A DNA stretch of 64,000 bases. It comes from Alphaproteobacteria bacterium (GTDB taxonomy: Bacteria; Pseudomonadota; Alphaproteobacteria; RF32; CAG-239). The notes beneath the pieces are model-generated. The model made no database searches, was not told where the DNA came from, and saw only the letters and a program-made list of their open reading frames with translations. Both the position numbers and the translations under genes were made by a program. Positions 1 through 64,000 of this stretch are shown piece by piece (positions within the stretch are counted from its first letter, which is position 1; each line of letters starts with the position of its first letter). The DNA lies in NCBI GenBank assembly GCA_048463395.1, contig DBFWPL010000019.1, forward strand, positions 2,668 to 66,667. Reading direction: 5' to 3'.

Positions 1-515
1 GAAACATTGGAAGGCTTAAGGTCGACAATATAATGTCCGCATTTATGCAAGGCGGCCACCATGGAAGTAACGTTGTAAGCGGCATAAATCCGGTAAGCGT
101 ATTTTTCCGAGAGTTGAAGCTTTTTGCGAATGGCTTTTTGCATGAGGTGGTCAAGAGAAACGGCCTCGCTCATGTTGATAAGCGGCATGGAGTAGCCCAC
201 GCAAAATCCTTTCTCGTCCTCCAGAATGGCTTCCGGCCATGCGATTTGAACATATTCCACCCCGTCTTTAAGAGCCGGCGGAAAAACCGGACGGTTTAAC
301 AGCATGGCTTCCAGTTTTTGACGATTGGTGCTGCTTTTGCTCCGTTTATGAAAAATTTTGATAACGCTGTTCGGATGATTCCGGTTAAGGTAAATTTTTC
401 CGGCGGCACCGCCTTTGTTAATCAATTGCCCTAATTGAACTTTTTCAAAATGTCCGTCGCCGTAAATGGCGTTATAAAAAACCGGTTCCGTATTTTCCAT
501 TACATTTTGACCCAT
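1..515 (-). CDS. Ser/Thr protein kinase (Hanks-type), N-terminal portion; truncated by window start
   Basis: Minus-strand translation from ATG at 513-515 gives MGQNVMENTEPVFYN... It has a Gly-rich loop (KGGAAGKIY), VIKIF (AxK-like) and the catalytic loop HYIVDLKPSNV (DLKPxN). The frame is open to position 1. The start overlaps the stop of the upstream PP2C gene. Confidence 0.7.
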   Translation of the reverse strand, partial: MGQNVMENTEPVFYNAIYGDGHFEKVQLGQLINKGGAAGKIYLNRNHPNSVIKIFHKRSKSSTNRQKLEAMLLNRPVFPPALKDGVEYVQIAWPEAILEDEKGFCVGYSMPLINMSEAVSLDHLMQKAIRKKLQLSEKYAYRIYAAYNVTSMVAALHKCGHYIVDLKPSNV

Positions 516-1285
516 AAAAGCGTTTTGTCATCGGAATTAAGCTTTTTTGCTTTCGGAGTGTTAAACGTATTGTTCAACGCCCGAACGGCTTTGTTTTTGC
601 AGGGTTCGTTCAGCAAAAAATCATTAATCGGGAAAATAAAGCCTTTTTCCAACTTGGAAAAATCATTTGAGAAAGCAAAGTTTGTCAGTCCGTCGCTCAT
701 CAAAAAAACCGTGTCCGGATTTTCAAAACTGGTAAACCGCAGAAAATCCTTCCAGTCATCCATAGTGTAAAAAAACGTTTCACAGGCAAACAAACCGTTA
801 TGCGGGCGGGAAACGATAAATTCATTATTGCTCTCGGTGTTGATAGCTAAAGCGGCTCCGTCCCCGATATGGAAAAACAGTCCTTGTTTGCGGTTGGAAA
901 CATATCCGACGATTGTTGCCGCAAAATCGGTAATACCGTCTTCGTTTTTGGTTTTGTTCAAACGATGCCGGAGCAGTTTTCCTCTGGCGACCTCAATAGC
1001 CTCGAAAATTCTTTGGCGAATGGTTTTGAACGATGTGTTTTCCAACAAGTCAATCATTGTCTCGCAAATAATTCGGGCTCCGATTTTTCCGTATTTTGCG
1101 GAACCGGCACCGTCGGATACGACAGCCACGAAATTTTTGCCTTTATCGGAATAACGACAATAATCCTGACACGGCATTTGCTTGGTTTTATGCAAGGGAC
1201 CGATAATACTGGTTGCGACAACCTTTATATTTTTTTTCTTATTCTTCATCCCAATCGCCTGTATCTTCAAGTAAGTCCGGAACAT
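500..1285 (-). CDS. PP2C-family Ser/Thr protein phosphatase
   Basis: 261 aa. PP2C signature VVSDGAGSAKYG (DGxGG) plus later HIGDGAA and MSDGL acidic clusters. Overlaps the upstream vWA gene by 47 nt and the downstream kinase gene, indicating an operon. Confidence 0.75.
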   Translation of the reverse strand: MFRTYLKIQAIGMKNKKKNIKVVATSIIGPLHKTKQMPCQDYCRYSDKGKNFVAVVSDGAGSAKYGKIGARIICETMIDLLENTSFKTIRQRIFEAIEVARGKLLRHRLNKTKNEDGITDFAATIVGYVSNRKQGLFFHIGDGAALAINTESNNEFIVSRPHNGLFACETFFYTMDDWKDFLRFTSFENPDTVFLMSDGLTNFAFSNDFSKLEKGFIFPINDFLLNEPCKNKAVRALNNTFNTPKAKKLNSDDKTLLWVKM

Positions 1286-1925
1286 TCGGAGCAGCTTTGG
1301 AAATGCAGGAGACGCTGCGGCTGAGCCAGAGGAAAAACTCCGTAAACTTCAGTCCGGTCAGACGTTTGGGCGACATAAGGGAAAATTTTGCCAGCTTGTC
1401 AAGATTTGCTCCCTGAGTGCCGACGGCATGAACAACAACTTTTTTGTTTTGTTGGGCAAGACGGCATTTTTTTGCAATGATTTCCCAGTCATAATCGGTT
1501 GGTTCTCCGTCGCTGATTAAGAATATCCACGGGCGTTTGGAGGTAATGCCGCAACTGTCATAAAGACACTTTTGTTCTTCAATTTTTTGCAAAGCAAGTT
1601 CCATGGCTTTCCCGAGCGGGGTTAATCCGCCGGCTTCCATTGTCGGAGCGGTAAAATTCATGGCGTCAATCCAGTCGGAAGAAATAAGGGCTTCGTCTTT
1701 GCCGAAAGCTTTAATGATAAGGAGCTGCACTCTGGAGCTGGCGTCGATGTCTTCTTTGAGTTCTTTTTCAAGAGCCTTTAGTCCGGCGTTGAGCTGCTTA
1801 ATCGGTTCGCCCCGCATGGAGCCGGAACAATCAAGAACCAGCACGCACGGCGTTCTCTCGTTTGCATTATCGGCAAATTCGACATAGGGAATCATATCGT
1901 CTTGAAAATCATCATTAACAGCCAT
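1239..1925 (-). CDS. von Willebrand factor A (vWA) domain protein, TerY-like
   Basis: 228 aa. MIDAS motif VLVLDCSGSM (DxSxS) near the N-terminus and ISDGEPTD downstream. First gene of a vWA-PP2C-kinase triad. Confidence 0.75.
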   Translation of the reverse strand: MAVNDDFQDDMIPYVEFADNANERTPCVLVLDCSGSMRGEPIKQLNAGLKALEKELKEDIDASSRVQLLIIKAFGKDEALISSDWIDAMNFTAPTMEAGGLTPLGKAMELALQKIEEQKCLYDSCGITSKRPWIFLISDGEPTDYDWEIIAKKCRLAQQNKKVVVHAVGTQGANLDKLAKFSLMSPKRLTGLKFTEFFLWLSRSVSCISKAAPNVPDLLEDTGDWDEE

Positions 1926-1942
1926 AATAAACTCCTTGTTTT

Positions 1943-2077
1943 CTAACGTCTTGGATAATTATGAGGATATCCCGTTCCTTCCACGGGAGACGGGTTTGAC
2001 ATTTTTCCGCAGGCCGAAAGATGAATAACAGCGGCAAAAAGCAAGACGGCGGCAAAAGCTTTTATCAAATATTTCAT
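1943..2077 (-). CDS. small lipoprotein (44 aa)
   Basis: Manual translation gives MKYLIKAFAAVLLFAAVIHLSACGKMSNPSPVEGTGYPHNYPRR*. It has a signal peptide with lipobox LSAC. Below the 60-aa cutoff of the ORF track. Confidence 0.35.
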   Translation of the reverse strand: MKYLIKAFAAVLLFAAVIHLSACGKMSNPSPVEGTGYPHNYPRR

Positions 2078-2173
2078 TTTTCTTAACCTTTTCCTTGTAT
2101 CAGTAATAATAATACTTATATAGTACGAAAAGCGGGTAAATACAAAACTTAAAACTCAGTTATTAATAGGCTT

Positions 2174-2704
2174 ATGAAAAAAAAATTATACATATTTTTG
2201 TCTTTGCTGGTGTTTTTGTCCGGATATGCGGGAGCAGTCGCCGCAGCCTTAAATCTTTACGATTCTCCGCGGGATTTGCCTGGTAAAACGATTTATGACA
2301 ATAATAATAAAAAATTTAAATTGAGTGATTTCAAAGGTGATTTTGTTCTGGCGGTTTTCTGGTCCAGATATTGTGCACCCTGCCTCAGGGAAATGAAAGG
2401 ATTAAATGAGTTTGCCAATCAGACGAGAGGCGACGGCATACGGGTCATCATCATTTCTCCGTCGGGAGAATGGCAAACATCTGAAGAACGCGACCATTTG
2501 CTGGAAAAATTCCATGGCGGAGATTTGGAAAGCTTTGTCGATGTCAAAGGCGACGTTGCCGAAAGTTTGGGAATCTTCACTTCGCCGAATACGGTTCTGA
2601 TAAATAAGGAAGGCAAGGAAATCGGGCGTATTCGGGGAGCCGTGGAATGGGATGATGACGATGTCATCGAGTATATTTACAAAATCAAATCCCAGTACAA
2701 CTAA
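2174..2704 (+). CDS. TlpA/ResA-like thiol:disulfide oxidoreductase (thioredoxin fold), secreted
   Basis: 176 aa. N-terminal signal peptide (LSLLVFLSGYAGA). Thioredoxin-fold active site WSRYCAPCLREM (CxxC), AhpC/TSA/TlpA-like. Confidence 0.7.
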   Translation: MKKKLYIFLSLLVFLSGYAGAVAAALNLYDSPRDLPGKTIYDNNNKKFKLSDFKGDFVLAVFWSRYCAPCLREMKGLNEFANQTRGDGIRVIIISPSGEWQTSEERDHLLEKFHGGDLESFVDVKGDVAESLGIFTSPNTVLINKEGKEIGRIRGAVEWDDDDVIEYIYKIKSQYN

Positions 2705-2713
2705 GGAATAATC

Positions 2714-3142
2714 ATGACAAAAAAATTATATATAAATTGGGATGAATTTCATAATCATGCCAAAGAATTGTGTGAAAAAATCAAACAAAACGGAAAATAT
2801 AACAAAATTGTAGCTATCAGCCGCGGTGGTTTGATACCGGCGGGGATTTTGGCTTATGAACTGGATATCCGCAACTCTCAGGCGATTAACATCTCAAGTT
2901 ACGATGAAGATAAGCAGCGGAATGATGAAGATATTGAGATTTTCGGCAATGTCGGCGAGGTTGATGAAAAAACCCTGATAGTGGATGATTTGTCTGATAC
3001 GGGAAAGACTTTCCGTATCTTGCGGAAACTCTATCCGCAAGCAAAATATGTTGCGGTGTATGCAAAAGAAAAGGGACGTTCCGTGGTTGATATTTATGCC
3101 CGTTCCATGCCCGATGAGTGGATAGTTTTTCCTTGGGACTAA
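2714..3142 (+). CDS. gpt: xanthine-guanine phosphoribosyltransferase
   Basis: 142 aa, collinear with E. coli Gpt. Matching features are W-D-F, AISRGGLIPAG, the PRPP motif LIVDDLSDTGKT and the C-terminal WIVFPWD. Confidence 0.9.
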   Translation: MTKKLYINWDEFHNHAKELCEKIKQNGKYNKIVAISRGGLIPAGILAYELDIRNSQAINISSYDEDKQRNDEDIEIFGNVGEVDEKTLIVDDLSDTGKTFRILRKLYPQAKYVAVYAKEKGRSVVDIYARSMPDEWIVFPWD

Positions 3143-3146
3143 AAAA

Positions 3147-3177
3147 ATATCCCGAATATTTCGGGATATTTTTTTGC
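3147..3177. terminator. bidirectional rho-independent terminator (between gpt and the PilT-like ATPase gene)
   Basis: atatcccgaatatttcgggatat hairpin flanked by an A-run upstream and a T-run downstream. Confidence 0.7.
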
Positions 3178-3192
3178 TGAGTTATTCTGAAA

Positions 3193-4155
3193 TTACAAAT
3201 CCGGAAACATATTCATCCCGCGGGATAAGCGGGTCATTTGCGTTTCAATTGACGTCGCCAGATTAAGCTTGCCGCCCTTGATAATGCCGCGGACTTGGTC
3301 GCCTTTGGTGCTGACAGGGTTGGCAAACAGGAAGCTGACAGCCGGTATTTTGTGTTCAAAACCGTGCAGACTCTGGTGTAAAACGCCTAACATACCGCGA
3401 GAAAACAGGTCATAAGCCAACTCTTCGCTCATAGTGGTAGAGGCAGCGTATTTAACCACAGAGTTAATGGCGTCGGTAATATTGTTGGCGTGAATGGTAG
3501 AAAGTACCAGGTGGCCGGAGGTTGCGGCTCTCAAAACTTCGCTGGCCGTTTCCGGCGTACGGATTTCTCCGACCAGAATATATCGAGGTTTGGAACGCAG
3601 GGCGGATTTTAACCCTTCTCCCCAGTTTCCCTGAGGCGGCTGGGTTTGTTTGCATAATCCCAACCCGCCGGCAACGGAGTGATAAACGCCGTCGAGAGGC
3701 ATTTCGGTCGGATCTTCAATCGTGTAAGCAAAACCGCCTTGCAAGGTCAGATATTCTTTTAACAAACTGGAGATAGCTGTGGTTTTTCCGGCTCCGGTCG
3801 GTCCGGCCCAGAGAATAAGGCCGGAAGCCGTTGAAAGCGACAGTAAGTATTGAGCCAATTCCGGCGGAAAGCCCAAAGCTCCGAACGGAGGAACTTTCTT
3901 TGGCATTTTTCGGGCACAATATTGAACGCCATAAATGGACATAGTTCGTTCCACGCGATAGAACACGTCATCATAAAGCAAAGAGTAACTTGGGTTTTGT
4001 TTATCCCAGCCGTTTTCTAAAATCTGATAGAAAATTTCAAAATCTTCGGCAGATAAAACGGCCAGTCCGTTTGCTGTTCTGTTATCGGGAATATAAGCAG
4101 TTCTGTCCGGCGTAATGTAAATATCGGAGAACGGCACATCGTTAATTTTAACCAT
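3193..4155 (-). CDS. PilT/BfpF-like secretion ATPase (short, retraction-type)
   Basis: 320 aa. Walker A GPTGAGKTT, Asp/Walker B ILVGEIR, His box LSTIHAN. Lacks the long N-terminal domain and Zn-tetracysteine of GspE-type ATPases. Confidence 0.7.
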   Translation of the reverse strand: MVKINDVPFSDIYITPDRTAYIPDNRTANGLAVLSAEDFEIFYQILENGWDKQNPSYSLLYDDVFYRVERTMSIYGVQYCARKMPKKVPPFGALGFPPELAQYLLSLSTASGLILWAGPTGAGKTTAISSLLKEYLTLQGGFAYTIEDPTEMPLDGVYHSVAGGLGLCKQTQPPQGNWGEGLKSALRSKPRYILVGEIRTPETASEVLRAATSGHLVLSTIHANNITDAINSVVKYAASTTMSEELAYDLFSRGMLGVLHQSLHGFEHKIPAVSFLFANPVSTKGDQVRGIIKGGKLNLATSIETQMTRLSRGMNMFPDL

Positions 4156-4247
4156 AGAAGCCTCATATGTAAAAGATAATCCTGAGTATAACTTACGCTC
4201 TATGTCTTAAAAAATATTAAAGTTTATAGTAATATCAAAAAAACATT

Positions 4248-5699
4248 TTGATTTTTGGAAAAAATATGTTTAGAAAACTGACTTTTTTGTTGTTATTGAG
4301 TTTGGAACCGGTCTGGTTTCATTTTTGTTTGTTTCCGCAGAACGGATTTTCCGAGCTTTCGGCTTTTATAATCTTTGTGCAGGGAATTGCACTGTTTTTA
4401 TTGCTCTTAACGTTGGAAAAACTTCCCGTTGCCGTGTTTCTCTCGTTAGAAAGCCTGTTTTTTCTGATTTTGATTGCTTATCACAAATATTATGCCGATC
4501 CGCTGAGCTTGTCGGCTATGATTGGACAAATCAACGAGGCGGGAACTTTTGCTGCCAAATCCCCGTTCAGCTTGTTTAACCGGTACAGTGCGATTGTTTT
4601 TGTTCTTTATCTGCTCAAAGTCGGGTTTGTGTGGAAATATTATCAGCCCTTTTCGGATGTGTGGATAATAAGGGGCGGAATAGCAGCTCTTTTGATTCTT
4701 TTTGTTTTCCTGACCCATGGAAATTATGGCCGGCAATGGTTTTCCATTAACGATTTCAAACGTTATGTCCGTGAGTTGGGATATCCGCAAGGGTGGTGGT
4801 ATGAGGCGATGATGGCCTGGGATAAAAGAGCCATGGAGCAGGAAATTTTAAGCAATGCGGCTTTGCCCGAACCGGAACTGAATGATGATTTTAAGCAGAT
4901 TAAACCAACGAAGAACATATTTATCATACAAGTGGAAAGCTTGGATTATGAAGGGGTGTTTAAAAAGATAAACGAAAAGGAGGTTATGCCTTTTCTCAAG
5001 TCTCTTCGGGATAAAAGCTTGTTTTATACCCTGCTTCCGCATGATAAGAAAGCTTCAGCCAATTCTGACTTTACGATGTTGACCGGTACTTCAGTATATG
5101 ACGATACCTATTCGGCAATTTATATGTTGCTGTTACCGTCGGTTTATGAACAAATAGAAACCGTTCCGCAGCTGTTGAAGGAAAAAGGCTGGCATACCGC
5201 TTTTTATCACGGTTATAAAGGGTGGTTTTTCAATCGTGAAGAACACATAAAAGGAATGGGTTTTGACGAGGTGTTTTTTGAAGATACGCTCCCTTTGACA
5301 ACCTCCAAAGGAGAATGGGGCTTTGATGATAAAGACTTGTTTACGCATGTTTTAAAAACACAAACGAATAAAAAGAACTTTAATTTTATGATTACGGTCA
5401 GTTCTCACGAAAGTTTCAACATAGGAACAACGCATAAGACAGTTGTTGCTGAGCCACAAACCTTGGCAGACAAGTATTTTAATGCCTTAAATTATGTGGA
5501 TGAGGCCTTACGGATGTTAGTAGACGGAGCTCCGGAAGATAGTTTGTTTATCATTTATTCCGACCACCACAGCGGCATAACCGAAGACAAAAGAACGGTT
5601 TTTCTGGTTTATGGCAAAAATCAACAGCTTCACCTTGAACGGGAAACGGAATTTAACGGTCTTCCGCCACAGGTAAAAACTTTATTGAGAAGTTTTTAG
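4248..5699 (+). CDS. polytopic membrane protein with alkaline-phosphatase/sulfatase-superfamily domain (LtaS/EptA/PptA-like phosphotransferase)
   Basis: 483 aa. N-terminal region has about 5 TM helices. The C-terminal domain has MLTGTSVYDDTY, SSHESFN and YSDHHSG motifs typical of the sulfatase/phosphoglycerol-transferase family. The table start is a TTG at 4248; an ATG at 4266 is an alternative. Confidence 0.6.
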   Translation: MIFGKNMFRKLTFLLLLSLEPVWFHFCLFPQNGFSELSAFIIFVQGIALFLLLLTLEKLPVAVFLSLESLFFLILIAYHKYYADPLSLSAMIGQINEAGTFAAKSPFSLFNRYSAIVFVLYLLKVGFVWKYYQPFSDVWIIRGGIAALLILFVFLTHGNYGRQWFSINDFKRYVRELGYPQGWWYEAMMAWDKRAMEQEILSNAALPEPELNDDFKQIKPTKNIFIIQVESLDYEGVFKKINEKEVMPFLKSLRDKSLFYTLLPHDKKASANSDFTMLTGTSVYDDTYSAIYMLLLPSVYEQIETVPQLLKEKGWHTAFYHGYKGWFFNREEHIKGMGFDEVFFEDTLPLTTSKGEWGFDDKDLFTHVLKTQTNKKNFNFMITVSSHESFNIGTTHKTVVAEPQTLADKYFNALNYVDEALRMLVDGAPEDSLFIIYSDHHSGITEDKRTVFLVYGKNQQLHLERETEFNGLPPQVKTLLRSF

Positions 5700-5939
5700 G
5701 GATAAAAACACATCATCAGATAAGTCTATATAAAATACAATAATTAAACTTATAATAAAATAAGCCTAAATAAGTTTAATAATCAGTAAAAAATTAAACT
5801 TATTTTCTGGATCTATTGAGGTACTGGAGGCTTATGAACTGTTCAAATTCAGGGGAAGTTCATTCCGTACGGGGTAAGAATAAAAAAAGAACCTCATAAA
5901 GAGGCTCTTTTTGATTGAAGCAATGTAGTCTTTCTTGGA

Positions 5940-6569
5940 TTATTGGTATCTCCAAGAGATAGAACATGTTGGTTGGGTATCACAGTTACAAACAGTAGCA
6001 GCCTGAGACAAAGCAACCGGTAAGTCTGTTGTAACAGTTCCTGTATTATAAGTATAATATGTTGGAACAACCGTGTCTGAGGTAGCAGCAGCATTGCTGA
6101 CGGCCATACCGACCAAACCTGAAGCTGCACCGGTACCCCAGTCAGCCGTTGCAATGGAAACACAAGCTTCTTGGCTCAGGCCGTTATACGTAATTTGAAA
6201 GGCTTTGTTTGCGTAAACTCCAGATCCTGCACCGGCCGCAACGTTACCGGCAGCGGAAGCAATATTAACCTCGCCGTTGAAAGCGTTAACGATTTTGGAT
6301 GCAGAAGAATACATCTCGTTCGGGATAATACCAAAGTTAATGGCAGTTGCGTTAGTCAAACCGCTGTAGTTTCTCTGACCGGAATACAAAGTTCTGATGT
6401 TGGCAACCAACATGGAAACCTGATCCATGGTCTTGTTGATTTTGAACTTGGTCATTGCTTTTGAATAACCGGCGATACCGCCCACGGACAAAACGCCGAT
6501 GATGGCGAGCACGCCCAGCATTTCCACCATTGAACGACCGCTCTGGTCATTTTTATATAAATTTGTCAT
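5940..6569 (-). CDS. type IV (IVb-like) prepilin, paralog 1
   Basis: 209 aa. Leader MTNLYKNDQSG followed by RSMVEMLGVLAIIGVLSVGGIAGY, a hydrophobic N-terminal helix with Glu at +5 after the Gly (class III signal peptide). C-terminal Cys pair CNCDTQPTCSISWRYQ. RBS aggagaggag upstream. Confidence 0.7.
   Translation of the reverse strand: MTNLYKNDQSGRSMVEMLGVLAIIGVLSVGGIAGYSKAMTKFKINKTMDQVSMLVANIRTLYSGQRNYSGLTNATAINFGIIPNEMYSSASKIVNAFNGEVNIASAAGNVAAGAGSGVYANKAFQITYNGLSQEACVSIATADWGTGAASGLVGMAVSNAAATSDTVVPTYYTYNTGTVTTDLPVALSQAATVCNCDTQPTCSISWRYQ
6262..6560. repeat. ~300-bp near-identical direct repeat (copy 1), 5' half of pilin gene
   Basis: The sequence ...gttaacgattttggatgcagaagaatacatctcgttcgggataataccaaagttaat... 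and flanking DNA recur at 7133-7430. The encoded proteins are identical over about 100 residues. Confidence 0.8.
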
Positions 6570-6823
6570 TGCTCCTCTCCTTATAAAATCTTTTGCTAAA
6601 TTCCTTAGCAGTTTGCTTATACCTTAATCATAAAAGATTTATATTTACTTAACAATTCTGTCTTTAGGCATAATTTTATTTTTTTGATTATAACTTTTTG
6701 CATAAGGTCATATATCCAACTTCTGTTTTTTATATAATGAGTTTGTTTATTTTGCAATAAATGTTTTGCATTGGGGAAATCTTGCCTGATACCCGTTTAA
6801 CCCAAATAAATTGTCATGCAAAA

Positions 6824-7438
6824 CTATTGATAACGCCAAACAACGGAACATGACGGGGAGTTTTCACAGGCACATTTGGCGGCCGCTTGCGGCAAAACGA
6901 TAGGTAAATCAGTCTCAGCAGCTTTGTTATAGGTCGTATAGTTAGGCACAGTTGCCGAACTGCTCTCCGAACCGGATAAGTACATTCCCTCCAAACCGGA
7001 GGCGGCACCGCTTCCCCAATCCGCCGTACCTATGGTAACACAGGCCTCACGGCTCAGTCCGTTGTAGACGATTTGGAAGGACCTGTTTGTTTTGGTGCCG
7101 TTAGTGGCATTCAAGCTGTCTGCCGTAGAGATGATAACCTCGCCGTTGAAAGCGTTAACGATTTTGGATGCAGAAGAATACATCTCGTTCGGGATAATAC
7201 CAAAGTTAATAGCAGTTGCGTTAGTCAAACCGCTGTAGTTTCTCTGACCGGAATACAAAGTTCTGATGTTGGCAACCAACATGGAAACCTGATCCATGGT
7301 TTTGTTGATTTTGAATTTGGTCATCGCCTTTGAATAACCGGCGATACCGCCCACGGACAAAACGCCGATGATGGCGAGCACGCCCAGCATTTCCACCATT
7401 GAACGACCGTCTTGATTGTCTCTACACATTCTTTTCAC
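6824..7438 (-). CDS. type IV (IVb-like) prepilin, paralog 2
   Basis: Same leader and N-terminal roughly 105 aa as paralog 1, with a divergent C-terminus ending CACENSPSCSVVWRYQ. A GTG at 7436-7438 with GGAGG 6 nt upstream gives MKRMCRDNQDG + RSMVEML. The ORF track extends further upstream to 7468. Confidence 0.65.
   Translation of the reverse strand: MKRMCRDNQDGRSMVEMLGVLAIIGVLSVGGIAGYSKAMTKFKINKTMDQVSMLVANIRTLYSGQRNYSGLTNATAINFGIIPNEMYSSASKIVNAFNGEVIISTADSLNATNGTKTNRSFQIVYNGLSREACVTIGTADWGSGAASGLEGMYLSGSESSSATVPNYTTYNKAAETDLPIVLPQAAAKCACENSPSCSVVWRYQ
7133..7430. repeat. ~300-bp near-identical direct repeat (copy 2), 5' half of second pilin gene
   Basis: See copy 1. Confidence 0.8.
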
Positions 7439-7533
7439 GTTTAACCTCCAACACCCAAATAACTCCACACTTCCAGATTGAACGATTTTTTATTGTTTTT
7501 CAATTATGTCTTTAGTCATAATCATAAAAAAAC

Positions 7534-8109
7534 TTATTCAAAAGTCCATAATAGAATGTTCTTTTTTCCGCAATGCCTGCCGGCGTCTTCTCCGGTTATC
7601 GGAAGCTTATTTTCTCCCCCCCAAGAGAATACCGTTTGCTGCTTTTCGCTGAGAATTGTAATACTCAAAAGTCCCAAAGACTGGTTTTCGGTGAATTGAA
7701 ATTCCGCCAGTTGTTCACATTCTGTTTTATCTAAATCCGCATAAGCAATATCAAAACTTCTCGCCCCCGGCATAACAATTCCGCCGTCAGCCCCTTGTCC
7801 GACAAGAACCTGCTTTCCTAAAGCATTAAACATCTTCCCGCCGTTCTCAATAAAATACGGCGTGAGATTGTTTTTTAGAACGCTGTCTGTGCTCAACCCC
7901 CAATACCCCGGTCGATTTCGATAAAACTTTCTGATACCCTCCGCAGCGGATATGACTTCTCGGGCTGCCACGGCGATTTTCGGATTTGGACGGGAAAGCC
8001 AAACAATTGTTCCGATTATAATAACTGTTGCAACTAATCCGCTGACGGCAATTTTCAGGTTAATCCGTTGTTTCAAAGTCTTCAGAAGTTTTTTTGCTTT
8101 TTCGAACAT
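7534..8109 (-). CDS. hypothetical bitopic membrane protein in the pilus operon
   Basis: 191 aa. One N-terminal TM (IAVSGLVATVIIIGTIVWL) and a periplasmic remainder. Overlaps the upstream GspF-like gene by 1 nt. No recognisable pilin cleavage motif. Confidence 0.35.
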   Translation of the reverse strand: MFEKAKKLLKTLKQRINLKIAVSGLVATVIIIGTIVWLSRPNPKIAVAAREVISAAEGIRKFYRNRPGYWGLSTDSVLKNNLTPYFIENGGKMFNALGKQVLVGQGADGGIVMPGARSFDIAYADLDKTECEQLAEFQFTENQSLGLLSITILSEKQQTVFSWGGENKLPITGEDAGRHCGKKNILLWTFE

Positions 8110-9242
8110 TAGCCTGCTCCCATGGAACTGGTAATTTGATCTTGCATTTCAAACACGCCCATAACCGCCCAGGCGATAACGCCGCCCACGGAAAGCAAGG
8201 CGGCCATGTTTAAAATAGCCGCTTTTTGCTCAATCATGTAAACGGATTCGTCCAGCCAGTCGTTGGCAAGTTTTTCCAAAGCTTCTTCAAAGTTGTCCAA
8301 TTCCGAATAAATCTTCAGGTCGCTGATAATCTCGGCATCCGGAAAGTCCAATCCCGTTTTTGCCAAAGCCTGCCCCAGGTTATCACCGTTGTTGATGTGC
8401 ACAAGAGTCTCATCAATGCGTTCTTTCAAATAACTGTTTGAATCTCTTCTTAATGCTCTTAACGAGGTTGAAACCGGCGTACCGCTCTTGACCAAGGCGG
8501 AAAGAGCCAATAGCCAGCTGATGCCGGAAAAGACTTTGTACAAAGACCAAGGCGGAATGCTGTCAAAAAAAGCTCTGATTCTTCCCGTCCAAATACCGAT
8601 GGTTCCGTAAATAATAATCATGACAATCGGGAGAGCCGAGAATGCAACAAGCCAGTATTGGGCAATCCAGTCTGATATATCCACCAATGTCTTGGCGGTG
8701 CCTCTCCACCGAACGGTCGGAGCGGCGTCAATCATCGGCGGCACCATGTAAACGCCGATACCGTAAATAATCAAAATCGCCATCATAAACAAAAAGGTCG
8801 GGTAGGTAATGGCTCCGATAATCGGGCGAACCATTTTGGTAGAACCTTCCGTAACACGGATAAGGTTTAACAACGCTCCTTCCAAATCGGAAACGTCGCC
8901 CACGGAAAGCATAAGGCGTTCACGGTTTGGAGCCCAGCCTTTCAGTGCGTCGGAAAACGGGAGACCATTTTGCAAAGCTTTACCCCAGCTGGCAATGGCG
9001 ATTGCCAACGGTTCGCTCGGATTCTTTCCGCCGTTGCTCACACTGTCGTGTAAAAGGTCTAACGCGTCCATTAATGAAAAGCGGTTACGCATCAAAGACG
9101 CCAGCTTACGATAAATTTTCAATCTGGTGTCGTTTGAAAACTGACAAATCATCTTGGCATAATAAACTTCAATCGTATTCAGCTGCCGCATAGCCTTTGC
9201 AAGGGACGCTGTTTGACGCTTTTTTTTCTCTTCTTCAGCCAT
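8109..9242 (-). CDS. GspF/PilC-family inner-membrane platform protein (R64 PilR / BfpE / TcpE-like)
   Basis: 377 aa. Cytoplasmic N-domain followed by three TM helices and a repeated cytoplasmic domain, the typical T2SS_F topology. Confidence 0.75.
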   Translation of the reverse strand: MAEEEKKKRQTASLAKAMRQLNTIEVYYAKMICQFSNDTRLKIYRKLASLMRNRFSLMDALDLLHDSVSNGGKNPSEPLAIAIASWGKALQNGLPFSDALKGWAPNRERLMLSVGDVSDLEGALLNLIRVTEGSTKMVRPIIGAITYPTFLFMMAILIIYGIGVYMVPPMIDAAPTVRWRGTAKTLVDISDWIAQYWLVAFSALPIVMIIIYGTIGIWTGRIRAFFDSIPPWSLYKVFSGISWLLALSALVKSGTPVSTSLRALRRDSNSYLKERIDETLVHINNGDNLGQALAKTGLDFPDAEIISDLKIYSELDNFEEALEKLANDWLDESVYMIEQKAAILNMAALLSVGGVIAWAVMGVFEMQDQITSSMGAG

Positions 9243-9267
9243 TTTTGATTTTGCTCCTTAAAATTAA

Positions 9268-10917
9268 CTAGTAAGCCGGACGTTGATCCAACAGACCGCA
9301 CCAACGTTCAACTTCGTCCAAATCAATATATCCTTTTAACATTCGCTCAATGGCGGCTTCTTTTAAGGTGCGGCCGTTCAAATCGCTTGTCCAGTAGTCA
9401 ATGGCTTTTCTGGTCTCACCCTTAATCATCAGTTCCAAAAACATGGCGTCCGGCAAAATGATTTCCGGCACGCTCATACGTCCTTTAACGCCTCTGTTAT
9501 CGCAGTATTTACATCCCGGACCGCGGACAAACGTGTTTTCCACGCCAAAGTCGCCCAACGCAACGCGAAGCCTTTGCACCGAAGGGTCGTTCAGCTTTTC
9601 TTTTACCGACATTCGGCAGTGAGGGCAAAGTTTACGGAACAAACGTTGTGAAATCAAGCCTTTCATCAACTCAGGGTCAACGAGTTTAAACGGTTCAACG
9701 CCCATGTCGCGGAGACGCATTAAAATTGCCGGAGCAGAGTTGGCGTGCAAAGTGGACCACATTCCGTGTCCGGACAATGCTCCTTGGAAAGTCAATTGGG
9801 CGGCCGCAAGGGCACGAATCTCACCCACCATAATAACGTCCGGGTCGGAACGCAGAGCGGCAGACAAAGCTTTGGTAAACTGTTCGGCCTTTTCTTCTTC
9901 GGTATTGGCGTTGGTAACCGGCATTTGTCTTGCTCCCGGAATAGGATACTCCGGCGGATCTTCCACCGTCAAAAGGTTAAGTTCATAATTTTTCTCCTGC
10001 AACAGCTTAATCATGTTTCTTTGCAGGGTGGTTGATTTTCCCGATCCCGTCGGTCCGGCAATAATATTCAAGCCTACCGGAACTGCCCGCAAGCGGTAAA
10101 ACAGGTTTTCTTCATATTCACCGAAACCCAGAGCCGACAAATCGCCGCTTCCGTCCGGATTGTCATCGGCATATAACAAACGCATAACCAGATATTGCGA
10201 ACCGAAGGCAATCGGGTTAAATTGCAGACGAATAGCCAACACGTTGTGCGGCAGCATTAATTTTCCTTTGGAACCTCTCAGCGGAGTGGAACCAAGCTTT
10301 TGGGCTCCCTGAAACTCGTTTTGGGCATAGTTTGCGTCTGAAATATCCGCGGAGGCAAATGCAGCACGGACAAAGGATTCCCCCCATTCCTTATTATATT
10401 CCATTTCCGTTTGCATCATACCGTTGACGCGAAACATAATCTGGGTACTGTCGGCAACGACAATGTGAATATCGGACACTTTTTGCGAGGCGGCTCTGGC
10501 AACCACGTTGACAAAGTCCTTCTGCATTTGCAGCTGGTCAAGGTCGGCATCATTCTCTACAACGGCTTGATTACGTTCGCCATATGCATAAATAGCATTC
10601 AGCTCGTTTTGAGAAACATATTTTGGCTTGAGTAAGTTTAACTTTTTCTTACGAACCAGAACTTCAAAGCTTAAGACGCGTCCGTCAAACTTATGCGTTT
10701 CCGAAACCAGGTATTGTCCGTCGGAAAACAAGGCGACAAGACGCCTGGTATCGTCATTGATGACTAATGAGGAACCCGGAAGAGTTAATAAACGATTACC
10801 GTTTCCGAAATATCCTTCAAACAGGTTTTGCGGCTTTTTTTCTTCATCCCCGCTTTCTGCTAAATCCGGATTTTTTTCTTTCTCTTCTGCAACATTATTT
10901 TTTTCTTCGTCAGCCAT
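9268..10917 (-). CDS. GspE/PilB-family assembly ATPase (R64 PilQ / BfpD / TcpT-like)
   Basis: 549 aa. Walker A GPTGSGKSTT, DVIMVGEIR, His box STLHAN, and Zn tetracysteine CPHC...CKYC. Confidence 0.85.
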   Translation of the reverse strand: MADEEKNNVAEEKEKNPDLAESGDEEKKPQNLFEGYFGNGNRLLTLPGSSLVINDDTRRLVALFSDGQYLVSETHKFDGRVLSFEVLVRKKKLNLLKPKYVSQNELNAIYAYGERNQAVVENDADLDQLQMQKDFVNVVARAASQKVSDIHIVVADSTQIMFRVNGMMQTEMEYNKEWGESFVRAAFASADISDANYAQNEFQGAQKLGSTPLRGSKGKLMLPHNVLAIRLQFNPIAFGSQYLVMRLLYADDNPDGSGDLSALGFGEYEENLFYRLRAVPVGLNIIAGPTGSGKSTTLQRNMIKLLQEKNYELNLLTVEDPPEYPIPGARQMPVTNANTEEEKAEQFTKALSAALRSDPDVIMVGEIRALAAAQLTFQGALSGHGMWSTLHANSAPAILMRLRDMGVEPFKLVDPELMKGLISQRLFRKLCPHCRMSVKEKLNDPSVQRLRVALGDFGVENTFVRGPGCKYCDNRGVKGRMSVPEIILPDAMFLELMIKGETRKAIDYWTSDLNGRTLKEAAIERMLKGYIDLDEVERWCGLLDQRPAY

Positions 10918-10925
10918 TTGCCGAA

Positions 10926-12332
10926 TTACCTAACAAACATGCCTTTTCCGAGGCTGGGGATACCGTCTGATACTTGTAAGTTGCTCCCCTCTTCAGAAGC
11001 GTCGGCTTTTTTGTCTTTGTCTTTTTTAACGGCAGGTTTCTTTGCCGGTTCTTTTTCAAGAATACCGCCGGCTGCAAAATACAGATAATCTTTCACACCG
11101 TTCTTTTCAGCCCTGACGTATGTTTGTGTAATTTCATCTACAACATGACCGCTTTGTAAAGATGTTCCCTTGCGGACAAGGAATGAATCTCCGCCTTTGT
11201 TAATCAATTTGGCTGCCAATGCGTCGCCTTTGCCAATAATTTCCATAACGGCATATTCTTCAGGAAGCTTGATAACGACTTCTTCCTCAACCGGTTTGGC
11301 AGCCTCTTCCGTTGCAGCTTGTGCAAACGGATTGGCTTTGCTGTTTTCTTTCTCGGCTCTTTCGGCTTCCAAACGGGCTTTCAAGATGGAAATCTGAGTT
11401 TGCAGATTGGCAATTTCCCGATTATAATTTGTTCGGGCGGTTTCTGCGTCTTTACTGGTTTTTGCGGCTAAAGTCGCAAGATAATTTACTTTTTTCTTAA
11501 AGTCGTTAATTTGGTTTTCTTTTTCTTCTTCGACTTTGGATAATTCGTCATAGATACCTTCGTTGTTTTTAATCCACTCTTGTGTGGAAGCCAGCATACT
11601 TTCTTTATAGGCATTCAGAATTTTTTCCTGACGAAGTTTTTCCAATGCCAGAGAAATTTCCTTAAGCTTTTGTTTTTCTTGCAAAAGCTTTCTTTCCTGC
11701 TCTTTTTCCCATTCTAATTTTTTCCGCTCTTTTTCTTCTTCTTTGGTTTTAACCTCGTCAATGGCTTTTTGACGTTGGGCTTTGATGGCCTCAATTTCAT
11801 TTCTGATTTTTTCACGTCTTAGTTCCAAAGTTAGCAGAGCGGTCTGTTTTTCCAAATCAGACATTTGGGAAAACAGCTCGTTGTCGATTTGATTTAAGAG
11901 AATGTCTCCTGATGTGTCGATGGCCGATATGTTACGGGATGTTGCGGAAATGCCTTCCTGCAACTCATCGTCCTGGTCAGCAGGAGCCGGTAAAGAAATA
12001 GGGGCACTATCCGCAGGTTCCATCTCCGGCATAACCGGAGTATTGGCTTCAAAATCTGTTTGCGGAGAAGGAAATTGTCCGCCCGGATTAATCAAATCGT
12101 CAGACGGTTCCGTTGTCGCGTCATCTTCGCTGTTATTTGTTTCAAACAAAGCAATTTCATCCGGAATTGAGCTGTCAACCCCCAGAAAATTATCATTATC
12201 TTCATTGCTGAGTTGAGGAGCCTCGTCAGCCAAGGTAACGGTTCCTTGTGCATAAGCGGCTTGTCCGGCGGCTAATCCCCAGACAAAAGCAATTGCCGTT
12301 GAGCACAAAATCTTTCTTAAATTATAAAACAT
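10926..12332 (-). CDS. secreted acidic/coiled-coil pilus biogenesis protein
   Basis: 468 aa. Signal peptide (AIAFVWGLAAGQAAYAQG). An acidic disordered stretch is followed by a long E/K/R-rich coiled coil and a small C-terminal domain. Sits between the ATPase and PilO-like genes. Confidence 0.45.
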   Translation of the reverse strand: MFYNLRKILCSTAIAFVWGLAAGQAAYAQGTVTLADEAPQLSNEDNDNFLGVDSSIPDEIALFETNNSEDDATTEPSDDLINPGGQFPSPQTDFEANTPVMPEMEPADSAPISLPAPADQDDELQEGISATSRNISAIDTSGDILLNQIDNELFSQMSDLEKQTALLTLELRREKIRNEIEAIKAQRQKAIDEVKTKEEEKERKKLEWEKEQERKLLQEKQKLKEISLALEKLRQEKILNAYKESMLASTQEWIKNNEGIYDELSKVEEEKENQINDFKKKVNYLATLAAKTSKDAETARTNYNREIANLQTQISILKARLEAERAEKENSKANPFAQAATEEAAKPVEEEVVIKLPEEYAVMEIIGKGDALAAKLINKGGDSFLVRKGTSLQSGHVVDEITQTYVRAEKNGVKDYLYFAAGGILEKEPAKKPAVKKDKDKKADASEEGSNLQVSDGIPSLGKGMFVR

Positions 12333-13599
12333 AGATCGCTCCCTCGTAATCCCACATATCGTTACTGACGTTATAATTAATCATATTAATGGTAAGTCCT
12401 GAAAATTTTGTTAATAAATCCATCCATACCAGAGGATTATGGCTGGATGAAAACTTGAATTGTACAGAACTATATACATTATTCTGCGGAGAAACGTATG
12501 AAAAACTGCTCAAAACCACTTTTTGCCCGATGGCTTGAAACAAATCATTAAGTAAAACTTTTAAATCCTCGTCGCTTTTCATCGGCGGAGAAGAAATGAT
12601 TTCCACTTTTCCCAACGGAACAGAAGCAATAATGTTGTCTCCATTGTCAGAAACCGAACGACTGGAAAAAATCAGTCCGGAATCATCTAAGGCCTTGTTA
12701 ATCCAAGAAACACGGCCGATTTCCCTTTTCCAAGATGTTGTGATGCCTTCCGGCGTGCAAGTCAGATTGTTAATAGTCCATCCCGGCGGCAGAATTTTTT
12801 TCAAAGCCTCAATGCCGTAATAGCACCATTTTATAACATCGTTCGGGCGGTTAACCTTCTCCCAAGGTTTAATTTCCGGCGGCTCTTCAACCTGCTTGAC
12901 AACTTTCGGCGGAATTGGAGCTATAATCGGCCTTTTCGGCGGAGCCAGAAAAATTCCGTTGATAATACTGGATAACAGCCACAAGCCGATAATTGCCGAA
13001 ATAACAACAACGATTAAGAGCTTAGTGCCTCGTAACGCCTTAATCTTTTGCAGCTTGGCTCTCAGGCCTTTATTTAATAATTGTGTAAGATCAGGATATT
13101 CCGTTTCTTCAATGCCCCATTCAGGCGGAGCAATTTTTCTGCCCCAGTCCGGAACGGCCAACATCGACATGAACTGTTCTTTGGCTTCCTGTTCGGACAA
13201 AAACAGCATATCGCCGTCAGACAAAATGATGTCGTTACGAATACAGGTATACCACCATCCGTTGTCGACTTTGAATACGGCAACAAAAGAAGAACGGTCT
13301 GAAAGGGCTGTGGCTAATGTTACGGCAGCAACATTGTCGCCCTTTTTATAACCTTCACCGGAAACACAGATACCGAATTGAGGGGCTTTCCCCGGTTTGA
13401 TACAGAATAAATCGGCACCTTCCAGAATACCTTCGGAAGCTTCTTCCACCTCGTTAAACGGATCATCCTTGTTTTGCAGAGGCTGCCAGAACAAGCTGGT
13501 TGCGTAAGATACGCCGGCAACGGTAATATTCGTTCCCCAGGAACGCTGCTTACCTCCGTTTTCGTAATCTTCATCTAATAACTTTGCTTCTTCCAGCAC
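12322..13599 (-). CDS. PilO-like (IncI thin-pilus type) bitopic pilus assembly protein
   Basis: 425 aa. Cytoplasmic N-domain, a central TM (LLIVVVISAIIGLWLLSSIINGIFL) and a periplasmic C-domain. Size and position match R64 PilO and BfpC. Confidence 0.4.
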   Translation of the reverse strand: MLEEAKLLDEDYENGGKQRSWGTNITVAGVSYATSLFWQPLQNKDDPFNEVEEASEGILEGADLFCIKPGKAPQFGICVSGEGYKKGDNVAAVTLATALSDRSSFVAVFKVDNGWWYTCIRNDIILSDGDMLFLSEQEAKEQFMSMLAVPDWGRKIAPPEWGIEETEYPDLTQLLNKGLRAKLQKIKALRGTKLLIVVVISAIIGLWLLSSIINGIFLAPPKRPIIAPIPPKVVKQVEEPPEIKPWEKVNRPNDVIKWCYYGIEALKKILPPGWTINNLTCTPEGITTSWKREIGRVSWINKALDDSGLIFSSRSVSDNGDNIIASVPLGKVEIISSPPMKSDEDLKVLLNDLFQAIGQKVVLSSFSYVSPQNNVYSSVQFKFSSSHNPLVWMDLLTKFSGLTINMINYNVSNDMWDYEGAIYVL

Positions 13600-13614
13600 C
13601 GTTTTATCCTTTTC

Positions 13615-15231
13615 TTAAAACTGATCTTTCATTCTGGATTCCGGTGTTAAAGGTGAATCCAAAACAACCGGAGTTAAGATAATGACCAGAATATTTCTTG
13701 TTTTGTCGGCAGTTGCCGTACCGCCGAACAAAGAGTTTTCTGCTGACCCGACCCCTGTTTTTTCAGCTTTGTTCTCAACACGTTCATAACCTGTCAAGAC
13801 CAAAGATTCTCCGGATTTTAACGCAACTTCCTGCGTAAAGCCGCGAGATTCGATAACCGGGTTTTGGATGTATTGTCCGTCTGACCCTTCACCGCTGCCG
13901 CCTAAGTCAACTCTTTCAAGTTGAAGCAGGTCAGACAAAGTCAGGTTGAACATTAACAACATGCGTCCGTGTTCCAAAATACGCGGCAGAATATCCATTG
14001 TGAAACCGGTTTCGATTTCTTCGGTCTCTGTTGAGATATCATAGTAGCTGGCATCACCGCCGCTGTTGGTCTTGGTAATTTCAGAAATATAGTTTTGTTT
14101 TCTGACAACCTGAATAGGAGCCGGTTTGTTATTCAAAGTAGTAACCGTACCGCTGGTAATCAAATTGGTTGTTCCTTGTGTGGACAAGGCCTGAATGGCT
14201 CCGTCAACAGTCCAGTCTCCGGACAAGACCTTCATGCTTAAATTGTTGGTTACATCAGTCCCCAATCCCGGAACACTGGCAATTGTACCGGAAAGTTTAT
14301 TTTTATCATCAAAGATAGCGGAAAGATTTAAACCATATTGGTCGCTGTCTTCAATATTGACCTGCAGAACTTTGACGCTGATGGCAACTTGTCTGGACAA
14401 ACGGGCATTTTGTTCATTAATGAACTTTGCCACTTTTCTGATGTCATTCGGTGTCGCTGTCAATGAAATTGTTCCGTTTGCCGGATCCAAAGTCAGTTTG
14501 GCATCCTTGGAAATCATTGATGTAATGGATTTTTCAATATTTCCCCATAACTCAATGGAAATGGAGCTGGACAAACCGATAGAGGAGGTGCCCTCGCTTC
14601 CTGATGACGAGCCGCCGACATTGACGTTCAATGTTGGCTTTGTCGGCAGAGAGTAAAGGACAAACGTTCTGGTAATATACTTATAAAAATATATTTCTTT
14701 CTTTTCATAAGACCACCAAATGCCGAAACGGGATGAAATTTCATCCAACAAACCGCTTAAAGGCCCTTGATAAGAAACCAGCATTTTGCTTGGTTCCGTC
14801 CAGTCTGAATTAATCGTTTCCGGATTAGGCTTGTTAGACGCCGCAGTTTTGAAGGCATCTTCTTCAAGCTGAGGAGAAAATCTGATTTTCAAAGAAGTGA
14901 TTTTATTAATCATATCGCCGATTTCATACAAAGTAATCGGACGGTTGCTGATTAAGGTAATGCCGTCTTTCCCTTCAAGGTAAGAAGGCAAAGGCTCTCC
15001 TTCATACTCAATCTCGCTGGTATCGCCCAGCCAGATATCATTTTTTACCCGCACAACATCGTCTGAGGAGGGTTTTGTCGGGATTTTTGCGGCTTCTTTG
15101 AGCTGTGTTGCAGCTTCTACTTCCCGCTCAATTGTTGCGTCCAAACTGGTAGACAGGGAACAAGAGGCGATTAACGCTGCAAGTGCTGCTCCTAAACTAC
15201 ATTTTGCCCAATTATTCATATGCATTCTCAT
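13615..15231 (-). CDS. lipoprotein secretin (R64 PilN / BfpB / TcpC class)
   Basis: 538 aa. Lipobox IASC in the signal peptide. C-terminal secretin signature ...SLFGGTATADKTRNILVIILTPVVLDS. Confidence 0.75.
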   Translation of the reverse strand: MRMHMNNWAKCSLGAALAALIASCSLSTSLDATIEREVEAATQLKEAAKIPTKPSSDDVVRVKNDIWLGDTSEIEYEGEPLPSYLEGKDGITLISNRPITLYEIGDMINKITSLKIRFSPQLEEDAFKTAASNKPNPETINSDWTEPSKMLVSYQGPLSGLLDEISSRFGIWWSYEKKEIYFYKYITRTFVLYSLPTKPTLNVNVGGSSSGSEGTSSIGLSSSISIELWGNIEKSITSMISKDAKLTLDPANGTISLTATPNDIRKVAKFINEQNARLSRQVAISVKVLQVNIEDSDQYGLNLSAIFDDKNKLSGTIASVPGLGTDVTNNLSMKVLSGDWTVDGAIQALSTQGTTNLITSGTVTTLNNKPAPIQVVRKQNYISEITKTNSGGDASYYDISTETEEIETGFTMDILPRILEHGRMLLMFNLTLSDLLQLERVDLGGSGEGSDGQYIQNPVIESRGFTQEVALKSGESLVLTGYERVENKAEKTGVGSAENSLFGGTATADKTRNILVIILTPVVLDSPLTPESRMKDQF

Positions 15232-15862
15232 CCTCCATTGTCTCTACGACCAAGACGCGGTTTCCTTTATAAAATGTTGCGATCGGAGCCGGACGTGCTC
15301 TGGCAAAAGCTCTGATAAGAGCAGAACTTACATCCGCAAAACGTCCTCTGAACATTGCTCCGGCGGTTAGAGTATAATTTCTGTTACTTTTCCAAATCAG
15401 TCTCCAGCCGGCTCTTTCGCTCCATTCCGTCAGCAATGTTTTAAGAGACTGTCCTTCTTCTGCCAGCCAGTCTTCAACAGGATCTTCGGCGGAATAGCTG
15501 TCGCCGCTGTTACCGTTTCCGTTGTTTTCGGTAATTTTGATTTCCTCTTCGTAATCGACCACCTCGTCTTCAATGGCCGGAGGGATGGAAGACGACATAT
15601 TGCTTCCGGCTCCGGATTGAACAATATTTTGATCGCGGGGAGATCTTTCTCCGTATTCTTTATAATCGGCGGCAACTCTTGTGTAATTTACAAAATCACG
15701 ACCGGATGATGTATCCGCATCAAAACTTCCGCTTTGACAACTCGCGTCGGGACAAGGAACATTATCCGGCAGCTCATCCATTGGCTCAGCCATGGAGCCG
15801 GCACAGGCGGCAGTCAAAAACAATCCGAAAAAACAAGAGACTAGTCTTATTTTTGAGTCCAT
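15212..15862 (-). CDS. lipoprotein, pilus-associated (PilL/TcpQ-like position)
   Basis: The internal Met gives MDSKIRLVSCFFGLFLTAACAGS (lipobox LTAAC). The ORF track extends to 15907. Overlaps the secretin gene start. Confidence 0.45.
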   Translation of the reverse strand: MDSKIRLVSCFFGLFLTAACAGSMAEPMDELPDNVPCPDASCQSGSFDADTSSGRDFVNYTRVAADYKEYGERSPRDQNIVQSGAGSNMSSSIPPAIEDEVVDYEEEIKITENNGNGNSGDSYSAEDPVEDWLAEEGQSLKTLLTEWSERAGWRLIWKSNRNYTLTAGAMFRGRFADVSSALIRAFARARPAPIATFYKGNRVLVVETMEDENAYE

Positions 15863-15957
15863 ATTTATAATCCCTAAGCTGTATTTTGTCATATTTTTAC
15901 CTATCATACATATTGAAAATTAAATAATCAAGCACGACACTTCAGTTATTACCAAGG

Positions 15958-17709
15958 TTACCATTGCTGGTAATATTGTTGTATGCTGCGGTTATTTTCT
16001 TCTGTGCTCCTGTTAAAGTTGTTATTGATTCTTACGGTTCGTATAATAAATGAATTAGGTTCCCGGGTTGTGAATACAGTATTGATTTTGCTGTATTCTA
16101 CACCCTTATTGGTTAATATATTATGTAAAAGATTCAGTCTTTTCTGCTGTAAAGCGAAAGAGCTTGTTCCGTCGATGCGAATTTCCAGTCCGATAGATGA
16201 ATCTTCCAGGGTTTTGTTTGCAAAGGCCTGTATCCATTTCAGTGTTTGTCCCGATATTTCGGCTCGGTTAGGCTGGAATGAGAGCCTGATTTCCGTTGGC
16301 AGAATTTTTTGGGATGAACTGAATTTTTTTATTCTTCCCGATATCCGGTTGAAGAAATTGTCTTCTGCTTCGTCATCTTGGATATTGGCATTCTCCTTTG
16401 TGCTCTGCTCGGTTTTTTGAGCATCGTTTCCTGAGAAGATGGAAGTAATGCTTTTCAAGAAGCTGCTGGTTTTGGGAATAATGGTTGCAGGAGGTTCTTT
16501 TCCTTCAACTTTGATTTGATTTTGAGGAGCTTCTTTACTTTCGATAACTTCTTTTTCAAGATTGGCTTTTTCCTCCGAATTTGGAGAAACCAGTTGAGGA
16601 GTAAGATTTTCGTCATTGAGAATGTCTTCGGGGATAGGAATGAGGATATTTTTAACCATTCCTGAATCTGCCAGCAAGATTTCGTCTTCTTGCGATGAAA
16701 ATGGTGCGGAAGTTCTCAGAGCCTGCTGAATATTTTCTTTTTCTCCGTTTTTGTAGTACTCTTGGTCTAAAACACTGTTGTTTTTAGGATGCTTTGTTCC
16801 TTTCGCAACAACCCATGGCTCATTCGAGTTATTTTTTTCTTCCATAGTTGTCCAATTCGGGGTTTGTTGAGAATTGTCCCCCTCTGTTTTGACGGAGGAA
16901 GCAATCATGCTTTTAATCGGAATGTTTTTTTCGGCCAAAGCAAGCTGGTTCTGATCCGGAGAATTGATGATTTCTATTTTTTTGTTTGCTTTTGCTGTCG
17001 TTCCGTCCCTTTCTATCGGAATAAGCAAATCCGAAGAGCTTTCTTCTTTTGGTTGGGATGAATGTATCTCTTTGACCGGAATTAAGTTATTTGGCGTTCG
17101 GGCTTCTGCCACAAGAAACGCCTCGCCGTCTCCGGCTTGTTCCGGAAGTAAATCTGCCGGAGATTTATCGGTGATCTCCGGTTTTTCAGTCTCAAAAGGA
17201 AGAATGTTCAGCTCAGTCTCGTCTTTGGCAATGATAATTTCCGATTCATCAACGGGAGGGGTATTGTTGATGATTTTATCAAAGTTTTCGACGATTTTCT
17301 GAGGCTTCTGCTTTAGCCGGGGATCTATTTCCAGAGGGATAAACGAAATTTCCCTCAGATTTTTATCATTTTGAACTTGAGGGTTCTCGTCGGCGTCAGC
17401 TGAAGTCGATGAACCGGTTGTTTCTTCCCCGCTTCCGAAAGTTAAAGGAATGTCTTCTTGCAAAGAAAACCGAGAGGTTGAGTTTTTTTTCGGAAGGGTT
17501 AATGCAACTTTCTTCACCGGAATGACTTTTGACGAAGCGGTGCTTTTTAGCTCGTTTTTCAAGAAAAGGGTAATGTTTTTGTTTGAAATTTTAAGTTCGT
17601 CTGTACGAATGGAGCGGTTACGAAGATATACTCCGTTTACCGTAAAAATTGTAAACAGAGAAAAAACAAAGCTGCAAACAAACGTTTTTAAACTTGTCTT
17701 TTTCATCAA
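15958..17709 (-). CDS. large low-complexity membrane-anchored protein, first gene of pilus operon
   Basis: 583 aa. N-terminal hydrophobic segment. A long S/E/N/K/P-rich disordered region. A roughly 120-aa C-terminal folded domain (IRLSFQPNRAEISGQTLKWIQAFANK...). Confidence 0.4.
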   Translation of the reverse strand: MMKKTSLKTFVCSFVFSLFTIFTVNGVYLRNRSIRTDELKISNKNITLFLKNELKSTASSKVIPVKKVALTLPKKNSTSRFSLQEDIPLTFGSGEETTGSSTSADADENPQVQNDKNLREISFIPLEIDPRLKQKPQKIVENFDKIINNTPPVDESEIIIAKDETELNILPFETEKPEITDKSPADLLPEQAGDGEAFLVAEARTPNNLIPVKEIHSSQPKEESSSDLLIPIERDGTTAKANKKIEIINSPDQNQLALAEKNIPIKSMIASSVKTEGDNSQQTPNWTTMEEKNNSNEPWVVAKGTKHPKNNSVLDQEYYKNGEKENIQQALRTSAPFSSQEDEILLADSGMVKNILIPIPEDILNDENLTPQLVSPNSEEKANLEKEVIESKEAPQNQIKVEGKEPPATIIPKTSSFLKSITSIFSGNDAQKTEQSTKENANIQDDEAEDNFFNRISGRIKKFSSSQKILPTEIRLSFQPNRAEISGQTLKWIQAFANKTLEDSSIGLEIRIDGTSSFALQQKRLNLLHNILTNKGVEYSKINTVFTTREPNSFIIRTVRINNNFNRSTEENNRSIQQYYQQW

Positions 17710-18029
17710 AAATCAAAACCCCTCTAAACCCTTGATAATTCAATATGCGACTCTTGGCAAGAAGATATAAAATTATGCACAAAATTTGTGGATTCTTTTT
17801 TAGATATGATTCTGTTTTATTAGAGAAATATTTACTATTGGAGGTGTAAGAATAAGGGTGTTTATACTTCTTTAATAACTGTGAATTTTTTGTTACAGGG
17901 AAAAATATTATTGTAAATCAGATTGTTATCTGTTTTTTAGGAGAGAGAATATTGCTGGTAAAAAAGTTAAAAATTAGCTATCCTAAAAGAGTATAAGAAG
18001 TTTTGCTAAATTAATTAAGGAGAAAGATT

Positions 18030-18374
18030 ATGCAATTTTTGAAGAAAAATATTTGGACACTGAGCTGCATGGTGCTCATTTTGGCGATGGCTTTTGTAGG
18101 CGATGCATCCGCTGCCGCAGACGGTAACACTTTGATGGATACTGCCAAAACCAAAGCTAAAAGCGTGTTCACATCCGTTAAAACCATCATCTTCATTGTC
18201 GGTGGTTTCGGTTTGGTAGGTTTGGCTTGGGCCGCTATTTTCGGTAAAGTAAACTGGAAATGGTTTGCATCTTTGGCCGTTGGTCTGGCTATTTTGGCTG
18301 CTGCCGGTTCAATCGTTGAATACGCAACAGGTTCAAGAGATGCAGGTCTTGAAACTACATTCGGTGATATCTAG
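18030..18374 (+). CDS. VirB2/TrbC-family T4SS pilin, paralog a
   Basis: 114 aa. Signal peptide (AMAFVGDASA) followed by a two-TM hairpin IIFIVGGFGLVGLAWAAIFGKVNWKWFASLAVGLAILAAAGS. Strong RBS aggagaaag. Confidence 0.7.
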   Translation: MQFLKKNIWTLSCMVLILAMAFVGDASAAADGNTLMDTAKTKAKSVFTSVKTIIFIVGGFGLVGLAWAAIFGKVNWKWFASLAVGLAILAAAGSIVEYATGSRDAGLETTFGDI

Positions 18375-18417
18375 TCTTATGCCGAATAGGAAAGCATAAT
18401 TATAAAGGGAGGAAAAA

Positions 18418-18891
18418 ATGGAAAATTTAAATAAAAATAGACCACAATTCCTCCCTTTTGTTTGTCTGCTGAAAAAAGCAATAAATGTTATAGATGAAAA
18501 GGACTGTAGGATGTTGTGCGTAAAATTAAAGAACTTCCTGATGATGGCTGTTGTGATGTTCGTGGTTTCTTCAGTTTTATTTGCAACAGATTCATATGCG
18601 GATAGCGGGGATAACGGATTGTTTTCCGATTTAATCGCCAAGGGAGGAAGTATCTTCTCCGGTATGCGTGAAATTATCTATGCTGTTGCCGGCTTCGGTA
18701 TCTCAGCGGTTGCAATCGGTGGTTTCTTTGGAAACTTAAACTGGAAATGGCTTGTGGCTATAGCCCTTGGTTTGTTTGTCATTGCCACGACCGGCGTGAT
18801 TATTAACTACATGGTTGGTGAACAAACCATTACGGATTCAATGATTACGGATACGTTAATCAGCGGTGACTCAACCGGCATAAAAAAATAA
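18418..18891 (+). CDS. VirB2/TrbC-family T4SS pilin, paralog b
   Basis: Same core hairpin (IIYAVAGFGISAVAIGGFFGNLNWKWLVAIALGLFVIATTG). The true start may be the internal Met preceding LKNFLMMAVVMFVVSSVLFA. Confidence 0.6.
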   Translation: MENLNKNRPQFLPFVCLLKKAINVIDEKDCRMLCVKLKNFLMMAVVMFVVSSVLFATDSYADSGDNGLFSDLIAKGGSIFSGMREIIYAVAGFGISAVAIGGFFGNLNWKWLVAIALGLFVIATTGVIINYMVGEQTITDSMITDTLISGDSTGIKK

Positions 18892-18931
18892 TAAACGACT
18901 TTAAATGTTTAGGACTGATAGGGAGGGTGCT

Positions 18932-21484
18932 ATGTTTAACCTTAAGGAAATGAAAAAAATAGTAGCAGCGGCTGTTGTGTTCTCGGCAATGGCTGTATAT
19001 GCCCACCCGTCATTTGCATTGGAAGTAAATTGTGATGGAAAAACCGGACAAGAGCTGAAAAACTGCGAGGAGCTGAAAGCTTTGGCAGAAAAAGGAAATA
19101 AAAATGCCGAGGAAAAGGCAAAAAAAGCAAATGACAAAGCTGTGGAAAAAAATTCTAAGGCCATTACCGAAAAATGGGATTATTTAAATAACTACGATGG
19201 TGGTAAAAAAGATGAGTCCGGCTTCACTGAAGCAGCTAAAAAAGGAGGTACTCTTGGTGAGGATGATAGTGCTGACCGTATAGCAGCGGCTAATAAGAAA
19301 AAGCAGGAAGCCAGTGCAGCCTTGTCAAAGGCCTTGTCTGAGGGGGACACTAAGGGGGCTGAAAGTGCACAACAGGCAATGATTGCTGCGAATAATGATA
19401 TTGCTAATGCCCAAGCTGATGCCAAAAGATATGAAGAGGCTCAAAAAGCTCAAGAAAAGGCAGATAAGGAAAAAGCTAAAGCAGAGGAAGCGGCACGTAA
19501 GGCTCAAGAGAGTGCAGATAAGAAAGTAATTAAAGCTGCGGAAAAAAATGAAAAAAGTGCTAATAAAGACAAAGAAAAAGCTGATAAAGAAGTAAAAAAA
19601 TTACAAGAAAAATGTGAGAAAGATCCGGAAAAATGTGATACTGCCGCATTGCAGGCTGCTTTGGCTAAGCAACAAGCAGCCACTGCAGCAGCTGAAGCGG
19701 CAACCAAACAACGTGAAGATATTGACGGCACAACGGCAGCCCGAGAGCAGGCCGAGAAAGATAAACAAGCTGCCCAAGATGCTGCGGATGGAGCCGGGGC
19801 GAAGGATGGGGATATCTTGGCTGATGCCAATGCTGCCGATAAAGGAGGTATTGCAGAGGCAAATGCAGCTCCGAAAAGATGTGAAGGGGCTACCGGTATT
19901 TTTGAGATTATCGCTTGTAAGGCCATCACGACTTTAGCGGATTTGCGAACAATTCTGTATATCTTTGCCGGTTTCGGTTTGATAGCTTTCGCATGGTCGG
20001 CAATTTTCAATAAAATCAGTTGGAAGCACTTCGCCCAGATTTGTATATCTTTATTCTTACTGTCAATGATGGGAAGTTTTATCGGATATTTTGGGTATAA
20101 TGGAGACTATGAAAGCCTGAAATTTGGGGAATATTTAAAAGATGGTCATGAAAAACCGGATAATACTGTTCATTGTACCCAAAAAGATGATGGTTGTGAG
20201 CTTCCTGAACTTGTGGTAACCGGTAAAGCATCAAAAAAATGGAGTTTGAGTGATTTGAAAAGTTCAATCCAATCCGGTATCAGTGCGGTACAGAAAGCTC
20301 ATAGTGCTTACCAGACGACCAAAGCGACTGTTGAAAACGTAGTTAATAATGCCAAAACGATTGGTAATGCAATTAAAAACGGTGAAGGCGGTTTGGATGG
20401 TATCCTGAATACAATGACAACCGTAGCCGGAGCAACCGGAAATATTATGAACTCCGGACAATTGTTGGCAAATAATTTGGCAGCAAATGTTGGCGGAATA
20501 TCGGAAGATATTAAGTTGGCAGGTATGAGTGCGGAAGATCGCGAGAGACGTGCAAAAACTCAACAAAGATATGCAGAGCTTAAGGATCAGTGCACAGCCG
20601 GAAAATGTAATGCAGATCAAAAGGCTGAATATGAAAGATTAAAAGACGCTGTTGAAGGCGATGAAAATGGTAAGAAAGGTAGCATCAGCGGAAAAACAGG
20701 TATTCAAGCCTGGCTTGATAACGACGGTAAAGGTGGTGGTGCAACCATTATGTCCGGTATTAATAAAGTCGGTAATATCACTAATAACGTCAGCAATGCG
20801 GTAACCAACACGGCAAATGCAGCCCAGAATGGTATGTCTATGGGTAACGACATTGGCGGCGGAGCTTTAGGTAATATCTTGGGTGCTGCCATGGGTGCCG
20901 CAACAGGTGTTGGTGAAGGTATCGGTATGATGGGTGACGAAAACTTCAACTTCAAGAGTGAAGCTACAAAACGCGAAGAAAAGGCCGCCGCCGAAGAGGC
21001 TGCTTATAAAGCCAGTGATCAGTATGTTGTGGCTACAAGCAAAGATGGAAAATCTGAAGTTCGTGGCGATGGCAGTACCAGAACCACCTATGAAGATGGT
21101 ACTGTGGTCGTAACCTCTAAAGATGGTACCAAAACGGCAACCACTAAAAATGGTTCAGTAGTTGTTCAAAATACAGATGGTACTAAAGTTGTAACTAACT
21201 CTAACGGTACGGTAACAACCTATAATAAAGACGGTAAGGCGATTAAGGTTAATAACAGCAAGACCAAAGTAACACAGGGTGGCACAGCATCCATTAACGA
21301 AATGGTTAAAAATACTCAAGAAAAAGAGGCCTGTGAGAAAAAGGGCGGTACATATGATGTCAAAACGAAAAAATGTACAACTCCTGAAGACGAGTGTAAA
21401 GCTAAGGGTGGCACATATGATAGTAAGACCAAAAAATGTAACATGCCGGAAGCAAAGCCGGAAGCAAAACCGGACGCCAAATAA
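18932..21484 (+). CDS. large secreted protein with embedded VirB2-like hairpin (VirB2 paralog c fusion)
   Basis: About 850 aa from the Met after the RBS gggaggg. It has a signal peptide, an A/K/E-rich coiled coil, the VirB2-homologous segment ILYIFAGFGLIAFAWSAIFNKISWKHFAQICISLFLLSMMGS, a G/N/T-rich region, Thr-rich beta repeats and a C-terminal duplicated CxKKGGTYDxKTKKC motif. Confidence 0.55.
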   Translation: MFNLKEMKKIVAAAVVFSAMAVYAHPSFALEVNCDGKTGQELKNCEELKALAEKGNKNAEEKAKKANDKAVEKNSKAITEKWDYLNNYDGGKKDESGFTEAAKKGGTLGEDDSADRIAAANKKKQEASAALSKALSEGDTKGAESAQQAMIAANNDIANAQADAKRYEEAQKAQEKADKEKAKAEEAARKAQESADKKVIKAAEKNEKSANKDKEKADKEVKKLQEKCEKDPEKCDTAALQAALAKQQAATAAAEAATKQREDIDGTTAAREQAEKDKQAAQDAADGAGAKDGDILADANAADKGGIAEANAAPKRCEGATGIFEIIACKAITTLADLRTILYIFAGFGLIAFAWSAIFNKISWKHFAQICISLFLLSMMGSFIGYFGYNGDYESLKFGEYLKDGHEKPDNTVHCTQKDDGCELPELVVTGKASKKWSLSDLKSSIQSGISAVQKAHSAYQTTKATVENVVNNAKTIGNAIKNGEGGLDGILNTMTTVAGATGNIMNSGQLLANNLAANVGGISEDIKLAGMSAEDRERRAKTQQRYAELKDQCTAGKCNADQKAEYERLKDAVEGDENGKKGSISGKTGIQAWLDNDGKGGGATIMSGINKVGNITNNVSNAVTNTANAAQNGMSMGNDIGGGALGNILGAAMGAATGVGEGIGMMGDENFNFKSEATKREEKAAAEEAAYKASDQYVVATSKDGKSEVRGDGSTRTTYEDGTVVVTSKDGTKTATTKNGSVVVQNTDGTKVVTNSNGTVTTYNKDGKAIKVNNSKTKVTQGGTASINEMVKNTQEKEACEKKGGTYDVKTKKCTTPEDECKAKGGTYDSKTKKCNMPEAKPEAKPDAK

Positions 21485-21525
21485 AGTAATGGTTGGCTAA
21501 TCCTCTTTAACCACTCATTAACCAA

Positions 21526-21566
21526 AACAGAGTATACTTTACAATAAGGTATACTCTGTTTTTTTG
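21526..21566 (+). terminator. rho-independent terminator after the VirB2 block
   Basis: cagagtatac-(tttacaataag)-gtatactctg followed by ttttttt. Confidence 0.7.
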
Positions 21567-21653
21567 TATGCGGAAAGTGAATAAAATATGCTTTCCCTTG
21601 CATATAAAAAACAACTGCCATAGAATCAAAATGAACATAAAGGGATTGGGCGT

Positions 21654-21944
21654 ATGAGAGAAATGATATTAAAAGCCGTGGCTAATCCTCCGAAGATATT
21701 ATGGGGGCCGTTTCTGCCTGTGCTTATGAATCTCGGTGTTCAGTTTCCGATTATGTTTATGTTTATTGGTGTTATGGATGTCAACCCGATTGTGTTTTTG
21801 ATAAGTATTGTCTTGGGGCATGTGGCCGCGGTGGCTTTAGGCGTTCGCGATCCTCACATCTCCACCATGATTCAGGCATACGGACAAACGCACAAAACAA
21901 CTACTAACCTCTATAAAGAAAAGGGGAATAAATTTGCACCCTGA
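21654..21944 (+). CDS. virB3: VirB3-like small membrane protein
   Basis: 96 aa with two hydrophobic segments. Its end overlaps the start of the VirB4 gene by 11 nt, the canonical B3-B4 arrangement. Confidence 0.65.
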   Translation: MREMILKAVANPPKILWGPFLPVLMNLGVQFPIMFMFIGVMDVNPIVFLISIVLGHVAAVALGVRDPHISTMIQAYGQTHKTTTNLYKEKGNKFAP

Positions 21945-24366
21945 TTTTGACTTTTTCAGTACGTTTGTACAAGGTTTGAGTAATATTGAAGTTGCTGTTG
22001 CCGTCATTGGTTTCGTTTCTGCGGCAGCTTTTGCCGGCTTGTGGGCAACCAAACTCGGAAGCTTGATTCTGCCCCAACCGCATGAGTCTCGAGTTGCAGA
22101 CTTTTTGCCGTTTAACAAACTGATGTCTGACGGAATTACAATTCGGTGCTATAACAACTCTTTTGCCCGTGTTTTCAAAGTGGAAGGGGTGGACTTATCC
22201 TTTGTAACCGATGAAAAGAACCTGTCTATGATGGAAGCTCGCAAGTCGTGGATTGACGGGATGTCTGACTTGCAGGTTGTCTGTCGGGTGATTACTCTGA
22301 GAGAGCGTATCCCTTTGGAAGAGGCAGAGGGGGATTTCAACAATCAATTGCTGGAGCAAATTTCCGAAACTTGGAAAAATAATCTGGACAGGGTTTACAG
22401 CAATCAACACTACATTATTCTCAGTGTGGCCGACCGTCCGGAAGCTTTGAAAGATTTGAACTATGCTTCTCAGGCTCTGTTGGCGACTTTGAATGATTAC
22501 GGCGTGAAACCGATGTATGAGACGGAAGACAGCCCGGCCTCCGACAGTCCGCTCAGTGTTTTCAGTAAAATCTGCAGTCCGATTTCCAAACCGGCTCCCA
22601 AAGTCCGCGGGGCTGAAGGCTTCCACATGAATCAACTGTTGACTTCGGATCATATCCATTTTACCGGCGAGAAGGGAATTATCCGCTTTTTCTCCGGCGA
22701 ACGGGAAAAATTGGCGATTGCCATGGGTATTCGTTCTTCTGGAGATTATATGGACGAGGGGATGATTGCCTCGTTGCTGTCCATTGACTGTGAATTAACG
22801 CTTTTACACAATGTTAAGCCGATTTTCAAGCCTTATGCCCGAGGTTTGCTGATGCAGCAACAGAGAATGGCGGCAATGACCAGCTTTTCTCCGGATGTAA
22901 TTAACCAATACAGCGAAGCTCTGCAGGCAATTGAAGACAGTGATGCTGATTATCAGGCTTTGACTGAATATTCCATGACCATAATTATTCGCGGCGACAG
23001 TACGGAAGAAATTGAATTTGGCGAAGGCGAGGTTCAAAGAATTTGCCGCTTGTTCAGTGTAACGCCGGTGCGTGAAGGCTGGGTGGCTCAGGCGGCGTTC
23101 TTTAACCAGTTTCCGACATATGAAACTTATCCGAGAACATATCGCTACTTGTCCAGAGTAGTCGCAATGGCAATTTCCTTTGACAAACCGTCGGAAGGTT
23201 TTTCCAAATCAGACTGGGGACCGGGAGCAATTTCCGTGTTCCGTACGACATCCGGTTCTGCTTATCGTTTCCAATTCCACGTGTCTTCCGAAGATGCTGC
23301 AGTCGCCCACTGTTGTATTATCGGTCCGACCGGACAAGGTAAAACAACATTGCTGACATTCTTGGCCGGACAGGCAATGCGGCACCCTGATTTGAAAGTG
23401 TTCTTCTTCGACCGCCACCGTGGTGCGGAAATCTTTACTCGTGCGGTCGGCGGGGCTTATGTCGGTTTTGACGGTGATGAGAAAAACGTCTCCCTAAACC
23501 CGTTTGACTGTGAAACAAACGCCAATAACAAAGCGTTTCTCCGCCGTTGGCTGAAAGCGATTACCATGGTCGACGATGCGTTGTCCGAAAAAGAAATCGG
23601 TCGTGCGGTAACAACGGCGTTTGACTACCTGAAACCGGAAGAACGTATTTTGAGAAATTTGTATAAGAGTTGTTTCTCCCCGACCGGAAATATGCGTCGT
23701 GAATTGTTCCGCTGGGTTAATCCGGATCAGTACGGTAATATTTTTAATGCCGAGAACGATAGCTTGGATTTGCGTTCAAAACGTTTTATGGCCTTTGACT
23801 TCACCCATATTTTTGAAGATGAAACCCTTGCTCCGGCGGTAATCAGCTACATCATGCACAGAATCATGTCTGAAACCGGCGACAGCGGTGTTCCGTCTCT
23901 GATTATGATCGATGAGACCGCACCGATGTTAAAGCACCCGATGTTTAGAGATTACTTTATCATCGGTTTACAAGAAGGTCGTAAAAAACGCCAAGCATAT
24001 CTTTGTGCGTTCCAACAGCCGAATATTATTGATAAACTGGGCGTCGGCGAGGTTATCCGCGGTCAGTGTCAGACGGTTTTGTTCTTTAGAAACCCGCAGG
24101 CCATGCCGGAAGATTACGCTAACTGGAACCTGACACAAAGGGAAATTGATTTTATTTTCGGTAAAAGTTACCGTGATTTTCCTTACGCTATTCTGCTTTC
24201 GCGTCCGGCAACCGGAGAGTCGGTGATTTTGGATGTGGATTTAAGCGGTTTGGGCCCATATTTGAAATTATACAATTCCGGCCGTAAGAATGTGTTGTTG
24301 GTGGAAGAGCTGATTAAGGAATACGGAGAGAACAACTTTGTTACAAAATATTTAAATATTGCGTAA
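21934..24366 (+). CDS. virB4: VirB4/TrbE-family T4SS ATPase
   Basis: 810 aa. Walker A GPTGQGKTT, Walker B LIMIDETAPML, and the overall size and architecture of VirB4/CagE. Confidence 0.9.
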   Translation: MHPDFDFFSTFVQGLSNIEVAVAVIGFVSAAAFAGLWATKLGSLILPQPHESRVADFLPFNKLMSDGITIRCYNNSFARVFKVEGVDLSFVTDEKNLSMMEARKSWIDGMSDLQVVCRVITLRERIPLEEAEGDFNNQLLEQISETWKNNLDRVYSNQHYIILSVADRPEALKDLNYASQALLATLNDYGVKPMYETEDSPASDSPLSVFSKICSPISKPAPKVRGAEGFHMNQLLTSDHIHFTGEKGIIRFFSGEREKLAIAMGIRSSGDYMDEGMIASLLSIDCELTLLHNVKPIFKPYARGLLMQQQRMAAMTSFSPDVINQYSEALQAIEDSDADYQALTEYSMTIIIRGDSTEEIEFGEGEVQRICRLFSVTPVREGWVAQAAFFNQFPTYETYPRTYRYLSRVVAMAISFDKPSEGFSKSDWGPGAISVFRTTSGSAYRFQFHVSSEDAAVAHCCIIGPTGQGKTTLLTFLAGQAMRHPDLKVFFFDRHRGAEIFTRAVGGAYVGFDGDEKNVSLNPFDCETNANNKAFLRRWLKAITMVDDALSEKEIGRAVTTAFDYLKPEERILRNLYKSCFSPTGNMRRELFRWVNPDQYGNIFNAENDSLDLRSKRFMAFDFTHIFEDETLAPAVISYIMHRIMSETGDSGVPSLIMIDETAPMLKHPMFRDYFIIGLQEGRKKRQAYLCAFQQPNIIDKLGVGEVIRGQCQTVLFFRNPQAMPEDYANWNLTQREIDFIFGKSYRDFPYAILLSRPATGESVILDVDLSGLGPYLKLYNSGRKNVLLVEELIKEYGENNFVTKYLNIA

Positions 24367-24443
24367 TAAGGATAATTGCCATTTATAAATGAGTGATTTT
24401 TTGCTATCATAGAAGTAACGGCAAAAGTCAGGTGGAGGTCAAA

Positions 24444-26822
24444 ATGGAAAAGAATAAAAGTAAGAATCTGCTGGCCCTCTTAGGGGGTGTTTTGCTGATG
24501 TCGTTTCCTTTGAAGGCACAGGCACAATGGCCGACGGTTGATATTGCCGCTATTAAACAGGCGATTACCTCTAATATTGAATTGGTAAAACAATCCAAAA
24601 TCGTAACAGATGCCACGTCTCTGGCCGGAAAGATCAATTCCGGTATTGGCGATGCTAAAGCCAGTATGTCCAAATATGCCGGAGATAATTTGGAAAAAGC
24701 CAAAGAAAAAGCCGAAAAAGTCAAAAAAGAAAAAGAACGCCTTGATAAAATGAAAGAAAAATATGACAAGGCCAAAGAATATGCTGAAAAGAAAAAGAAA
24801 GAATTGGAAGAAGCCAAAGCATGGGCTGAAGAAAAGAAAAACCAGGCGACGGCAATGAAAGACGAGGCCATGAGTTATAAAGATATGGCCAAGGATGGTT
24901 TGGATACGGCTAAAAGCATGGCATCCGATGCTAAAAATATGGCAGCCGATGCTGCAAGTATGGCCGGAGATTTAAAAAGTGCTGCCGGAGCCCAATTGGG
25001 AACCGTCAAAAATCAGGCTGGTATGGATGTTGCCGAACCTGTCATAGATAATGATATTTATGACCAGCTTCAAATTACTTCGGACGACAAAGTTTATGGC
25101 GATGATGATTATGGCATGGCAAACCTTGATCCTGAGCTTCAGGGACAAATTAACCAACAAATTGTCGATAAGTTTATGGAAGATATTAACGGTGCCGAAA
25201 GCGAACGAGATGCAGCATTGGCAAAACTTGAAGAGCTTCGTGCCAATGGCGGAGATACTGCCGCCGCAGAACAAGCTTTGGCTGAAGCAGAAAACCGCTT
25301 AAGAGACATGAAGCAAGGATATCAACAGGTTTTGGATGACAAAGGCATAGAACTCCCGAACGGAGAGAGATTCTTCACCAAAGAAGGCGGTATGGCTAAC
25401 CAGAATGCATATGAGGAAATGGCTCGTGCCGCTGCCGCCAATAACAGTGGTGTGGATATGGAGGCCATGATACAGGATGAATACGAAAAAGCTGCCCGAG
25501 CAGCAGGAAGTACGGGAGTTTCCGCTGATTTCAAAGTAGATAAAAAGGCTGCGGTTGAAAAAGTCGGAGATGTTGCTGCGGTTAAAGCCGTGGCTGAGGT
25601 AAACGATTCCGCCAAGGCAGCCGTTGCCGAAAGCTCGAAAGCTCTGAATAAAAGTGCGATAAGCTTAAATAAAGCAGCTGTGGCATCTCCGGCATTGTCA
25701 AAAGCAGCAGTTTCTGCACCGATGACTTTGGAGAAAAAGACAGCCCCGAGTGTTAACAAAGCGGGACAGCCGAAGGTTTCGGGAAGAAAAGCCTTTCAAA
25801 AACGTTCGGATATCGGATTGGAAAGCAAAAATAAATTTGTCAGCCGCTCTTTTTCCGAAACGCTCAGTTTTGCTGATGTAGAAGTCGGAATGACAGATAA
25901 TACGTTTGACGGGGAGTTTGCGGCATCTGAAAGTTTTTTTAATTATTGCGGTTTCAGTGCCAAGGATGCGAATTCGGACAATATAACAGATTGTCAGAAA
26001 AAGCTCCTTGAAGCCGCAGAAAGTGAAAATCAACAGGATGCTGCAGATGCTCAGGCAGTGATTGAGTCAGTCAGTTCGGAAACTGTCGTCGGCATGGCGG
26101 CCAAAGGGATGAAAAATCGTAAGGACGTTGCCGGAAATGATGAAAAACAGGATAAATTGAATGAAACCGCTGGAAATTCTGACAACAACAGAGATGATAT
26201 ATCGGCATTGGTGATGAATGACAAGGAACTTCAGGTTCTGGGGGACGGATTATTAGATGTTTATGCTTCAAAGCTGTTGTTGGACAGCTTTTCAAGTTTA
26301 CCATTTGTAAAAGTAATTGATACGGAAGAAGTGATTCCTGATCCGGAACATGATATGGTTGATGCAACTTTTGACGGTAAGTTTGCCGGAGCTCCGGCAA
26401 TGTATGATCTTTGCGAATTTAGTGCCAAGGATGTTACGGAAGACAGCAGCGAGGTAACCAGTTGTATGGAGAAACTTGTTCAGGATAAAAATAATCCGGA
26501 TATGAAGATTGCGACCGAGGGTTTGGAAAATTACAATAAAGTCAGAGGGGGAACCAGTATAGGAATGGTTCCGATTGCATTAGATGCAATTAAAGAAGTG
26601 GCGTATAATGATGAAACAATTGAAAAGATTGAAGAAGAAGCCGGTGATGCAAACAATATGACTGCGGATGTTGGAGCATTGACTCTTTCTAATAAAGAAA
26701 TTTTAGTAAAATTTAACAAAATGTTGGACATTTTTTCGGCCCAGTTACTTCTTGATTCTATTTCAAATATGGAAAGTGTCAATGCCGAAGCTCTTCCTTC
26801 AGAAGCGGGAGAACAGGGATGA
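24444..26822 (+). CDS. extended TrbJ/VirB5-like secreted protein
   Basis: Met after RBS ggaggt. Signal peptide, then QWPTVDIAAIKQAITSNIELVKQ, which matches the P-V-x-D-x-A-N-x-x-Q N-terminus of TrbJ/VirB5. Then a coiled coil and a duplicated C-terminal module (TFDGxFA...CxFSAKD...C..KL). Confidence 0.5.
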   Translation: MEKNKSKNLLALLGGVLLMSFPLKAQAQWPTVDIAAIKQAITSNIELVKQSKIVTDATSLAGKINSGIGDAKASMSKYAGDNLEKAKEKAEKVKKEKERLDKMKEKYDKAKEYAEKKKKELEEAKAWAEEKKNQATAMKDEAMSYKDMAKDGLDTAKSMASDAKNMAADAASMAGDLKSAAGAQLGTVKNQAGMDVAEPVIDNDIYDQLQITSDDKVYGDDDYGMANLDPELQGQINQQIVDKFMEDINGAESERDAALAKLEELRANGGDTAAAEQALAEAENRLRDMKQGYQQVLDDKGIELPNGERFFTKEGGMANQNAYEEMARAAAANNSGVDMEAMIQDEYEKAARAAGSTGVSADFKVDKKAAVEKVGDVAAVKAVAEVNDSAKAAVAESSKALNKSAISLNKAAVASPALSKAAVSAPMTLEKKTAPSVNKAGQPKVSGRKAFQKRSDIGLESKNKFVSRSFSETLSFADVEVGMTDNTFDGEFAASESFFNYCGFSAKDANSDNITDCQKKLLEAAESENQQDAADAQAVIESVSSETVVGMAAKGMKNRKDVAGNDEKQDKLNETAGNSDNNRDDISALVMNDKELQVLGDGLLDVYASKLLLDSFSSLPFVKVIDTEEVIPDPEHDMVDATFDGKFAGAPAMYDLCEFSAKDVTEDSSEVTSCMEKLVQDKNNPDMKIATEGLENYNKVRGGTSIGMVPIALDAIKEVAYNDETIEKIEEEAGDANNMTADVGALTLSNKEILVKFNKMLDIFSAQLLLDSISNMESVNAEALPSEAGEQG

Positions 26823-27616
26823 TGAAAAAAAATGTATTAATTCTCTTTTTCCTGTCCGTAATCAGCTTTTTCGAAACCAAAAACGCTGTCGCTGATATTG
26901 AGGCAGCTCAGGCTGTTTATGGTAATGTTGAAACAGGTGTAAAAGAAGCCACGGCAATTAAGGATGAATTGGGAAAAATACAGGAAGATATGCGTTCGGC
27001 AATGGAGGGGATTGCCGGACCGATAAAACAAGCCGTGGCAACAGGTATGGATGCGGCCGCTCAAGCCAAATCTGCGGCGGCTCAGGCTCAGTCCATGACT
27101 TCCGATCCGACCGGAACGGCAATGTCTGCTGTAGACGGAGGTTTGTCTTTGCCGTCTCTTAATCTTAAGCAGCCGAGCTTTTTAAAAGATGTGGATGATC
27201 AGGAAGAAACCTCCAAAGCAATTGTTGCCAATTATATGCTTCAAAGAGGAGCTTCCGTGGACGGAAAGCTGGATACCAATCAGGCCATGCAACTCCAGAA
27301 TGAAAAACTGATGGTTATTCAGCGAGATAATTTTGCCAAATTATATTCTTCGGCATTTACCATCCGAACCAACATGGCAAAGGAACGTCTGGCGGAAAAG
27401 AAAGATGTTCTCGGAGAATGTTCCAAAGAAAGCGATGGCAATTCCAATACCCGGTGTGTAAAATTGGCAATCAGAGAAAAGGCCGATACGACGGCTCGTC
27501 GCATGGGTCGTATTCTGGGGTTGGAATTGGCAATTTTCGAGTTGGAAATTACTCAGCAGGCCGGAGTTTATCAAAAACAGGCTGATGAAGATGATGGCGA
27601 TGAGAAAGAAGAATAA
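26819..27616 (+). CDS. secreted coiled-coil protein (possible second VirB5-like)
   Basis: 265 aa. Signal peptide. ATGA overlap with the upstream gene. Alpha-helical and Ala-rich. Confidence 0.4.
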   Translation: MMKKNVLILFFLSVISFFETKNAVADIEAAQAVYGNVETGVKEATAIKDELGKIQEDMRSAMEGIAGPIKQAVATGMDAAAQAKSAAAQAQSMTSDPTGTAMSAVDGGLSLPSLNLKQPSFLKDVDDQEETSKAIVANYMLQRGASVDGKLDTNQAMQLQNEKLMVIQRDNFAKLYSSAFTIRTNMAKERLAEKKDVLGECSKESDGNSNTRCVKLAIREKADTTARRMGRILGLELAIFELEITQQAGVYQKQADEDDGDEKEE

Positions 27617-27626
27617 GGGGGCTGGC

Positions 27627-29471
27627 ATGAAACGTTTATACTATTACATATCAGCAATATCTGTTCTGTTTTGTGGTTTTTCAGAAGTTGTTTGGGCAAC
27701 AGCAAAATTTGACATAGGTGCAACAGGCGGAAAAATAACGGAAACAGTTTCCGAATGGGGTGGTAAAGCCAAGAAAATGATGGATGAGAACGCCACGTTA
27801 CAAACCTTAATTACTTATGGTAAAGCCGCAAAAGAAGCTGCTGCAAATTTGCAAGAATTAAAAAATGATGCCATGCAGGCAGTCGGAGACGCGACCTCTG
27901 CTGCCAATCAACTGAAAGAAGACGTTAATTCTACGGTAGGAGATGTTGCCGGAGAGGTTAACGGTGTGGCCGGTGCCGCGGCCGGAGCAGCCGGAAATGT
28001 AACATCCAAAACACAAAGTGCTCAGGAGATTTTAAAACTTCAAAATGAAAAAAAAGAACTGGAAGATACCATTGAACAGGAAATTTTTGCTCAGGTAGTG
28101 GAAATTACCGGAAAAATAAATGCCTTACAGCAAAATAACGCCACCCTCAAACAAAAGATGCAGGAAGAGCCGGAAAAGCAATCTGAATATGAGGCAAGCA
28201 TTGTTGCCAATGAAAGCAAAATAAAAGAATATAATCAGGAATCCCAGCAGATTTCAACAAATGTAAGGTCGCAATACAGTTCTCAATTGAGTGCTTTGGA
28301 CGAACAAATAGCTGCGGCAAAATCAAAGGCATCGGAAGAGGCCATGGGAGCTTTGAGCGAAGGAGCCGGAAAATTAAAAGGCCTGCTGGGTGATGATTCT
28401 GCGGCAGAAGAGTTAAATCAGACCGTGGATAATAACTTTATTCCGGAAGATCAGCCGATTACAACAGAAACCCGCAAAAAAGTTATGGAATACCGCCAAA
28501 AAACTCGGGCATTGGATACAATTAAAGCCGTCAATGCAGCGTTGTTTATTAAAAAAGATTTGGACGCCAGTAACGAGCAGGCGGATAATACCAAGGCTAA
28601 AGCAGATACCAGTGAAGGCTTTTCTACCAAACCGGCAATGGGTATTCAGCTGAAGATTGACGAAATCAAAGCCTTGTTAAAATATACGAAGTTGCTGATG
28701 GCCGATATGAAAATGAGAACGGCAATGGATTTGGCGGCAATGAGCGAAGTTATGAAGCTGAGAAATCCGAATAATGATATTACCTCGTTTAATCTGGATG
28801 ATTATAAGTATGAAAAATCCGATTGTAATAAAAAGGAAGAGGAAGATAAAAAGGATAAATCTCTTGAGGTTAATGATTACAAAGAATTGGCAGGAAGTGC
28901 CATGGAAACGATAGGTTCTATAACCGGTAAAAGAGGAACGGGAAGTTCCGGTGGCGGATCCGGAGGTTCCTCAGAAGCAGGATATTCAGCTAATACTAAT
29001 GTCGGATATTCCGACAGCGGAACAGCCTATCCGTTAGCCGGAGATGATTATGTTCAATCGGAGGAGGCTCCCGAGGAAATAACATACATAACCCGATATG
29101 TTGATGATATTCAGTATGATGAATACGGTAATCCGATAGAGGATGAGACGGAAGAAAATGAGGTGGCTCCAAAAACGGAAGGCAGTTATGAGGCAGATGC
29201 CAGATCCCGTTCCGCCGGCATAGTTGATGAAGACGCCATGATGCAGGACGAATATGAAAAAGCCGCCCGAACAGCGGGAAGTGCCGGAGTTTCATCAGAT
29301 TTCCGGATTGACAAAAAAGCCGCTGTTTCGGAAGAAAATGATAATGAAGCCCAAAAAGAACTGACGGCAAAACCTCAGGAGAAAGTTTCTGCCGTTCCTC
29401 AAATAAGCGGCCGGAAAAGTTTTGGAAAGGCACAAGCCACGGTTTCTGCTAAAGCGGGAGAAAAGAAATGA
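27627..29471 (+). CDS. secreted coiled-coil protein sharing a C-terminal module with the TrbJ-like protein
   Basis: Start at MKRLYYY after RBS aaggggg. Signal peptide. Shares MMQDEYEKAARTAGSAGVSSDFRIDKKAAV and ISGRKSFGK with MIQDEYEKAARAAGSTGVSADFKVDKKAAV and VSGRKAFQK of the 24444 gene. Confidence 0.45.
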   Translation: MKRLYYYISAISVLFCGFSEVVWATAKFDIGATGGKITETVSEWGGKAKKMMDENATLQTLITYGKAAKEAAANLQELKNDAMQAVGDATSAANQLKEDVNSTVGDVAGEVNGVAGAAAGAAGNVTSKTQSAQEILKLQNEKKELEDTIEQEIFAQVVEITGKINALQQNNATLKQKMQEEPEKQSEYEASIVANESKIKEYNQESQQISTNVRSQYSSQLSALDEQIAAAKSKASEEAMGALSEGAGKLKGLLGDDSAAEELNQTVDNNFIPEDQPITTETRKKVMEYRQKTRALDTIKAVNAALFIKKDLDASNEQADNTKAKADTSEGFSTKPAMGIQLKIDEIKALLKYTKLLMADMKMRTAMDLAAMSEVMKLRNPNNDITSFNLDDYKYEKSDCNKKEEEDKKDKSLEVNDYKELAGSAMETIGSITGKRGTGSSGGGSGGSSEAGYSANTNVGYSDSGTAYPLAGDDYVQSEEAPEEITYITRYVDDIQYDEYGNPIEDETEENEVAPKTEGSYEADARSRSAGIVDEDAMMQDEYEKAARTAGSAGVSSDFRIDKKAAVSEENDNEAQKELTAKPQEKVSAVPQISGRKSFGKAQATVSAKAGEKK

Positions 29472-32400
29472 TGACGAGATTATATAAAATACTTTTTCTC
29501 TTAGTTGCCTTTTTATGTCTGAGTTTTTCTTTCGGTGGAACGGCGATGGCATTTATAGTGCCGCCGGGACCGGTTACACCGACCATAGATGGTCCGACGG
29601 ATGTTCAGTTTTCCTTAAAAGGTGTCGGTTCGGCAGCTACCAATATTCAGGCTCAGGCCAGTGCCTATATGCAGGAGCAAACCAAACTTATTAAAGCGGC
29701 CAAAAAGTCGTATTTAGACAAGTTTACCGGTTTTATGGGCGGATTATTCAAGAAAAAAGAAAAGAAAGCCATTGCCGGAACCAAGGAAATTAAAGAAACA
29801 AAAATCGCGGATATCTATGATCCTGAATCTGTTTATAAAGCAATGTATAAACTGTTTCTGGCCTATCCGACAGAAAAACAAGACTTAATGTCCTGCTATC
29901 GCGGAAAATCCGTGGAGTTTTATCAGGATACGGTAATTGAGGTTTATACTTCCGTTCGTCAGCTGGAAACACAATTGAAAGAGTTGGAAGTGGAAATTAA
30001 CGGCCTTTCTGAAAAGCTGGTGGCTGGCAAAGGCGGAGACGGGGCTGAAAGCAATGAGGATGACATCGGCGTCTGGAAAAACTATTATACGGCCTTTGAA
30101 ACTTTGGATGAGCTGCTTCAAATTACAGAAGAACTGATGGCGATGAAGGCTCAGTATGTGGCGACCAAAGCCGTATCTCAGACAATTGAACCGGCCGCCA
30201 AAGTGGACAAACAAAGCTCTTTGCTTGACGGTAAAATAACCGATAATGAAATTGTTCTGGCTGAAAATAAAACCGTTATCCGTACTTTTGGAGAAAAAGT
30301 TGTTTTAGCTCAAGTTTTATCCAAGAATACATCTGCCGTAAAGCAACAAACAATAGCACCTTCAACTGTGGGACTTATCGTCAAAACCCCGACCAGTCGG
30401 GCAGAAGCGGAAGCTGAAGCATTAACCAGGCAGAGAATAAATTTCGAAGCGGAAAACAATCTAACCCGTACGGTTTCTTTAAGTGCAACTTCTGCGGCCG
30501 AGGAAGAAGATGACGAAGATTATGAATATGATCCGGCAAATAACGGGTTTATGGATTTTGTAGATGCTCCGCCGTCTAACATGAAATCTCCGTTTGACGG
30601 CAATGAAGAAAAAATGGCCGAGCTTGAAAAATTGAACCCTGTCTATGAAAAATCACAGGAAGCAATGGAAGTTCATAACCTGATGAAGTCCCTTCCGTCT
30701 TATCGTGAGATGTTTGAACAATACGAACAAATGAAAAAACTGCATGAACAATCCCTGAAAATTTTGAAAGAGGCCGATCAGTGCAGTATACAGTTTTTAG
30801 GACGTTACTATAATAATCCGGAACAAGTTTGGACAGGTAAGCCTATCTCTGACAGCCAGATTAACGAGTATGATTTAAGAAGCGGTATTTCCGGTTGGGC
30901 GATTAAAAGTTTTGAAGTCGCCAAAGCTGAGCAAACCTCGCCGATTTCCATGGATGACTTGACTGAAACGGAAGTTGACGTGGATATTGATAATTCGGAT
31001 CTCAGTTCGATTGAAAAAAATAAAGAGAAGTATCAAAAAATGAGTGGCAGTGGGTTGGCAAATCCGAGCAAGGAAGAAGAGATAGAAAAAGTCGACCGTG
31101 AAACTTCAATGATAAACTGGAAAATCGGTGCCGAAGCGGCTTCTCTGATTGTGCAAGACCAATATGGCAGCAAACCGCAATGGGGAACGCCAAGCAAAAA
31201 GTTTCCGATTTGGAATGATCAGAAAACGTTTTATACCCAGTATATTGACGGCAAATACAATAATATCAAGGAATATCTGAAAAATGTCGATGTCAATGAT
31301 GTGGCTATTGAAATAGCTTTTAAGCTGAATGATTTGGTAAAAGATGCAGAAGAAAAAGCTTATAATGCACAAGAGCTGAATAAGCTGTCCGCTTTGATAA
31401 CGCAAAAGAAAAACGGAGAAGAAACCGTTTCCGCATCGGCATTGCAGACTCTTTTGGATAATAAGGAAAAATCTTTAAATGAGGCAAAACAGGCCAAAGA
31501 AACCCGTTTAGCCGGTTTGTTAACTCAAAAAGAGGCGATTAATGCCAAAATTGATAAAGCTTCCCAATATGTAAAGACATATAATCAGCGGATTAACCAA
31601 CTTTCTCAAGAAGCAATGGAAGCTCAAAACGAGCAGGAAACGCTGAATGATTTGGTACAGAGATTGGAAGAGGAAGAAGCTGAAAATGACAAAGAGCTTT
31701 TCTATACCGTAAAAGAGGAAGAAGAGTTTGACGTCGAAATCACGCCGGAAACCGAAAAAGAAACCGTAACTTATGAAACGGAATTAAAGGCGAATGTTCA
31801 AAAAATGGCTGCCCCGACGACAAAGGCAGCAGTTTCTTCCGCTCCTGCCGCCAATAAAACGGCAAAGGTAACAACGGTTCCTTCTAAAAATCTGAAACAG
31901 ATTAAGAAGACGGAAACCGTAGCGGTTAAGTCTATTGATAAAGCAAAACTTCAACGTCGTGAAGATTTGAAAAATCAGATGAAAAATGAGTTGAATGCAG
32001 CTTCTGAAGCCAATATTTCAGCTTCTGAATTTGATGAGTTGGAAGCGGCTCCCGTTTTAGAAAAAGCAGTTGGCAAAGTAAATAACAGCTTCAGAAAAAG
32101 AGCTGTCAGTCCTTTAGAAAAACAATCTTCTTATCGCCGTTTGGAAACGATTGTTTTGGCAGATGTCTTAAACAGCAATCAGGTTAGTGCTTTCAAAATG
32201 GACGCTTTAGACAGCATTGAGCAAATTAATGATGAAGCAAGGGTAAACAATGCCGCTAAAGCCGAGTTGAGAGATGCTTTGTCCGGACGTCGTCCGTTTA
32301 CCAAAGAAACCGTAACAACAATTTCGCTGCAGACTTCTGATGCCGTTCCGACCAAAACGGAATATAAAACAATCACAAAATTAGAAACAGCAGTGGTTGA

Positions 32401-34510
32401 AGGAAAACCGATAACCAAAATTGAAAAAGCGTCGCCTGAAAATGCTTCCGTTGCAGGAATAAAGGAAGCAACGCCAATTCTGGATTCCACTCAGAAAACA
32501 TATACGCCGATAAAGAAAGAAATCTCGACGACCGAAGTTCAGGAAGCTGTAGTAAAAACTTATACCCGCCAAATTGAAAAGCAGGAAAGCTATACTTATG
32601 ACGAAGATGGTTTGCAAATGAAAACGGCCAAGGAAAGCATAAGCGAAAGCGAGAAAGCGGCTGCCGTTGCCGGCAAAAATAAAGAAACGCTGCGTAAAGA
32701 TGTCAAAGCCAAAGAAAGCGAGATTGAAAAACTGCAGGAACAGCTGAAATCCGTTGAAGATAAAATAAAGAGTGTTGAACAGGCATATAATGTTCAGGTA
32801 CAGTTAATTGAAAACAATTATGTCGCTGATGTGGCGTCTGTCAAAGAGAAAATTGAAGAAGGACGGGTCGCTAAGCAAGTTGTGTCTTTGCTGGAACTCT
32901 ATAACAATGACATAAAAACAACGTTTAAAAACGCTTTGGGTTTGGTTGTACCGTCTCCGGTTCTTAACATTTTGAGCGAGACGGATGCAATCGTGGAAGA
33001 TACGAGAGATTATGCGGTATCGGCTGTCGAAAAAGCCAGAAGCGATATTATGAACCTCGGAGATGAACTCTATACGCCTAAAAGCAATAAATTGGTGGTT
33101 AAACGCCATGCAGAGTTAATGGATGAACTTAAAAGCCTTCCTGTCGAGCAATTAAGCAGTATTTCCAGTGCGATTAAGGCAATCTCCGGAAAGCCGGATA
33201 TCATCGGGTTGGTAACCGGGGTATACCAACAGGCTATGGTTAACCAAGCCTGCGGAGGAGACAGCTGTAAATCCGCAGATGATGACTATTTTGTCGGAAT
33301 TGTCGGTAAGGAACGTGATTTTAAAGCTCCGAAAGCGATACCGGAAGAATATCTTCCGCCGTTGAGGGAGTTTACCTTCTTTGATGATACGGATTATGAC
33401 AATGTTACCAGACTGGCTGATAATTCCATAACCAAAGACGGTTTCCTTAACAGCGGCAGCAAAATGCCGGAGATTTGGAAACTGATGCTTCGCCCGCATG
33501 CTTTTGTGGAAAAAGATATTGATTTAAGTTCTGCTCTGGATCTTGGCGGCGAGAATCTGACCTTTATGAGAGGCGGTATCCTGCCATGCCGTACAGAAGG
33601 AAAAATCTTAGATATCAATCCTGACGGCATGTATGTAGTTTATAAAAATGACGGAAGCGATATTCCTGAATGTAAAGAGCTGAAAATTGAAGGCAAAAGC
33701 GGGCTTCTCGGGAAGACATCTTACAATGTTATTGATATTGCCGAAGATGTAAAAGGACAGGCGATTGCCAAGGATAAAGCCGTTAATATCGGGACGACGC
33801 TGGCTCCGAAATGGATTACTCCAAAGCCGGATTCCGTAAATCCAAGCGAACTGGGTGTCCTTTTGCGGGCGGCAGACAATAATTTGTACTTTAACACTTC
33901 TGCCGTGAAGGTCTTTGAAAAACTAATGTCTGCTCAAAAAGAGATGAGTTCTGCCGGAAACAATTATGAAGTCAATATTGAAGATGAGGCATTCAAACGT
34001 GCTCTTCTGACTCAAAACCAAATCGGAAATTTCTTGAACTTTGTGGAACTTGAAAAAGGTTACCGTCAGGCAAAAGAAGAACTGGCTATAAGTATTGAAG
34101 AAGCTAAGGCAACATTGTTTGAAACGTTGAAAAAAGTCGGATTTACGCCGAATGAGAACCTGAATTTGGCTAATGAAGATGACTATGAGCTTGTTCGCGG
34201 ACAACTAGATCGTTTGAAAAACAAACTCGTGTCAGAGGGGTATGAAGGAATGGACGAAATAAAAACCACCGATAATATCGTGGTCGAAGAACGTCTTGAG
34301 AAACTTCAGCGAATTTTGGGGGCTTTACGAAAAGATAAAGATGAGTTAATCTCTATTTCGGAAGTAACACCGAGTGATGCCGAGCTGGATGAACAAATCA
34401 AGTCCGAAGAGGTTAATAAGAAAGTCAATGAAGAATACTCTAAAAAAGCTAAAGAAGCCTTTGAAAAACAATTGTCAGCCTTCCCTAGACCTTATTGTGC
34501 ATCTTACTGA
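29468..34510 (+). CDS. giant secreted coiled-coil protein (1680 aa)
   Basis: Signal peptide LCLSFSFGGTAMA. A long, predominantly helical and E/K-rich sequence with no TM. Translationally coupled (ATGA) to the upstream gene. Confidence 0.5.
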   Translation: MMTRLYKILFLLVAFLCLSFSFGGTAMAFIVPPGPVTPTIDGPTDVQFSLKGVGSAATNIQAQASAYMQEQTKLIKAAKKSYLDKFTGFMGGLFKKKEKKAIAGTKEIKETKIADIYDPESVYKAMYKLFLAYPTEKQDLMSCYRGKSVEFYQDTVIEVYTSVRQLETQLKELEVEINGLSEKLVAGKGGDGAESNEDDIGVWKNYYTAFETLDELLQITEELMAMKAQYVATKAVSQTIEPAAKVDKQSSLLDGKITDNEIVLAENKTVIRTFGEKVVLAQVLSKNTSAVKQQTIAPSTVGLIVKTPTSRAEAEAEALTRQRINFEAENNLTRTVSLSATSAAEEEDDEDYEYDPANNGFMDFVDAPPSNMKSPFDGNEEKMAELEKLNPVYEKSQEAMEVHNLMKSLPSYREMFEQYEQMKKLHEQSLKILKEADQCSIQFLGRYYNNPEQVWTGKPISDSQINEYDLRSGISGWAIKSFEVAKAEQTSPISMDDLTETEVDVDIDNSDLSSIEKNKEKYQKMSGSGLANPSKEEEIEKVDRETSMINWKIGAEAASLIVQDQYGSKPQWGTPSKKFPIWNDQKTFYTQYIDGKYNNIKEYLKNVDVNDVAIEIAFKLNDLVKDAEEKAYNAQELNKLSALITQKKNGEETVSASALQTLLDNKEKSLNEAKQAKETRLAGLLTQKEAINAKIDKASQYVKTYNQRINQLSQEAMEAQNEQETLNDLVQRLEEEEAENDKELFYTVKEEEEFDVEITPETEKETVTYETELKANVQKMAAPTTKAAVSSAPAANKTAKVTTVPSKNLKQIKKTETVAVKSIDKAKLQRREDLKNQMKNELNAASEANISASEFDELEAAPVLEKAVGKVNNSFRKRAVSPLEKQSSYRRLETIVLADVLNSNQVSAFKMDALDSIEQINDEARVNNAAKAELRDALSGRRPFTKETVTTISLQTSDAVPTKTEYKTITKLETAVVEGKPITKIEKASPENASVAGIKEATPILDSTQKTYTPIKKEISTTEVQEAVVKTYTRQIEKQESYTYDEDGLQMKTAKESISESEKAAAVAGKNKETLRKDVKAKESEIEKLQEQLKSVEDKIKSVEQAYNVQVQLIENNYVADVASVKEKIEEGRVAKQVVSLLELYNNDIKTTFKNALGLVVPSPVLNILSETDAIVEDTRDYAVSAVEKARSDIMNLGDELYTPKSNKLVVKRHAELMDELKSLPVEQLSSISSAIKAISGKPDIIGLVTGVYQQAMVNQACGGDSCKSADDDYFVGIVGKERDFKAPKAIPEEYLPPLREFTFFDDTDYDNVTRLADNSITKDGFLNSGSKMPEIWKLMLRPHAFVEKDIDLSSALDLGGENLTFMRGGILPCRTEGKILDINPDGMYVVYKNDGSDIPECKELKIEGKSGLLGKTSYNVIDIAEDVKGQAIAKDKAVNIGTTLAPKWITPKPDSVNPSELGVLLRAADNNLYFNTSAVKVFEKLMSAQKEMSSAGNNYEVNIEDEAFKRALLTQNQIGNFLNFVELEKGYRQAKEELAISIEEAKATLFETLKKVGFTPNENLNLANEDDYELVRGQLDRLKNKLVSEGYEGMDEIKTTDNIVVEERLEKLQRILGALRKDKDELISISEVTPSDAELDEQIKSEEVNKKVNEEYSKKAKEAFEKQLSAFPRPYCASY

Positions 34511-34525
34511 TAAAGAGAGCTGTGA

Positions 34526-35284
34526 ATGAACGAAGCAAATAACAGACTGGAAGGGACAAAAGTTTTATCCATAACCGATGCGACCGGAGTTCAGCGAGAA
34601 TTCGCCAGTGAAGTGGAACAGGAAGTATCTGGATTTAAGCTTAAGTATTATATGTGGTTGTCCCGCTTGTTTGTTTTGTTTGCAGTGGCGTCTTTGCTGC
34701 TGTTTATGAGTGCATCCCTGTCTTTGTTTAAGCTGGCTCCGCAGGTTACGGTAGAACCGTTTTTAATCATCCAGCAGGATTCTTCTGAAGGAATTGTCCG
34801 TAATGAGCCGATTGAATACAATATGGCTTCTAAAAATCAGTTGATGGAGACCTTTGTTCGTCAATATGTTTTGCTTCGTAATACGATTATTTATGATGAA
34901 AAAGAAATGATGACCCGCTGGTATGGCGGCGGCATGCTTAATTTTCTCTCTGCTCCGAGGGTCTTTTCCGATTTTGAACAATATCGCGACAGTATTTGGA
35001 GCAAAATGCGGGAAGATGAGCAAGTTCGGGAAGTCGAGATTATTTCTATCGGAAAGCTTGGCGGAGAAAGAAGTCCGGTGTGGAAAGTCGATTTCAAAAC
35101 GTATGATTTGTCTGCGGTGGACAGAGACCAGAAGACAAAAGCCCAAATTTTGACGGTTCGCTATTGGACAGCCTCCGTTACGGCCTATTTTGTTCGGGAA
35201 CGTGTGTTTGTCGGTCTTCGCTTAATCAATCCTTTAGGTTTTACTGTTACAAGATATTCACAAACAGAGGTCGAAATTTTCTAG
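34526..35284 (+). CDS. virB8: VirB8-family protein, paralog a
   Basis: 252 aa. Cytoplasmic N-terminus, one TM (LFVLFAVASLLLFMSASLSLF) and a periplasmic NTF2-like domain with FVRQYVLLRNT and YWTASV motifs. Confidence 0.7.
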   Translation: MNEANNRLEGTKVLSITDATGVQREFASEVEQEVSGFKLKYYMWLSRLFVLFAVASLLLFMSASLSLFKLAPQVTVEPFLIIQQDSSEGIVRNEPIEYNMASKNQLMETFVRQYVLLRNTIIYDEKEMMTRWYGGGMLNFLSAPRVFSDFEQYRDSIWSKMREDEQVREVEIISIGKLGGERSPVWKVDFKTYDLSAVDRDQKTKAQILTVRYWTASVTAYFVRERVFVGLRLINPLGFTVTRYSQTEVEIF

Positions 35285-35388
35285 CTTGTTGATAAGTTGG
35301 GGATTTTATTGGGATGATGTTAGACTTTTAATTTAAAAGAGTATAACGTCAACATATCTATAGATAGAATTATTGAAAGGGACCTTTA

Positions 35389-35577
35389 ATGTATAAAAGA
35401 TTTGTGATGCTTTTCCTCATCTTGCTGCTGACGGCCTGCGGAATTTTCGGTTCATATTATGAAGCCGAACCTGTTGGGGTTGGTAAAGGCGTGGACGAGC
35501 TGAAGTTGTCTCCGTGTGCTTGTATGCAGCTTGATTTGCCTAAAGATCTGCCCGATTGGTTTGTTGAAACAATCTAA
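35389..35577 (+). CDS. VirB7-like small lipoprotein
   Basis: 62 aa. Signal peptide with lipobox LTAC. Positioned between the VirB8 and VirB9 genes. Confidence 0.5.
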   Translation: MYKRFVMLFLILLLTACGIFGSYYEAEPVGVGKGVDELKLSPCACMQLDLPKDLPDWFVETI

Positions 35578-35598
35578 GATTAAGGAAGTTTATTCATA

Positions 35599-36333
35599 AT
35601 GGCAAATGCACTCGGCGGAAATAATACACAACAAAGATTAATCGGTAGCAGAGCTCAGTCTGCACCGAGAAATACTTCTCGTGCCAATGCGGATGTATTT
35701 GTTGCCAATGTGGCTGAAAAAAGATATTTGTGGACGGCTCGTGCTTTTGCGATTATCACGGCAATCAGTTTGTGCTGTAATGTCATTTTATTTTTAGCAA
35801 TTATGCAGGTTTTGCCGTTGTACCGTATTGAACCGTTTTTGTTGACGTTTCAAAATAGGCAGGAGCAGGTGTATAATATTCAGCCTGTCAAAGGCGATTT
35901 GGCTGATGAAAAAGCAATTACCGAAGTGTTTGTTCGCGAATATGTTCTGCTCCGCAGTTCATTTGATTTGGATATTCCGGAAATGGAGGCCCGTTGGATG
36001 CCGGGCGGCCCGATTCAGGAAATGTCTTCCGGTGCGGTTTACTCCGAATTCCTTGAAAAAACGGCCAAAAGAGCTCTGTCTATTATCCGCTCCAAGAGCA
36101 TGATAAGAAATGTTCGTATTTTGACGGTAAACGAACTGGGAAAAGGCTTATGGCAGGTGGAATACGAAACGCAGGATATGTATCCTGATTCGTCAACTCC
36201 GGAAATTAATTATTGGACGGCGTCTTTGCGGGTGGCTTATCGTAGGAAGAGTGTAAAATATGGCGAAAGGTTGAAAAATCCGGTAGGCTTTACAGTAGTT
36301 CGTTACTCACTGACATATAATAAAGTAAAATAA
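35599..36333 (+). CDS. virB8: VirB8-family protein, paralog b
   Basis: 244 aa. Same topology as paralog a, with FVREYVLLRSS and YWTASLRVAY motifs. Confidence 0.7.
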   Translation: MANALGGNNTQQRLIGSRAQSAPRNTSRANADVFVANVAEKRYLWTARAFAIITAISLCCNVILFLAIMQVLPLYRIEPFLLTFQNRQEQVYNIQPVKGDLADEKAITEVFVREYVLLRSSFDLDIPEMEARWMPGGPIQEMSSGAVYSEFLEKTAKRALSIIRSKSMIRNVRILTVNELGKGLWQVEYETQDMYPDSSTPEINYWTASLRVAYRRKSVKYGERLKNPVGFTVVRYSLTYNKVK

Positions 36334-36348
36334 AAGGTGTATTTCATA

Positions 36349-38040
36349 ATGGTTTTAAGAGCGGTTAAGATATTTTTTGTTGGGATGGTAATGCTGATAG
36401 CGGCCGGAAAAAATGCTTATTCTCAGGCAACTATGGGAAGTCTTGATCAAAATGCCGACCAAAGCCAGGGGCAGTATATGCCGATGAATATGGGGTATGC
36501 CGGATTTAATTCTTTGGGAATGGTGCAGAGTGCTTGGCTGGATCCGCTCCAGAATTTGGGGGAAGGGCAGTCTAAGCCGGCTTATTCCAGATATTATTGG
36601 TCTCCGGATTTGGTGTTGCCGATACGCCTTCGCGAAGGAATGATGACTTTGATTAATTTTCCGGAATGGGAAATGGTTGAAGATATGTTTATCGGTGATA
36701 ATTCCTCGTTTGACGGACAGATTACCGGTCCGAACACTATCTTGCTCTATCCTCGTAAGGGGGCTAACGTTGGTGTAGATACCAACATCATTATTTTCGG
36801 ACGTTCGGGAAACCGTTATGTTTTCTATGTTAAGAGCGAGGGTGTGAATACGGAACGTTTGACCAACTCCATTATTGATATTGACGTTATTGACGGCCCC
36901 TCGGGGTCGCGGGGTACCGGAGTAAACGGAACCCGCAGCAACGGCGGAAGAAGCGGGGTGAATGCCAGTTCTCTCAAGGGAGGAAGCGGTCTTTCGGTAG
37001 ATTCTACGTTTACCAAACGTTTTGGAAAAAATGACTGGATTAAAGAGATACCTCTGGATCCGACAAAGTTTAGATTTGATATTGAAGTTTACGTGCCGAA
37101 CCCTGATGATGTCGTGATTGCTCCGGAAAGAGTTTGGCGGGATGATATCTTTACCTATATCGATTTGGGCGAAAAAGCTCTGAATATGACACAGCGTCCG
37201 ATTGTAACGCTGATTGTGGAAAGAATTGAAGTGCCTGTTGGCTTTAGAACCAAAGGTCCGAATAATCGCTTGATTATTGTTGAGGGTATCGGCGATATGG
37301 TTATGAGGAACGGAAAACGTATTGTCTGTCTGAAAATGCGTCGTTCTGACGATTACGGTATGGAAATGGCAACCTATGCAACTGATTTTGAAGACAGTTC
37401 ATGGGATATTGCTCCGAAAATCCCTGGCGGACGTCAAGGCGGCGGACAAGGCGGAGCCGGATATGGCGGCGGTAACGGAGGTTTTGGCGGAGCCGGTTCT
37501 AACGAGGGATTTGATGAAGTCGGCGGAGATTCTCCTGGTGATTACGGAAATTATCCGGGAGCTCCGGGACAATATGACATTAAGGTCGGCAATAGCGAAA
37601 TTATTGCACGAAACAATGGTCAGGGGGGCGATGTCAGCGTCGGTTACCAGGGATCGGGACAACAAGGCGGAAACTTTGATTACTCAAAGATGCAGCGGAT
37701 TAGCAATAATCATAATTATAACAGCGGTGCTTTGGGCGGCAATGGTCAGTTCAGCTATGGTTCCGGATTCTCTGACAGTAGTTCCAACATCTCAATTGAG
37801 CTCGGAACAGATGCGGATGTCGGAAATCTTGAAAAATTATGGAGCGGTTTGACTAAGAAATATCCTGATATTCTCAATCGGTATGAACCGTTCTTCTCTG
37901 TAGATGCTCCGGCGGACGGGCAGGGTAAAGAATTGTTCCACTTACGAGTAGGACCGGTCGGTTCTCTTGATGACGGAGATTCCGTCTGCAGCAAACTCGG
38001 ACGAAACGGTGTATTTTGTAGTGTAGTCAGAACGCAATGA
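36349..38040 (+). CDS. VirB9/TrbG/CagX-like protein with Gly-rich linker and SPOR-like C-terminal domain
   Basis: Signal peptide, then a VirB9 N-domain (MMTLINFPEWEMVEDMFIGDNSSF...NRYVFYVKSEG). A G/Q/N-rich low-complexity region follows. The C-terminus FHLRVGPVGSLDDGDSVCSKLGRNGVFCSVV resembles SPOR peptidoglycan-binding domains. An ATG at 36349 is preferred over 36337. Confidence 0.6.
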   Translation: MVLRAVKIFFVGMVMLIAAGKNAYSQATMGSLDQNADQSQGQYMPMNMGYAGFNSLGMVQSAWLDPLQNLGEGQSKPAYSRYYWSPDLVLPIRLREGMMTLINFPEWEMVEDMFIGDNSSFDGQITGPNTILLYPRKGANVGVDTNIIIFGRSGNRYVFYVKSEGVNTERLTNSIIDIDVIDGPSGSRGTGVNGTRSNGGRSGVNASSLKGGSGLSVDSTFTKRFGKNDWIKEIPLDPTKFRFDIEVYVPNPDDVVIAPERVWRDDIFTYIDLGEKALNMTQRPIVTLIVERIEVPVGFRTKGPNNRLIIVEGIGDMVMRNGKRIVCLKMRRSDDYGMEMATYATDFEDSSWDIAPKIPGGRQGGGQGGAGYGGGNGGFGGAGSNEGFDEVGGDSPGDYGNYPGAPGQYDIKVGNSEIIARNNGQGGDVSVGYQGSGQQGGNFDYSKMQRISNNHNYNSGALGGNGQFSYGSGFSDSSSNISIELGTDADVGNLEKLWSGLTKKYPDILNRYEPFFSVDAPADGQGKELFHLRVGPVGSLDDGDSVCSKLGRNGVFCSVVRTQ

Positions 38041-41000
38041 GTAAAGAAGTATTAACACGTTCCGAAACTTATGTGAGAAAAACCAACCGCATTATTCTTG
38101 CGGTTGGTATCACTTCATTTGTAATCTTTATATTCGGTGTTATGCTTCTTATTCAAAGCAACGAGGTCGTTGATGATTATCAGGAACCTGTTTTTACGGA
38201 TAATGATGATGCTTTGAATATTGGCGAAGTCAAGCCTTTAGAAAATAATCTGGAGTTTGGAAATGTCGATGACGGAGAGATTCCGATTACGACAACCCCT
38301 AATCCCATTAATATGGGACAGGTAGTTTTGGGCACGGATGCCCGCAACGTACTGACAATCGGGACAAACGGCAAAGCATCAATCACGATTAGTTCCGTAC
38401 AATTGGCTGAACCTCCGTTTGACGGCTTCAGTTTCCATGACGATTGCAGCGGAAAAACGCTAAGGGGGAATGAGCATTGCGATATTACCATGTCTTGGGT
38501 GCCGATTGTTCCGGGAAACGTTCAAAATAACTTTATCGTTTCATGGCATGAATCAAACTTAAGCGTCAGCAATGCAAAATCTGAAAAAATTACAGTGGAC
38601 GGAAATGCCATTCGTAAAGAAGATTGTAATTTTTGTGAAACGGCTTTGCCTAAAGATGGCAATGATGAACAGAAAAATGCTTCTAAATTACGGGCAATTA
38701 TAGGGCCGAACGGAGAAATCATCGGTTATGCGGATGAAGACGGTTATGTTCGCGACAAAAACGGCAATATTATCGGTCGGGTCAACGCAAACGGCATGGC
38801 TGTTGATGAGGATGGTAATATTATCGGTGTCGCAGATAATCGAAAACTTGTGTATGACGAGTTTGGTAATGTTATCGGTTATGTAAATCCTGACGGAACG
38901 GTTGTTGATAAAGACGGCAATGTTATCGGAAGAATGCTTCCGGACGGAACCGTCGTTGACGCTAACGGCAATGTGATCGGCAAGGCGGTAGATGCCGGTT
39001 ATGTGTATGATAAAGACGGTAATATTATTGGTCGTGTTCTTCCGGACGGAACCGTCGTTGACATGGATGGCAATGTAATCGGCCGTTTGAACGAAAACGG
39101 CGAAGTCGTTGACGCCAATGGCAATGTGATTGGCTATGTCAGCAAACCGGGACGTGTGGCCGTTGATGAAAACGGTAATATTTTAGGCGTGGTTATGCCA
39201 AACGGAGCCGTTGTTGATGCTAATGGCAATGTGGTTGGTTATGTAGACGAGAACGGCAATGTTGTTAAAGACAAAACATTGGGAAGCAACCGCCGTTTTG
39301 CTTACGATAAAGACGGCAATATTATCGGTTATATTGATGAAAACGGCAATGTGATTGATGCCGACGGCAATATTATCGGTCGGATGTTGGAGGACGGAAC
39401 CATTGTCGATTTAGACGGTAATGTGATTGGCGAAGCCGGAGATGTTACTGTCGGTCCTCAGCGGCGTTTGGCATATGATAAAGACGGCAACGTAATAGGT
39501 TATATTGACGAGAACGGCAATGTCGTTGATTTTAACGGCAATATTATCGGAAAAATGCTTGAAGACGGTACCCTTGTTGACCTAGACGGAAATATCATTG
39601 GAAAAGCCGGAGAATTTGTCAATCTGGCATTGGATAAATATGGTAATGTCATTGGTTATGTCAAACCGGACGGAACGATTGTCGATAAAAACGGGAAAGT
39701 CATCGGTAAAGTGTCGGATATGACTGTCGGTCCTCAGCGGCGTTTGGCATATGATAAAGACGGCAACGTAATAGGTTATATTGACGAGAACGGTAATGTC
39801 GTTGATTTTAACGGCAATATTATCGGAAAAATGCTTGAAGACGGTACCCTTGTTGACTTAGACGGAAATGTCATCGGCAGAGCCGGAGAATATGTCAATT
39901 TAGCGTTGGACAAGAATGGAAAGGTTATCGGCTATGTTAGTGCGGATGGCAAGGTTTATGATTTGAACGGTAATGAAATAGGCTATATTGACGAGAATGG
40001 CAATATTGTAAGTAATGAGCGTTATAAAATCGGAGGTTTGGTTGAAACACAAATGATTCCAATAACCGCTTCGGGTGAAGTCTTAGGAACAGTCAACAAT
40101 AACGGTACGGTTGAGAATGACAGGCAACAGGTTGTAGGACGTATTCTGTCCAACGGCTTAGTAAAAGATCCGTCCGGTTCAAAAGTGATTGCCCGTTTAG
40201 TTCGGGGTGGTTTGGTTGTCGGTTATGGTTGTAAAAATATCGGTTATCTGGAAAGAGACGGAAAAATCCGCAAATCTAATCAGGATACGGGATATAAAGT
40301 CAATAGTAACGGGATTGTAACAGACAGTTCCGGAGCTTATATAGGGGAAGTTGTTTCTCCGGGAAAAGTTTTTGATAATTCCTGCACGCTTTTGGGTGAG
40401 GTCGGCACGGACGGTATTGTTCGCGGCGGTTCCAACAACTACGTCGGCTGTGTCAATCCGGACGGAACGGTCCTGGATGAAAAAGGCGATATTATCGGCG
40501 GTACGGTTAAAAGCGGAATAGCCCTTTCTTATGACGGAGAATATCTCGGTAAAGTTTCTTCGGACGGCTTGGTTATTTCTCCGGCCTTGCTTCCGGTCGG
40601 CTGTGTCGGAACCTACGGCGATGTTTTCAGCCGAAACGGCGGCTACATCGGAAAAATTTTAGAAAACAAATATGCTTTTGACCTGGACGGCAACTTCCTG
40701 AATATGGTCGGTGAAGACGGACGGGTTTATGTGGCCGGGCAGGCTCCGTCCAGATTATTGGCCAATAATCTGATTGTTGATGATAATAATACGATTATCG
40801 GTATGGCTATGGGTGAGAAAACAACAATTGTCAGTCCGGACGGCAAGGTTCTCGGACGTCTGTTCCCAGACGGATATGTTTACAGCGATAAAGGCGTGGC
40901 TGTCGGCAAAATCAGCGGCGACGGCATGAGCTTTTATAATAAGCAAATCGGCCGGCCGATGCCGAAAGGCGAAGTTGTTGATTTTAACGGCAAACGTCTC

Positions 41001-41897
41001 GGAATAGTCAGCGGAGACGGAACGGTAGTAAACCGTTTTGGCGAAACACTCGGTAAAATTGATGCCAAAGGGACATTGTTGGATTATAAGGGGGAATATA
41101 AAGGTGCAGCTTTGTTGCGAGGAGCCGCGATTGGTTATGACGGAGCTTATCTGGGATACAGTCTGGCTGACGGAAGTATTATTAATCTTGATGGAAAAAA
41201 TGAAGGAAAAGCCAGTGCGGATGGTAAGGTTTTAGATGATAAAAATAATGTCATCGGCGAGATTCTTCCGGAAAACATCGTAGTTGATATCTGGGGTAAT
41301 TATAAAGGCCGCGTAAACTCTCTGGGAGATGTGTTCGATTTGAAAAATGACAACATTACCGCTATTTTGCCGGGCGGTTCCACGGATAAAAACCTCAGTC
41401 TCTTGAAACGGGGAGCTGTCATAGACTTTGGCGGCAACGTTATCGGTTCCGTAGCTCCTGACGGACGGGTAATTGATACGGAAAATGTGGCAATCGGCAG
41501 AGTTCTGTCTGACGGAAACGTGATCAGCCGAGCTGGAAAATTAATCGGAGAAGTGGTTGACGGTGATATTGTTATTGATAACTCTGATAAAGTTGTGGGA
41601 TATGTTAATTTTGATGGTAAAATCATCGGCAAGGATAAGAGCGTTATCGGTCGAGCTTTATCGGGAGACTTGGCAATTGACAACAACGACAACATTCTGG
41701 GCAGAATTTATAAAATAGGGGCGACTATTTTAGGAAATGACGGAAACTACGTCGGACGTTTGTCTCCGGAAGGCGAAGTTATCGACGCAAACGGTAAGAA
41801 CATCGGCTACATCAAAAATAACGGCTCTTTTATAGATTTGGATAAAAAAGTATCGGGTTATGCCCTTCAGGAAGTGGCTAAAAACCGGAGGAACTGA
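38037..41897 (+). CDS. bitopic inner-membrane protein with giant array of 11-residue (xDxxGNVIGxV) repeats; N-terminal half of a split CagY-like VirB10
   Basis: 1286 aa. Cytoplasmic N-terminus plus TM (IILAVGITSFVIFIFGVMLLI). Then about 100 tandem degenerate 11-aa repeats (DKDGNIIGRVLPDGTVVDANGNVIG...). ATGA overlap with VirB9. Confidence 0.6.
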   Translation: MSKEVLTRSETYVRKTNRIILAVGITSFVIFIFGVMLLIQSNEVVDDYQEPVFTDNDDALNIGEVKPLENNLEFGNVDDGEIPITTTPNPINMGQVVLGTDARNVLTIGTNGKASITISSVQLAEPPFDGFSFHDDCSGKTLRGNEHCDITMSWVPIVPGNVQNNFIVSWHESNLSVSNAKSEKITVDGNAIRKEDCNFCETALPKDGNDEQKNASKLRAIIGPNGEIIGYADEDGYVRDKNGNIIGRVNANGMAVDEDGNIIGVADNRKLVYDEFGNVIGYVNPDGTVVDKDGNVIGRMLPDGTVVDANGNVIGKAVDAGYVYDKDGNIIGRVLPDGTVVDMDGNVIGRLNENGEVVDANGNVIGYVSKPGRVAVDENGNILGVVMPNGAVVDANGNVVGYVDENGNVVKDKTLGSNRRFAYDKDGNIIGYIDENGNVIDADGNIIGRMLEDGTIVDLDGNVIGEAGDVTVGPQRRLAYDKDGNVIGYIDENGNVVDFNGNIIGKMLEDGTLVDLDGNIIGKAGEFVNLALDKYGNVIGYVKPDGTIVDKNGKVIGKVSDMTVGPQRRLAYDKDGNVIGYIDENGNVVDFNGNIIGKMLEDGTLVDLDGNVIGRAGEYVNLALDKNGKVIGYVSADGKVYDLNGNEIGYIDENGNIVSNERYKIGGLVETQMIPITASGEVLGTVNNNGTVENDRQQVVGRILSNGLVKDPSGSKVIARLVRGGLVVGYGCKNIGYLERDGKIRKSNQDTGYKVNSNGIVTDSSGAYIGEVVSPGKVFDNSCTLLGEVGTDGIVRGGSNNYVGCVNPDGTVLDEKGDIIGGTVKSGIALSYDGEYLGKVSSDGLVISPALLPVGCVGTYGDVFSRNGGYIGKILENKYAFDLDGNFLNMVGEDGRVYVAGQAPSRLLANNLIVDDNNTIIGMAMGEKTTIVSPDGKVLGRLFPDGYVYSDKGVAVGKISGDGMSFYNKQIGRPMPKGEVVDFNGKRLGIVSGDGTVVNRFGETLGKIDAKGTLLDYKGEYKGAALLRGAAIGYDGAYLGYSLADGSIINLDGKNEGKASADGKVLDDKNNVIGEILPENIVVDIWGNYKGRVNSLGDVFDLKNDNITAILPGGSTDKNLSLLKRGAVIDFGGNVIGSVAPDGRVIDTENVAIGRVLSDGNVISRAGKLIGEVVDGDIVIDNSDKVVGYVNFDGKIIGKDKSVIGRALSGDLAIDNNDNILGRIYKIGATILGNDGNYVGRLSPEGEVIDANGKNIGYIKNNGSFIDLDKKVSGYALQEVAKNRRN
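39440..40000 (+). repeat. two near-identical ~280-bp tandem DNA repeats inside the repeat array
   Basis: gtcggtcctcagcggcgtttggcatatgataaagacggcaacgtaataggttatattgacgagaacgg... occurs at about 39447 and again at about 39727, with only a few mismatches over roughly 280 bp. Confidence 0.8.
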
Positions 41898-41899
41898 GT

Positions 41900-44800
41900 T
41901 TGAAACAGAATAGTTTTTATAGTTTTTTCAGCAAACTTGCCCAAACTTTCAGTGTTGCGGCAATTTGTTGTTTTATGTCTGTTTCTTTAGCTCAAGCTCA
42001 AGAAATTACGGCAATAGATTTTAACGGCGATTTGTTGGGTAAGGTTATTCCGGATGGTAAAGTCGTTAGTCTGGACAACCAATTGATAGGTAACGTTACC
42101 GCCGACAGCTTGATTGTAAATTTTGACGGCGAACTGATAGGTGGTGTCGTCCCGCAGGGAATTGCCATCGGTAACGATAATAAATTGCTGGGTAAGGTAA
42201 ACAATGACGGTTCCGTTCGTATGTCTTCCGGAAAAATTATCGGTAAAGTCTTGCCGACCGGCTTGGTTATTGATGATTATTTTGACGTTATCGGTGCAGT
42301 TTTGTTTCCGGGCTTGGTTTATTCAGACGGTGGACAGACAGTCGGACGTTTGACCGGAGACGGTTTGTATACTAACTTGCAGGGACAGGAAATCGGCTTC
42401 ATATCTCCTGACGGCTACGCTTACCGCCGTGTCGGGACGGATTATGTGCTTGACGGACGCCTGATTTCATCCAAGATGGTGGTTTCCGAAAGCGGAGAGT
42501 TTATCGGCAGTGTTACTCCGGGAGGAAATATTACAAATTTTGATGCTGCAACAATTGGTTTTATCAAGGCAAACGGTTTTGCCTATAATGAGAATAATAC
42601 AATTATCGGCCGTATTGTGCGTTCGGGATATGCTTTTGACAATTTCGGACGTTATATTGGTTTTGTAACTTATAACGGGGAAGTTCTGGATAAAGACAAA
42701 TTGGTCGGACATTTGCGTTCTGATGGTAAAATCGCCGGAGAAAAGGATGATATCATAGGTTTTAGCGTTGATATCTCGGCAACGGCAACGGATTCTACCG
42801 GAAAGTTTTTGGGACGCATTATGCCGGACGGAAAAATTTATCGGGCCAGAGAAGAAGCCGGAATACTGGGTGCGAGGGGCATTATCTATAATAAAGACGG
42901 CAATGCCGTCGGCCGTATTATTCAATCCGGTCCGGTTTTTGATTATAAAGGCTCCCTAGTAGCTCATGCATTGAAAAACGGTAAAGTCATTTTGTTGGAA
43001 GGTACTCCGGCAGGCTATGTTATCGGCAACAAGGCATTTGATAATAACGGACGTTTGAGCGGAGCGACAATGGATGAGCTTTTGGTTGTTAACGGCAATA
43101 ACAAGGCTTTGGGAATTGTCGGAATTAATGCTTCTGTCTTTGACGGAGAAGACCGCCGCATTGTTTCTCCGTTTGGATATGTTTTTAATACGGATGGCAG
43201 TATTAACGGTGCAGCTCTGCCTTTGGGGGCGATATACAATATCAGCGGTATTCCTGTTTCTGAAATTTCCCCGAACGGAGAATTGTATAACAAAGGGAGT
43301 CTGGCTCTGGGAAAATTAACTCAGACAGGTGTCAATATTGACGAGAGAAATAGGATTCTCGGTAAGAACGTTTGCCCTCTCTTTGCTGTGGATGAATCCG
43401 GAAATTCTCTGGGAAATATGTCAGAAGGTAATCTGGTTTTGAATAAAGGCTTGAAAATTACCGCGAAAATTTTGCCGGATAATTCCGTTGTTCCGACATC
43501 CTCCGATGATTCCGTCGATTTAAGCCCGAAAACGGGAAATGCTTATCAAAATAATATTGTAATAAGCTATACCGGAAACCTTTTGGGATACACAAATGAC
43601 GACGGCAGTGTCCGCGACTTTAACGGAAACCGCTTGGGGAAAGTTGTCGGACAGGGCATGGTTGTTGATAATAACGGGTCTGTTATCGGCGGACTGATTG
43701 GATTTGATACGGTAGTTGATGATGATTGTGTAGTCATCGGCGTGGTTGATCCGAAAGGTGAAATTAGAAATTTCCGTAATGTCAGCATGGGAAAGGTTTT
43801 GTTAAACGGACAGGCTGTTTCCGAAAACGGAAATTATATCGGTTATGCAGTTAATGCCCGTTCGGTAGTTGATTATAGCGGCAATATTCTTGGCGTTGCC
43901 TCTGCCGACGGTCGGGTGTTAAACTATGCGGACGAACAATTGGGATGCCTGAATAAGAAAAAACTTTTGAAAAATGCCGATAATACGATCATTGGCGGCA
44001 ATGTTGAATATTCTCCGGTTATGAATTTTAACGGAACGATTATCGGCCGTGGAATTTTGGATGGTTCTGTTGTCAATGATAAAAATATGGTTATCGGTTA
44101 TATGCAACCAGACGGCAATATAAACTCCAAAACCGGAGTTCCTATAGGAGATTTATTTAAATATAAGGTTGCTTTTGACGATAATAACAAATTTATCGGC
44201 CGGGTTTTGGAAAACGGAAAGGTTGTCAATGCCGGAAACGAAGAAATCGGACAAGTTGATTTTATCGGTTATGTTTTAGGCAAAGACGGAGCCAAAATCG
44301 GCTATGCATTATATGATTTTTATGTTTATGACAATAATTTCTCCGTTATGGGATATATTAACAAGGACGGCACGGTTCTTTCCCTGTTGGGGCAAAAACT
44401 CGGAACGCTTGACCGTGGTTTTCTGATTGATCGGGGCGGACAGGTTATCGGTCGCGGTAATCGTGATTTTTATATCCGTGATGAAAGTAATTTGGTTCTG
44501 GGTGAATTAAACTTGGATGGTGAACTGGTTAATGTTTCGGGAGAAATTATCGGCACCATAAACAAAGAAGGTAATATTTTGGACAGCGAAGGCAAAACGA
44601 TTGCCACGGCTAAACCTTTGCAGTTTTATAACCTGACGTTAGACCGCCAAAAAGTCTATGACGAAAACGGAAACCTCATAGGTTACGTAAACAAAGACGG
44701 CAGTGTTGTTGATGAAAACGGCAAACTTATCGGTCTGGTAAATGATGACGGCATTGTCATTTCGGCCAACGGCAACATCATTGGCGGAACATCCCTTGAC

Positions 44801-46327
44801 TGGTATGAAAAAGCCCCGCAAACAGCACCTAAAGACGACAAACTTCCTGAGGTTGGGGTCAATGAATATCAGGAAATCAAAGAACAATATCGCAAATCTT
44901 TGGGAATAGCTCTGACTCCGGACGGAGAATACCTTGGCGAAATTATGGAAGACGGCAATGTCGTGGACAAGAACGGAAAAGTCTTGGGACATAAAATGCC
45001 GGACGGGTTGGTTATAGATGATGACGGAACTTTAATCGGCATTGAAGAAGCCGGCAAACCGAACACGGACGGAATGTTTATTCCGGCGGGAACTTTCGGC
45101 AGCGGCGGAGCTTACGGCGTAGGTAACGGTTCCGGAACCAACTTGGGACCTGGAGGCGGTTTTGGTCCGGGAGAGCGTTACGACCCTCAGCGTGCGGCTG
45201 CTCTGGATGCTGCACAAAACCAGCGTCGTCAGGGAATGGCTGTCGGTAGAATCAGTACTAATATCAGAAAAGAAGCCTTTGACGGTTACCAGAAAAACTG
45301 GGATGAACAAGGTGTTTCCAAAGCCATTTCTTCATGGCGGGTTAAGTTAGACGAGATGATTTTTGCAGACAAACCTATTCCGGCCGTATTGTCTCGCTCT
45401 ATCGACAGCAACAACCCGACCCCGATTACCGCTTTTGTGGAAAGAAATATTTATGCTGAAGAAGGCCGAAACATCATTATTCCGGCAGGAAGCCGTCTGG
45501 TGGGAACTTTGGGCGGTCTGACCGGAACGACGGAAACCACGTCCCAATCTGCTAAAGTCCAAATTTCTTGGGAACGTTTGATTCGTCCAGACGGTGTTTT
45601 GTTTACCTTTGCCGGTATCACCGCGGACGCTCAAGGTCGTGGCGGTGCTCTGGGTTATTTGGATCAGCAGCTGTTTAAGAAATATACTTTGCCGATTATG
45701 ACCACGGCGTTGACCAGTTATACGTCTTATTTAATGGCTGATGACGACAAGAGCAGCGGAGAGACTGAAAGCTCCAGACAACAGGCCGCCAATGACGCTC
45801 GTCAAAACTTCCTGAATGAAATGAATCAGGTGTTTGAACAAATCTTGGCGGACAAGACAAACATCAAACCGCTGACTTATGTTCCTGCCGGTACCAGAAT
45901 TATTGTCTTCCCGAATGTTGATTTGTGGATGAGAACCGAAGAACGTGATGCGGAAGCAAGTACCGGACAGGGTAGTAAGAAAGATGTCTTTATTGATGAC
46001 GAAAAAGTAACCAATGACAGAAAACTGCAAGAAAACAAGCGTGCCGTCAATATCAGTGCAAGTTCTGCGTCTCAGGCCGGAAATGTCTTGTATGAAGCTG
46101 ATGATGCAGGTATTGAGGCTGTTGACGCTCCGCCTAAACTGATTGACGACAGCAGTGTCAAGAACAAGAAAAAAGCCAAAGGTCAACCGACCAATCCTGG
46201 TTTGGTAAGCGGCAGCACACCACCTCCGCCGCCGACGTATTCGACAACTCCGGGAGCCAATAACGCTTCCTCTGGAAGTTCCGGCAGCAGCCAAAACAGC
46301 GACAGTAGTGTTCCTCAATTATTCTGA
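41900..46327 (+). CDS. VirB10/TrbI/CagY-family protein: signal peptide + repeat array + C-terminal VirB10 domain
   Basis: TTG start 2 nt after the upstream stop. Sec-type signal SVAAICCFMSVSLAQA. About 1000 aa of the same repeat family. The C-terminal domain has NIIIPAGSRLVGTL...LTYVPAGTRIIVFPNVDL, the TrbI/VirB10 signature. Confidence 0.75.
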   Translation: MKQNSFYSFFSKLAQTFSVAAICCFMSVSLAQAQEITAIDFNGDLLGKVIPDGKVVSLDNQLIGNVTADSLIVNFDGELIGGVVPQGIAIGNDNKLLGKVNNDGSVRMSSGKIIGKVLPTGLVIDDYFDVIGAVLFPGLVYSDGGQTVGRLTGDGLYTNLQGQEIGFISPDGYAYRRVGTDYVLDGRLISSKMVVSESGEFIGSVTPGGNITNFDAATIGFIKANGFAYNENNTIIGRIVRSGYAFDNFGRYIGFVTYNGEVLDKDKLVGHLRSDGKIAGEKDDIIGFSVDISATATDSTGKFLGRIMPDGKIYRAREEAGILGARGIIYNKDGNAVGRIIQSGPVFDYKGSLVAHALKNGKVILLEGTPAGYVIGNKAFDNNGRLSGATMDELLVVNGNNKALGIVGINASVFDGEDRRIVSPFGYVFNTDGSINGAALPLGAIYNISGIPVSEISPNGELYNKGSLALGKLTQTGVNIDERNRILGKNVCPLFAVDESGNSLGNMSEGNLVLNKGLKITAKILPDNSVVPTSSDDSVDLSPKTGNAYQNNIVISYTGNLLGYTNDDGSVRDFNGNRLGKVVGQGMVVDNNGSVIGGLIGFDTVVDDDCVVIGVVDPKGEIRNFRNVSMGKVLLNGQAVSENGNYIGYAVNARSVVDYSGNILGVASADGRVLNYADEQLGCLNKKKLLKNADNTIIGGNVEYSPVMNFNGTIIGRGILDGSVVNDKNMVIGYMQPDGNINSKTGVPIGDLFKYKVAFDDNNKFIGRVLENGKVVNAGNEEIGQVDFIGYVLGKDGAKIGYALYDFYVYDNNFSVMGYINKDGTVLSLLGQKLGTLDRGFLIDRGGQVIGRGNRDFYIRDESNLVLGELNLDGELVNVSGEIIGTINKEGNILDSEGKTIATAKPLQFYNLTLDRQKVYDENGNLIGYVNKDGSVVDENGKLIGLVNDDGIVISANGNIIGGTSLDWYEKAPQTAPKDDKLPEVGVNEYQEIKEQYRKSLGIALTPDGEYLGEIMEDGNVVDKNGKVLGHKMPDGLVIDDDGTLIGIEEAGKPNTDGMFIPAGTFGSGGAYGVGNGSGTNLGPGGGFGPGERYDPQRAAALDAAQNQRRQGMAVGRISTNIRKEAFDGYQKNWDEQGVSKAISSWRVKLDEMIFADKPIPAVLSRSIDSNNPTPITAFVERNIYAEEGRNIIIPAGSRLVGTLGGLTGTTETTSQSAKVQISWERLIRPDGVLFTFAGITADAQGRGGALGYLDQQLFKKYTLPIMTTALTSYTSYLMADDDKSSGETESSRQQAANDARQNFLNEMNQVFEQILADKTNIKPLTYVPAGTRIIVFPNVDLWMRTEERDAEASTGQGSKKDVFIDDEKVTNDRKLQENKRAVNISASSASQAGNVLYEADDAGIEAVDAPPKLIDDSSVKNKKKAKGQPTNPGLVSGSTPPPPPTYSTTPGANNASSGSSGSSQNSDSSVPQLF

Positions 46328-46341
46328 CAGGAGAATGGGAA

Positions 46342-47310
46342 ATGAGTTTTAAAGTATTGGAATCAGTGTTAAGGCCGTTATCTTATTGGTATAATCAGGA
46401 TAATATCGAAGAAGTTGCCATCAACCGCTCCGGTCAGATTTGGCTGCGTCTTCGCGGCAAAAGAGCTTATCCGTGGGTAATGTATAAAGATGAAAAATTA
46501 TCCAAAGAATATCTGGTGGATTTGCTCTATATCATTGCCAATACGTACGAGTTGCCGTTTGATCCGGTTCAGGGGACACCGGTCGTGTATGCGACAATTC
46601 CGGGAGAACATCGTTTTTCAGCTATTGCCGGTCGAAACGTTATGTATGACCAAGACGACCTGACCGGAGGTGTGGCGATTGCCATCCGTCTTCATAGTGA
46701 AGATGTTGCGTTCGGCTTGCAGGATTACGGTTTAAGCCAGGGCTCGGGGTTGCATAAGATTAATCCGTTAAAGGATATTAAAGACCCGGAAGACCCGTAT
46801 GAACGTCTTTTGCTCAGTTTAAAACGCGGTGATCATATTTTAGTCAGCGGTGCAACCTCAACCGGTAAAACCACGTTCTTAAATAACTTGCTTAAGATTT
46901 TGGACATCAATAAACGTATTGTAACGATTGAAGATACCCGAGAACTCTTGGTGCCGCACCCTAACCGCGTTCACCTTGTATTATCTCGTACCGAACAAAC
47001 CAATGCCATGGACTATAGCAAAATCATCGACTTGGTGGTACGTTTTACGCCTGATGCCATCATCGGCGGTGAGATTTCCACCAGCAATGCCGGAGCCTTG
47101 TGGGAACTGATGGGATCCGGACACGATAACTGTTTGGCAACAATCCACGCCGAGAGCTCCGAAGCTGCTTACAAGGCCTTTACCGACCGTATTTTGCACA
47201 CGTATCCGACAATTGACAGAGTAAAAACCATTGAAGAAATGCATAAAAAGCTCCGTGTCGTGCAAATTAACCGTGATGGCAACTTGCGTGCTATTACCGA
47301 AGTTACTTAA
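46342..47310 (+). CDS. virB11: VirB11/TrbB-family T4SS ATPase
   Basis: 322 aa. Walker A VSGATSTGKTTFLN, IIGGEISTSNAGALWELMGSGHDNCLATIHAES (His box) and an N-terminal domain of VirB11 type. Confidence 0.85.
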   Translation: MSFKVLESVLRPLSYWYNQDNIEEVAINRSGQIWLRLRGKRAYPWVMYKDEKLSKEYLVDLLYIIANTYELPFDPVQGTPVVYATIPGEHRFSAIAGRNVMYDQDDLTGGVAIAIRLHSEDVAFGLQDYGLSQGSGLHKINPLKDIKDPEDPYERLLLSLKRGDHILVSGATSTGKTTFLNNLLKILDINKRIVTIEDTRELLVPHPNRVHLVLSRTEQTNAMDYSKIIDLVVRFTPDAIIGGEISTSNAGALWELMGSGHDNCLATIHAESSEAAYKAFTDRILHTYPTIDRVKTIEEMHKKLRVVQINRDGNLRAITEVT

Positions 47311-47319
47311 AAATAAACA

Positions 47320-47350
47320 AAAAGCTCCTGAGAAAGGAGCTTTTTGTTTC
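47320..47350. terminator. bidirectional terminator between virB11 and the XRE gene (convergent)
   Basis: aaaagctcct-gagaa-aggagctttttgttt. Confidence 0.7.
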
Positions 47351-47359
47351 TAAGAGGAA

Positions 47360-47587
47360 TTAGTCAATCAACTCGATTTTGATTTTCTTGTTATAAAAGT
47401 TCAGTAACTTTTTTATACTGGTGGGAATGATGGCTTTTCCCAACTCTATACGGTCAATTACTTCCGGTGCAAGTCCCGTCTGTACCCGTATAGAGTTCAG
47501 ACGGATGCCTTTTTGTTGGCGTTCTGCCCACAGAGCCGCCCCTAACTGCCGACCGATGATTTTATCAAGATTTTTACATTTATTCAT
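47360..47587 (-). CDS. XRE-family HTH transcriptional regulator (Cro/CI-like)
   Basis: 75 aa. LGAALWAERQQKGIRLNSIRVQTGLAPEVIDRIELGK is a typical helix-turn-helix. Confidence 0.65.
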   Translation of the reverse strand: MNKCKNLDKIIGRQLGAALWAERQQKGIRLNSIRVQTGLAPEVIDRIELGKAIIPTSIKKLLNFYNKKIKIELID

Positions 47588-47624
47588 TTTTCAAACTCCT
47601 TAATTTTGTTTTAGTTAAACAAAA

Positions 47625-47950
47625 CCGCCTTAAAATACTTAAGGCGGGGAGTTCACAACTGCTCAAGAACAGTCCGGGTTATTCGAGCATAGCCTTATAT
47701 CCCCAGCTCCCCGTGAAGGAGTTGTTCTTTTTCTTGAGAGGAGCTGTGACACTCCGCAATTCACCTCTGAACTGCAAGAAAGATGATAATGGAAATAGAT
47801 TAATTTGCAATTAAAATTCTATGGCACTAACTTTCAGCACGCACATTGATACCATCGGGGAGTTGAGGCAGATACTCAACACCGTCAACTTTCGCCAGTG
47901 GTCGCCGACCACCAGCTAATTTTTGCCTCACCCCTGGGTGTCGCTGACCA
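47625..47950. ncRNA. structured non-coding region (candidate cis-regulatory leader of the XRE gene or independent sRNA)
   Basis: About 325 nt with no ORF of 60 aa or more, bounded by two intrinsic-terminator hairpins (47625-47647 and 47958-47975). Several internal stem-loops, for example cagtggtcgccgaccaccag and cagctcc...ggagctg. Confidence 0.3.
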
Positions 47951-47951
47951 C

Positions 47952-47981
47952 AAAAAAAGCCGGAAAACTCCGGCTTTTTTA
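47952..47981. terminator. bidirectional rho-independent terminator
   Basis: aaaaaaagccggaaaactccggctttttt. It ends the minus-strand operon whose last gene is 47989..48735. Confidence 0.75.
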
Positions 47982-47988
47982 AGATTAT

Positions 47989-64000: not shown

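Follow-up and report, generated by a model that had tools for sequence, protein, structure and literature searches.

Gene content of the pilus locus

The window analyzed here, a 64,000-nucleotide stretch from an uncultured gut alphaproteobacterial lineage, contains one tightly packed minus-strand operon (17706 to 5940) whose genes overlap or sit at most 65 nt apart as far as the first pilin gene. Judged from their sequences, these genes encode a real type IVb (bundle-forming-pilus-like) pilus cluster: profile and PDB searches return PilN, PilO2/BfpC, PilP, PilS/Bundlin and BfpD matches. All listed pilus genes lie where the original prediction had placed them, with HMM and structural support far above chance, and their order on the minus strand mirrors both N-O-P-Q-R-S of R64 and G-B-C-U-D-E of bfp, as proposed. 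A PilT-like ATPase gene (3193-4155) is indeed found nearby, and the adjoining T4SS is VirB-type, again as expected. A plus-strand sulfatase/LtaS-like gene (4266-5699), placed between the pilin genes and the PilT-like gene, interrupts the pilus region. The features are as follows.

3193..4155, minus strand: BfpF/PilT-like ATPase, 320 aa, own transcription unit
4266..5699, plus strand: LtaS/sulfatase-superfamily polytopic membrane protein, 477 aa, convergent with the pilin genes
5884..5912, minus strand: terminator-like hairpin closing the pilus operon
5940..6569, minus strand: major-pilin paralogue 2, bundlin/PilS-like, 209 aa, last operon gene
6824..7438, minus strand: major-pilin paralogue 1, bundlin/PilS-like, 204 aa (source-contig gene call)
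7534..8109, minus strand: non-canonical type IVb pilin-fold protein, 191 aa (Pfam PilS and AF2 model)
8109..9242, minus strand: GspF/BfpE-type inner-membrane platform, 377 aa (T2SSF)
9268..10917, minus strand: BfpD-like pilus extension ATPase, 549 aa (T2SSE)
10926..12332, minus strand: PilP-like periplasmic coiled-coil protein, 468 aa (TIGR03021)
12322..13599, minus strand: PilO2/BfpC-like bitopic inner-membrane protein, 425 aa (PAP_PilO, PF06864)
13615..15225, minus strand: PilN/BfpB-family type IVb lipoprotein secretin, 536 aa (TIGR02520)
15212..15892, minus strand: TcpQ/BfpG-like lipoprotein, 226 aa (Pfam TcpQ, PF10671)
15958..17706, minus strand: membrane protein with OmpA-like C-domain, 582 aa, first operon gene
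17710..18029: divergent intergenic region between the pilus and T4SS operons
18030..24366, plus strand: start of the VirB-type T4SS (two VirB2/TrbC pilins, 859-aa ORF, 96-aa ORF, VirB4)

The hairpin, with a stem of 12 pairs and then a T-run, lies 28 nt past the pilin stop codon. The GC content of the cluster is like that of its surroundings, with no compositional island, and no tRNA or direct-repeat boundary was found for it.

Outer-membrane module and OmpA-like protein

The first gene, previously noted simply as a large ORF, is present and can now be assigned an OmpA/Pal/MotB-like C-terminal domain. Its product (582 aa by the gene call on the source contig) has no match in Pfam, NCBIfam or PDB sequence searches. 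It is bitopic: a membrane anchor at the N terminus is followed by a long periplasmic linker, poorly conserved and probably disordered, and then by a conserved C-terminal domain, the last ~110 aa being almost invariant among 20 homologues. The C-terminal core is modeled by AF2 with pLDDT >90, and the best Foldseek matches in the PDB are OprF-C, MotB-C and Pal (E from 5e-7 down). The modeled domain thus probably binds peptidoglycan.

The 226-aa lipoprotein carries a TcpQ domain (PF10671, residues 146-222, E = 1.1e-16) and a motif, LFLTAAC, which read by eye is consistent with a lipobox. It shares 48% sequence identity with a Bosea TcpQ-family protein and 34% with BfpG over the domain. Its gene is located directly upstream of the secretin gene, overlapping its start, and the protein is a probable secretin partner. 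The secretin itself scores 286.4 bits with TIGR02520 (PilN; cutoff 287.65), 125 bits with MshL and 44 bits with GspD. BfpB (PDB ID 9u5s) is its sole PDB sequence match (E = 7.8e-53), and Cys-24, which follows LIAS, is invariant in 16 homologues.

Inner-membrane module and motors

PAP_PilO (PF06864) spans the full 425-aa protein (E = 6.5e-10), and the cytoplasmic, actin-like N-domain matches BfpC (PDB ID 3vhj, E = 5.4e-6); BfpC and PilO2 belong to a single fold and family (PMC3984277). The PilP-like protein comprises a signal peptide, an acidic region, a long coiled coil and a C-terminal PilP domain, with TIGR03021 (pilP_fam) matching residues 305-406 of the 468-aa protein at 38.1 bits (cutoff 34.65). 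The operon thus also contains PilO2 and PilP, the hallmarks of the R64 variant.

Full-length comparison of the 549-aa ATPase (T2SSE E = 8.7e-66) with the PDB returns BfpD (PDB ID 8dze) as the best match, with E = 2.2e-97 versus 1e-48 for GspE (330 versus 169 bits). Homologues from Bosea, Methylorubrum and EPEC share 37-39% sequence identity with the ATPase, and an IncI-like one from Thalassospira shares 30%; IncI1 PilQ is farther from it than BfpD, and no IncI1 plasmid is found at E<1e-60. The 377-aa platform protein (T2SSF in two stretches, E = 1.2e-26) shares 32-35% sequence identity with BfpE and the Bosea homologue. Overall, the motor proteins group with Bfp and with clusters of the alphaproteobacterial or Burkholderia type, and Bfp, rather than IncI/R64, T2SS or competence systems, provides the closest characterized kin of motor and secretin (BfpD E = 2e-97; BfpB E = 8e-53).

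The 320-aa ATPase (T2SSE E = 8.1e-29), encoded 1.8 kb downstream of the operon, has pilT_fam as its best NCBIfam match; PilT leads its PDB matches (E = 1e-20), and it is 32-35% identical, over its full length, to BfpF and to the second Bosea ATPase. From these similarities, it is a probable retraction motor. Among 67 related loci with enough flank, its gene is linked to the cluster in 47 and unlinked in 20. The intervening sulfatase-like protein (Pfam Sulfatase E = 2.7e-25; LtaS in the PDB, E = 5.6e-16) is encoded in a region with a local GC of 0.38 and occupies this position in just 7 of 86 related loci. Whether it forms part of the pilus system is uncertain.

Pilins and their maturation

The two tandem major pilins are the only canonical prepilins in the window. 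Paralogue 1 (Pfam PilS E = 8.9e-16, Bundlin E = 6.3e-12) contains the prepilin motif QDG/RSMVEML (the slash marks the cleavage site), and paralogue 2 (PilS E = 2.1e-15, Bundlin E = 2.1e-12) has an 11-aa leader, MTNLYKNDQSG/R, and bundlin (PDB ID 1zwt, E = 2.8e-8) as its best PDB match, followed by TcpA. A class III signal (~11-aa leader, G/RSMVE) is conserved in both. The proteins are 72% identical, with identical N-terminal ~100 aa, and their genes share a 288-nt stretch of 96% identity. Related loci encode one to three tandem paralogues with variable C-terminal halves; about one third of related clusters lack a canonical major pilin in the flank, and orphan pilin genes with the same leader occur in unrelated contexts.

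The gene described originally as encoding a small membrane protein is present, and its product is instead a third type IVb pilin-fold protein (191 aa; Pfam PilS 25.5 bits, Bundlin 21.3 bits). An anchor helix forms its N-terminal part and a pair of Cys residues is conserved; neither Gly(-1) nor Glu(+5) is. When 73 homologues are aligned, the N terminus proves variable and shows no prepilin cleavage motif. Type IVb pilins are the only structural matches of its AF2 model (pLDDT 81.6), with S. Typhi PilS (PDB ID 3fhu, E = 1.7e-5) ranked before CofA and TcpA. This protein is probably an uncleaved, membrane-retained pilin-like component.

In line with the original prediction, Pfam scans of the ORFs and tblastn searches with four A24 peptidases located no prepilin peptidase in the window; nor was one found within 10 kb of the pilus cluster in 86 loci. 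Pilin maturation is therefore assumed. An unlinked prepilin peptidase has precedent (PMC3984277), and in PAPI-1 and Burkholderia Tfp7 the enzyme is likewise encoded away from the pilus genes, as we propose here. Minor pilins of the adhesin type, such as PilV, TcpB or CofB, were not recognized, and neither a PilV adhesin or shufflon nor a lytic transglycosylase was detected in the 64-kb window. The related Bosea plasmid region has a PilV.

Conservation of the pilus cluster and the adjoining T4SS

A related secretin is encoded by 264 GTDB species representatives (65-95% identity among the 80 matches listed), and gene order is kept in 86 loci. The cluster is present in most of ~80 species representatives in conserved chromosomal synteny, with AhpC, PRT, VWA and PP2C as flanks in many loci and homologue-bearing contigs of up to 1.86 Mb. 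By this genomic context, it looks chromosomally fixed across the lineage, not plasmid-borne.

The T4SS, a large VirB/Cag-like system, comprises two VirB2, VirB4, two VirB8, CagX/VirB9, TrbI/VirB10, VirB11 and TrbL-like proteins; its first genes are recognized by Pfam as TrbC (E = 3.2e-10 and 8.8e-5) and CagE_TrbE_VirB (E = 1e-9), and the 859-aa ORF among them is hypervariable. The pilus cluster and the VirB-type T4SS stand back to back in dozens of species: VirB2 is found divergently upstream of the pilus operon in 66 of 69 related loci (the remaining three have no divergent VirB2) and VirB4 in 60 of 65. Across loci, PilQ and VirB4 divergence from the window copy is correlated (Spearman 0.78). 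The flanking PRT gene follows neither PilQ nor VirB4 in its divergence (rho -0.35 and -0.59, n = 21-24), and the block and its flanks may not have descended strictly vertically as one unit.

An alignment of 29 orthologous intergenic regions defines two conserved blocks in the 320-bp region, a promoter-like block just upstream of the pilus operon (17734-17761) and a CTGT-N12-ACAG-type element (17878-17898), each occurring once in the window with 0 occurrences expected by chance. These blocks may have a regulatory function. Co-regulation and functional coupling of pilus and T4SS are proposed, the latter from their conserved side-by-side arrangement, their correlated divergence and the motifs kept between them.

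No relaxase, coupling protein (VirD4/TraG) or integrase was identified among the T4SS-side ORFs of the window, the unassigned ones having been scanned again at Pfam E<=1, nor was a shufflon recombinase found anywhere in the 64 kb. Precomputed Pfam hits contain no recognizable gene in the 3.7 kb past the right end of the window. The adjoining T4SS is thus non-conjugative-looking. Neither PAPI-1 nor SPI-7 is known to have a Dot/Icm-type T4SS, and combining a type IVb pilus with a T4SS outside the Dot/Icm class is less new than originally implied.

Possible functions of the pilus

A T2SS or competence (Com) pseudopilus mistaken for a pilus is highly improbable. The ATPase and the platform do give sub-threshold GspE, GspF and ComGA/ComGB matches, but these are far under the cutoffs (for example, 227 bits versus 630 for GspE), the secretin scores 286 bits on PilN versus 44 on GspD, and PilO2/BfpC, PilP, TcpQ and PilS/Bundlin are type IVb-pilus-specific families. 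There is no GspC, L, M or pseudopilin G-K set alongside the two canonical prepilins. These family-level comparisons refute a T2SS/competence identity, which had been named from the outset as a possible better match. The analogy drawn originally was with IncI liquid mating, i.e. a conjugative thin pilus as in R64 or PAPI-1 that stabilizes mating pairs in liquid and belongs to an integrated mobile element. Gene order, PilO2 and PilP agree with R64. Type IVb pili serve conjugation in R64 and in PAPI-1; the latter, an integrative conjugative element, is transferred with the help of a type IVb pilus related to that of R64 (PMC5297154). Replication or transfer-type genes also occur in the plasmid regions that hold the nearest plasmid-borne relatives, those of Bosea and Thalassospira. 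We nevertheless regard this reading as unlikely: with no relaxase, coupling protein, PilV, shufflon, peptidase or lytic transglycosylase found in the window, liquid mating is left unsupported, the sequence past the right end adds no candidate, the housekeeping flanks are conserved, the cluster occurs in most of the ~80 species representatives, no island signature or boundary was found, and the motors are Bfp-like rather than IncI1-like.

A possible, if doubtful, alternative is an autonomous colonization or aggregation pilus like Bfp, Tcp or Longus, which would form microcolonies or adhere to mucus, epithelium or other microbes, its adjacency to the T4SS reflecting shared regulation or history without mechanical cooperation. 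The closest characterized kin (BfpD, BfpB, BfpC, BfpF and bundlin) come from an adherence/aggregation pilus, the variable C-terminal halves of the pilins and their number, one to three in tandem per locus, are as for an exposed adhesive fiber, and the three loci without a divergent VirB2 indicate that the link can be broken. Against such autonomy, the divergent layout is kept in 66 of 69 loci despite secretin differences of up to ~35%, PilQ and VirB4 diverge in a correlated manner, and the shared intergenic elements are conserved.

The locus is best read as a retractile, Bfp-like pilus inherited together with a T4SS of non-conjugative appearance. The conserved divergent arrangement and a T4SS with no detectable conjugation genes lead us to infer that the chromosomally fixed pilus is a docking device for the T4SS, as a contact-dependent secretion system, and not a plasmid mating pilus; we assign this docking reading a probability of roughly 0.6. 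In the docking device, prepilins would be cleaved by a peptidase whose gene lies at another place in the genome, and the extension ATPase would polymerize pilin through the secretin. The OmpA-like protein would anchor the machine to peptidoglycan, and the uncleaved 191-aa pilin-fold protein would stay in the inner membrane as filament primer or base. The pilus may then bind a target cell, either bacterial or host, and its retraction by the PilT-like ATPase, pulling the fiber back, would give the contact needed by the T4SS.

A type IVb pilus operon on the minus strand

Ten tightly spaced or overlapping genes occupy the minus strand from 17706 to 5940. Family searches assign their products, and those of the genes that follow, as listed below.

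Pilus genes and adjoining features (window coordinates, strand, assignment)
15958-17706, minus: 582-aa protein, first gene of the operon, no family match
15212-15892, minus: TcpQ-domain protein (PF10671, E = 1.1e-16)
13615-15225, minus: PilN-family type IVb secretin (TIGR02520, 286.4 bits, cutoff 287.65)
12322-13599, minus: PAP_PilO/PilO2 protein (PF06864)
10926-12332, minus: PilP-like protein of 468 aa with a coiled coil (C-terminus above the TIGR03021 cutoff)
9268-10917, minus: T2SSE ATPase (family search)
8109-9242, minus: T2SSF platform protein (family search, E = 1e-26)
7534-8109, 6824-7438 and 5940-6569, minus: three proteins with PilS and Bundlin family matches (family search)
5912-5884, minus: terminator-like hairpin 3' of the last pilin gene
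4266-5699, plus: LtaS/sulfatase-like membrane protein, between the operon and the PilT-like ATPase gene
3193-4155, minus: PilT-like ATPase of 320 aa, downstream, beyond the LtaS/sulfatase-like gene

The gene list and order of the original prediction are borne out apart from two corrections, and profile checks for the equivalents of secretin, PilO, PilQ and PilR all came out type IVb-like. The N-O-P-Q-R-S gene order is present and includes a PilP family member. The secretin, whose lipobox Cys24 is invariant, scores 1.2 bits below the TIGR02520 equivalog cutoff and far exceeds its scores on the MshL (125), GspD (44) and PilQ models. The PilO2/BfpC-like protein matches PF06864 over its full length (38.9 bits, cutoff 26.7), and the ATPase scores 330 bits on BfpD versus 169 on GspE and 147 on PilB.

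A better match to a T2SS or competence system had been named as the result that would speak against a type IVb pilus. We find the opposite: the secretin reaches 286.4 bits on PilN and 44 on GspD, far below the GspD cutoff of 351, the ATPase prefers BfpD over GspE (330 versus 169), and neither GspC/L/M nor a pseudopilin set G-K is present. These score gaps, together with the absence of their specific parts, exclude the T2SS and competence pseudopilus readings. The cluster is securely identified as encoding the assembly machinery of a type IVb pilus. A σ70 promoter scan returned 32 sites versus 24 expected, and within the window Rfam found no RNA family and ARAGORN no tRNA.

An OmpA-like protein and a pilin-fold protein accompany the core

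The 582-aa protein combines an N-terminal hydrophobic anchor, a long, ill-conserved middle and a near-invariant C-terminal domain of ∼110 aa, for which the structure model is confident. In structure comparisons this domain resembles the peptidoglycan-binding domains of OmpA-C, Pal and MotB (OprF 5u1h, E = 5e-7), and judging from the model the protein may anchor the machine to peptidoglycan.

The product of 7534-8109 had been described as a small membrane protein; the gene is indeed present, but the label is wrong, as the AlphaFold model of this 191-aa protein (pLDDT 81.6) matches type IVb pilins only in the PDB, with S. Typhi PilS (3fhu, E = 1.7e-5) as the best hit and CofA and TcpA next. Its PilS match is only just above the gathering score. 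Across 73 aligned orthologues, the periplasmic domain is conserved and has a Cys pair; the N-terminal anchor varies, and neither Gly(-1) nor Glu(+5) is conserved. In our reading the protein has a type IVb pilin fold and probably escapes processing, and its homology and fold suggest a priming or base role. Its assignment as R64 PilM was rejected, with no family match in support.

Short-leader pilins occur in tandem and as orphans

Both canonical pilins (6824-7438 and 5940-6569), the only canonical prepilins in the window, match PF08805 and PF05307 above cutoffs, and bundlin (1zwt) is the best pilin structure matched (E = 2.8e-8). They are 72% identical with the same N-terminal halves, and their genes have a 288-nt stretch in common at 96% DNA identity. 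Among 82 unique orthologues, the mature pilins measure 160-209 aa, as expected for the type IVb fold and size, Cys125 and Cys183 are 98-100% conserved, and conservation is 0.97 at the N-terminus and about 0.4-0.6 over the C-terminal two-thirds. The class III signal is near-invariant in the same set (Q-S-G↓R-S-M-V-E-M-L-G-V-L-A-I-I-G-V-L-S), with Arg at +1 and Glu at +5. The leaders are mostly 10-11 aa and sometimes 6 aa long, shorter than the about 15-30 aa typical of type IVb pilins. Arg(+1) and a short leader are unusual among type IVb pilins.

The number of tandem pilin paralogues per locus varies, with one, two and three copies in 25, 22 and 8 loci, respectively (the variation includes 5940-7438 (-) in the window and the related loci L001, L009 and L098-L109). 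Their 5' halves are near-identical and their 3' halves have diverged. The upstream regions 6633-6674 and 7481-7522 are duplicated, pointing to a separate start region for each copy; the arrangement could allow recombination-based pilin variation.

About one-third of the related clusters have no canonical pilin inside the flank. When metagenome contigs were scanned with the pilin N-terminus, pilin genes sharing this leader turned up as orphans among unrelated housekeeping genes, in keeping with the share of clusters lacking a linked major pilin. Examples with the leader G↓RSM(V/I)EML away from pilus assembly genes are found at loci L129, L148, L149, L155, L170 and L172 (match at ∼8000).

The original prediction saw no prepilin peptidase in the window, and we can confirm this: family scans of the window ORFs gave no Peptidase_A24 match, and tblastn with four A24 queries found none in the window, in 86 loci with 10-kb flanks or in 78 pilin loci, where no orphan pilin adjoins a peptidase. 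The cluster does not encode an A24 peptidase of the BfpP, TcpJ or PilU kind, an absence that has precedents in PAPI-1 and Tfp7. A Bfp-type lytic transglycosylase was likewise not detected by tblastn in the window, the 86 loci with 10-kb flanks or the 78 pilin loci. The window contains no PilV-type adhesin, no PilL or PilM family member, no minor-pilin set and no recombinase that we could find, and the 3000-8200 segment no inverted-repeat shufflon. Given the clusters without a linked pilin, the orphan pilins and the lack of a nearby peptidase, the pilin and peptidase genes of this lineage appear to be partly dispersed.

Two AT-rich palindromic 34-nt repeats (ATAAGT...AATTAAACTTAT) lie at 5720-5803 between the convergent sulfatase-like and pilin genes, and a weaker third copy lies at 7504-7537. 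They may represent bidirectional terminators or a small repeat family. The LtaS/sulfatase-superfamily gene (4266-5699 (+)) encodes a polytopic protein, has a low local GC of 0.38 and is found between the pilins and the PilT-like gene in just 7 of 86 loci. By analogy with Neisseria PptA, its product could presumably add a phospho-form to pilin or envelope.

Comparison with known type IVb pili

The closest solved or characterized homologues of most core parts come from the Bfp system of EPEC (EAF plasmid, bfpA-L). The ATPase is 37% identical to BfpD over its full length (E = 2.2e-97, versus 1e-48 for GspE), the platform about 33% (32-35%) identical to BfpE, and the secretin 29% identical to BfpB, the sole solved relative matched (9u5s, E = 7.8e-53). 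The N-domain of the PilO-like protein matches BfpC (3vhj, E = 5e-6), and the TcpQ-domain protein corresponds to BfpG. The core order G-B-C-U-D-E is common to both clusters. The 320-aa ATPase aligns with BfpF over its full length (32-35% identity, E about 1e-41) and has PilT as its best solved relative; a retraction function is predicted. The two systems differ in location, the window cluster being chromosomal in Alphaproteobacteria and Bfp residing on a virulence plasmid, and in content: BfpP peptidase, BfpH transglycosylase, the BfpI/J/K minor pilins and BfpL are missing from the window (tblastn, Pfam), and the 468-aa coiled-coil PilP-like protein stands in place of the small BfpU. The window cluster adds the OmpA-like anchor and the uncleaved 191-aa protein, its pilins follow the platform gene whereas the pilin leads the Bfp operon, and its pilin leader is about 11 aa long with Arg at +1.

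The nearest described layouts are those of Tfp7 from Burkholderia pseudomallei and PAPI-1 from P. aeruginosa (pilL2-pilM2), which have the PilN2-O2-P2-Q2-R2-S2 core order in common with the window. Tfp7 is chromosomal, has a TcpQ protein instead of PilL, a separate PilT2 ATPase gene and no pilU2; PAPI-1 also lacks pilU2, and a chromosomal PilD cuts its PilS2 (PMC3984277). The same layout is found on Bosea pBSY19_1, with TcpQ, secretin, PilO2, an unnamed protein, ATPase, platform and a second ATPase. Sequence identity to these relatives is just 24-38%, however, and the window has neither the PilV2 adhesin nor PilM2.

With IncI1/R64 (pilI-pilV), the window has in common the PilN-type lipoprotein secretin, PilO, PilP, PilQ, PilR, a PilS-family pilin and their order, the N-O-P-Q-R-S arrangement and the PilO2 and PilP families being R64 features. 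The physical pairing of a pilus with a T4SS is also common to both, but the R64 partner is I-type (Dot/Icm-like) and the window partner VirB-type. In contrast to R64, the window lacks PilV, the shufflon, Rci, the PilU peptidase, an R64-type PilT transglycosylase and a relaxase, and family models detect no PilL or PilM. The reference plasmids were bfp plasmids of EPEC and an IncI-like plasmid from Thalassospira, and the IncI-like Thalassospira homologues are the more distant (30% identity for PilQ, 26% for PilR). Only 53 plasmids match the ATPase at E < 1e-60 (Bosea, Methylorubrum, E. coli bfp-type, Burkholderia and a few more), none of them an IncI1 plasmid.

In the Tcp and CFA/III-Longus systems of Vibrio cholerae and ETEC, a TcpQ-domain partner adjoins the secretin as in the window, and the TcpA and CofA structures match both pilins and the 191-aa protein. 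They differ by 25-30 aa leaders, a TcpB/CofB minor pilin and a TcpJ/CofP cluster peptidase, none of which is seen in the window. Tcp and Cof are not known to have a retraction ATPase.

A giant VirB-type T4SS diverges from the pilus operon

The T4SS next to the pilus operon is VirB-type as originally proposed (VirB2, VirB4, VirB8, VirB9, VirB10 and VirB11), though much enlarged.

T4SS genes in the window (family searches)
From 18030, plus: two VirB2/TrbC pilins, a hypervariable 859-aa protein, a 96-aa ORF and VirB4
Further along, plus: large family-less proteins of up to 1680 aa, two VirB8 proteins and CagX/VirB9 with a SPOR domain
Further along, plus: a 1286-aa protein with beta-flower and RHS repeats, a 1475-aa protein with beta-flower and TrbI/VirB10, and VirB11
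55874-62985, minus: several TrbL/VirB6-like proteins, one of 1260 aa with M23-peptidase and VgrG3-C-like domains

The system spans 18030-47310 (+) and 55874-62985 (-) and is very large and atypical; its family-less ORFs encode 809, 628 and 1680 aa. The ORF at 18905-21484 (+), between the VirB2b and VirB3-like/VirB4 genes, is hypervariable, with a recognizable homologue in just 6 of 86 related loci; in other species the gene at this position encodes 378, 782 or 1180-1212 aa. Its product may sit at the surface or tip and be subject to diversifying selection. A small ORF at 55414-55842 (+) has a weak match to the lysozyme inhibitor LprI (22.8 bits, cutoff 22) and adjoins the gene for the 1260-aa protein with M23 and lysozyme-like domains, which looks like an enzyme-inhibitor arrangement.

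Three observations link the two gene sets. Among loci with enough flank, 66 of 69 have VirB2 in divergent orientation upstream of the pilus operon, and 60 of 65 have VirB4. Across loci, PilQ and VirB4 tend to diverge from their window copies in step (rho 0.78). Finally, the shared 320-bp intergenic region contains blocks that are near-identical across 29 species. The near-invariant blocks are located at 17878-17898 (CTGTAACAAAAAATTCACAGT), a partly palindromic element, and at 17734-17761 (CTTGCCAAGAGTCGCATATTGAATTATC), which is promoter-like and directly upstream of the pilus operon; both are candidates for operator and promoter elements shared by the two operons. Further along, 54234-55208 encodes a double-HTH_3 protein. 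The identity correlation of the flanking gene PRT was negative in a small sample, and we therefore do not claim strict vertical inheritance.

Relaxase, coupling protein (VirD4/TraG) and integrase genes were not detected among the T4SS-side ORFs of the window, including those without assignment when searched at Pfam E ≤ 1, or in the 3.7 kb beyond its right end. The linked relaxase and coupling protein on a mobile replicon that mark IncI/R64 are thus missing from the searched region.

The locus is a chromosomal trait of a gut lineage

The flanks are chromosomal, encoding phosphoribosyltransferase, AhpC/redoxin, VWA, PP2C and protein kinase, and recur in many species. A PP2C phosphatase and a VWA protein are encoded at 500-1925 (-) and a Ser/Thr protein kinase past the left end on the source contig; they form a small signaling cluster that is syntenic beside the pilus region in many species. 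Gene order is identical in all 86 loci examined, and GC content does not set the region apart. A known plasmid segment was ruled out, as megablast of the whole region against a plasmid collection gave no match.

Hundreds of close relatives of the secretin occur in gut metagenomes, and a related secretin is found in 264 GTDB species representatives (65-95% identity among the 80 listed). The listed relatives are nearly all from MAGs labeled Alphaproteobacteria, "Azospirillum sp." or Candidatus Scatocola, and their sources are human, chicken, mouse, rabbit, deer and rumen samples. One homologue of the 582-aa protein is indexed in 961 blocks of a public assembly collection, and homologues of the 582-aa protein lie on contigs of up to 1.86 Mb, a hint of small genomes. 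A literature search on the lineage (RF32, Scatocola, CAG-239) together with secretion or pilus found nothing relevant.

Discussion

What does a type IVb pilus do beside a T4SS in these bacteria? The original prediction drew an analogy to the liquid mating of IncI plasmids, and a pilus of related layout does serve conjugation in PAPI-1, a mobile conjugative island (PMC5297154). The partner in the window is, however, a VirB/Cag-like T4SS with no conjugation genes detected. No relaxase, coupling protein, PilV or shufflon was found, and the synteny is conserved and chromosomal; with all tested conjugation- or mobile-element-specific features absent, the mating reading is unsupported.

The main rival to a joint machine is a pilus that acts autonomously in adhesion or aggregation, with no mechanical cooperation with the T4SS beside it. 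The conserved, co-diverging and divergently promoted pairing instead favors a functional pilus-T4SS link, in which, on our preferred reading, the pilus would dock onto a target cell, retract and thereby give the contact needed by the T4SS. In the boldest form of this idea, the pilus and the giant VirB/Cag-like T4SS encoded divergently beside it would build one lineage-defining "grapple-and-inject" organelle: a retractile Bfp-like pilus would dock gut Alphaproteobacteria onto a host or prey cell, and the T4SS would then deliver effectors. We consider this proposal tentative, with a probability of roughly 0.3.

The component families, T4bP-T4SS pairings (R64, PAPI-1) and peptidase-less clusters are already known. 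New is their combination: a Bfp-like motor in R64-like order with an OmpA-like anchor protein and a probably uncleaved protein of pilin fold, tandem Arg(+1) pilins with short leaders and variable copies, and lineage-wide chromosomal coupling to a giant, non-conjugative-looking T4SS in a prevalent uncultured gut clade. The cluster differs from a textbook type IVb pilus in several testable features: the pilin-fold protein without cleavage, the OmpA-like anchor, the Arg(+1) short-leader pilin, the tandem pilin paralogues with variable C-termini and a presumably unlinked peptidase.

Type IVb pili have mainly been described in two roles, in the virulence of enteric pathogens and in mating by IncI plasmids and PAPI-1-type islands. 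Here, a Bfp-like machine is a conserved chromosomal trait of a widespread uncultured gut alphaproteobacterial clade. If the two machines cooperate, they would provide a non-conjugative example of a pilus-assisted T4SS and a clue to how unstudied commensals contact other cells. Should they indeed form a single docking and delivery organelle, a clade common in the human and animal gut would have to be regarded as living in a contact-dependent manner, as epibionts, predators or host manipulators.

What the first reader, a model, noticed from the sequence alone, without database searches (positions are those of the whole stretch)
5940..7438. Tandem pilin genes with identical 5' ~300 bp and divergent 3' halves
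Both encode class-III signal peptides with an identical leader and N-terminal roughly 105 residues. Their C-terminal halves diverge completely yet keep the terminal Cys pair and WRYQ. Each has its own upstream region. The constant-N, variable-C arrangement recalls PilV shufflon variants and pilE/pilS cassettes. It could give alternative receptor specificity. The two copies could also recombine through the 300-bp repeat to delete or exchange the intervening segment.
Basis: seen in the sequence. Interest (0 to 1): 0.6.

Follow-up and report, generated by a model that had tools for sequence, protein, structure and literature searches.

The report
Two tandem type IVb pilin genes
Two neighbouring genes for the main subunit of a type IVb pilus, in an uncultured gut alphaproteobacterium, keep a nearly identical first half through gene conversion and differ in their second half; this is a clean example of a familiar pilin pattern, not a new kind of system.

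Summary
On the minus strand, gene A (5940-6569, 209 aa) and gene B (6824-7438, 204 aa, GTG start) are both full-length PilS/bundlin-family type IVb pilins. They end an R64-like pilus operon (PilL/N/O/P/Q/R order). Codons 10-101 differ at 5 of about 275 nt, all synonymous. The 11-residue leaders differ. The 3' halves are 58.8% (nt) and about 56% (aa) identical, not "completely" diverged.

Purifying selection cannot explain the 5' identity. Pilin pairs from different genomes with equally diverged 3' halves average 71% in the 5' block. In the 5' block the copies group by genome. In the 3' block they group by type (A or B). This points to recurrent gene conversion limited to the 5' module, breaking at codon 102, where the model's first beta strand starts.

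Independent assemblies carry the same B-A tandem, so the tandem arrangement is not an assembly artefact. Related loci hold 1, 2 or 3 pilin copies. I found no silent cassettes, no flanking inverted repeats and no recombinase among the ORFs scanned, so the shufflon and pilE/pilS analogies fail. The closest analogues are tandem major-pilin paralogs such as those of Streptococcus sanguinis and Legionella. Verdict: new member of a known kind, modest interest.

The parts
5940..6569 (-). Pilin gene A (209 aa): type IVb major-pilin paralog, leader MTNLYKNDQSG, predicted cleavage G|RSMVEML
   Evidence: ORF list. Pfam PilS PF08805 E=2e-15 and Bundlin PF05307 E=2e-12. Foldseek top hits are CofA, PilS and TcpA type IVb pilins. 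AAGGAGAGGAG lies upstream of the ATG.
6824..7438 (-). Pilin gene B (204 aa, GTG start): second type IVb major-pilin paralog, leader MKRMCRDNQDG
   Evidence: ORF list. GGAGG lies 6 nt before the GTG. The product is identical to database protein P0014, also called as 204 aa. Pfam PilS E=8e-16.
6267..6542 (-). Near-identical 5' block in gene A (codons 10-101). It encodes the cleavage site, helix alpha1 and the alpha-beta loop, up to the NAFNGEV motif.
   Evidence: In the AF2 model the block ends where the first beta strand (residues 100-108) begins.
7136..7411 (-). Near-identical 5' block in gene B (codons 10-101)
   Evidence: Five synonymous differences from the block in A, at codons 37, 38, 41, 46 and 76. 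dS = 0.085 and dN = 0.
5943..6263 (-). Variable 3' half of gene A (A-type; beta sheet, loops and C-terminal Cys-rich region)
   Evidence: 58.8% nt identity to the 3' half of B. 82-87% identity to A orthologs in L001 and L004.
6827..7132 (-). Variable 3' half of gene B (B-type)
   Evidence: 74-78% nt identity to B orthologs and 58-63% to A-type halves.
6653..6674 (-). 22-nt motif ATTATGCCTAAAGACAGAATTG upstream of gene A. It abuts a sigma-70-like -35/-10 pair (TTGTTA-17-TATGAT, 6655-6627).
   Evidence: The motif occurs only twice in the window against 0 expected. It is conserved in L001 and L002, and a related form precedes the single pilin gene of L085. Promoter scan.
7501..7522 (-). Second copy of the 22-nt motif (ATTATGACTAAAGACATAATTG), upstream of gene B
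6570..6823 (-). B-A intergenic region. It is AT-rich and highly conserved across four genomes. Presumed promoter and operator region of gene A; no terminator-like site after B.
   Evidence: Alignment of W, L001, L002 and L004. No terminator was found on the minus strand here. No Rfam match. RNA folding z-score -0.29.
5884..5912 (-). Intrinsic-terminator-like hairpin with a T run, just after gene A
   Evidence: Conserved in L001, L002, L004 and L084.
7534..8109 (-). Pilin-like gene (191 aa) with no recognisable G/E+5 cleavage motif; probable minor or accessory pilin
   Evidence: Weak PilS E=1.5e-5 and Bundlin E=3.5e-4 hits. Present before the pilin gene(s) in most operon-linked loci.
8109..17709 (-). 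Type IVb pilus assembly genes upstream in the same orientation: 583-aa unknown, TcpQ-domain protein (PilL-like), secretin, PilO, PilP-domain protein, T2SSE ATPase, T2SSF platform
   Evidence: Pfam and NCBIfam hits.
3193..5699 (.). Downstream neighbours: LtaS/sulfatase-family membrane enzyme (4248-5699, +) and PilT/PilU-like ATPase (3193-4155, -)
   Evidence: Same neighbours in L001, L002 and L086-L088.

Best explanation
These are two functional, tandemly duplicated major-pilin genes (PilS/bundlin class) at the end of an R64/PAPI-1-like type IVb pilus operon in an uncultured gut alphaproteobacterium.

The 5' module encodes the prepilin-peptidase site, the polymerisation helix alpha1 and the alpha-beta loop. 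Purifying selection plus repeated intragenomic gene conversion keep it almost identical in both genes. Either subunit should therefore be processed and polymerised by the same machinery (inferred).

The 3' module encodes the beta-sheet, loops and Cys-rich C-terminus. From what is known of type IV pilins, this part should form much of the filament surface; surface exposure was not analysed here. It is kept as two old, distinct types, A and B, which are also swapped between strains by recombination that breaks at the same boundary.

The likely outcome is a pilus surface of two different subunit types, either mixed in one fibre or used alternately. This would diversify adhesion or antigenicity (inferred, not shown). 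Each gene carries the same 22-nt upstream motif, which suggests common regulation (inferred). Homologous recombination between the 5' blocks can also change copy number; related loci carry 1 to 3 copies.
For: Family and fold:
- Pfam PilS and Bundlin hits.
- BfpA and TcpA sequence hits in the PDB.
- Foldseek hits to CofA, PilS and TcpA.

Operon: TcpQ-domain protein, secretin, PilO, PilP, ATPase and platform.

Both genes look functional:
- Both are intact, with Shine-Dalgarno sequence, start codon, G-1 and E+5.
- Ortholog dN/dS in the 3' half is 0.06-0.22.

Gene conversion:
- In the window pair the 5' block has dS = 0.085 and dN = 0. The 3' half has saturated dS and dN = 0.39.
- Ortholog dS is about 0.39-0.44 in both halves, for example W_A versus L4_A.
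- The 5' block groups by genome: W_A/W_B 98.2% and L4_A/L4_B 94.5%, against 93.0% and 88.6% for the orthologs. Each genome pair has its own shared derived sites.
- The 3' block groups by type.
- Baseline from 127 between-genome pairs with 55-60% identity in the 3' half: 5' identity 71 +/- 5%, and 54% identical codons among same-residue codons, against 94.5% for the window pair.

The boundary recurs:
- It falls at codon 102, the NAFxG motif, where beta strand 1 starts.
- The same break appears in a distant clade, L052 and L066.
- Between strains, the A genes of L001 and L002 have 5' dS = 0.07 but 3' dS about 1, while the flanks are 97-99% identical.

Copy number is 1, 2 or 3 in related loci. 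The motif occurs twice against 0 expected.
Against: - There are no expression or protein data. Which copy is the major subunit, and whether the two co-assemble, is pure inference.
- The promoter-like site of gene B is weak, so B may depend on operon read-through.
- No prepilin peptidase gene was seen among the window ORFs scanned.
- The AF2 model is of only moderate confidence (pLDDT 68).
- The window-specific 98% identity comes from a single assembly. P0014 probably comes from the same record, and I could not check reads.
- Averaged dN/dS gives no sign of positive selection on the 3' half.
Confidence: 0.8

Rival explanations
1. The 5' identity reflects only strong purifying selection on the conserved pilin N-terminus after an old duplication. 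No gene conversion is involved.
For: The N-terminal 60-70 residues are nearly invariant across the whole family, even at 50-60% overall identity. In every tandem pair the 5' half is more similar than the 3' half.
Against: - Synonymous sites are also homogenised. The 5' dS is 0.085, against saturation in the 3' half and about 0.4 between orthologs.
- 94.5% of same-residue codons are identical, against a 54% baseline.
- Both copies share derived synonymous states that the orthologs lack.
Confidence: 0.05
2. Assembly artefact: a repeat was expanded or mis-threaded, so one of the two copies, or their near-identity, is not real.
For: Metagenome assemblies often mishandle 280-nt repeats. Many homologs sit on contigs of about 1 kb that break near the repeat. 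Only one assembly carries exactly this pair.
Against: - The same tandem, with distinct A and B 3' halves, distinct leaders and distinct upstream regions, is present in independent assemblies: L001, L002, L004 and L086-L089.
- The two copies differ at 5 sites and in everything outside the block.
- Derived sites unique to this genome are present in both copies.
Confidence: 0.05
3. A programmed variation system in the manner of the R64 shufflon, the Moraxella Q/I inversion or Neisseria pilE/pilS. One expressed gene would draw on the other as a cassette through site-specific or high-frequency recombination.
For: - The layout is constant-N and variable-C, inside an R64-like operon.
- The hybrid contig L084 joins B 5' to A 3'.
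- 3' halves are swapped between conspecific strains.
Against: - The repeats are in direct orientation and both genes are complete, each with its own start and upstream motif.
- There are no truncated copies in 64 kb.
- No flanking inverted repeats.
- No recombinase or invertase among the scanned ORFs.
- A and B types remain stable as orthologs across four genomes.
Confidence: 0.08
4. Only one copy is the fibre-forming major pilin. The other is a low-abundance (minor) pilin or has a role unrelated to piliation, as reported for one of the two Legionella PilA paralogs.
For: - In L. pneumophila, PilA2 but not PilA1 was confirmed on the cell surface under standard conditions (PMC13170364).
- Gene A alone has the long conserved upstream region, a good -35/-10 pair and the terminator.
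- The single pilin gene of L085 carries the A-type upstream region.
Against: - Both proteins score equally as PilS/bundlin pilins.
- Both are of major-pilin size with an identical assembly module.
- Both are conserved under purifying selection.
Confidence: 0.3

Closest known systems
Tandem major-pilin paralogs of Streptococcus sanguinis (pilE1/pilE2; pilA1-3)
   Same: Strains carry two or three adjacent full-length major pilin genes. The N-terminal alpha1 regions are highly conserved (PilA1 and PilA3 are identical over residues 1-53). Paralogs within a strain share high identity while the genes are less conserved between strains, and copy number varies by strain (PMC11121087).
   Different: Those are type IVa-like pilins of a Gram-positive bacterium. 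The sharp break between a 98% block and a 59% block, and the dS evidence for conversion limited to the 5' module, are shown here and not taken from that work. Co-assembly is untested here.
Legionella pneumophila pilA1/pilA2
   Same: One locus encodes two related predicted major pilins that are about 72% identical, the same overall identity as A versus B here (PMC13170364).
   Different: In Legionella the differences are spread along the whole length. Here they are confined to the 3' half. Legionella has a type IVa pilus, and only PilA2 was confirmed on the surface.
R64 / Salmonella Typhi / PAPI-1 type IVb pilus (pilL-pilV) with the PilV shufflon
   Same: PilS-family pilin, and PilL(TcpQ-like)-PilN-PilO-PilP-PilQ-PilR-PilS gene order. 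The operon lies next to a type IV secretion system. The idea of a constant N-terminus with variable C-termini also matches.
   Different: I found no PilU peptidase, PilV adhesin or Rci recombinase among the scanned ORFs, and no flanking inverted repeats. Here the major pilin is what varies, as two separate complete genes. A PilT-like ATPase is present. The description of R64 rests on my own knowledge.
Neisseria pilE/pilS gene conversion
   Same: Recombination between pilin copies that share conserved sequence, with variability concentrated in the C-terminal part of the subunit (PMC4023411 abstract).
   Different: In Neisseria the variable part is converted from promoterless, 5'-truncated silent copies. 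Here the constant 5' part is converted, between two complete genes that each have a start codon and ribosome-binding site. No silent copies were found in the window.
Staphylococcus aureus lpl tandem paralog cluster (Tsuru and Kobayashi 2008)
   Same: Tandem paralogs share a highly conserved internal segment that serves as the site of homologous recombination. This shuffles variable regions and changes copy number, so different parts of one ORF have incongruent phylogenies (PMC2568036).
   Different: Those are lipoproteins with a central conserved region flanked by two variable regions. Here the conserved block is at the 5' end and the proteins are pilins.

Membership tests
Type IV pilin (class III signal peptide) | Short basic leader ending in Gly(-1), Glu at +5, and a hydrophobic alpha1-N segment of about 20 residues | tested here: met
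   The sequences read ...QSG|RSMVEMLGVLAIIGVLSVGGIAGY in A and ...QDG|RSMVEML... in B. G11, E16 and the hydrophobic stretch are invariant in 25 homologs.
Type IV pilin (class III signal peptide) | Match to the N-terminal methylation motif model (PF07963) | tested here: inconclusive
   Scores are 16.4 and 15.2 bits, below the 21.2-bit cut-off. The +1 residue is Arg, not Phe or Met. From my own knowledge, a variable +1 residue is usual in type IVb pilins.
Type IV pilin (class III signal peptide) | A cognate prepilin peptidase (peptidase A24) is present | tested here: not met
   None of the window ORFs scanned against Pfam or NCBIfam is an A24 peptidase. Not every ORF was scanned and the rest of the genome is unavailable, so absence from the genome is not shown.
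Type IVb pilin, PilS/bundlin family (PF08805, PF05307) | Sequence match above the curated threshold | tested here: met
   PilS scores 57.4 and 58.7 bits (cut-off 22). Bundlin scores 47.9 and 46.6 bits (cut-off 22.3). BfpA 1zwt gives E=2.8e-8.
Type IVb pilin, PilS/bundlin family (PF08805, PF05307) | Type IVb pilin fold | tested here: met
   The top 16 Foldseek hits are all type IVb pilins (the ETEC type IVb pilus subunit 9iuf, CofA, PilS, TcpA), with probability 0.96-1.00 and TM-score 0.44-0.67. The model is of moderate confidence, pLDDT 68.
R64/PAPI-1-type type IVb pilus operon | PilL, PilN secretin, PilO, PilP, PilQ ATPase, PilR platform and PilS pilin in that order | tested here: met
   TcpQ-domain protein, Secretin, PAP_PilO, pilP_fam (TIGR03021), T2SSE, T2SSF and PilS, in this order on the minus strand from 15907 to 5940.
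R64/PAPI-1-type type IVb pilus operon | PilU prepilin peptidase and a PilV minor pilin/adhesin downstream of PilS | tested here: not met
   Downstream of the pilins lie a sulfatase-family gene and a PilT-like ATPase. A 191-aa pilin-like gene lies upstream instead.
Shufflon (Rci-mediated multiple inversion) | Rci-type tyrosine recombinase, plus short inverted sfx repeats that flank alternative 3' segments in both orientations | tested here: not met
   The variable segments are in direct orientation inside complete genes. No inverted repeats flank them, and no recombinase is among the scanned ORFs.
pilE/pilS-type silent cassette system | One expression locus plus promoterless copies that lack the 5' constant region | tested here: not met
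   Both copies are full length with leader, Shine-Dalgarno sequence and start codon. tblastn and blastn with the 3' halves find no further copies in the window. The rest of the genome could not be searched.
Tandem major-pilin paralogs (for example S. sanguinis, Legionella) | Two or more adjacent, co-oriented, full-length pilin genes of major-pilin type at one pilus locus | tested here: met
   The arrangement recurs in relatives with 1-3 copies.
Tandem major-pilin paralogs (for example S. sanguinis, Legionella) | Both proteins are incorporated into pili | not testable with these tools
   This needs pilus purification with mass spectrometry, or specific antibodies.

The most novel reading that the evidence does not exclude
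The 5' blocks, about 275 bp long, act as a built-in recombination substrate. At an appreciable frequency within populations they would delete, duplicate and exchange pilin 3' modules. Supporting hints are the hybrid single-gene contig L084, the 1-3 copies seen among relatives, and the swap of 3' halves between conspecific strains. This would give abundant gut commensal Alphaproteobacteria a homologous-recombination-driven switch of pilus surface type, possibly coupled to the co-varying LtaS-like enzyme next door.
Probability: 0.12. Interest if true: 0.6.

Novelty: new member of a known kind. Interest (0 to 1): 0.3.

Why it matters
The pilus family is very common in uncultured gut and rumen Alphaproteobacteria. 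The scan found more than 580 genomic matches and thousands of proteins, and I found no published study of it in two literature searches.

The locus gives a clean, quantifiable example of partial concerted evolution. The part of the pilin expected to interact with the assembly machinery is homogenised. The remaining 3' part is kept as two old types and is exchanged between strains.

This is useful for three purposes: annotation (both genes are real and should not be merged), assembly quality control (the repeat fragments contigs), and hypotheses about surface variation and host or partner recognition in these commensals. It does not reveal a new mechanism.

Tried and rejected
- **Silent cassettes.** tblastn and blastn with the N-terminal and C-terminal halves against the window found only the two genes.
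- **Inverted repeats or invertible segment.** There was nothing beyond short chance matches. The reported "inverted" pair I1 is really the partly palindromic 22-nt motif, present as a direct repeat.
- **Known RNA in the conserved intergenic region.** There was no Rfam match above noise. RNA folding was no better than shuffled sequence, z = -0.29.
- **Sigma-54 and CtrA-type sites.** I looked for these by eye upstream of gene A and found no convincing match, so I make no claim.
- **Link between the sulfatase-family gene and pilin copy number.** The link is not strict. The gene is present in the W clade, L050 and L073 only, while many two- and three-copy loci lack it.
- **L084 as proof of deletion.** I rejected it as proof. 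It is a 1.1-kb contig at 2.3x coverage, it starts with adapter-like sequence, and its far downstream part matches nothing.
- **Positive selection on the 3' half.** Averaged dN/dS is 0.06-0.22, which gives no support. Site-wise tests were not done.
- **Literature on pili of these gut Alphaproteobacteria (RF32-type).** The search found nothing relevant.
Full report
**What is in the sequence**

Two ORFs lie on the minus strand at the reported coordinates. Gene A runs 5940-6569 (209 aa, ATG start preceded by AAGGAGAGGAG). Gene B runs 6824-7438 (204 aa). B most likely starts at a GTG that lies 6 nt after GGAGG. A database protein identical to B was also called at 204 aa (P0014).

The two proteins are 72% identical overall. 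A codon-level alignment shows three zones.
- The 11-residue leaders differ: MTNLYKNDQSG versus MKRMCRDNQDG, 50% nt identity.
- Codons 11-101 differ at 5 of 273 nt, all synonymous.
- From codon 102 to the end, identity is 58.8% in nt and about 56% in aa.

The contrast between the last two zones gives Fisher p = 2e-35, with the maximum chi-square breakpoint at codon 102. Four cysteines are conserved, not one terminal pair, along with several core motifs.

**What the genes are**

Both proteins match the type IVb pilin families PilS (PF08805) and Bundlin (PF05307) well above threshold. By sequence they hit BfpA and TcpA among solved structures.

An AlphaFold model of A (pLDDT 68) finds only type IVb pilins as its top Foldseek matches: the ETEC type IVb pilus subunit, CofA, PilS and TcpA. 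Gly(-1), Glu(+5) and the hydrophobic helix are invariant across 25 homologs.

The genes close a minus-strand operon that encodes, in order:
- a TcpQ-domain (PilL-like) protein;
- a secretin;
- PilO;
- a PilP-domain protein;
- a T2SSE ATPase;
- a T2SSF platform protein;
- a 191-aa pilin-like protein without a cleavage motif.

This is the R64/PAPI-1 gene order. Downstream lie an LtaS/sulfatase-family membrane enzyme and a PilT-like ATPase. On the other side is a large type IV secretion cluster. I found no prepilin peptidase, PilV-type adhesin or recombinase among the ORFs scanned.

**Where it comes from**

Homologs number in the thousands. The genome scan found more than 580 matching stretches. 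Nearly all are in MAGs of uncultured gut and rumen Alphaproteobacteria, such as "Azospirillum sp." MAGs, CAG:495 and CAG:977.

Four close relatives assembled independently carry the same order: pilin-like gene, B, A, sulfatase-family gene, PilT-like gene. These are L001, L002, L004 and L086-L089. This rules out an assembly artefact for the tandem itself.

Among operon-linked loci, the number of full-length pilin genes after the pilin-like gene is 1, 2 or 3.

**Why the 5' halves are alike**

The N-terminus is highly conserved at protein level across the whole family, so some similarity is expected. It does not explain the silent sites.
- For 127 between-genome pilin pairs whose 3' halves are 55-60% identical, the 5' block averages 71 +/- 5% identity. 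Only 54% of same-residue codons are identical. The window pair has 97.5% and 94.5%.
- Nei-Gojobori estimates for the window pair give dS = 0.085 and dN = 0 in the 5' block. In the 3' half dS is saturated and dN = 0.39.
- The orthologs W_A and L4_A have dS of 0.39-0.44 in both halves.
- In the 5' block the copies group by genome. W_A/W_B are 98.2% identical and L4_A/L4_B 94.5%, against 93.0% and 88.6% for the orthologs. Each genome pair has its own shared derived synonymous states.
- In the 3' half the copies group strictly by type: A-A 82-87% (W, L004, L001), B-B 74-92%, A-B 58-65%.

This incongruence is the signature of gene conversion confined to the 5' module. The conversion happened after these lineages split, and at least twice. 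The five residual differences cluster at codons 37-46 and 76. The flanking tracts look B-like on the upstream side and A-like on the downstream side, which suggests more than one conversion tract.

**The boundary is a general feature**

The break falls at the NAFxGxV motif. In the model this is where the first beta strand begins. The homogenised unit is therefore the cleavage site, alpha1 and the alpha-beta loop. The variable unit is the sheet, the loops and the Cys-rich C-terminus.

A distant clade with quite different pilins (L052, L066) shows the same break: about 91-93% identity before mature residue 87 and about 60% after it.

Recombination between strains uses the same boundary. L001 and L002 are 97-99% identical in the flanks. 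Their A genes have 5' dS = 0.07 but 3' dS of about 1, and nt identity falls to 63%.

One short contig (L084) joins the B upstream region, B leader and B-like 5' block to an A-like 3' half and the A terminator. This is what a deletion between the repeats would produce. Its coverage is 2.3x and it begins with adapter-like sequence, so I treat it as a hint only.

**Regulation**

A 22-nt, partly palindromic motif (ATTATGMCTAAAGACAKAATTG) occurs exactly twice in 64 kb against 0 expected. One copy lies 63 nt upstream of the B start and the other 84 nt upstream of the A start. The motif is conserved in L001 and L002. A related form precedes the single pilin gene of L085.

Upstream of A the motif abuts TTGTTA-17-TATGAT. 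The whole 254-nt B-A spacer is highly conserved across four genomes. The spacer has no Rfam match and no unusual RNA structure. No terminator follows B, and a strong one follows A.

I infer that A has its own promoter and that B is driven by read-through and/or a weaker motif-dependent promoter. None of this is shown.

**Mechanism, with its status**

Shown:
- two intact type IVb major-pilin paralogs;
- 5' gene conversion;
- old A and B types of the 3' half;
- exchange of 3' halves between strains;
- variable copy number.

Inferred:
- the shared 5' module lets one peptidase and one assembly machine handle both subunits;
- the 3' halves give two different filament surfaces, mixed or alternative;
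- the two genes are co-regulated through the shared motif.

**Comparison with known systems**

The pattern matches tandem major-pilin paralogs known elsewhere. S. sanguinis has two or three adjacent genes with conserved N-termini, and paralogs are more alike within a strain than pilin genes are between strains (PMC11121087). L. pneumophila PilA1 and PilA2 are about 72% identical (PMC13170364).

It also matches the recombination logic described for the S. aureus lpl tandem cluster (PMC2568036).

It is not a shufflon and not a pilE/pilS system. Both copies are complete, they are in direct orientation, and there are no silent copies, no flanking inverted repeats and no recombinase among the scanned ORFs.

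**Verdict**

This is a new member of a known kind, with modest interest (0.3). The most novel reading still open is active, population-level switching of pilin 3' modules through the repeats. I give it about 0.12 probability.

Noticed in passing
window 6653-6674 and 7501-7522 (minus strand): A 22-nt, partly palindromic motif (ATTATGMCTAAAGACAKAATTG) occurs only upstream of the two pilin genes, against 0 expected by chance. It is conserved in L001 and L002, and a related form precedes the single pilin gene of L085. It looks like an operator for an unidentified regulator.
   Followed up: partly
window 4248-5699 (+); L001/L002 equivalent: An LtaS/sulfatase-family membrane enzyme sits between the pilins and the PilT-like ATPase, but only in some clades. 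Between the conspecific strains L001 and L002 (flanks 97-99% identical), part of this gene drops to 65-75% identity, alongside the 3' half of pilin A (63%). It may be a pilin-modifying enzyme that co-varies with the pilin allele.
   Followed up: partly
window 7534-8109 (-): A 191-aa pilin-like protein lies just upstream of the pilins. It has only weak PilS and Bundlin matches and no G/E+5 cleavage motif. It is among the most variable genes between the window and L001 (about 67% nt).
   Followed up: no
window 18030-47310 (+): A type IV secretion cluster has duplicated components: two TrbC/VirB2 genes (18030-18374, 18418-18891) that share repeated segments with the next ORF, and two VirB8 genes (34526-35284, 35599-36333). 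It also encodes VirB4 (21934-24366), a CagX/VirB9-like protein (36337-38040) and a VirB11-like ATPase (46342-47310).
   Followed up: partly
window 38037-41897 and 41900-46327 (+): Two giant proteins (1286 and 1475 aa) are built from repeats with a 51-nt period. The first protein, the only one scanned, hits beta-flower, DUF3659 and RHS repeat families. They are embedded in the secretion cluster between the VirB9-like and VirB11-like genes.
   Followed up: no
window 50665-53541 (-): A 958-aa ORF carries a repeated acidic, Trp-rich motif (DNA repeat family D7, TTCATACTCCCATTCCCA on the plus strand). It has no Pfam match.
   Followed up: no
window 55874-59656 (-): A 1260-aa protein combines an M23 peptidase domain with a VgrG3-like C-terminal domain. 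The large ORFs that follow have no family match. A 21-nt tandem repeat lies at 60040-60165.
   Followed up: no
L086 5548-6612: In one strain a Fic-domain gene is inserted between pilin A and the sulfatase-family gene. It is absent from the otherwise matching loci L087 and L088. This marks the spot as an insertion-prone variable region.
   Followed up: no
L084 (1130-nt ENA contig): This contig carries a single hybrid pilin gene: B upstream region, B leader and B 5' block, then an A-like 3' half and the A terminator. The contig begins with Nextera-adapter-like sequence, has 2.3x coverage, and its last 200 nt or so match nothing fetched.
   Followed up: partly
L052 5254-6579; L066 5968-7934: In a distant clade of the same pilin family, tandem copies show the same two-zone pattern (5' about 91-93%, 3' about 60%), breaking at the equivalent NAFGG motif. 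L066 also has a very recent extra duplicate, 98% and 96% identical in the two zones.
   Followed up: partly
Genome-contig loci L041, L053, L070, L078 (one MAG); L039, L056, L069 (one MAG): Single MAGs carry pilin genes of this family on three or four different contigs, many without the assembly operon nearby. These bacteria therefore hold dispersed pilin repertoires as well as tandem copies.
   Followed up: no

Follow-up and report, generated by a model that had tools for sequence, protein, structure and literature searches.

The first three genes of an expanded VirB-type (P-type) type IV secretion system (T4SS) operon in an uncultured gut alphaproteobacterium encode anciently diverged paralogues of the VirB2/TrbC pilin, and in the third of these the pilin hairpin is embedded between two large ectodomains. 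The genes, here called p1, p2 and p3, lie directly upstream of virB3 and virB4 (Table 1), and this location at the head of the operon is kept in at least 35 related loci. All coordinates refer to the window, by which we mean the whole stretch of 64,000 nucleotides that was analysed.

Table 1. Features of the pilin block and the adjoining genes (positions in the window; p3 residues in 859-aa numbering)
Feature	Position	Strand	Basis or remarks
p1, canonical VirB2/TrbC pro-pilin (114 aa)	18030..18374	+	Pfam PF04956, upstream AAGGAG Shine-Dalgarno
p2, second VirB2 paralogue (157 aa from ATG 18418)	18418..18891	+	BLASTP to p1, GGGAGG Shine-Dalgarno before 18418
p3, large VirB2-family protein	18905..21484	+	longest ORF 859 aa; probable start ATG 18932
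p3 putative signal peptide, residues 10-38, MFNLKEMKK-IVAAAVVFSAMAVYA-HPSFA/LE	18932..19018	+	hydropathy 19-37; kept in homologue consensus
p3 N-terminal ectodomain, residues 39-320	19019..19864	+	A/K/E-rich long helices; Cys pairs 43/54, 237/244
p3 embedded VirB2 hairpin, residues 321-402	19865..20110	+	Cys326/Cys338, helix 1/TM1 344-369, loop NKISWKH, TM2 375-397
p3 C-proximal ectodomain, residues 403-700	20111..21004	+	KWSLxDLK segment conserved; G/N/A/T-rich predicted helices; Cys pairs 424/431, 563/568
Glycine-zipper run in C-proximal ectodomain, residues 643-672	20831..20920	+	five overlapping GxxxGxxxG
p3 Thr/Val/Lys-rich beta-repeat region, residues 701-790	21005..21274	+	eight 9-residue (D/N)G-x repeats (714-780)
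Two p3 C-terminal disulfide-loop repeats, residues 810-824 (CEKKGGTYDVKTKKC) and 831-845 (CKAKGGTYDSKTKKC)	21332..21439	+	followed by PEAK-type tail
Intrinsic terminator between p3 and virB3, stem 21524-21562 then T-run	21524..21570	+	terminator scan, folding, covariation
Two-TM protein in VirB3 position, 96 aa	21654..21944	+	position and hydropathy
VirB4 ATPase, 810 aa	21934..24366	+	TIGR00929 E 3.6e-107, PF03135
VirB5-position protein, 809 aa, after virB4	24393-26822		position

Three pilin paralogues and their operon

A preliminary description of this DNA proposed three VirB2-like pilin paralogues with a common core hairpin, and pairwise and profile comparisons bear this out. p1 passes the gathering score of the Pfam TrbC family (PF04956; 40.5 bits against a cutoff of 27.9, E 3.2e-10), and all 12 of its small-pilin orthologues match the same profile (best 1.2e-12). 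Its signal or leader ends near GDASA/AADG, its identity across the loci that keep the trio is 58-100% with a dN/dS of 0-0.02, and it is probably the major pilin. p2 remains below the Pfam cutoff of 27.9 (23.1 bits, E 8.8e-5, profile positions 9-96), but its homology to p1 is clear (BLASTP E 3e-21). It is slightly extended, with a long leader and a mature part that begins at about DSYA/DSGDNG, and it constitutes an orthologous clade of its own.

The segment embedded in p3 aligns with p1 over residues 304-395 (BLASTP E 1e-16, 34% identity) and with p2 over residues 328-395 (BLASTP E 2e-11). Alone, it scores just 10.3 bits against Pfam TrbC (E 0.86, below the gathering score of 27.9), which taken by itself speaks against a pilin role. 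Full-length distant orthologues reach 16.8-22.9 bits, and 18 of 21 orthologous embedded segments match TrbC/VirB2 at E<=0.1 (best 8.5e-6), all of them below the 27.9 cutoff. An HMM built exclusively from the hairpins of the large proteins matches p1 at 2e-17 and p2 at 7e-12, and the alignment of this hairpin profile with the small-pilin profile (hhalign) has a probability of 99.0% (E 2.6e-18, 74 columns). The p3 hairpin is thus homologous to bona fide members of the TrbC/VirB2 family, by a link that is transitive and at family level. The proposed core motif is reproduced in the three-way alignment as I(I/L)(F/Y)..(G/A)GFG(L/I)...A....F(G/N)(K/N).(N/S)WK. The topology agrees as well: according to hydropathy each protein has an N-terminal signal-like segment and two TM helices, with the basic inter-helix loops GKVNWKW in p1, GNLNWKW in p2 and NKISWKH in p3. 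K370 and K374 are invariant among the p3 orthologues.

Between loci VirB4 is 75-99% and the VirB3-position protein 56-99% identical; the latter (96 aa) has no Pfam match. The VirB5 profile PF07996 does not match the 809-aa protein of the window and gives a weak match (E 0.17) only to the Microvirga protein at the equivalent VirB5 position. Neither VirD4 nor a relaxase was found within the window. Several envelope components are enlarged (VirB9 of 567 aa with a SPOR domain, VirB10 of 1475 aa), and the same secretion system includes two VirB8 paralogues as well as additional secreted proteins (1286 and 1680 aa). The same region also encodes a protein of 1260 aa in which M23 peptidase and VgrG3-like domains are found.

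The pilin block ends, as had been suggested, at an intrinsic terminator of its own. The terminator scan yields a stem of 18 pairs and the alignment of 14 loci 13 covarying pairs, eight of which show compensatory changes; 97.3% of the cells are paired, compared with 37-66% in slid controls. The 116-nt stretch with the stem has a folding energy of -35.2 kcal/mol (z -6.2), and a stem-loop with a T-run is located just 3' of the large gene in most related loci. Since p1, p2 and p3 all lie upstream of this conserved terminator, pilin transcripts could exceed the transcripts of the machine genes.

Architecture and evolution of p3

The 859-aa ORF is present as first described, but the real start is likely to be ATG 18932, which has a GGGAGGG Shine-Dalgarno sequence 5-6 nt upstream, and independent gene calls likewise give a product of 850 aa. 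Hydropathy marks three hydrophobic segments (19-37, 344-369 and 375-397 in 859-aa numbering); an insert of about 280 residues separates the hairpin from the signal peptide, and a stretch of about 460 is appended after it. Of the 15 cysteines 14 are arranged as seven close pairs, none of them in a TM helix; the last one, C380, lies in TM2. We infer that Sec exports p3 and that, as for any VirB2, its place is the inner membrane, where the lysine-bearing loop NKISWKH lies on the cytoplasmic side. On account of the seven cysteine pairs both large domains would reside outside the cytoplasm, in the periplasm, where the pairs can oxidise.

The N-terminal ectodomain is A/K/E-rich and predicted to be helical, in agreement with the coiled coil proposed earlier (AF2 helices 110-310 in 850-aa numbering, block-mean pLDDT about 64-86); it has a dN/dS of 0.13, and BLAST detects none outside the close clade. 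The C-proximal ectodomain belongs to no Pfam family; within its glycine-zipper run the alignment of homologues shows no variation at G643, G647, G656, G660 and G664. Of the two regions at first taken for beta repeats, the Thr-rich one is predicted by AF2 to form strands (block-mean pLDDT about 76-88), with the CPAP G-box/TCP10 single-layer beta-sheet as best Foldseek matches (E 2.7e-3) and a weak match to Pfam Tcp10_C, whereas the G/N-rich part (about 440-700) is predicted helical at low confidence. The duplicated CxKKGGTYDxKTKKC motif is indeed present near the C-terminus and is poorly conserved in homologues. Because the two structure predictions (mean pLDDT 55.9 and 45.0) have low confidence for the hairpin and residues 440-700, the fibrous description rests on only part of p3.

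About 38 species-level genomes, from uncultured Alphaproteobacteria of gut and rumen, have the small/medium/large trio in the same gene order, and the large orthologues at the same operon position range from 417 to 2058 aa. More than 335 homologues of p3 have 680-1139 aa, and in gut Alphaproteobacteria a length of at least 300 aa is reached by about 130 of the 150 sequence clusters (50% identity) that score best. Those named members of the large family that were looked up are all labelled 'hypothetical protein'. An assembly or annotation artefact, in which two or three genes are wrongly joined, or a decaying pseudogene, is extremely improbable. No interruption breaks the ORF, gene calls on three independent contigs yield the identical 850-aa product, and 47 large orthologues come from independent assemblies. 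A dN/dS of 0.03-0.17 over five regions, well below 1, indicates purifying selection throughout, and together with the homologues and the recurring gene order this effectively refutes an artefact. Nothing was found in its support, the sole weak point being the first in-frame ATG (18905), at which translation probably does not begin.

The hairpin is the most conserved part of p3 (dN/dS 0.03, compared with 0.01 for VirB4 and 0.07-0.17 for the ectodomains), and selection constrains it as strongly as it does p1 and VirB4. The domains to either side change rapidly, with replacement from one lineage to another; in p3 orthologues the N-terminal part spans 50-850 aa and the C-terminal part 200-1300 aa, with no recognisable Pfam domains in either. 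The hairpins fall into three separate orthologous groups, and all 47 large-protein hairpins are in one clade, which also holds the small (123-126 aa) third-position pilins of loci L049 and L050 and thus unextended versions. Natural concatemers (P0213, P0209) with two or three VirB2 hairpins per polypeptide hint that the termini of the hairpin tolerate covalent extension while its topology is kept.

Possible roles of the extended pilin

The most likely function of p3, in which we place about as much confidence as doubt, is that of a minor pilin which exposes variable fibrous domains on the tip or surface of the pilus. The preliminary description had offered an unusual pilus subunit or a tip or anchoring component; the VirB2 hairpin with large extra domains stands, whereas the role in the pilus is what we infer, with tip and anchor both compatible with the evidence. 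p3 would be taken up by the VirB4/VirB6 pilin-extraction machinery of p1. In solved conjugative pili the termini of VirB2 are on the outer face of the filament, so that the domains of an incorporated p3 would point outward. The outer diameter of the pilus is 76 A and the cavity of the outer-membrane complex 82 A (10.1101/2022.09.25.509369); because the VirB2 tube fits this channel tightly, p3 would most likely be a minor subunit in the first (distal) layers. There its long coiled coil, single-layer beta-sheet and glycine-zipper segment would form a fibrous crown that contacts the target surface, and the shaft would be made of p1. Were the hairpin a plain membrane anchor, one would not expect it to exceed every other segment in conservation or to retain the GFG and WK motifs found in p1 and p2. 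More tentatively, and with the chances rather against it, the extended VirB2 may start the pilus as its founding, most distal layer: five copies, joined through their hairpins, would polymerise on the VirB6 platform and emerge ahead of the shaft, so that fibrous adhesin and membrane-insertion domains form a crown covalently built into the pilus. The roughly 770 additional residues of each subunit may, even in a tip position, be too bulky to pass the outer-membrane complex, and the product of the VirB5-position gene (809 aa) could occupy the tip.

The same bulk speaks against transit of a channel that exceeds the pilus only a little in width, and would suit a p3 retained in the envelope as a scaffold or anchor, which we consider unlikely yet worth weighing. 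The hairpin would then only dock p3 at the inner-membrane pilin platform (VirB6/VirB3/VirB4), and the long domains would stay periplasmic, either within the enlarged machine or as a last, chain-terminating subunit that fixes the pilus base in the cell envelope. A periplasmic structural p3 would fit the pattern that every periplasmic or outer component is enlarged, and strong hairpin conservation is equally expected of a docking module. Machine parts are usually conserved, however, and the p3 ectodomains are the fastest-evolving and most length-variable regions, as exposed surfaces would be; p3 is moreover located upstream of the terminator with the pilins instead of among the machine genes, and relatives with a small, unextended third pilin exist.

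VirB2-family pilins are trimmed at both ends, with long leaders and, in RP4 TrbC, C-terminal trimming, which lends some weight to the improbable notion that p3 is a polyprotein-like pro-pilin whose N- and/or C-terminal domains are cut off in the periplasm to give a normal-size pilin and separate secreted or periplasmic proteins. The cleavage motif AFA/A of an N-unextended relative (P0134) aligns exactly with ANA/AP (320-324) of p3, just before the hairpin, but signal peptidase I should not use this site because no hydrophobic core precedes it. Conservation of the APKRC motif is confined to the close clade, a dedicated peptidase, TraF-like or other, was not found adjoining the pilin genes, and the series of invariant residues does not break off where the hairpin ends but goes on into the C-terminal domain (G408, Y410, L411, K445, W446, S447). 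A similarly small chance falls to a contact-dependent membrane-inserting factor, in which the glycine zipper (643-672) of a pilus-borne p3 enters the target membrane as a translocon or pore-forming toxin, not as an adhesin. Glycine zippers are typical of membrane-inserting toxins, the invariant glycines of p3 lie in five overlapping GxxxGxxxG motifs, and the nearby M23 peptidase/VgrG3-like protein hints at antibacterial use. Yet the segment is too weakly hydrophobic to score as a TM helix in the p3 of the window, a distant clade of large homologues is without a detectable equivalent, and no immunity-like gene was identified; such a factor would also overlap with the minor-pilin explanation instead of excluding it.

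VirB2 is regarded as a minimal building block of two helices, and searches, pilin surveys included, are routinely restricted to candidates of 50-150 aa. Here the pilin module tolerates very large terminal fusions, from hundreds up to about two thousand residues across the family, with strong sequence constraint intact, and extended VirB2 proteins are systematically missed by current annotation. They represent a conserved, undescribed design that may build an adhesin directly into the pilus, and they point to an unstudied host- or neighbour-contact apparatus in common, uncultured bacteria of the human and animal gut. If the domains are displayed, they provide a natural system for the study of T4SS pilus initiation, outer-membrane complex passage and target specificity. 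Should p3 truly form the founding layer, target recognition would be encoded in the pilin and diversified by ectodomain swapping, a second, unrecognised way besides VirB5 of making a functional T4SS pilus tip, widespread in gut Alphaproteobacteria.

Comparison with known systems

All three proteins share with VirB2/TrbC pilins (PF04956) such as Agrobacterium tumefaciens VirB2 and RP4 TrbC a signal or leader, two hydrophobic helices with a short basic loop, and a position upstream of virB3-virB4. Classical members are single-domain pro-pilins of about 100-150 aa, whereas p3 has 850-859 aa with about 770 extra residues at its two termini. The closest plasmid VirB4 (39.6% identity) belongs to the T4SS of the Microvirga sp. 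VF16 plasmid pMVF16-3, whose gene order matches (VirB2, VirB3, VirB4 ... VirB8, VirB9, VirB10, VirB11); in that system, however, the only TrbC/VirB2 has 117 aa, a MobA/MobL relaxase adjoins the operon, and there is neither a pilin trio nor an extended pilin.

Sequence-divergent VirB2 genes likewise stand side by side in tandem arrays, including the TrwL copies of Bartonella Trw, the virB2 paralogues of Anaplasma and Ehrlichia and the pilin arrays of Patescibacteria, which are interpreted as variable surface or adhesion structures (PMC12857230, PMC12102498). No VirD4 was found in the window, and Bartonella Trw is without it too. Such arrays consist of small pilins of similar size, in contrast to the three fixed, non-interchangeable orthologous groups described here, one of them with large ectodomains.

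Enlargement of a core subunit has precedents. Helicobacter CagY is an enlarged VirB10, and extended VirB6 is a core T4SS subunit with large hydrophilic domains of unknown function (PMC12857230); in the present system it is the pilin that is enlarged, along with VirB9, VirB10 and the VirB5-position protein. The T4SS reviews and surveys consulted describe VirB2 arrays and extended VirB6 but not extended VirB2. In design p3 resembles CofB/TcpB of type IVb pili, in which a pilin-fold module carries large extra domains, is located at the tip and initiates assembly; the pilin fold is unrelated and the assembly machine different, and the likeness is one of analogy only. VirB5 of P-type systems has no sequence similarity to p3, is not a VirB2 homologue and is without a membrane hairpin, and a separate candidate gene stands in the VirB5 position here, yet its proposed location at the distal end of the pilus and its role in target contact are the same as those we propose for p3.

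Structure and homology of the pilin gene block

On public contigs the three consecutive genes p1, p2 and p3 are independently called as proteins of 114, 157 and 850 aa, and in the last of these a strong Shine–Dalgarno site, GGGAGGG, sits before the second ATG (18932) and not before the first (18905). The possibility that p3 represents a fusion or pseudogene artefact is ruled out by its homologues, by the gene calls, by the kept order of the trio in related loci and by its dN/dS ratios. More than 335 homologues were found, the best 120 of which are all 680–1139 aa long; dN/dS, computed against the two closest orthologues, lies below 0.2 wherever estimable, and each of the five p3 regions yielded an estimate with one or both of them. 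The 859-aa ORF is one real gene, as the preliminary description had assumed.

The small pilin p1 scores above the Pfam TrbC/VirB2 cutoff (PF04956; 40.5 bits versus 27.9) and p2 slightly under it (23.1 bits, E 8.8e-5), while full-length p3 has no TrbC match in Pfam and its isolated hairpin segment reaches only 10.3 bits. Despite this weak score of its own, the homology of the p3 hairpin to p1, p2 and VirB2 is solid. BLASTP aligns p1 with residues 304–395 of p3 at 1e-16 and p2 with p3 at 2e-11, and an HMM built from the hairpins of the large homologues alone matches p1 at 2e-17 and p2 at 7e-12. A profile–profile comparison of large-protein hairpins with small pilins yields 99.0% probability (E 2.6e-18, 74 columns). 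Taken singly, 18 of 21 diverse embedded segments match Pfam TrbC (best 8.5e-6), each time at the right place in the profile, and the TrbC signal appears mid-protein in several very large full-length orthologues. These results agree with the original reading of the three hairpins as VirB2 paralogues, and the shared hairpin motif on which it was based is recovered by a three-way alignment. PDB chains were also searched by sequence, using p1 and the profiles of the hairpin and of the full-length protein; no match was significant, the best being coiled-coil noise or hits at E ~0.9.

Features of the pilin block and associated genes, with dN/dS and identity to the window protein across related loci (p3 residues in 859-aa numbering)
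Feature	Position	Strand	Description	dN/dS	Identity
p1	18030–18374	+	114 aa; good Shine–Dalgarno ahead	0–0.02	about 58–100%, loci keeping the trio
p2	18418–18891	+	157 aa; good Shine–Dalgarno ahead		
p3	18905–21484	+	859-aa ORF; good Shine–Dalgarno ahead		
p3 signal peptide	residues 10–38				
p3 N-terminal domain	residues 39–320		A/K/E-rich, predicted long helices; Cys pairs 43/54, 237/244	0.13	
p3 hairpin	residues 321–402		C326/C338 invariant, GFG motif, two TM helices, loop NKISWKH	0.03	mostly 44–68%, up to 98% in closest loci
p3 C-proximal region	residues 403–700		conserved; KWSLxDLK motif, G/N/A/T-rich predicted helices, Cys pairs 424/431, 563/568	0.07–0.11	
p3 GxxxGxxxG run	residues 643–672		five overlapping motifs, invariant glycines		
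p3 beta repeats	residues 714–780 within 701–790		eight 9-residue repeats, confident beta-meander prediction	0.13–0.17	
p3 CxKKGGTYDxKTKKC loops	residues 810–824, 831–845		two copies		
Intrinsic terminator	21524–21562		long stem, then T-run		
VirB3-position protein	3' of pilin block		96 aa, two-TM		56–99%
VirB4	after VirB3-position protein		TIGR00929 E 3.6e-107	0.01	75–99%
Cluster with two polytopic proteins	55874–62985	−	apart from main virB operon		
VirB6 candidate	59660–61621	−	653 aa, polytopic, no family		
VirB6 candidate	61618–62985	−	455 aa, polytopic, weak TrbL/VirB6 match E 0.0038		

The intrinsic terminator proposed to close the block proved to be real and conserved, as judged by folding and by covariation across 14 loci. 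The 116-nt stretch containing its stem folds at -35.2 kcal/mol (z -6.2 versus shuffles), and most related loci carry a stem-loop and T-run, often of different sequence, immediately 3' of the large gene. In the 14-locus alignment compensatory double changes occur in 8 of the 13 predicted pairs; 97.3% of cells are paired, compared with 37–66% with slid partners, and the covariation score is 0.59 against 0.07–0.27. An Rfam search of 17000–22500 found nothing except a chance miRNA-like match on the terminator hairpin. Just 5' of the stem, at 21505–21523 and the equivalent positions of loci L001–L047, lies a short conserved sequence that reads TAACCACTCATTAACCA in the close clade and TTATTCATAAA in the distant clade.

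Architecture and origin of the large paralogue

The hairpin is the best conserved stretch of p3, with K370 and K374 invariant, and the duplicated C-terminal cysteine motif is present as first noted. Of the 15 cysteines, 14 are arranged as seven close pairs, all outside the membrane helices; from these pairs, taken with the signal peptide and a topology of two membrane helices, we infer that both large domains lie in the periplasm or beyond. AlphaFold2 returned a mean pLDDT of 55.9 for whole p3, being confident only in the N-terminal helices (moderate-to-good from around residue 120 on) and the beta repeats, and a value of 45.0, too low for use, for residues 403–700 alone. Foldseek against the PDB matched the beta repeats only to single-layer beta-sheets of the CPAP G-box type. 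Searches of Pfam and NCBIfam with full-length p3 and its three parts gave no significant family beyond weak Tcp10_C-like beta repeats, and BLAST of the ectodomains against all other window proteins found no domain in common. In six very large orthologues Pfam detected the central TrbC signal only, and no domain of the adhesin, lectin or Ig type.

In a neighbour-joining tree, 129 hairpins separate into three clades, one per operon position. One of the clades takes in all 47 large proteins, together with the small third-position pilins (123–126 aa) of L049 and L050, two more distant loci in which the VirB5-position protein is also small (234–358 aa). Since these small pilins lie inside the large-protein clade, the third paralogue probably began as an ordinary pilin and later gained domains on both sides. 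In P0134, a relative lacking the N-terminal extension, the signal-peptidase site aligns with ANA/AP directly before the p3 hairpin, which marks the insertion point of the N-terminal domain.

An exhaustive HMMER search with the 88-residue hairpin against 1.84 billion representative proteins identified 404 clusters at E<=1e-3, of which 210 reach E<=1e-10. Among the best 150 clusters approximately 130 are at least 300 aa long, the longest reaching 2138 aa, and one class of ~360 aa is extended at the C-terminus only. P0209 (308 aa) and P0213 (216 aa) are natural concatemers with three and two VirB2 hairpins per chain, respectively, joined by short G/T/S-rich linkers. P0201 (5189 aa, 15 matched stretches), a candidate giant multi-hairpin protein, was rejected as a repeat-driven false positive that holds no hairpin. 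In the distant clade L030–L047 the second-position pilin is extended too (186–261 aa), so that extension is not confined to the third paralogue; some of these pilins carry a duplicated Cys-rich N-terminal motif, KAECE.(N/S)CKG(S/T)CVWLSPSNEYRCE.

Scanning one genome per species located 50 loci, 49 of them labelled uncultured Alphaproteobacteria or unclassified proteobacteria, and the named sources are the gut, faeces or rumen of humans, ruminants, chickens and other animals. The remaining locus (L038, JAISVX010000001.1) has this alphaproteobacterial T4SS, pilin trio included, under a Lactobacillaceae label and is probably a mis-binned contig. The trio recurs in the same order in ~38 loci (small, ~112 aa; medium, ~137–261 aa; large, 417–2058 aa), in most of which VirB3 and VirB4 follow it and a type IVb pilus cluster precedes it on the opposite strand. 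Similarity between p3 ectodomains soon becomes undetectable across loci, where their lengths range from 50 to 850 aa on the N-terminal and from 200 to 1300 aa on the C-terminal side.

A putative displayed pilin and its secretion system

VirB2 in the T-pilus has a U shape that turns both termini outward; the pilus measures 76 Å in outer diameter and the cavity of the outer-membrane complex 82 Å (10.1101/2022.09.25.509369). If p3 were polymerised via its hairpin, both domains would necessarily point outward. Because the pilus fits the cavity tightly, the first layers, at the distal end, would be the most plausible place of incorporation, with the elongated domains leading the exit. We infer that p3 may be a displayed, target-contacting minor pilin, a reading that fits the strong constraint on the hairpin, its retained GFG and loop-lysine motifs in common with p1 and p2, the fast turnover of the ectodomains and their predicted fibrous nature, and co-transcription with the pilins 5' of the terminator. 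Alternatively, p3 could possibly act as a periplasmic anchor or scaffold, it might be processed proteolytically, or its glycine zipper may have a membrane-inserting role. The 3' genes encode two VirB8 paralogues, VirB9, a 1286-aa protein and VirB10 (34526–46327), as well as VirB11. The outer parts are gigantic: VirB9 has 567 aa and a C-terminal SPOR domain, and the 1286-aa protein and the 1475-aa VirB10 both contain many beta-flower (PF21785/DUF3659) repeats. Between VirB4 and VirB8 (24393–34510) lie four secreted proteins without a family match (809, 265, 628 and 1680 aa). The first occupies the VirB5 position; the VirB5 profile (PF07996) gave no hit on it and a weak one (E 0.17) on the Microvirga protein in that position. 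The main virB operon includes no polytopic VirB6. Adjoining the two polytopic proteins on the minus strand is a 1260-aa protein with M23 peptidase and VgrG3-like domains at its C-terminus, which might stand in for VirB1 or act as an antibacterial effector.

Next to the virB2 block, and divergent from it, lies a complete type IVb pilus cluster (5940–17709, minus strand) that comprises three PilS/bundlin-type pilins, T2SSF, the T2SSE ATPase, PilO, a secretin, TcpQ and a secreted protein of 583 aa. The last three, nearest to the block, adjoin the trio in most related loci, and this retention suggests that the two surface organelles work together. Around a 324-aa protein (54234–55208) with two HTH_3 (XRE-type) domains the G+C content falls to 0.34 (54000–56000); this protein is encoded between T4SS-associated clusters and might regulate the region.

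Every named member of the p3 family looked up is annotated as 'hypothetical protein'. Recent reviews and surveys report VirB2 genes in tandem arrays (Bartonella Trw, Anaplasma, Patescibacteria) and VirB6 with extensions, but no extended VirB2, and pilin surveys restrict candidates to small proteins. Searches of the open-access literature on RF32 with VirB2 or T4SS, on VirB2 domain fusions and on VirB2 minor pilins likewise turned up no extended VirB2, so that p3 appears to be without earlier description there, and may have been mentioned elsewhere. Neither VirD4 nor a relaxase was detected in the scanned window ORFs of at least 150 aa. VirB4 is 75–99% identical in ~35 species-level genomes with conserved flanks, and the system resembles a chromosomal one passed on vertically more than a plasmid or ICE. 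The closest plasmid-borne VirB4, from Microvirga, is only 39.6% identical to that of the window, and its locus is one of conventional conjugation, which encodes just one VirB2 (117 aa) along with a MobA/MobL relaxase.

What the first reader, a model, noticed from the sequence alone, without database searches (positions are those of the whole stretch)
38037..46327. CagY-like giant VirB10 split into a membrane-anchored repeat protein and a separately secreted repeat + VirB10-domain protein
ORF 38037-41897 has a cytoplasmic N-terminus, one TM and about 1000 aa of 11-residue xDxxGNVIGxV repeats, then stops at TGA. Two nucleotides later a TTG-initiated ORF begins with a textbook Sec signal peptide. 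It continues with the same repeat family for about 1000 aa and ends in an unmistakable TrbI/VirB10 C-terminal domain (VPAGTRIIVFPNVDL). The downstream frame has a stop only 6 codons upstream of its start. It is therefore not a simple sequencing frameshift of one long gene. A repeat-expanded VirB10 is known from Helicobacter CagY. This repeat family, this scale and the two-polypeptide arrangement appear to be different.
Basis: partly seen in the sequence, partly recalled or inferred. Interest (0 to 1): 0.8.

Follow-up and report, generated by a model that had tools for sequence, protein, structure and literature searches.

The report
Giant beta-flower VirB10 split in two
In a type IV secretion operon of an uncultured gut alphaproteobacterium, VirB10, which normally links the inner and outer membranes as one chain, is encoded as two separate giant repeat proteins, and this split is kept in at least 73 related species.

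Summary
ORF1 (38037-41897, 1286 aa) stops at TGA, and two bases later a TTG opens ORF2 (41900-46327, 1475 aa).

ORF1 has a short cytoplasmic tail, one strong transmembrane helix, an ASH/PapD-like Ig domain and about 60 beta-hairpins. ORF2 has a Sec signal peptide, about 60 hairpins, a Gly-rich linker and a genuine VirB10 barrel with its two-helix antenna.

- The repeat period is 17 residues, not 11.
- The repeat is the known Pfam beta-flower/DUF3659 family, unrelated to CagY repeats.

The split is not an artefact. All 73 assessable related species (gut Alphaproteobacteria MAGs) have the same gene pair. The ORF1 tail ...EVAKNRRN is nearly invariant, all three stop codons are used, and all three relative frames occur. 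A GGAGG sits before the second start in 65 of 73. The signal peptide varies in sequence but always obeys the -3/-1 rule.

More distant relatives carry one 1.9-2.25 kaa protein in the same virB9-virB11 slot, with the ORF1 N-module and the VirB10 domain in a single chain. So this is an ancient, fixed gene fission, probably with array duplication. How the halves cooperate is inferred only. I found no paper describing it.

The parts
36337..38040 (+). virB9 homologue (567 aa) with a Gly-rich linker and a weak SPOR-like C-terminus. Its stop overlaps the ORF1 start (ATGA).
   Evidence: Pfam CagX E 6e-11, SPOR E 2e-3. Same position in all related loci.
38037..41897 (+). ORF1, the 'VirB10-N' half: a 1286-aa inner-membrane-anchored beta-flower repeat protein.
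   Evidence: A homologous separate gene lies in front of virB10 in 72 of 72 complete loci.
38037..38156 (+). Cytoplasmic tail (aa 1-18, conserved Y[VLI][KR]K[TS]NR motif) and transmembrane helix (aa 19-40).
   Evidence: Kyte-Doolittle 2.76. AF2 helix 8-40. The motif is shared with unsplit giants.
38286..38612 (+). ASH/PapD-like (MSP-fold) Ig domain, aa 84-192. Cys137, Cys148, Cys197 and Cys200 are invariant.
38691..41855 (+). ORF1 beta-flower array, aa 219-1273: about 60 hairpins of 17 aa. They are canonical at aa 226-660 and degenerate after that.
   Evidence: Pfam Bflower_2, 13 stretches, E 7e-86. Lag-17 periodicity. Tiling of the units. AF2 hairpins pLDDT 80-89.
39237..39943 (+). Copy-number-variable block. 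It holds a 276-nt tandem duplication (39392-39667 and 39668-39943, 86% identical), which equals 92 aa, five hairpins or one flower.
   Evidence: ORF1 aa 441-560 (nt 39357-39716) are present in only about 30% of 70 species, and aa 401-440 in about 68%.
41277..41894 (+). Conserved ORF1 tail (aa 1081-1286), ending in the near-invariant GY[AV]LQEVAKNRRN.
   Evidence: Mean identity 0.69-0.76 against 0.48-0.6 in the mid-array. The last 6 residues score 0.99.
41887..41902 (+). Junction: Shine-Dalgarno GGAGG (41887-41891) inside the NRRN codons, TGA stop (41895-41897), 2-nt spacer, TTG start (41900-41902).
   Evidence: GGAGG is present in 65 of 73 species. Stops are TAA 29, TAG 26, TGA 18. Relative frames are +1 28, +2 25, 0 20.
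41900..46327 (+). ORF2, the 'VirB10-C' half: a 1475-aa Sec-exported protein with a beta-flower array and the VirB10 domain.
41900..42001 (+). Sec signal peptide, aa 1-34, predicted to be cleaved at AQA|QEITAIDFNG.
   Evidence: In 75 species position -1 is A/S/G in 100% and position -3 is A/V/L/T/S in 100%. The median h-region is 14 aa. Signal-peptide identity is 18% against 81% for the first 60 mature residues.
42002..45046 (+). ORF2 beta-flower array, aa 35-1049: about 60 hairpins. The head (aa 34-193) is as conserved as the VirB10 barrel.
   Evidence: Pfam Bflower_2, 7 stretches, E 2e-59. Conservation profile. Tiling.
45053..45175 (+). Gly-rich disordered linker, aa 1052-1092.
   Evidence: AF2 pLDDT below 50. 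Sequence.
45359..45928 (+). VirB10/TrbI beta-barrel domain, aa 1154-1343. It includes the two-helix antenna at aa 1256-1321 (nt 45665-45862).
   Evidence: Pfam TrbI 117 bits. PDB sequence hits to ComB10 (1e-20), CagY, TrwE, TraF and Xanthomonas VirB10. The AF2 model's top 24 Foldseek hits are all VirB10 C-terminal domains, TMt mostly 0.5-0.68.
45935..46327 (+). Low-complexity Ser/Pro-rich C-terminal tail ending in the conserved ...LF, then the stop codon.
   Evidence: The last two residues score 0.99 identity.
46342..47310 (+). virB11 ATPase, 14 nt downstream of ORF2.
   Evidence: NCBIfam VirB11 E 1.6e-40.
34526..36333 (+). Upstream operon context: virB8 (34526-35284), a 62-aa VirB7-like lipoprotein (35389-35577, lipobox LTAC), and a second virB8 (35599-36333).
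   Evidence: The gene order matches islet C of the Rickettsia rvh system (PMC2653234).

Best explanation
The region encodes the two products of an ancient, fixed fission of a giant beta-flower-repeat virB10 gene. It lies in a chromosomal P-type, rvh-like type IV secretion operon of an uncultured animal-gut alphaproteobacterium.

Shown:
- ORF1 is the N-terminal half. It has an 18-aa cytoplasmic tail, one inner-membrane helix, an ASH/PapD-like Ig domain and about 60 seventeen-residue beta-hairpins (roughly twelve five-petal beta-flower domains).
- ORF2 is translated separately from a TTG preceded by a GGAGG that lies inside the last ORF1 codons.
- ORF2 starts with a signal peptide that meets the signal peptidase I rules. 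It continues with about 60 more hairpins, a Gly-rich linker, and the canonical VirB10 beta-barrel with its outer-membrane antenna.
- Sister lineages encode all of this as one chain of 1.9-2.25 kaa in the same slot.

Inferred:
[quoted passage not shown] ORF1 stays in the inner membrane next to the ATPases.
- The two periplasmic arrays (14-fold or so per machine) form a very large periplasmic scaffold.
- The arrays re-join the two halves non-covalently, most likely through the conserved ORF1 tail and ORF2 head. This would replace the covalent inner-to-outer-membrane strut of ordinary VirB10.
- The fission probably went with a duplication of part of the array. ORF2 is colinear with the unsplit protein from about residue 360 to the end, while ORF1 carries the first about 400 residues plus its own paralogous array.
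- Blocks of canonical hairpins still change in number between near-identical strains.
For: Anatomy:
- ORFs, junction and domain matches.
- Period of 17 aa.
- VirB10 domain by PDB sequence hits and by the AF2 model with Foldseek.
- TM helix, ASH domain and confident hairpins in the AF2 model of ORF1 1-420.

The fission is real and conserved:
- Five metagenomic loci at 54-74% identity have the same pair, 1-2 nt apart.
- The best 80 of 255 GTDB species hits are all gut Alphaproteobacteria MAGs. All 72 complete upstream ORFs carry the N-module and none of the VirB10 ORFs does.
- Stop codon identity and relative reading frame both vary freely, while the stop position, the tail and the SD are kept.
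- Signal-peptide statistics in 75 species.

Ancestral single chain:
- About 58 unsplit proteins have the N-module plus TrbI.
- Loci L007 and L008 have no ORF1-like gene between virB9 and virB10.
- VirB10-domain identity to the window separates the two classes cleanly: at least 58% in split forms, at most 54% in unsplit forms.

Duplication component: HMM and pairwise mapping.

Conservation peaks at the ORF1 tail and ORF2 head.

Strain-level indels: repeat insertions of 141 aa and 58 aa between proteins 99.8-99.9% identical.
Against: - No experiment shows cleavage of the signal peptide, the location of either protein, or any contact between them. The re-association step is pure inference from conservation.
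- The complex could not be modelled.
- Closure of the hairpins into discrete flowers rests on the Pfam match and on the 92-aa duplication unit. I had no coordinates to inspect.
- The exact fission point is ambiguous, because repeat-to-repeat alignments slide (one search gives several competing placements).
- The AF2 model of the VirB10 region has only moderate confidence (mean pLDDT 62; barrel about 80).
- The window lacks recognisable virD4 and virB6, so the substrate and even the activity of the machine are unknown.
Confidence: 0.8

Rival explanations
1. The split is a sequencing or assembly frameshift, or a recent pseudogenising mutation, in what is really one long virB10 gene.
For: MAG-type data can carry indels. 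The two ORFs are only 2 nt apart.
Against: - The same split is found in 73 of 73 assessable independently assembled species and in many metagenomes.
- The stop is always at the same codon position, after an invariant ...KNRRN tail, but it uses TAA, TAG or TGA.
- The downstream ORF is in all three relative frames.
- A signal peptide, absent from the unsplit proteins, always follows.
Confidence: 0.01
2. One polypeptide is made after all, by programmed -1 frameshifting at T-AAA-AAC (41879-41885) or by stop-codon readthrough.
For: An A-rich heptamer lies between the upstream TAA in the ORF2 frame and the ORF1 stop. In 20 of 73 species the two ORFs are in the same frame.
Against: - The heptamer is not conserved: it is AAGAACC in L005 and L006.
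- The relative frame differs among species (+1, +2 or 0), so no single recoding mechanism fits.
- A fused product would bury a conserved, rule-obeying signal peptide in the middle of a periplasmic array.
- A strong SD and a start codon are conserved instead.
Confidence: 0.03
3. The ORF2 N-terminal hydrophobic segment is an uncleaved signal anchor. ORF2 would then be a complete bitopic VirB10, and ORF1 an extra inner-membrane partner derived from a partial duplication, similar to the DotF/DotG pairing in Dot/Icm.
For: - ORF2 is colinear with the unsplit protein from about residue 360 to the end.
- ORF1 carries a largely paralogous array.
- Sec signal peptides and signal anchors cannot be told apart with certainty from sequence.
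Against: - The h-region is short (median 14 aa) and only weakly hydrophobic (1.77 against 2.76 for the ORF1 helix).
- Small residues occupy -1 and -3 in 75 of 75 species.
- The conserved mature sequence starts exactly after AxA.
- The conserved cytoplasmic Y-x-K-K-x-N-R tail and the ASH domain of the unsplit VirB10 are found only on ORF1.
Confidence: 0.1
4. The two halves no longer work together. ORF2 is only a structural outer-membrane core subunit, and ORF1 has taken on a separate periplasmic role, for example cell-wall binding or a spacer function. The inner-to-outer-membrane coupling through VirB10 has been lost.
For: - There is no covalent link.
- VirB9 here carries a weak SPOR-like domain.
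Against: - Gene adjacency and translational coupling are strictly kept in all 73 species: ATGA overlap with virB9, and an SD inside the ORF1 tail.
- The ORF1 tail and the ORF2 head are conservation peaks of their arrays.
Confidence: 0.15

Closest known systems
Canonical VirB10/TrbI (A. tumefaciens VirB10, pKM101 TraF, R388 TrwE, H. pylori ComB10)
   Same: - C-terminal beta-barrel with a two-helix antenna.
- Position between virB9 and virB11.
- ComB10 is the best solved-structure match by sequence (E 1e-20). TrwE, CagY and TraF are the best fold matches, TMt about 0.65.
   Different: - Ordinary VirB10 is one bitopic chain of about 380-450 aa with an N-terminal TM helix and a short Pro-rich linker.
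- Here the TM helix is on a different polypeptide.
- The barrel-bearing chain starts with a cleavable signal peptide.
- About 2000 aa of beta-hairpin repeats are inserted in total.
Helicobacter pylori CagY
   Same: - A giant VirB10 homologue with large internal repeat regions in front of the VirB10 domain.
- Repeat blocks change in number by in-frame rearrangement. Here, insertions of 58 and 141 aa separate variants that are 99.8-99.9% identical.
   Different: - CagY is a single polypeptide.
- Its repeats are unrelated: no CagY-repeat Pfam family matched at E <= 0.01.
- The resemblance is convergent, not homologous, outside the C-terminal domain.
Legionella/Coxiella DotG (IcmE) with its partner DotF
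   Same: - A VirB10-family C-terminal domain preceded by a variable repeat region with recombination-driven size variation (PMC6761968).
- DotG works with a second inner-membrane-anchored periplasmic partner, DotF.
   Different: - DotG repeats are pentapeptide repeats, and DotG keeps its own TM anchor.
- DotF is not derived from DotG.
Unsplit beta-flower VirB10 of related gut Alphaproteobacteria MAGs (for example P0157, 2201 aa; P0192, 2213 aa)
   Same: - Same N-module, same repeat family, same VirB10 domain, same ...LF end and same operon slot.
- Databases label them 'DUF3659 domain-containing protein', '5-fold beta-flower protein' or 'TrbI/VirB10 family protein'.
   Different: They are one chain, with no internal stop, SD or signal peptide. 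VirB10-domain identity to the window is only 41-54%.
Beta-flower fold proteins (Pfam PF21784/PF21785, clan CL0395; Durairaj et al. 2023, PMC10584680)
   Same: - Same hairpin repeat with a [DNEQ]xxG tip motif.
- Strong profile matches: 284 and 199 bits.
   Different: - The proteins described so far are mostly small single flowers of about 96 aa, known only from AlphaFold models and with no known function.
- Here about 12 flowers are strung in each of two T4SS subunits.
Rickettsiales rvh type IV secretion system
   Same: Duplicated virB8 flanking a small virB7 lipoprotein gene, followed by virB9, virB10 and virB11, as in Rickettsia islet C (PMC2653234). virB2 is also duplicated.
   Different: - RvhB10 is an ordinary single VirB10.
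- No virD4 follows virB11 here.
- No multi-TM virB6 paralogues were recognised in the window.

Membership tests
VirB10/TrbI (PF03743) | C-terminal TrbI domain above the curated sequence threshold | tested here: met
   ORF2 aa 1154-1343 scores 117.1 bits against a cut-off of 35. PDB hits include ComB10 at 1.3e-20, CagY, TrwE and TraF. The NCBIfam VirB10 and ComB10 equivalog cut-offs are not reached (104 against 220; 113 against 300), so it is a divergent member.
VirB10/TrbI (PF03743) | Beta-barrel fold with a helix-loop-helix antenna that forms the outer-membrane pore | tested here: met
   The AF2 model has strands plus helices at ORF2 aa 1256-1279 and 1292-1321. The top 24 Foldseek PDB hits are all VirB10-family C-terminal domains, TMt mostly 0.5-0.68 (0.36 for the CagX-CagY complex chains). 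Model confidence is moderate.
VirB10/TrbI (PF03743) | Gene lies between virB9 and virB11 in a virB-type operon | tested here: met
   virB9 is 36337-38040 and virB11 is 46342-47310. Related loci have the same order.
VirB10/TrbI (PF03743) | Bitopic topology: N-terminal cytoplasmic tail and inner-membrane helix on the same chain as the barrel | tested here: not met
   ORF2 begins with a signal peptide that follows the -3/-1 rule in 75 of 75 species. The tail and TM helix are on ORF1. The feature is met only for the ORF1+ORF2 pair taken together.
Beta-flower repeat (PF21785/PF21784, DUF3659 PF12396) | Profile match above the gathering score, and a [DNEQ]xxG motif at the hairpin tips | tested here: met
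   Bflower_2 scores 283.9 bits (ORF1) and 198.7 bits (ORF2) against a cut-off of 38. Units such as D-K-D-G-N-V-I-G are visible in the tiling. The motif is defined in PMC10584680.
Beta-flower repeat (PF21785/PF21784, DUF3659 PF12396) | Hairpins close into discrete 4-, 5- or 6-fold shallow barrels | tested here: inconclusive
   AF2 gives regular hairpins at pLDDT 80-89, but no coordinates were available to inspect. The AFDB library was not searchable. There is no PDB match, because no solved beta-flower exists. Indirect support: the 276-nt tandem duplication equals 92 aa, or five hairpins.
CagY (Helicobacter cag T4SS) | CagY-type repeat regions (5' and middle repeat regions) in a single polypeptide | tested here: not met
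   No CagY repeat family appears in the Pfam scan at E <= 0.01. There are two polypeptides. Only the C-terminal VirB10 domain is shared.
DotG/IcmE (type IVB) | Pentapeptide repeats upstream of the TrbI domain, plus its own TM anchor | tested here: not met
   No pentapeptide family in the Pfam scan. The repeat period is 17 aa. DotG is only a weak fold match (ranks 22 and 24).
Rickettsiales-type rvh T4SS | virB8a-virB7-virB8b-virB9-virB10-virB11-virD4 cluster with duplicated components and several virB6 genes | tested here: inconclusive
   The gene order up to virB11 and the duplicated virB8 and virB2 are met. virD4 and multi-TM virB6 were not found in the window. No phylogeny was done.

The most novel reading that the evidence does not exclude
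VirB10 is the one T4SS subunit thought to need a continuous chain from inner to outer membrane to pass ATP-driven conformational changes to the outer-membrane gate. In this clade it works as two non-covalently docked proteins.

Their beta-flower arrays (about 24 flowers per protomer pair, and hundreds per machine) would build a new kind of giant periplasmic cage. Its length could be tuned by gain and loss of repeats.

This would give the first functional context for the otherwise function-less beta-flower fold. It would also provide a natural 'split VirB10' with which to test the energy-transduction model.
Probability: 0.35. Interest if true: 0.8.

Novelty: new variant of a known kind. Interest (0 to 1): 0.68.

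Why it matters
- **The bridging role of VirB10.** VirB10 is the textbook envelope-spanning strut and energy sensor of Gram-negative type IV secretion. A fission that is fixed in at least 73 gut-associated species puts the membrane anchor and the outer-membrane pore on different proteins. Either the covalent bridge is dispensable, or repeat arrays can replace it. Both possibilities can be tested by comparing the split lineages with their unsplit sisters.
- **Convergent repeat expansion.** This is a third, independent case of massive repeat expansion in VirB10, after CagY and DotG. It again shows strain-level copy-number changes.
- **A setting for the beta-flower fold.** The fold is known only from AlphaFold models of 2023. 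Here it appears in a defined cellular machine for the first time.
- **The hosts.** The organisms are widespread, uncultured Alphaproteobacteria of human, mouse, chicken and ruminant guts, and the function of their T4SS is unknown.

Tried and rejected
- **ORF1 against solved structures.** The sequence search gave no hit.
- **Exact fission point.** An HMM of 55 unsplit proteins gave a tidy picture. The reciprocal HMMs gave several competing placements for the mid-array. Only three anchors are reliable: ORF1 1-410 matches unsplit 1-400, the ORF2 head matches about 320-660, and the C-termini match each other.
- **Recent overlap duplication.** ORF1 against ORF2 gives only repeat-level similarity of about 27%. 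The ORF1 tail against the ORF2 head gives 30%. This is not decisive.
- **-1 frameshift at T-AAA-AAC.** Considered and rejected.
- **One-hairpin polymorphism.** The 17-aa length difference between the 1553- and 1570-aa variants looked like one hairpin. It turned out to be a difference in start-codon calling.
- **Literature.** Searches for VirB10+DUF3659, RF32+type IV secretion, and CAG-239+secretion system found nothing. A search for VirB10 + signal peptide + gene fission found no split VirB10.
- **ORF1 N-module search.** Searching 1.8 billion representatives showed the ASH domain is a common repeat of giant surface proteins. The full module occurs only in ORF1-type and unsplit VirB10 proteins. 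No short, repeat-free VirB10 with this module turned up among the 150 hits listed.

Full report
**1. The observation**

ORF1 runs 38037-41897 on the + strand (ATG start, 1286 aa) and ends at TGA 41895-41897. After the two bases GT, a TTG at 41900 opens ORF2 (41900-46327, 1475 aa). In the ORF2 frame a TAA sits at 41879-41881. A GGAGG at 41887-41891 lies 8 nt before the TTG.

ORF1 has one strongly hydrophobic helix at aa 19-37 (Kyte-Doolittle 2.76). ORF2 starts with a weaker hydrophobic stretch (1.77) that ends in AQA|QE. ORF2 aa 1154-1343 matches Pfam TrbI at 117 bits against a cut-off of 35, and it also matches the NCBIfam VirB10 and ComB10 domain models.

**2. The repeats**

The period is 17 residues, not 11. 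Residue self-identity peaks at lags 17, 34 and 51 (0.2-0.36) along aa 220-1280 of ORF1 and aa 35-1050 of ORF2. Tiling shows units such as GNVIGRMLPDGTVVDKD. DNA repeat families are spaced at 51 nt and its multiples. Each protein holds about 60 units.

The repeats are not an unknown family. They match Pfam Bflower_2 (PF21785; 284 and 199 bits against a cut-off of 38), Bflower (PF21784) and DUF3659. The beta-flower fold was defined in 2023, purely from AlphaFold models. It is a shallow barrel of 4, 5 or 6 beta-hairpin 'petals' with a [DNEQ]xxG tip motif, and no function is known (PMC10584680).

A 276-nt tandem duplication in ORF1 (39392-39943) equals 92 aa, or five hairpins. That is one five-petal flower.

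**3. Domain structure**

The AF2 model of ORF1 aa 1-420, built on 34 aligned homologues, shows these parts:
- a helix at aa 8-40
- a disordered stretch at aa 42-79
- a beta-sandwich at aa 84-192 (pLDDT 82-90)
- regular hairpins at aa 219-403 (pLDDT 80-89)

The AF2 model of ORF2 aa 990-1400 shows these parts (mean pLDDT 62, barrel about 80):
- terminal hairpins
- a disordered Gly-rich linker
- a beta-barrel
- two long helices at aa 1256-1279 and 1292-1321

Its 24 best PDB fold matches are all VirB10-family C-terminal domains: TrwE, CagY, Xanthomonas VirB10, ComB10, TraF, F-plasmid TraB and DotG. TMt is mostly 0.5-0.68. Sequence search of the PDB agrees, with ComB10 at 1.3e-20.

**4. Operon context**

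On the + strand the genes are:
- virB2 (two copies)
- an 859-aa unknown
- virB4
- four large signal-peptide proteins with no Pfam match
- virB8
- a 62-aa lipoprotein (lipobox LTAC, VirB7-like)
- virB8
- virB9, whose stop overlaps the ORF1 start as ATGA
- ORF1
- ORF2
- virB11

The order virB8-virB7-virB8-virB9-virB10-virB11 is that of islet C of the Rickettsia rvh system (PMC2653234). No virD4 follows virB11 here.

**5. Is the split real?**

Five metagenomic loci encode ORF2 homologues at 54-74% identity. All have VirB9, then an ORF1-like gene of 1141-1304 aa, a 1-2 nt gap, a VirB10 of 1475-1711 aa, and VirB11.

A scan of one genome per GTDB species found 255 species with a relative. The best 80 are all animal-gut Alphaproteobacteria MAGs. 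They come from human, mouse, chicken 'Candidatus Scatocola', deer, Hadza samples and 'CAG:495'. The window is about 87% identical in DNA, and colinear, with a water-deer caecum MAG.

In the complete loci:
- The VirB10 ORF (1420-2366 aa) is preceded by a separate ORF of about 1070-1580 aa. In 72 of 72 cases that ORF carries the ORF1 N-module (54-97% identity). No VirB10 ORF carries it.
- The ORF1 tail GY[AV]LQEVAKNRRN is almost invariant.
- The stop codon is TAA in 29 species, TAG in 26 and TGA in 18.
- The VirB10 ORF lies in relative frame +1 in 28 species, +2 in 25 and 0 in 20.
- GGAGG lies within the last 16 nt of ORF1 in 65 of 73 species.

This pattern rules out a sequencing error, a pseudogene, or a conserved recoding signal. 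The A-rich heptamer in the window is not conserved.

**6. Signal peptide**

Figures from 75 species:

| Feature | Value |
|---|---|
| Mean pairwise identity, residues before the conserved mature start [QIAEVL]EITA[IV][DN]F | 18% |
| Mean pairwise identity, first 60 mature residues | 81% |
| Position -1 | A, S or G in 100% |
| Position -3 | A, V, L, T or S in 100% |
| Median length of the uncharged core | 14 residues |

This is the signature of a cleaved Sec signal peptide rather than a membrane anchor. Cleavage itself is inferred, not shown.

**7. The single-chain ancestor**

Searching with ORF1 found many proteins of 1930-2251 aa from Alphaproteobacteria MAGs that hold beta-flower repeats and TrbI in one chain. 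Their N-termini are homologous to ORF1: the tail motif Y-x-K-K-x-N-R, the TM helix, the ASH domain and the CxxC. Their C-termini are homologous to ORF2, down to the final ...LF.

In loci L007 and L008 such a gene lies directly between virB9 and virB11, and there is no ORF1-like gene.

The 233 proteins retrieved sort as follows:

| Class | Number | VirB10-domain identity to the window |
|---|---|---|
| Signal-peptide head + VirB10 domain (split form) | 136 | 58-100% |
| N-module + VirB10 domain (unsplit form) | about 58 | 41-54% |
| N-module only (ORF1 type) | 35 | no VirB10 domain |

The remaining four are fragments lacking both the N-module and the signal-peptide head (two of them still carry the VirB10 domain). 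No protein combines features of two classes. This fits a single old fission at the base of one clade, but no tree was built.

**8. Not a clean cut**

Against an HMM of 55 unsplit proteins, ORF2 maps colinearly from about position 359 to the end. ORF1 maps to positions 4-397, and then repeatedly to the N-proximal array. Pairwise searches agree for the ORF2 head, which hits about 320-470 at 36-46% identity. Reciprocal HMMs leave the middle ambiguous.

The likeliest history is a fission just after the first flowers, together with duplication of array segments. ORF1 plus ORF2 together have about 525 more residues than the unsplit forms. This step is inferred.

**9. Conservation and variation**

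Mean identity to the window across 70-75 species:

| Region | Mean identity |
|---|---|
| ORF1 tail (aa 1081-1286) | 0.69-0.76 |
| ORF2 head (aa 34-193) | 0.75-0.87 |
| VirB10 barrel | mostly 0.76-0.85 |
| Mid-arrays | 0.35-0.6 |

So the ORF2 head is as conserved as the barrel. ORF1 aa 441-560 are present in only about 30% of species.

Between variants of one lineage that are 99.8-99.9% identical, ORF2 homologues differ by in-frame insertions of 58 and 141 aa of canonical hairpins. Repeat number is therefore still changing, as it does in CagY and DotG (PMC6761968).

**10. Mechanism**

Shown: two separately initiated, translationally coupled genes, the domain content of each, and the conservation of both.

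Inferred:
- ORF1 stays in the inner membrane, with its short tail facing the ATPases.
- ORF2 crosses by Sec, is cleaved, and joins VirB9 and VirB7 in the outer-membrane core.
- The roughly 24 flowers per protomer pair fill the periplasm as a large scaffold.
- The conserved tail and head dock to restore the inner-to-outer-membrane link.

The main rival readings are that ORF2 keeps an uncleaved anchor, with ORF1 acting as a DotF-like partner (about 0.1), or that the halves are functionally uncoupled (about 0.15).

**11. Comparison with known systems and novelty**

The VirB10 domain is a true member of the family, but the defining bitopic topology is not met by either chain alone. CagY and DotG are functional analogues. 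Both are repeat-expanded, size-variable VirB10 homologues, but their repeats are unrelated and both are single chains. The beta-flower family is known, but only as small predicted proteins.

Databases already hold these proteins under automatic names. I found no paper describing a beta-flower VirB10 or a split VirB10.

Verdict: a new variant of a known kind.

Noticed in passing
window 35389-35577 (+): A 62-aa ORF lies between the two virB8 genes. It has a lipoprotein signal (MYKRFVMLFLILLLTAC), so it is VirB7-like. An ORF of 62-69 aa occupies the same place in every related locus.
   Followed up: partly
window 36337-38040 (+): VirB9 is unusually long (567 aa). It has a Gly/Gln-rich low-complexity linker and a weak C-terminal SPOR (peptidoglycan-binding) match at E 2e-3. 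The same weak match appears in L005 and L006.
   Followed up: no
window 24393-34510 (+): Four consecutive ORFs of 809, 265, 628 and 1680 aa sit inside the T4SS operon. All begin with signal-peptide-like N-termini, have no Pfam match and have no further TM segment. No multi-TM VirB6 was recognised anywhere in the window.
   Followed up: partly
window 55874-59656 (-): A 1260-aa protein combines a Peptidase_M23 domain with a VgrG3-like C-terminal (peptidoglycan hydrolase) domain, close to the T4SS. It could be an antibacterial effector or a stand-in for VirB1.
   Followed up: no
window 3193-15907 (-): A type IVb-pilus-like cluster lies next to the T4SS operon on the opposite strand. It includes TcpQ, a secretin, PilO (PAP_PilO), a T2SSE ATPase, T2SSF and a second T2SSE/PilT-like ATPase.
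   Followed up: no
window 45935-46327 (+); also P0157, P0166, P0192, P0231: After the barrel, every split or unsplit VirB10 of this family has a variable low-complexity Ser/Pro/Gln tail. The tail ends in a nearly invariant aromatic terminus (PQLF, PELF, EQLF, DKLF, KSYF), which recalls a C-terminal outer-membrane targeting signal.
   Followed up: no
L022, L028, L030, L031, L037 (genome-contig loci): In some species the pair is much larger: an ORF1-like protein of about 1400 aa plus a VirB10 of 2081-2366 aa. That is about 3500 aa of VirB10-derived protein per protomer pair.
   Followed up: no
L008 25063-26642: The unsplit relative carries two adjacent genes with the mTERF domain (PF02536), a family best known from eukaryotic organelles.
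   Followed up: no
window 38037-38681 (ORF1 aa 84-176) versus the 1.8-billion-protein library: The ASH-type Ig domain of ORF1 recurs as a tandem repeat (up to 35 copies) in many giant proteins of 1000-5600 aa elsewhere, for example P0234 at 4358 aa. It is therefore a common building block of large bacterial surface proteins.
   Followed up: no

What the first reader, a model, noticed from the sequence alone, without database searches (positions are those of the whole stretch)
39440..40000. Recent ~280-bp tandem duplication inside the VirB10 repeat array: substrate for repeat-number variation
Two adjacent blocks of about 280 bp are almost identical at the DNA level, while the surrounding repeats are diverged. 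Such perfect tandem repeats are prone to RecA-mediated expansion and contraction. In CagY comparable rearrangements tune T4SS function.
Basis: seen in the sequence. Interest (0 to 1): 0.55.

Follow-up and report, generated by a model that had tools for sequence, protein, structure and literature searches.

The report
Copy-variable repeat module beside VirB10
A 92-amino-acid repeat module in a giant type IV secretion protein of an uncultured gut alphaproteobacterium is present twice in tandem; the doubling is old rather than recent, its middle is kept almost identical by copying between the two units, and closely related strains carry only one unit, so the repeat number does vary in nature.

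Summary
Observation: partly confirmed. There is a tandem duplication, but its period is 276 nt (39392-39667 / 39668-39943), not about 280, and it is 86% identical overall. Only a 147-nt core (39447-39593 vs 39723-39869) is near-identical (145/147). The next most similar repeat pair in 38037-46327 is 78%.

Location: the repeat lies in a separate 1286-aa gene (38037-41897) between virB9 and virB10, not in VirB10 itself. This gene has no TrbI domain. Its N-terminal module matches that of one-piece ~2200-aa VirB10 proteins in relatives, so it looks like the front half of a split giant VirB10.

"Recent duplication": not supported. Three lineages about 12-14% apart all carry the two units. The unit flanks group by orthology, while the cores group by genome (98-99% within, 85-92% between). 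Core dS is 0.06, against 1.2-1.9 in the flanks. That is gene conversion on an old duplication.

"Substrate for copy-number variation": supported. At least 15 contigs fetched, assembled by three or more programs, from strains 97% identical to a two-copy strain lack exactly 276 nt (1194 vs 1286 aa). VirB10 is 1475 aa in all twelve full-length variants.

Eleven of 74 related species have their own high-identity in-frame repeats in the same zone. CagY-like functional tuning is untested. All data come from short-read assemblies.

The parts
39392..39667 (+). Copy A of the 276-nt (92-codon) tandem unit
   Evidence: the repeat finder family D6. 237/276 identical to copy B. Its 3' part (39594-39667) is orthologous to the same part in lineages M (L011) and X (L043) at 80-89%, but only 73% like copy B.
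39668..39943 (+). Copy B of the 276-nt tandem unit
   Evidence: The B-type 3' part is retained in the one-copy alleles (L004: 97% to L011 copy B).
39447..39593 (+). Core A: near-identical (gene-converted) tract
   Evidence: 145/147 identical to core B, with exact runs of 71 and 63 nt. dS 0.064 and dN 0. Lineage-specific synonymous changes are shared by both cores in each of three lineages.
39723..39869 (+). Core B: near-identical tract
   Evidence: As for core A. Position 39794 differs between the window (T) and the ENA assembly of the same strain (C). Logan contig L003 starts at 39828, the k-1 overlap that ends the exact repeat. L043 has a 100-N scaffold gap here.
39291..39461 (+). Upstream related 57-aa unit (older, diverged copy of the core motif RRxAYDKDGN...)
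   Evidence: 78% identical to both cores at lags 171 and 447. dS 1.36 versus core A.
38037..41897 (+). ORF1, 1286 aa: N-terminal membrane anchor, Ig-like (HYDIN/ASH-like) domain, then a long array of 17-aa beta-hairpin (beta-flower/DUF3659) repeats. It has no TrbI domain and is the putative front half of a split giant VirB10.
   Evidence: Pfam Bflower_2 7e-86 with no TrbI hit. HYDIN-like Ig domain, weak and below the gathering score. The N-terminal 230 aa match the N-terminus of 2200-aa VirB10 proteins at E about 1e-25. dN/dS 0.022 versus lineage M. Conserved as a separate gene in 74 species.
41900..46327 (+). ORF2, VirB10 proper, 1475 aa: signal-peptide-like N-terminus, beta-flower repeats, C-terminal TrbI domain
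   Evidence: Pfam TrbI 1.2e-33 and Bflower_2 2e-59. 1475 aa in all 12 full-length members of its 90% cluster.
36337..38040 (+). VirB9 (CagX family) with a possible C-terminal SPOR domain; its stop overlaps the ORF1 start
   Evidence: Pfam CagX 6e-11; SPOR 2e-3, below the gathering score.
46342..47310 (+). VirB11 ATPase
   Evidence: Pfam T2SSE 2e-21.
34526..36333 (+). Two VirB8 paralogues (34526-35284, 35599-36333)
   Evidence: Pfam VirB8 2.5e-16 and 5.7e-24.

Best explanation
What it is. The feature is an old in-frame tandem duplication of one 92-aa block of beta-hairpin repeats. It lies in ORF1, a 1286-aa membrane-anchored repeat protein encoded between virB9 and virB10 of a Rickettsiales-vir-like (rvh-like) type IV secretion cluster (several VirB8 and VirB4/VirB6-like genes). 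The host is an uncultured gut alphaproteobacterium (relatives are named Ca. Scatocola, 'Azospirillum sp. 51_20' and CAG:495).

Shown:
- The duplication predates the split of three lineages that now differ by 12-14% in DNA.
- The outer parts of the two units have diverged to saturation at synonymous sites.
- The central 100-147 nt has been homogenised separately within each lineage.
- In one lineage both a two-unit allele (1286 aa) and an allele lacking exactly one 276-nt period (1194 aa) are common.
- The one-unit allele has the upstream unit's 5' part joined to the downstream unit's core and 3' part.
- One-unit alleles are nearly uniform in sequence, while two-unit alleles are diverse.

Inferred:
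- The homogenisation is non-reciprocal recombination (gene conversion) between the two units.
- The short allele arose once, by unequal homologous recombination or replication slippage between the two units, with the junction at the 5' edge of the core. It then spread, with some later recombination.
- The event removes or adds one whole structural module. The 92-aa period equals five 17-aa hairpin pairs plus a 7-aa linker, about the size of a five-fold beta-flower domain. The protein would therefore stay folded and simply change in length.
- ORF1 acts with VirB10 as the envelope-spanning part of the secretion machine, because its N-terminal module is that of one-piece giant VirB10 proteins.

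Not shown: whether the length change alters secretion or host recognition.
For: Anatomy: (period 276; core 145/147; next best pair 78%).

Gene context: (two ORFs; no TrbI in ORF1; VirB8/9/10/11 around it). (the ORF1 N-terminus is homologous to that of 2200-aa VirB10 proteins; locus L100 has virB9, a 2202-aa VirB10 and virB11 with no ORF1).

Old duplication with conversion: (alignments of W = window, M = L011, X = L043); the 5' and 3' parts of the unit group A with A (0.78-0.89) and B with B (0.82-0.87) across lineages, and A with B at only 0.58-0.77. The 98-nt core is 0.98-0.99 within a genome and 0.85-0.92 between lineages; dS is 0.064 in the core, 1.25 and 1.92 in the flanks, and 0.95 between W and M orthologues.

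Copy-number polymorphism. ORF1 is 1194 aa, or single-core where the contig is cut short, in L004-L010 and L012-L019, from MEGAHIT, SPAdes, Logan and other assemblies. It is 1286 aa in L011/L022 and the window. The gap is exactly 276 nt. L004 vs L011 is 97.2% identical.

Independent support for the two-copy state: Logan k=31 contigs L020, L021, L101 and L102, from four different runs, begin with the 30-mer that ends L011's exact A/B repeat and continue with the B-specific base. L003 does the same in the window's lineage. Logan contigs of one-copy strains run straight through.

Polarity and single origin of the short allele: hybrid structure; haplotype table.

Real protein under constraint: dN/dS 0.022.

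Module: the AF2 model is all-beta, with pLDDT above 90 over parts of the units, and its strand pattern repeats every 92 residues. The beta-flower is described as about 96 residues and ten strands in PMC10584680.

Generality: 11 of 74 species have repeats at least 90% identical over 120 nt in ORF1. All start 1291-1601 nt into the gene, with periods of 150-645 nt, all multiples of 3.
Against: All sequences are short-read metagenome assemblies. Bubble-popping could make the two cores look more alike than they are, and copy number above two could be collapsed. L043 has a scaffold gap of unknown size exactly in core B.

The region just upstream of the indel (about 38840-39540) is 87-91% identical between the one-copy and two-copy alleles of lineage M, against 96-100% elsewhere. 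The two alleles may therefore have been exchanged by recombination from a more distant strain rather than generated in situ. This leaves the polarity argument less direct.

One origin for all one-copy alleles means there is no evidence of frequent switching.

The claim 'one unit = one closed beta-flower domain' rests on size and secondary-structure periodicity only. I could not inspect coordinates, and Pfam could not place domain boundaries.

No functional data exist for this system.
Confidence: 0.78

Rival explanations
1. Recent tandem duplication. A 276-nt segment was duplicated recently in this strain. The near-identity reflects youth, and the lower identity at the edges reflects imprecise boundaries.
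For: The core is 98.6% identical while everything else in the array is at most 78%. Strains without the second unit exist.
Against: A fresh duplication would be near-identical over all 276 nt, but the outer 129 nt are 60-80% identical with dS above 1.2. The second unit's unique parts are present and orthologous in lineages 12-14% diverged. Each lineage has its own core sequence shared by both copies. Under this reading that would need three independent duplications with identical end points.
Confidence: 0.04
2. Assembly artefact. The duplication, or the near-identity of its cores, or the one-copy allele, is produced by short-read assemblers handling a repeat (false expansion, consensus homogenisation or collapse).
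For: Contigs often end in this region (L003, L014, L015, L020, L021, L101, L102). L043 has a 100-N gap in core B. Two assemblies of the same strain differ at one base inside core B. Exact repeats of 63-71 nt exceed the largest k-mer size that, from my own knowledge, metaSPAdes uses by default (55).
Against: Unit 2 contains about 130 nt of unique sequence (60-80% to its paralogue) that must exist in the genome, and it is absent from one-copy contigs. The two-copy structure was recovered by different assemblers in three diverged lineages. One-copy alleles come from MEGAHIT k141, SPAdes, other scaffolders and Logan k31 unitigs. Logan unitigs break rather than collapse at repeats, and they do break in two-copy samples at the predicted k-1 position. 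One-copy alleles also carry their own diagnostic substitutions (ATTATAGG vs ATTATCGG). Some smoothing of the cores remains possible.
Confidence: 0.07
3. The one-unit state is ancestral in lineage M. The two-unit allele of L011-type strains was imported by homologous recombination from another lineage, so the polymorphism reflects allele exchange rather than local expansion or contraction.
For: The L011 and L004 alleles are unusually diverged (84-91%) for about 700 nt upstream of the indel, though 96-100% elsewhere. L014 is a mosaic of the two haplotypes.
Against: Two-unit alleles in M are more diverse than one-unit alleles, as expected if the two-unit state is older. Neither W nor X is the donor: L011's unit 2 is 80-82% identical to theirs. 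The one-unit allele is an A/B hybrid, as expected from a deletion between the units. A deletion or duplication between these repeats must in any case have happened somewhere in the species complex.
Confidence: 0.1
4. The identity of the cores is maintained by selection on the nucleotide or protein sequence, not by recombination between the copies.
For: The core encodes the most regular hairpin repeats, and ORF1 is under strong purifying selection (dN/dS 0.022).
Against: Purifying selection on the protein does not hold synonymous sites. Core dS is 0.064 versus 0.95 between orthologues. The synonymous states differ between lineages but are shared by both copies within each (GCA/GCT/GCG; GTCGTT/GTTGTT/GTAATA). 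That is the signature of conversion.
Confidence: 0.01

Closest known systems
Helicobacter pylori CagY (VirB10 orthologue) repeat regions (FRR/MRR)
   Same: Both are type IV secretion envelope components of the VirB10 lineage that carry a very long internal repeat array. Recombination between direct DNA repeats gives in-frame length variants that coexist in natural populations (Aras 2003, PMC2194252; Barrozo 2013, PMC3585145; Skoog 2018, PMC5954226).
   Different: CagY is one polypeptide that includes the TrbI domain. Here the variable repeat is in a separate gene without TrbI. CagY repeats are alpha-helical modules (title of Delahay 2008, PMC2581425; listed). These are beta-hairpin repeats. 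cagY has 'an extraordinary number' of direct repeats, whereas this strain has one pair above 80% identity. For CagY the variants are shown to change secretion and to arise during infection. Here there are two alleles, the short one apparently of single origin, and no functional data.
Concerted evolution of intragenic tandem repeats by gene conversion and unequal crossing-over (general phenomenon, e.g. bacterial surface-protein repeat arrays)
   Same: Paralogous units within a genome are more alike than orthologous units between lineages, over a bounded tract. Copy number changes by whole periods and in frame.
   Different: Only two units are involved and only about half of each unit is homogenised. 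The tract borders differ between lineages: 39447-39593 in the window, about 39468-39565 in L011.
Beta-flower proteins (Pfam PF21784/PF21785, clan CL0395; Durairaj et al. 2023, PMC10584680)
   Same: There are strong Pfam matches (Bflower_2 7e-86, 13 stretches). The hairpin tips carry the [DNEQ]xxG motif. The 92-aa unit is close to the 96-residue five-fold flower.
   Different: The beta-flower described in the paper is a 96-residue domain, and some family members are lipoproteins. Here tens of hairpins form kilobase-long arrays inside T4SS proteins. Whether they close into successive flowers or form an extended sheet was not established.
One-piece giant VirB10 proteins (~2200 aa) of related uncultured Alphaproteobacteria (e.g. 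P0036, locus L100)
   Same: They share the N-terminal anchor plus Ig-like module (27-30% identity, E about 1e-25), the same repeat family, the same C-terminal TrbI domain (41-46%), and the same position between virB9 and virB11.
   Different: In the window's clade these parts are in two genes (1286 + 1475 aa). The second gene has its own signal-peptide-like N-terminus. This arrangement is conserved in at least 74 species.

Membership tests
VirB10 / TrbI family (PF03743) | C-terminal TrbI beta-barrel domain in the protein that carries the repeat | tested here: not met
   ORF1 (38037-41897) has no TrbI hit at E <= 0.01. The TrbI domain is in the next gene (41900-46327, E 1.2e-33).
VirB10 / TrbI family (PF03743) | Homology of the N-terminal anchor region to bona fide VirB10 proteins, and position between virB9 and virB11 | tested here: met
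   ORF1 residues 1-230 align to residues 1-227 of 2200-aa TrbI-containing proteins (E 1e-25 to 1e-11). In L100 such a protein sits alone between virB9 and virB11.
CagY-type variable repeat region | Repeats lie within the VirB10 orthologue itself | tested here: not met
   The repeats lie in a separate ORF with a conserved stop and a restart 2 nt later in all strains and 74 species.
CagY-type variable repeat region | Large number of long direct DNA repeats able to recombine | tested here: not met
   There is one pair at 98.6% over 147 nt. All other pairs are at most 78%.
CagY-type variable repeat region | In-frame length variants among natural strains produced at the repeats | tested here: met
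   1286 vs 1194 aa, a gap of exactly 276 nt at the repeat, among strains 97% identical in the gene.
CagY-type variable repeat region | Alpha-helical repeat modules | tested here: not met
   The AF2 model of residues 395-700 is all beta-strand, and Pfam assigns beta-flower.
CagY-type variable repeat region | Repeat rearrangement changes T4SS function or immune recognition | not testable with these tools
   The organism is uncultured and there are no functional data.
Gene conversion / concerted evolution between tandem paralogous units | Within a bounded tract, paralogues within a genome are more similar than orthologues between genomes, while flanking parts show orthology | tested here: met
   Identity matrices for the 5' part, core and 3' part in three lineages. 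dS contrast 0.064 vs 1.2-1.9.
Beta-flower (PF21785 Bflower_2) | Pfam match above the gathering score | tested here: met
   283.9 bits against a cut-off of 38, in 13 stretches.
Beta-flower (PF21785 Bflower_2) | The 92-aa duplicated unit forms one closed five-fold barrel | tested here: inconclusive
   Size, five GNxIG hairpin pairs and a 92-residue secondary-structure period fit. Coordinates could not be inspected, Pfam boundaries are ambiguous, and the PDB fold search was uninformative (TM <= 0.16).
RecA-mediated expansion/contraction | Dependence of the rearrangement on RecA | not testable with these tools
   From my own knowledge, exact runs of 63-71 nt exceed the usual minimal length for RecA-dependent recombination, and RecA-independent slippage between close tandem repeats is equally possible.

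The most novel reading that the evidence does not exclude
ORF1 and VirB10 of this widespread gut alphaproteobacterial clade form a split, giant, beta-flower-repeat envelope component of the T4SS. A defined zone (about 1.3-1.6 kb into ORF1) repeatedly gains, loses and homogenises whole modules in many species. Module number in that zone would be a selected, tunable property (length or reach of the apparatus, or antigenic/host-interaction variation). That would make it a beta-repeat analogue of CagY in commensals.
Probability: 0.15. Interest if true: 0.7.

Novelty: new member of a known kind. Interest (0 to 1): 0.42.

Why it matters
Until now, variation in the repeat number of a VirB10-lineage protein has, to my knowledge, been worked out only for H. 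pylori CagY. In this window a different repeat type (beta-hairpin/beta-flower) in a different phylum-level setting shows the same population-genetic signs: bounded gene conversion, whole-module in-frame indels that are common among close strains, and a hot zone shared by many species. The setting is a set of uncultured gut Alphaproteobacteria with rvh-like T4SS. If module number affects function, it would extend the CagY principle to commensal bacteria of animal guts. It would also give a first functional handle on the beta-flower repeat, whose role is unknown.

On the practical side, this locus is a recurrent break point or collapse risk in short-read MAGs.

Tried and rejected
- TRF at default settings missed the 276-nt period and reported only a 171-nt period.
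- Pfam scans of single units could not place domain boundaries, because every hairpin matches several profile positions.
- The Foldseek search of the AF2 model against the PDB gave only spurious low-TM hits (TMq <= 0.16). No solved analogue was found, and I did not spend further fold searches.
- The exact-pattern scan of JGI metagenome contigs for the core 30-mer returned one locus from a distant species (74% identity) and no extra strains.
- Literature searches for 'RF32 + type IV secretion' and 'DUF3659' found nothing relevant.
- The listing of cluster members reported ORF1's exact sequence as absent, although look-up of encoding contigs found it. I worked around this by using the VirB10 cluster members to reach neighbouring ORF1 alleles.
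- I considered and rejected four readings: a recent duplication; selection alone as the cause of core identity; the stop between ORF1 and ORF2 being a sequencing error or pseudogene (it is conserved in all strains and 74 species, and ORF2 has its own signal-peptide-like start); and high-frequency phase-variation-like switching (all one-copy alleles share one haplotype).
Full report
**1. What is in the sequence**

- ORF1, 38037-41897, 1286 aa. It starts with a short cytoplasmic tail and one membrane helix.
- ORF2, 41900-46327, 1475 aa. It starts with a signal-peptide-like sequence.

Pfam finds the TrbI (VirB10) domain only in ORF2 (E 1.2e-33). Both proteins are full of beta-flower/DUF3659 17-aa hairpin repeats: Bflower_2 scores 7e-86 in ORF1 and 2e-59 in ORF2.

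The neighbours are two VirB8 genes, a VirB9 (CagX family, with a weak SPOR match), a VirB11 and, further upstream, a VirB4-like gene. The finding therefore lies in ORF1, not in VirB10 proper.

**2. The observation**

- A tandem repeat is present, with a period of 276 nt (92 codons). The best register is 39392-39667 vs 39668-39943, 237/276 = 86%.
- Only a 147-nt core (39447-39593 vs 39723-39869) is nearly identical: 145/147, with exact runs of 71 and 63 nt.
- Among all pairs of 147-nt windows in the two genes this is an isolated outlier. The next best is 78% (an older related unit at 39294), and the rest are at most 67%.
- The repeat is therefore real and far beyond background, but it is half as long as described.

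**3. Origin of the window and relatives**

The window matches a 70-kb metaSPAdes contig of a gut metagenome (ENA ERZ14651210 NODE_277). In the 23.9-kb locus L001, which covers window 28037-51897, the two differ at a single base, and that base (39794) lies in core B. Further downstream they also differ by a 24-nt indel near 52495 (section 9).

GTDB representatives with related loci are uncultured gut Alphaproteobacteria: water deer, chicken, human and ruminant MAGs named Ca. Scatocola, 'Azospirillum sp. 51_20' and CAG:495.

The VirB10 protein belongs to a 90%-identity cluster of 13 sequences, and all 12 full-length ones are 1475 aa. I used these to fetch the neighbouring ORF1 from many samples.

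Three lineages emerge.
- W: the window.
- M: L004-L022, L101 and L102, which are 98-100% identical to each other downstream of the repeat.
- X: L043.

The lineages are 86-88% identical to one another in ORF1. Between W and M, dS is 0.95 and dN/dS is 0.022, so ORF1 is a real protein under strong constraint.

**4. The duplication is old and its core is gene-converted**

All three lineages have the two-unit structure, aligned colinearly.

I split the unit into a 5' part, a core and a 3' part.

| Part of unit | A with A across lineages | B with B across lineages | A with B |
|---|---|---|---|
| 5' and 3' parts | 0.78-0.89 | 0.82-0.87 | 0.58-0.77 |

| Part of unit | Within a genome | Between lineages |
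|---|---|---|
| 98-nt core | 0.98-0.99 | 0.85-0.92 |

- The outer parts thus group by orthology and the core groups by genome.
- Both cores of a genome share lineage-specific synonymous states: GCA / GCT / GCG, AACGTAATA / AATGTCATC, GTCGTT / GTTGTT / GTAATA.
- Within the window, dS between the copies is 0.064 in the core, but 1.25 in the 5' part and 1.92 in the 3' part.
- The borders of the identical tract differ between lineages: 39447-39593 in W, and about 39468-39565 in L011.

This is the classical signature of repeated gene conversion on an old duplication, not of a recent duplication.

**5. Copy number does vary**

- In lineage M the ORF1 of L011/L022 is 1286 aa.
- In L004-L010, L012, L013, L016 and L017 it is 1194 aa. 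L014, L015, L018 and L019 are truncated contigs that still show a single core.
- The alignment has one gap of exactly 276 nt at the repeat and no other indel.
- L004 and L011 are 97.2% identical in ORF1.
- The short allele has the A-type 5' part joined to a B-type core and 3' part. This is the expected product of unequal recombination or slippage between the units, with the junction at the 5' edge of the core.
- One-copy alleles share a nearly uniform haplotype. Two-copy alleles are diverse. One contig (L014) is a mosaic.
- I infer that the short allele is derived, arose once and has spread. There is no sign of frequent switching.
- A caveat: the approximately 700 nt upstream of the indel are unusually diverged (84-91%) between the two M alleles. 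Allele exchange by recombination is therefore part of the history.

**6. Is it an assembly artefact?**

The region is clearly hard to assemble.
- Several contigs end in it.
- L043 has a 100-N gap in core B.
- Two assemblies of the same strain disagree at one core base.

Three points argue against an artefact.
- The second unit contains about 130 nt of unique sequence, recovered in three diverged lineages by different assemblers.
- One-copy alleles were produced by MEGAHIT (k141), SPAdes, other scaffolders and Logan (k31).
- Logan unitigs behave as predicted. In one-copy samples they run through the region. Five contigs (L003 in W; L020, L021, L101 and L102 in M, from different runs) start with the 30-nt k-1 overlap that ends the exact A/B repeat, and then continue with the B-specific base.

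The two-copy and one-copy states are therefore both real. What remains uncertain is the exact number of differences between the cores, and whether any strain has more than two units.

**7. What ORF1 is**

- Its first 230 residues carry the membrane anchor and a weak HYDIN/ASH-like Ig domain.
- They align end to end with the N-termini of approximately 2200-aa proteins of related Alphaproteobacteria that finish with a TrbI domain (E 1e-25 to 1e-11).
- The C-terminal 450 residues of ORF2 align with the ends of those proteins at 37-46% identity.
- In locus L100 such a 2202-aa VirB10 lies alone between virB9 and virB11.
- ORF1 plus ORF2 therefore correspond to a split giant VirB10. The split is conserved in at least 74 species, with ORF1 of 1041-1728 aa and VirB10 of 1192-2106 aa (stop-to-stop lengths, some contigs truncated).
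As a statement about the gene it is wrong.

**8. Module and hot zone**

- The 92-aa unit contains five GNxIG hairpin pairs (5 x 17 aa) and a 7-aa linker (TVGPQRR region).
- An AF2 model of residues 395-700 (mean pLDDT 77, above 90 over much of the units) is all-beta, and its strand pattern repeats every 92 residues.
- The five-fold beta-flower is described as about 96 residues with ten strands (PMC10584680).
- I infer, but did not prove, that the indel adds or removes one whole module.
- Across 74 species, 11 ORF1 orthologues contain their own direct repeats at least 90% identical over 120 nt (7 of them at least 97%).
- All 11 begin 1291-1601 nt into the gene, the same zone as here (1410 nt).
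- Their periods are 150, 159, 198, 258, 276, 324, 330, 480 and 645 nt, every one a multiple of 3.
- One species (L053) appears to have three copies.
- Four or five species have similar repeats in VirB10, 2.7-3.1 kb into the gene.
- So the zone is a conserved hot spot of module duplication and homogenisation. Near-identical repeats are probably under-counted in short-read MAGs.

**9. Comparison with known systems**

The closest analogue is H. pylori CagY. There, recombination among many direct repeats yields in-frame variants that alter secretion and immune recognition (PMC2194252, PMC3585145, PMC5954226).

Shared with CagY:
- VirB10 lineage;
- a huge repeat array;
- in-frame natural length variants at the repeats.

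Different from CagY:
- the variable gene is separate and has no TrbI domain;
- the repeats are beta-hairpin rather than alpha-helical (PMC2581425);
- there is one high-identity pair in this strain rather than many;
- the short allele has a single origin;
- there are no functional data.

It is therefore not a member of a CagY family. It may work in a similar way, but this is untested. I found no literature on this T4SS or on beta-flower arrays in VirB10.

A side observation: the window and the ENA contig of the same strain also differ by a 24-nt indel in a poly-lysine tract of another gene near 52495.

**10. Verdict**

- 'Recent duplication' is rejected in favour of an old duplication with gene conversion.
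- 'Substrate for copy-number variation' is confirmed by natural alleles.
- 'VirB10' and 'CagY-like tuning' are, respectively, imprecise and untested.
- This is a new example of a known kind of process, in an undescribed and rather unusual T4SS component. Interest is moderate.

Noticed in passing
window 38037-46327; locus L100 9001-15609: ORF1 (anchor + Ig-like domain + repeats) and ORF2 (signal peptide + repeats + TrbI) together correspond to a one-piece 2202-aa VirB10 in a related alphaproteobacterium. The split into two genes is conserved in at least 74 species.
   Followed up: partly
loci L037, L039, L041, L048, L053, L058, L066, L067, L070, L098 (ORF1 orthologues, 1291-1601 nt from ORF start): Independent high-identity (90-100%) in-frame tandem repeats with different periods (150-645 nt) occur in the same zone of ORF1 in other species. 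L053 seems to have three copies (lags 324 and 648).
   Followed up: partly
loci L024, L025, L046, L085 (and L045), about 2.7-3.1 kb into the VirB10 gene: In some species VirB10 itself carries 96-100% identical tandem repeats of 153-180 nt. In the window's species VirB10 is 1475 aa in every full-length variant.
   Followed up: no
window about 52495 (minus-strand ORF 50665-53541, 958 aa): The window and the ENA contig of the same strain differ by a 24-nt indel in a poly-lysine (AAA/AAG) tract. This protein is 939-989 aa in related strains and has no Pfam match.
   Followed up: partly
window 39794: This is the only base difference between the window and ENA contig NODE_277 in 23.9 kb upstream of the poly-Lys indel. 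It lies inside core B (T vs C, synonymous). It is either conversion heterogeneity in the population or repeat-assembly noise.
   Followed up: partly
window 36337-38040: The VirB9 homologue has a roughly 230-aa C-terminal extension with a weak SPOR (peptidoglycan-binding) match (E 2e-3, below the gathering score). Its stop codon overlaps the ORF1 start (ATGA).
   Followed up: no
window 29468-34510: The 1680-aa ORF upstream of virB8 has no Pfam hit (it sits where VirB6-like genes lie in rvh clusters). It also varies in length among close strains: 1680, 1686/1687, 1851 and 1855 aa.
   Followed up: no
window 47311-47988 vs L004 13466-15646: Gene content downstream of virB11 differs. Many lineage-M strains have a 726-aa minus-strand ORF there, which is absent from the window (only a 75-aa ORF is called) and from L017, L018, L020 and L021.
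   Followed up: no
window 55874-59656 (minus strand): A 1260-aa protein has a Peptidase_M23 domain and a weak VgrG3-like C-terminal match. It may be a cell-wall hydrolase associated with the secretion locus.
   Followed up: no
window 35389-35577 region (62-aa ORF called in relatives between the two virB8 genes): A small conserved ORF between the VirB8 paralogues is called in every related contig. I guess it could be a VirB7-like component, but I did not examine it.
   Followed up: no
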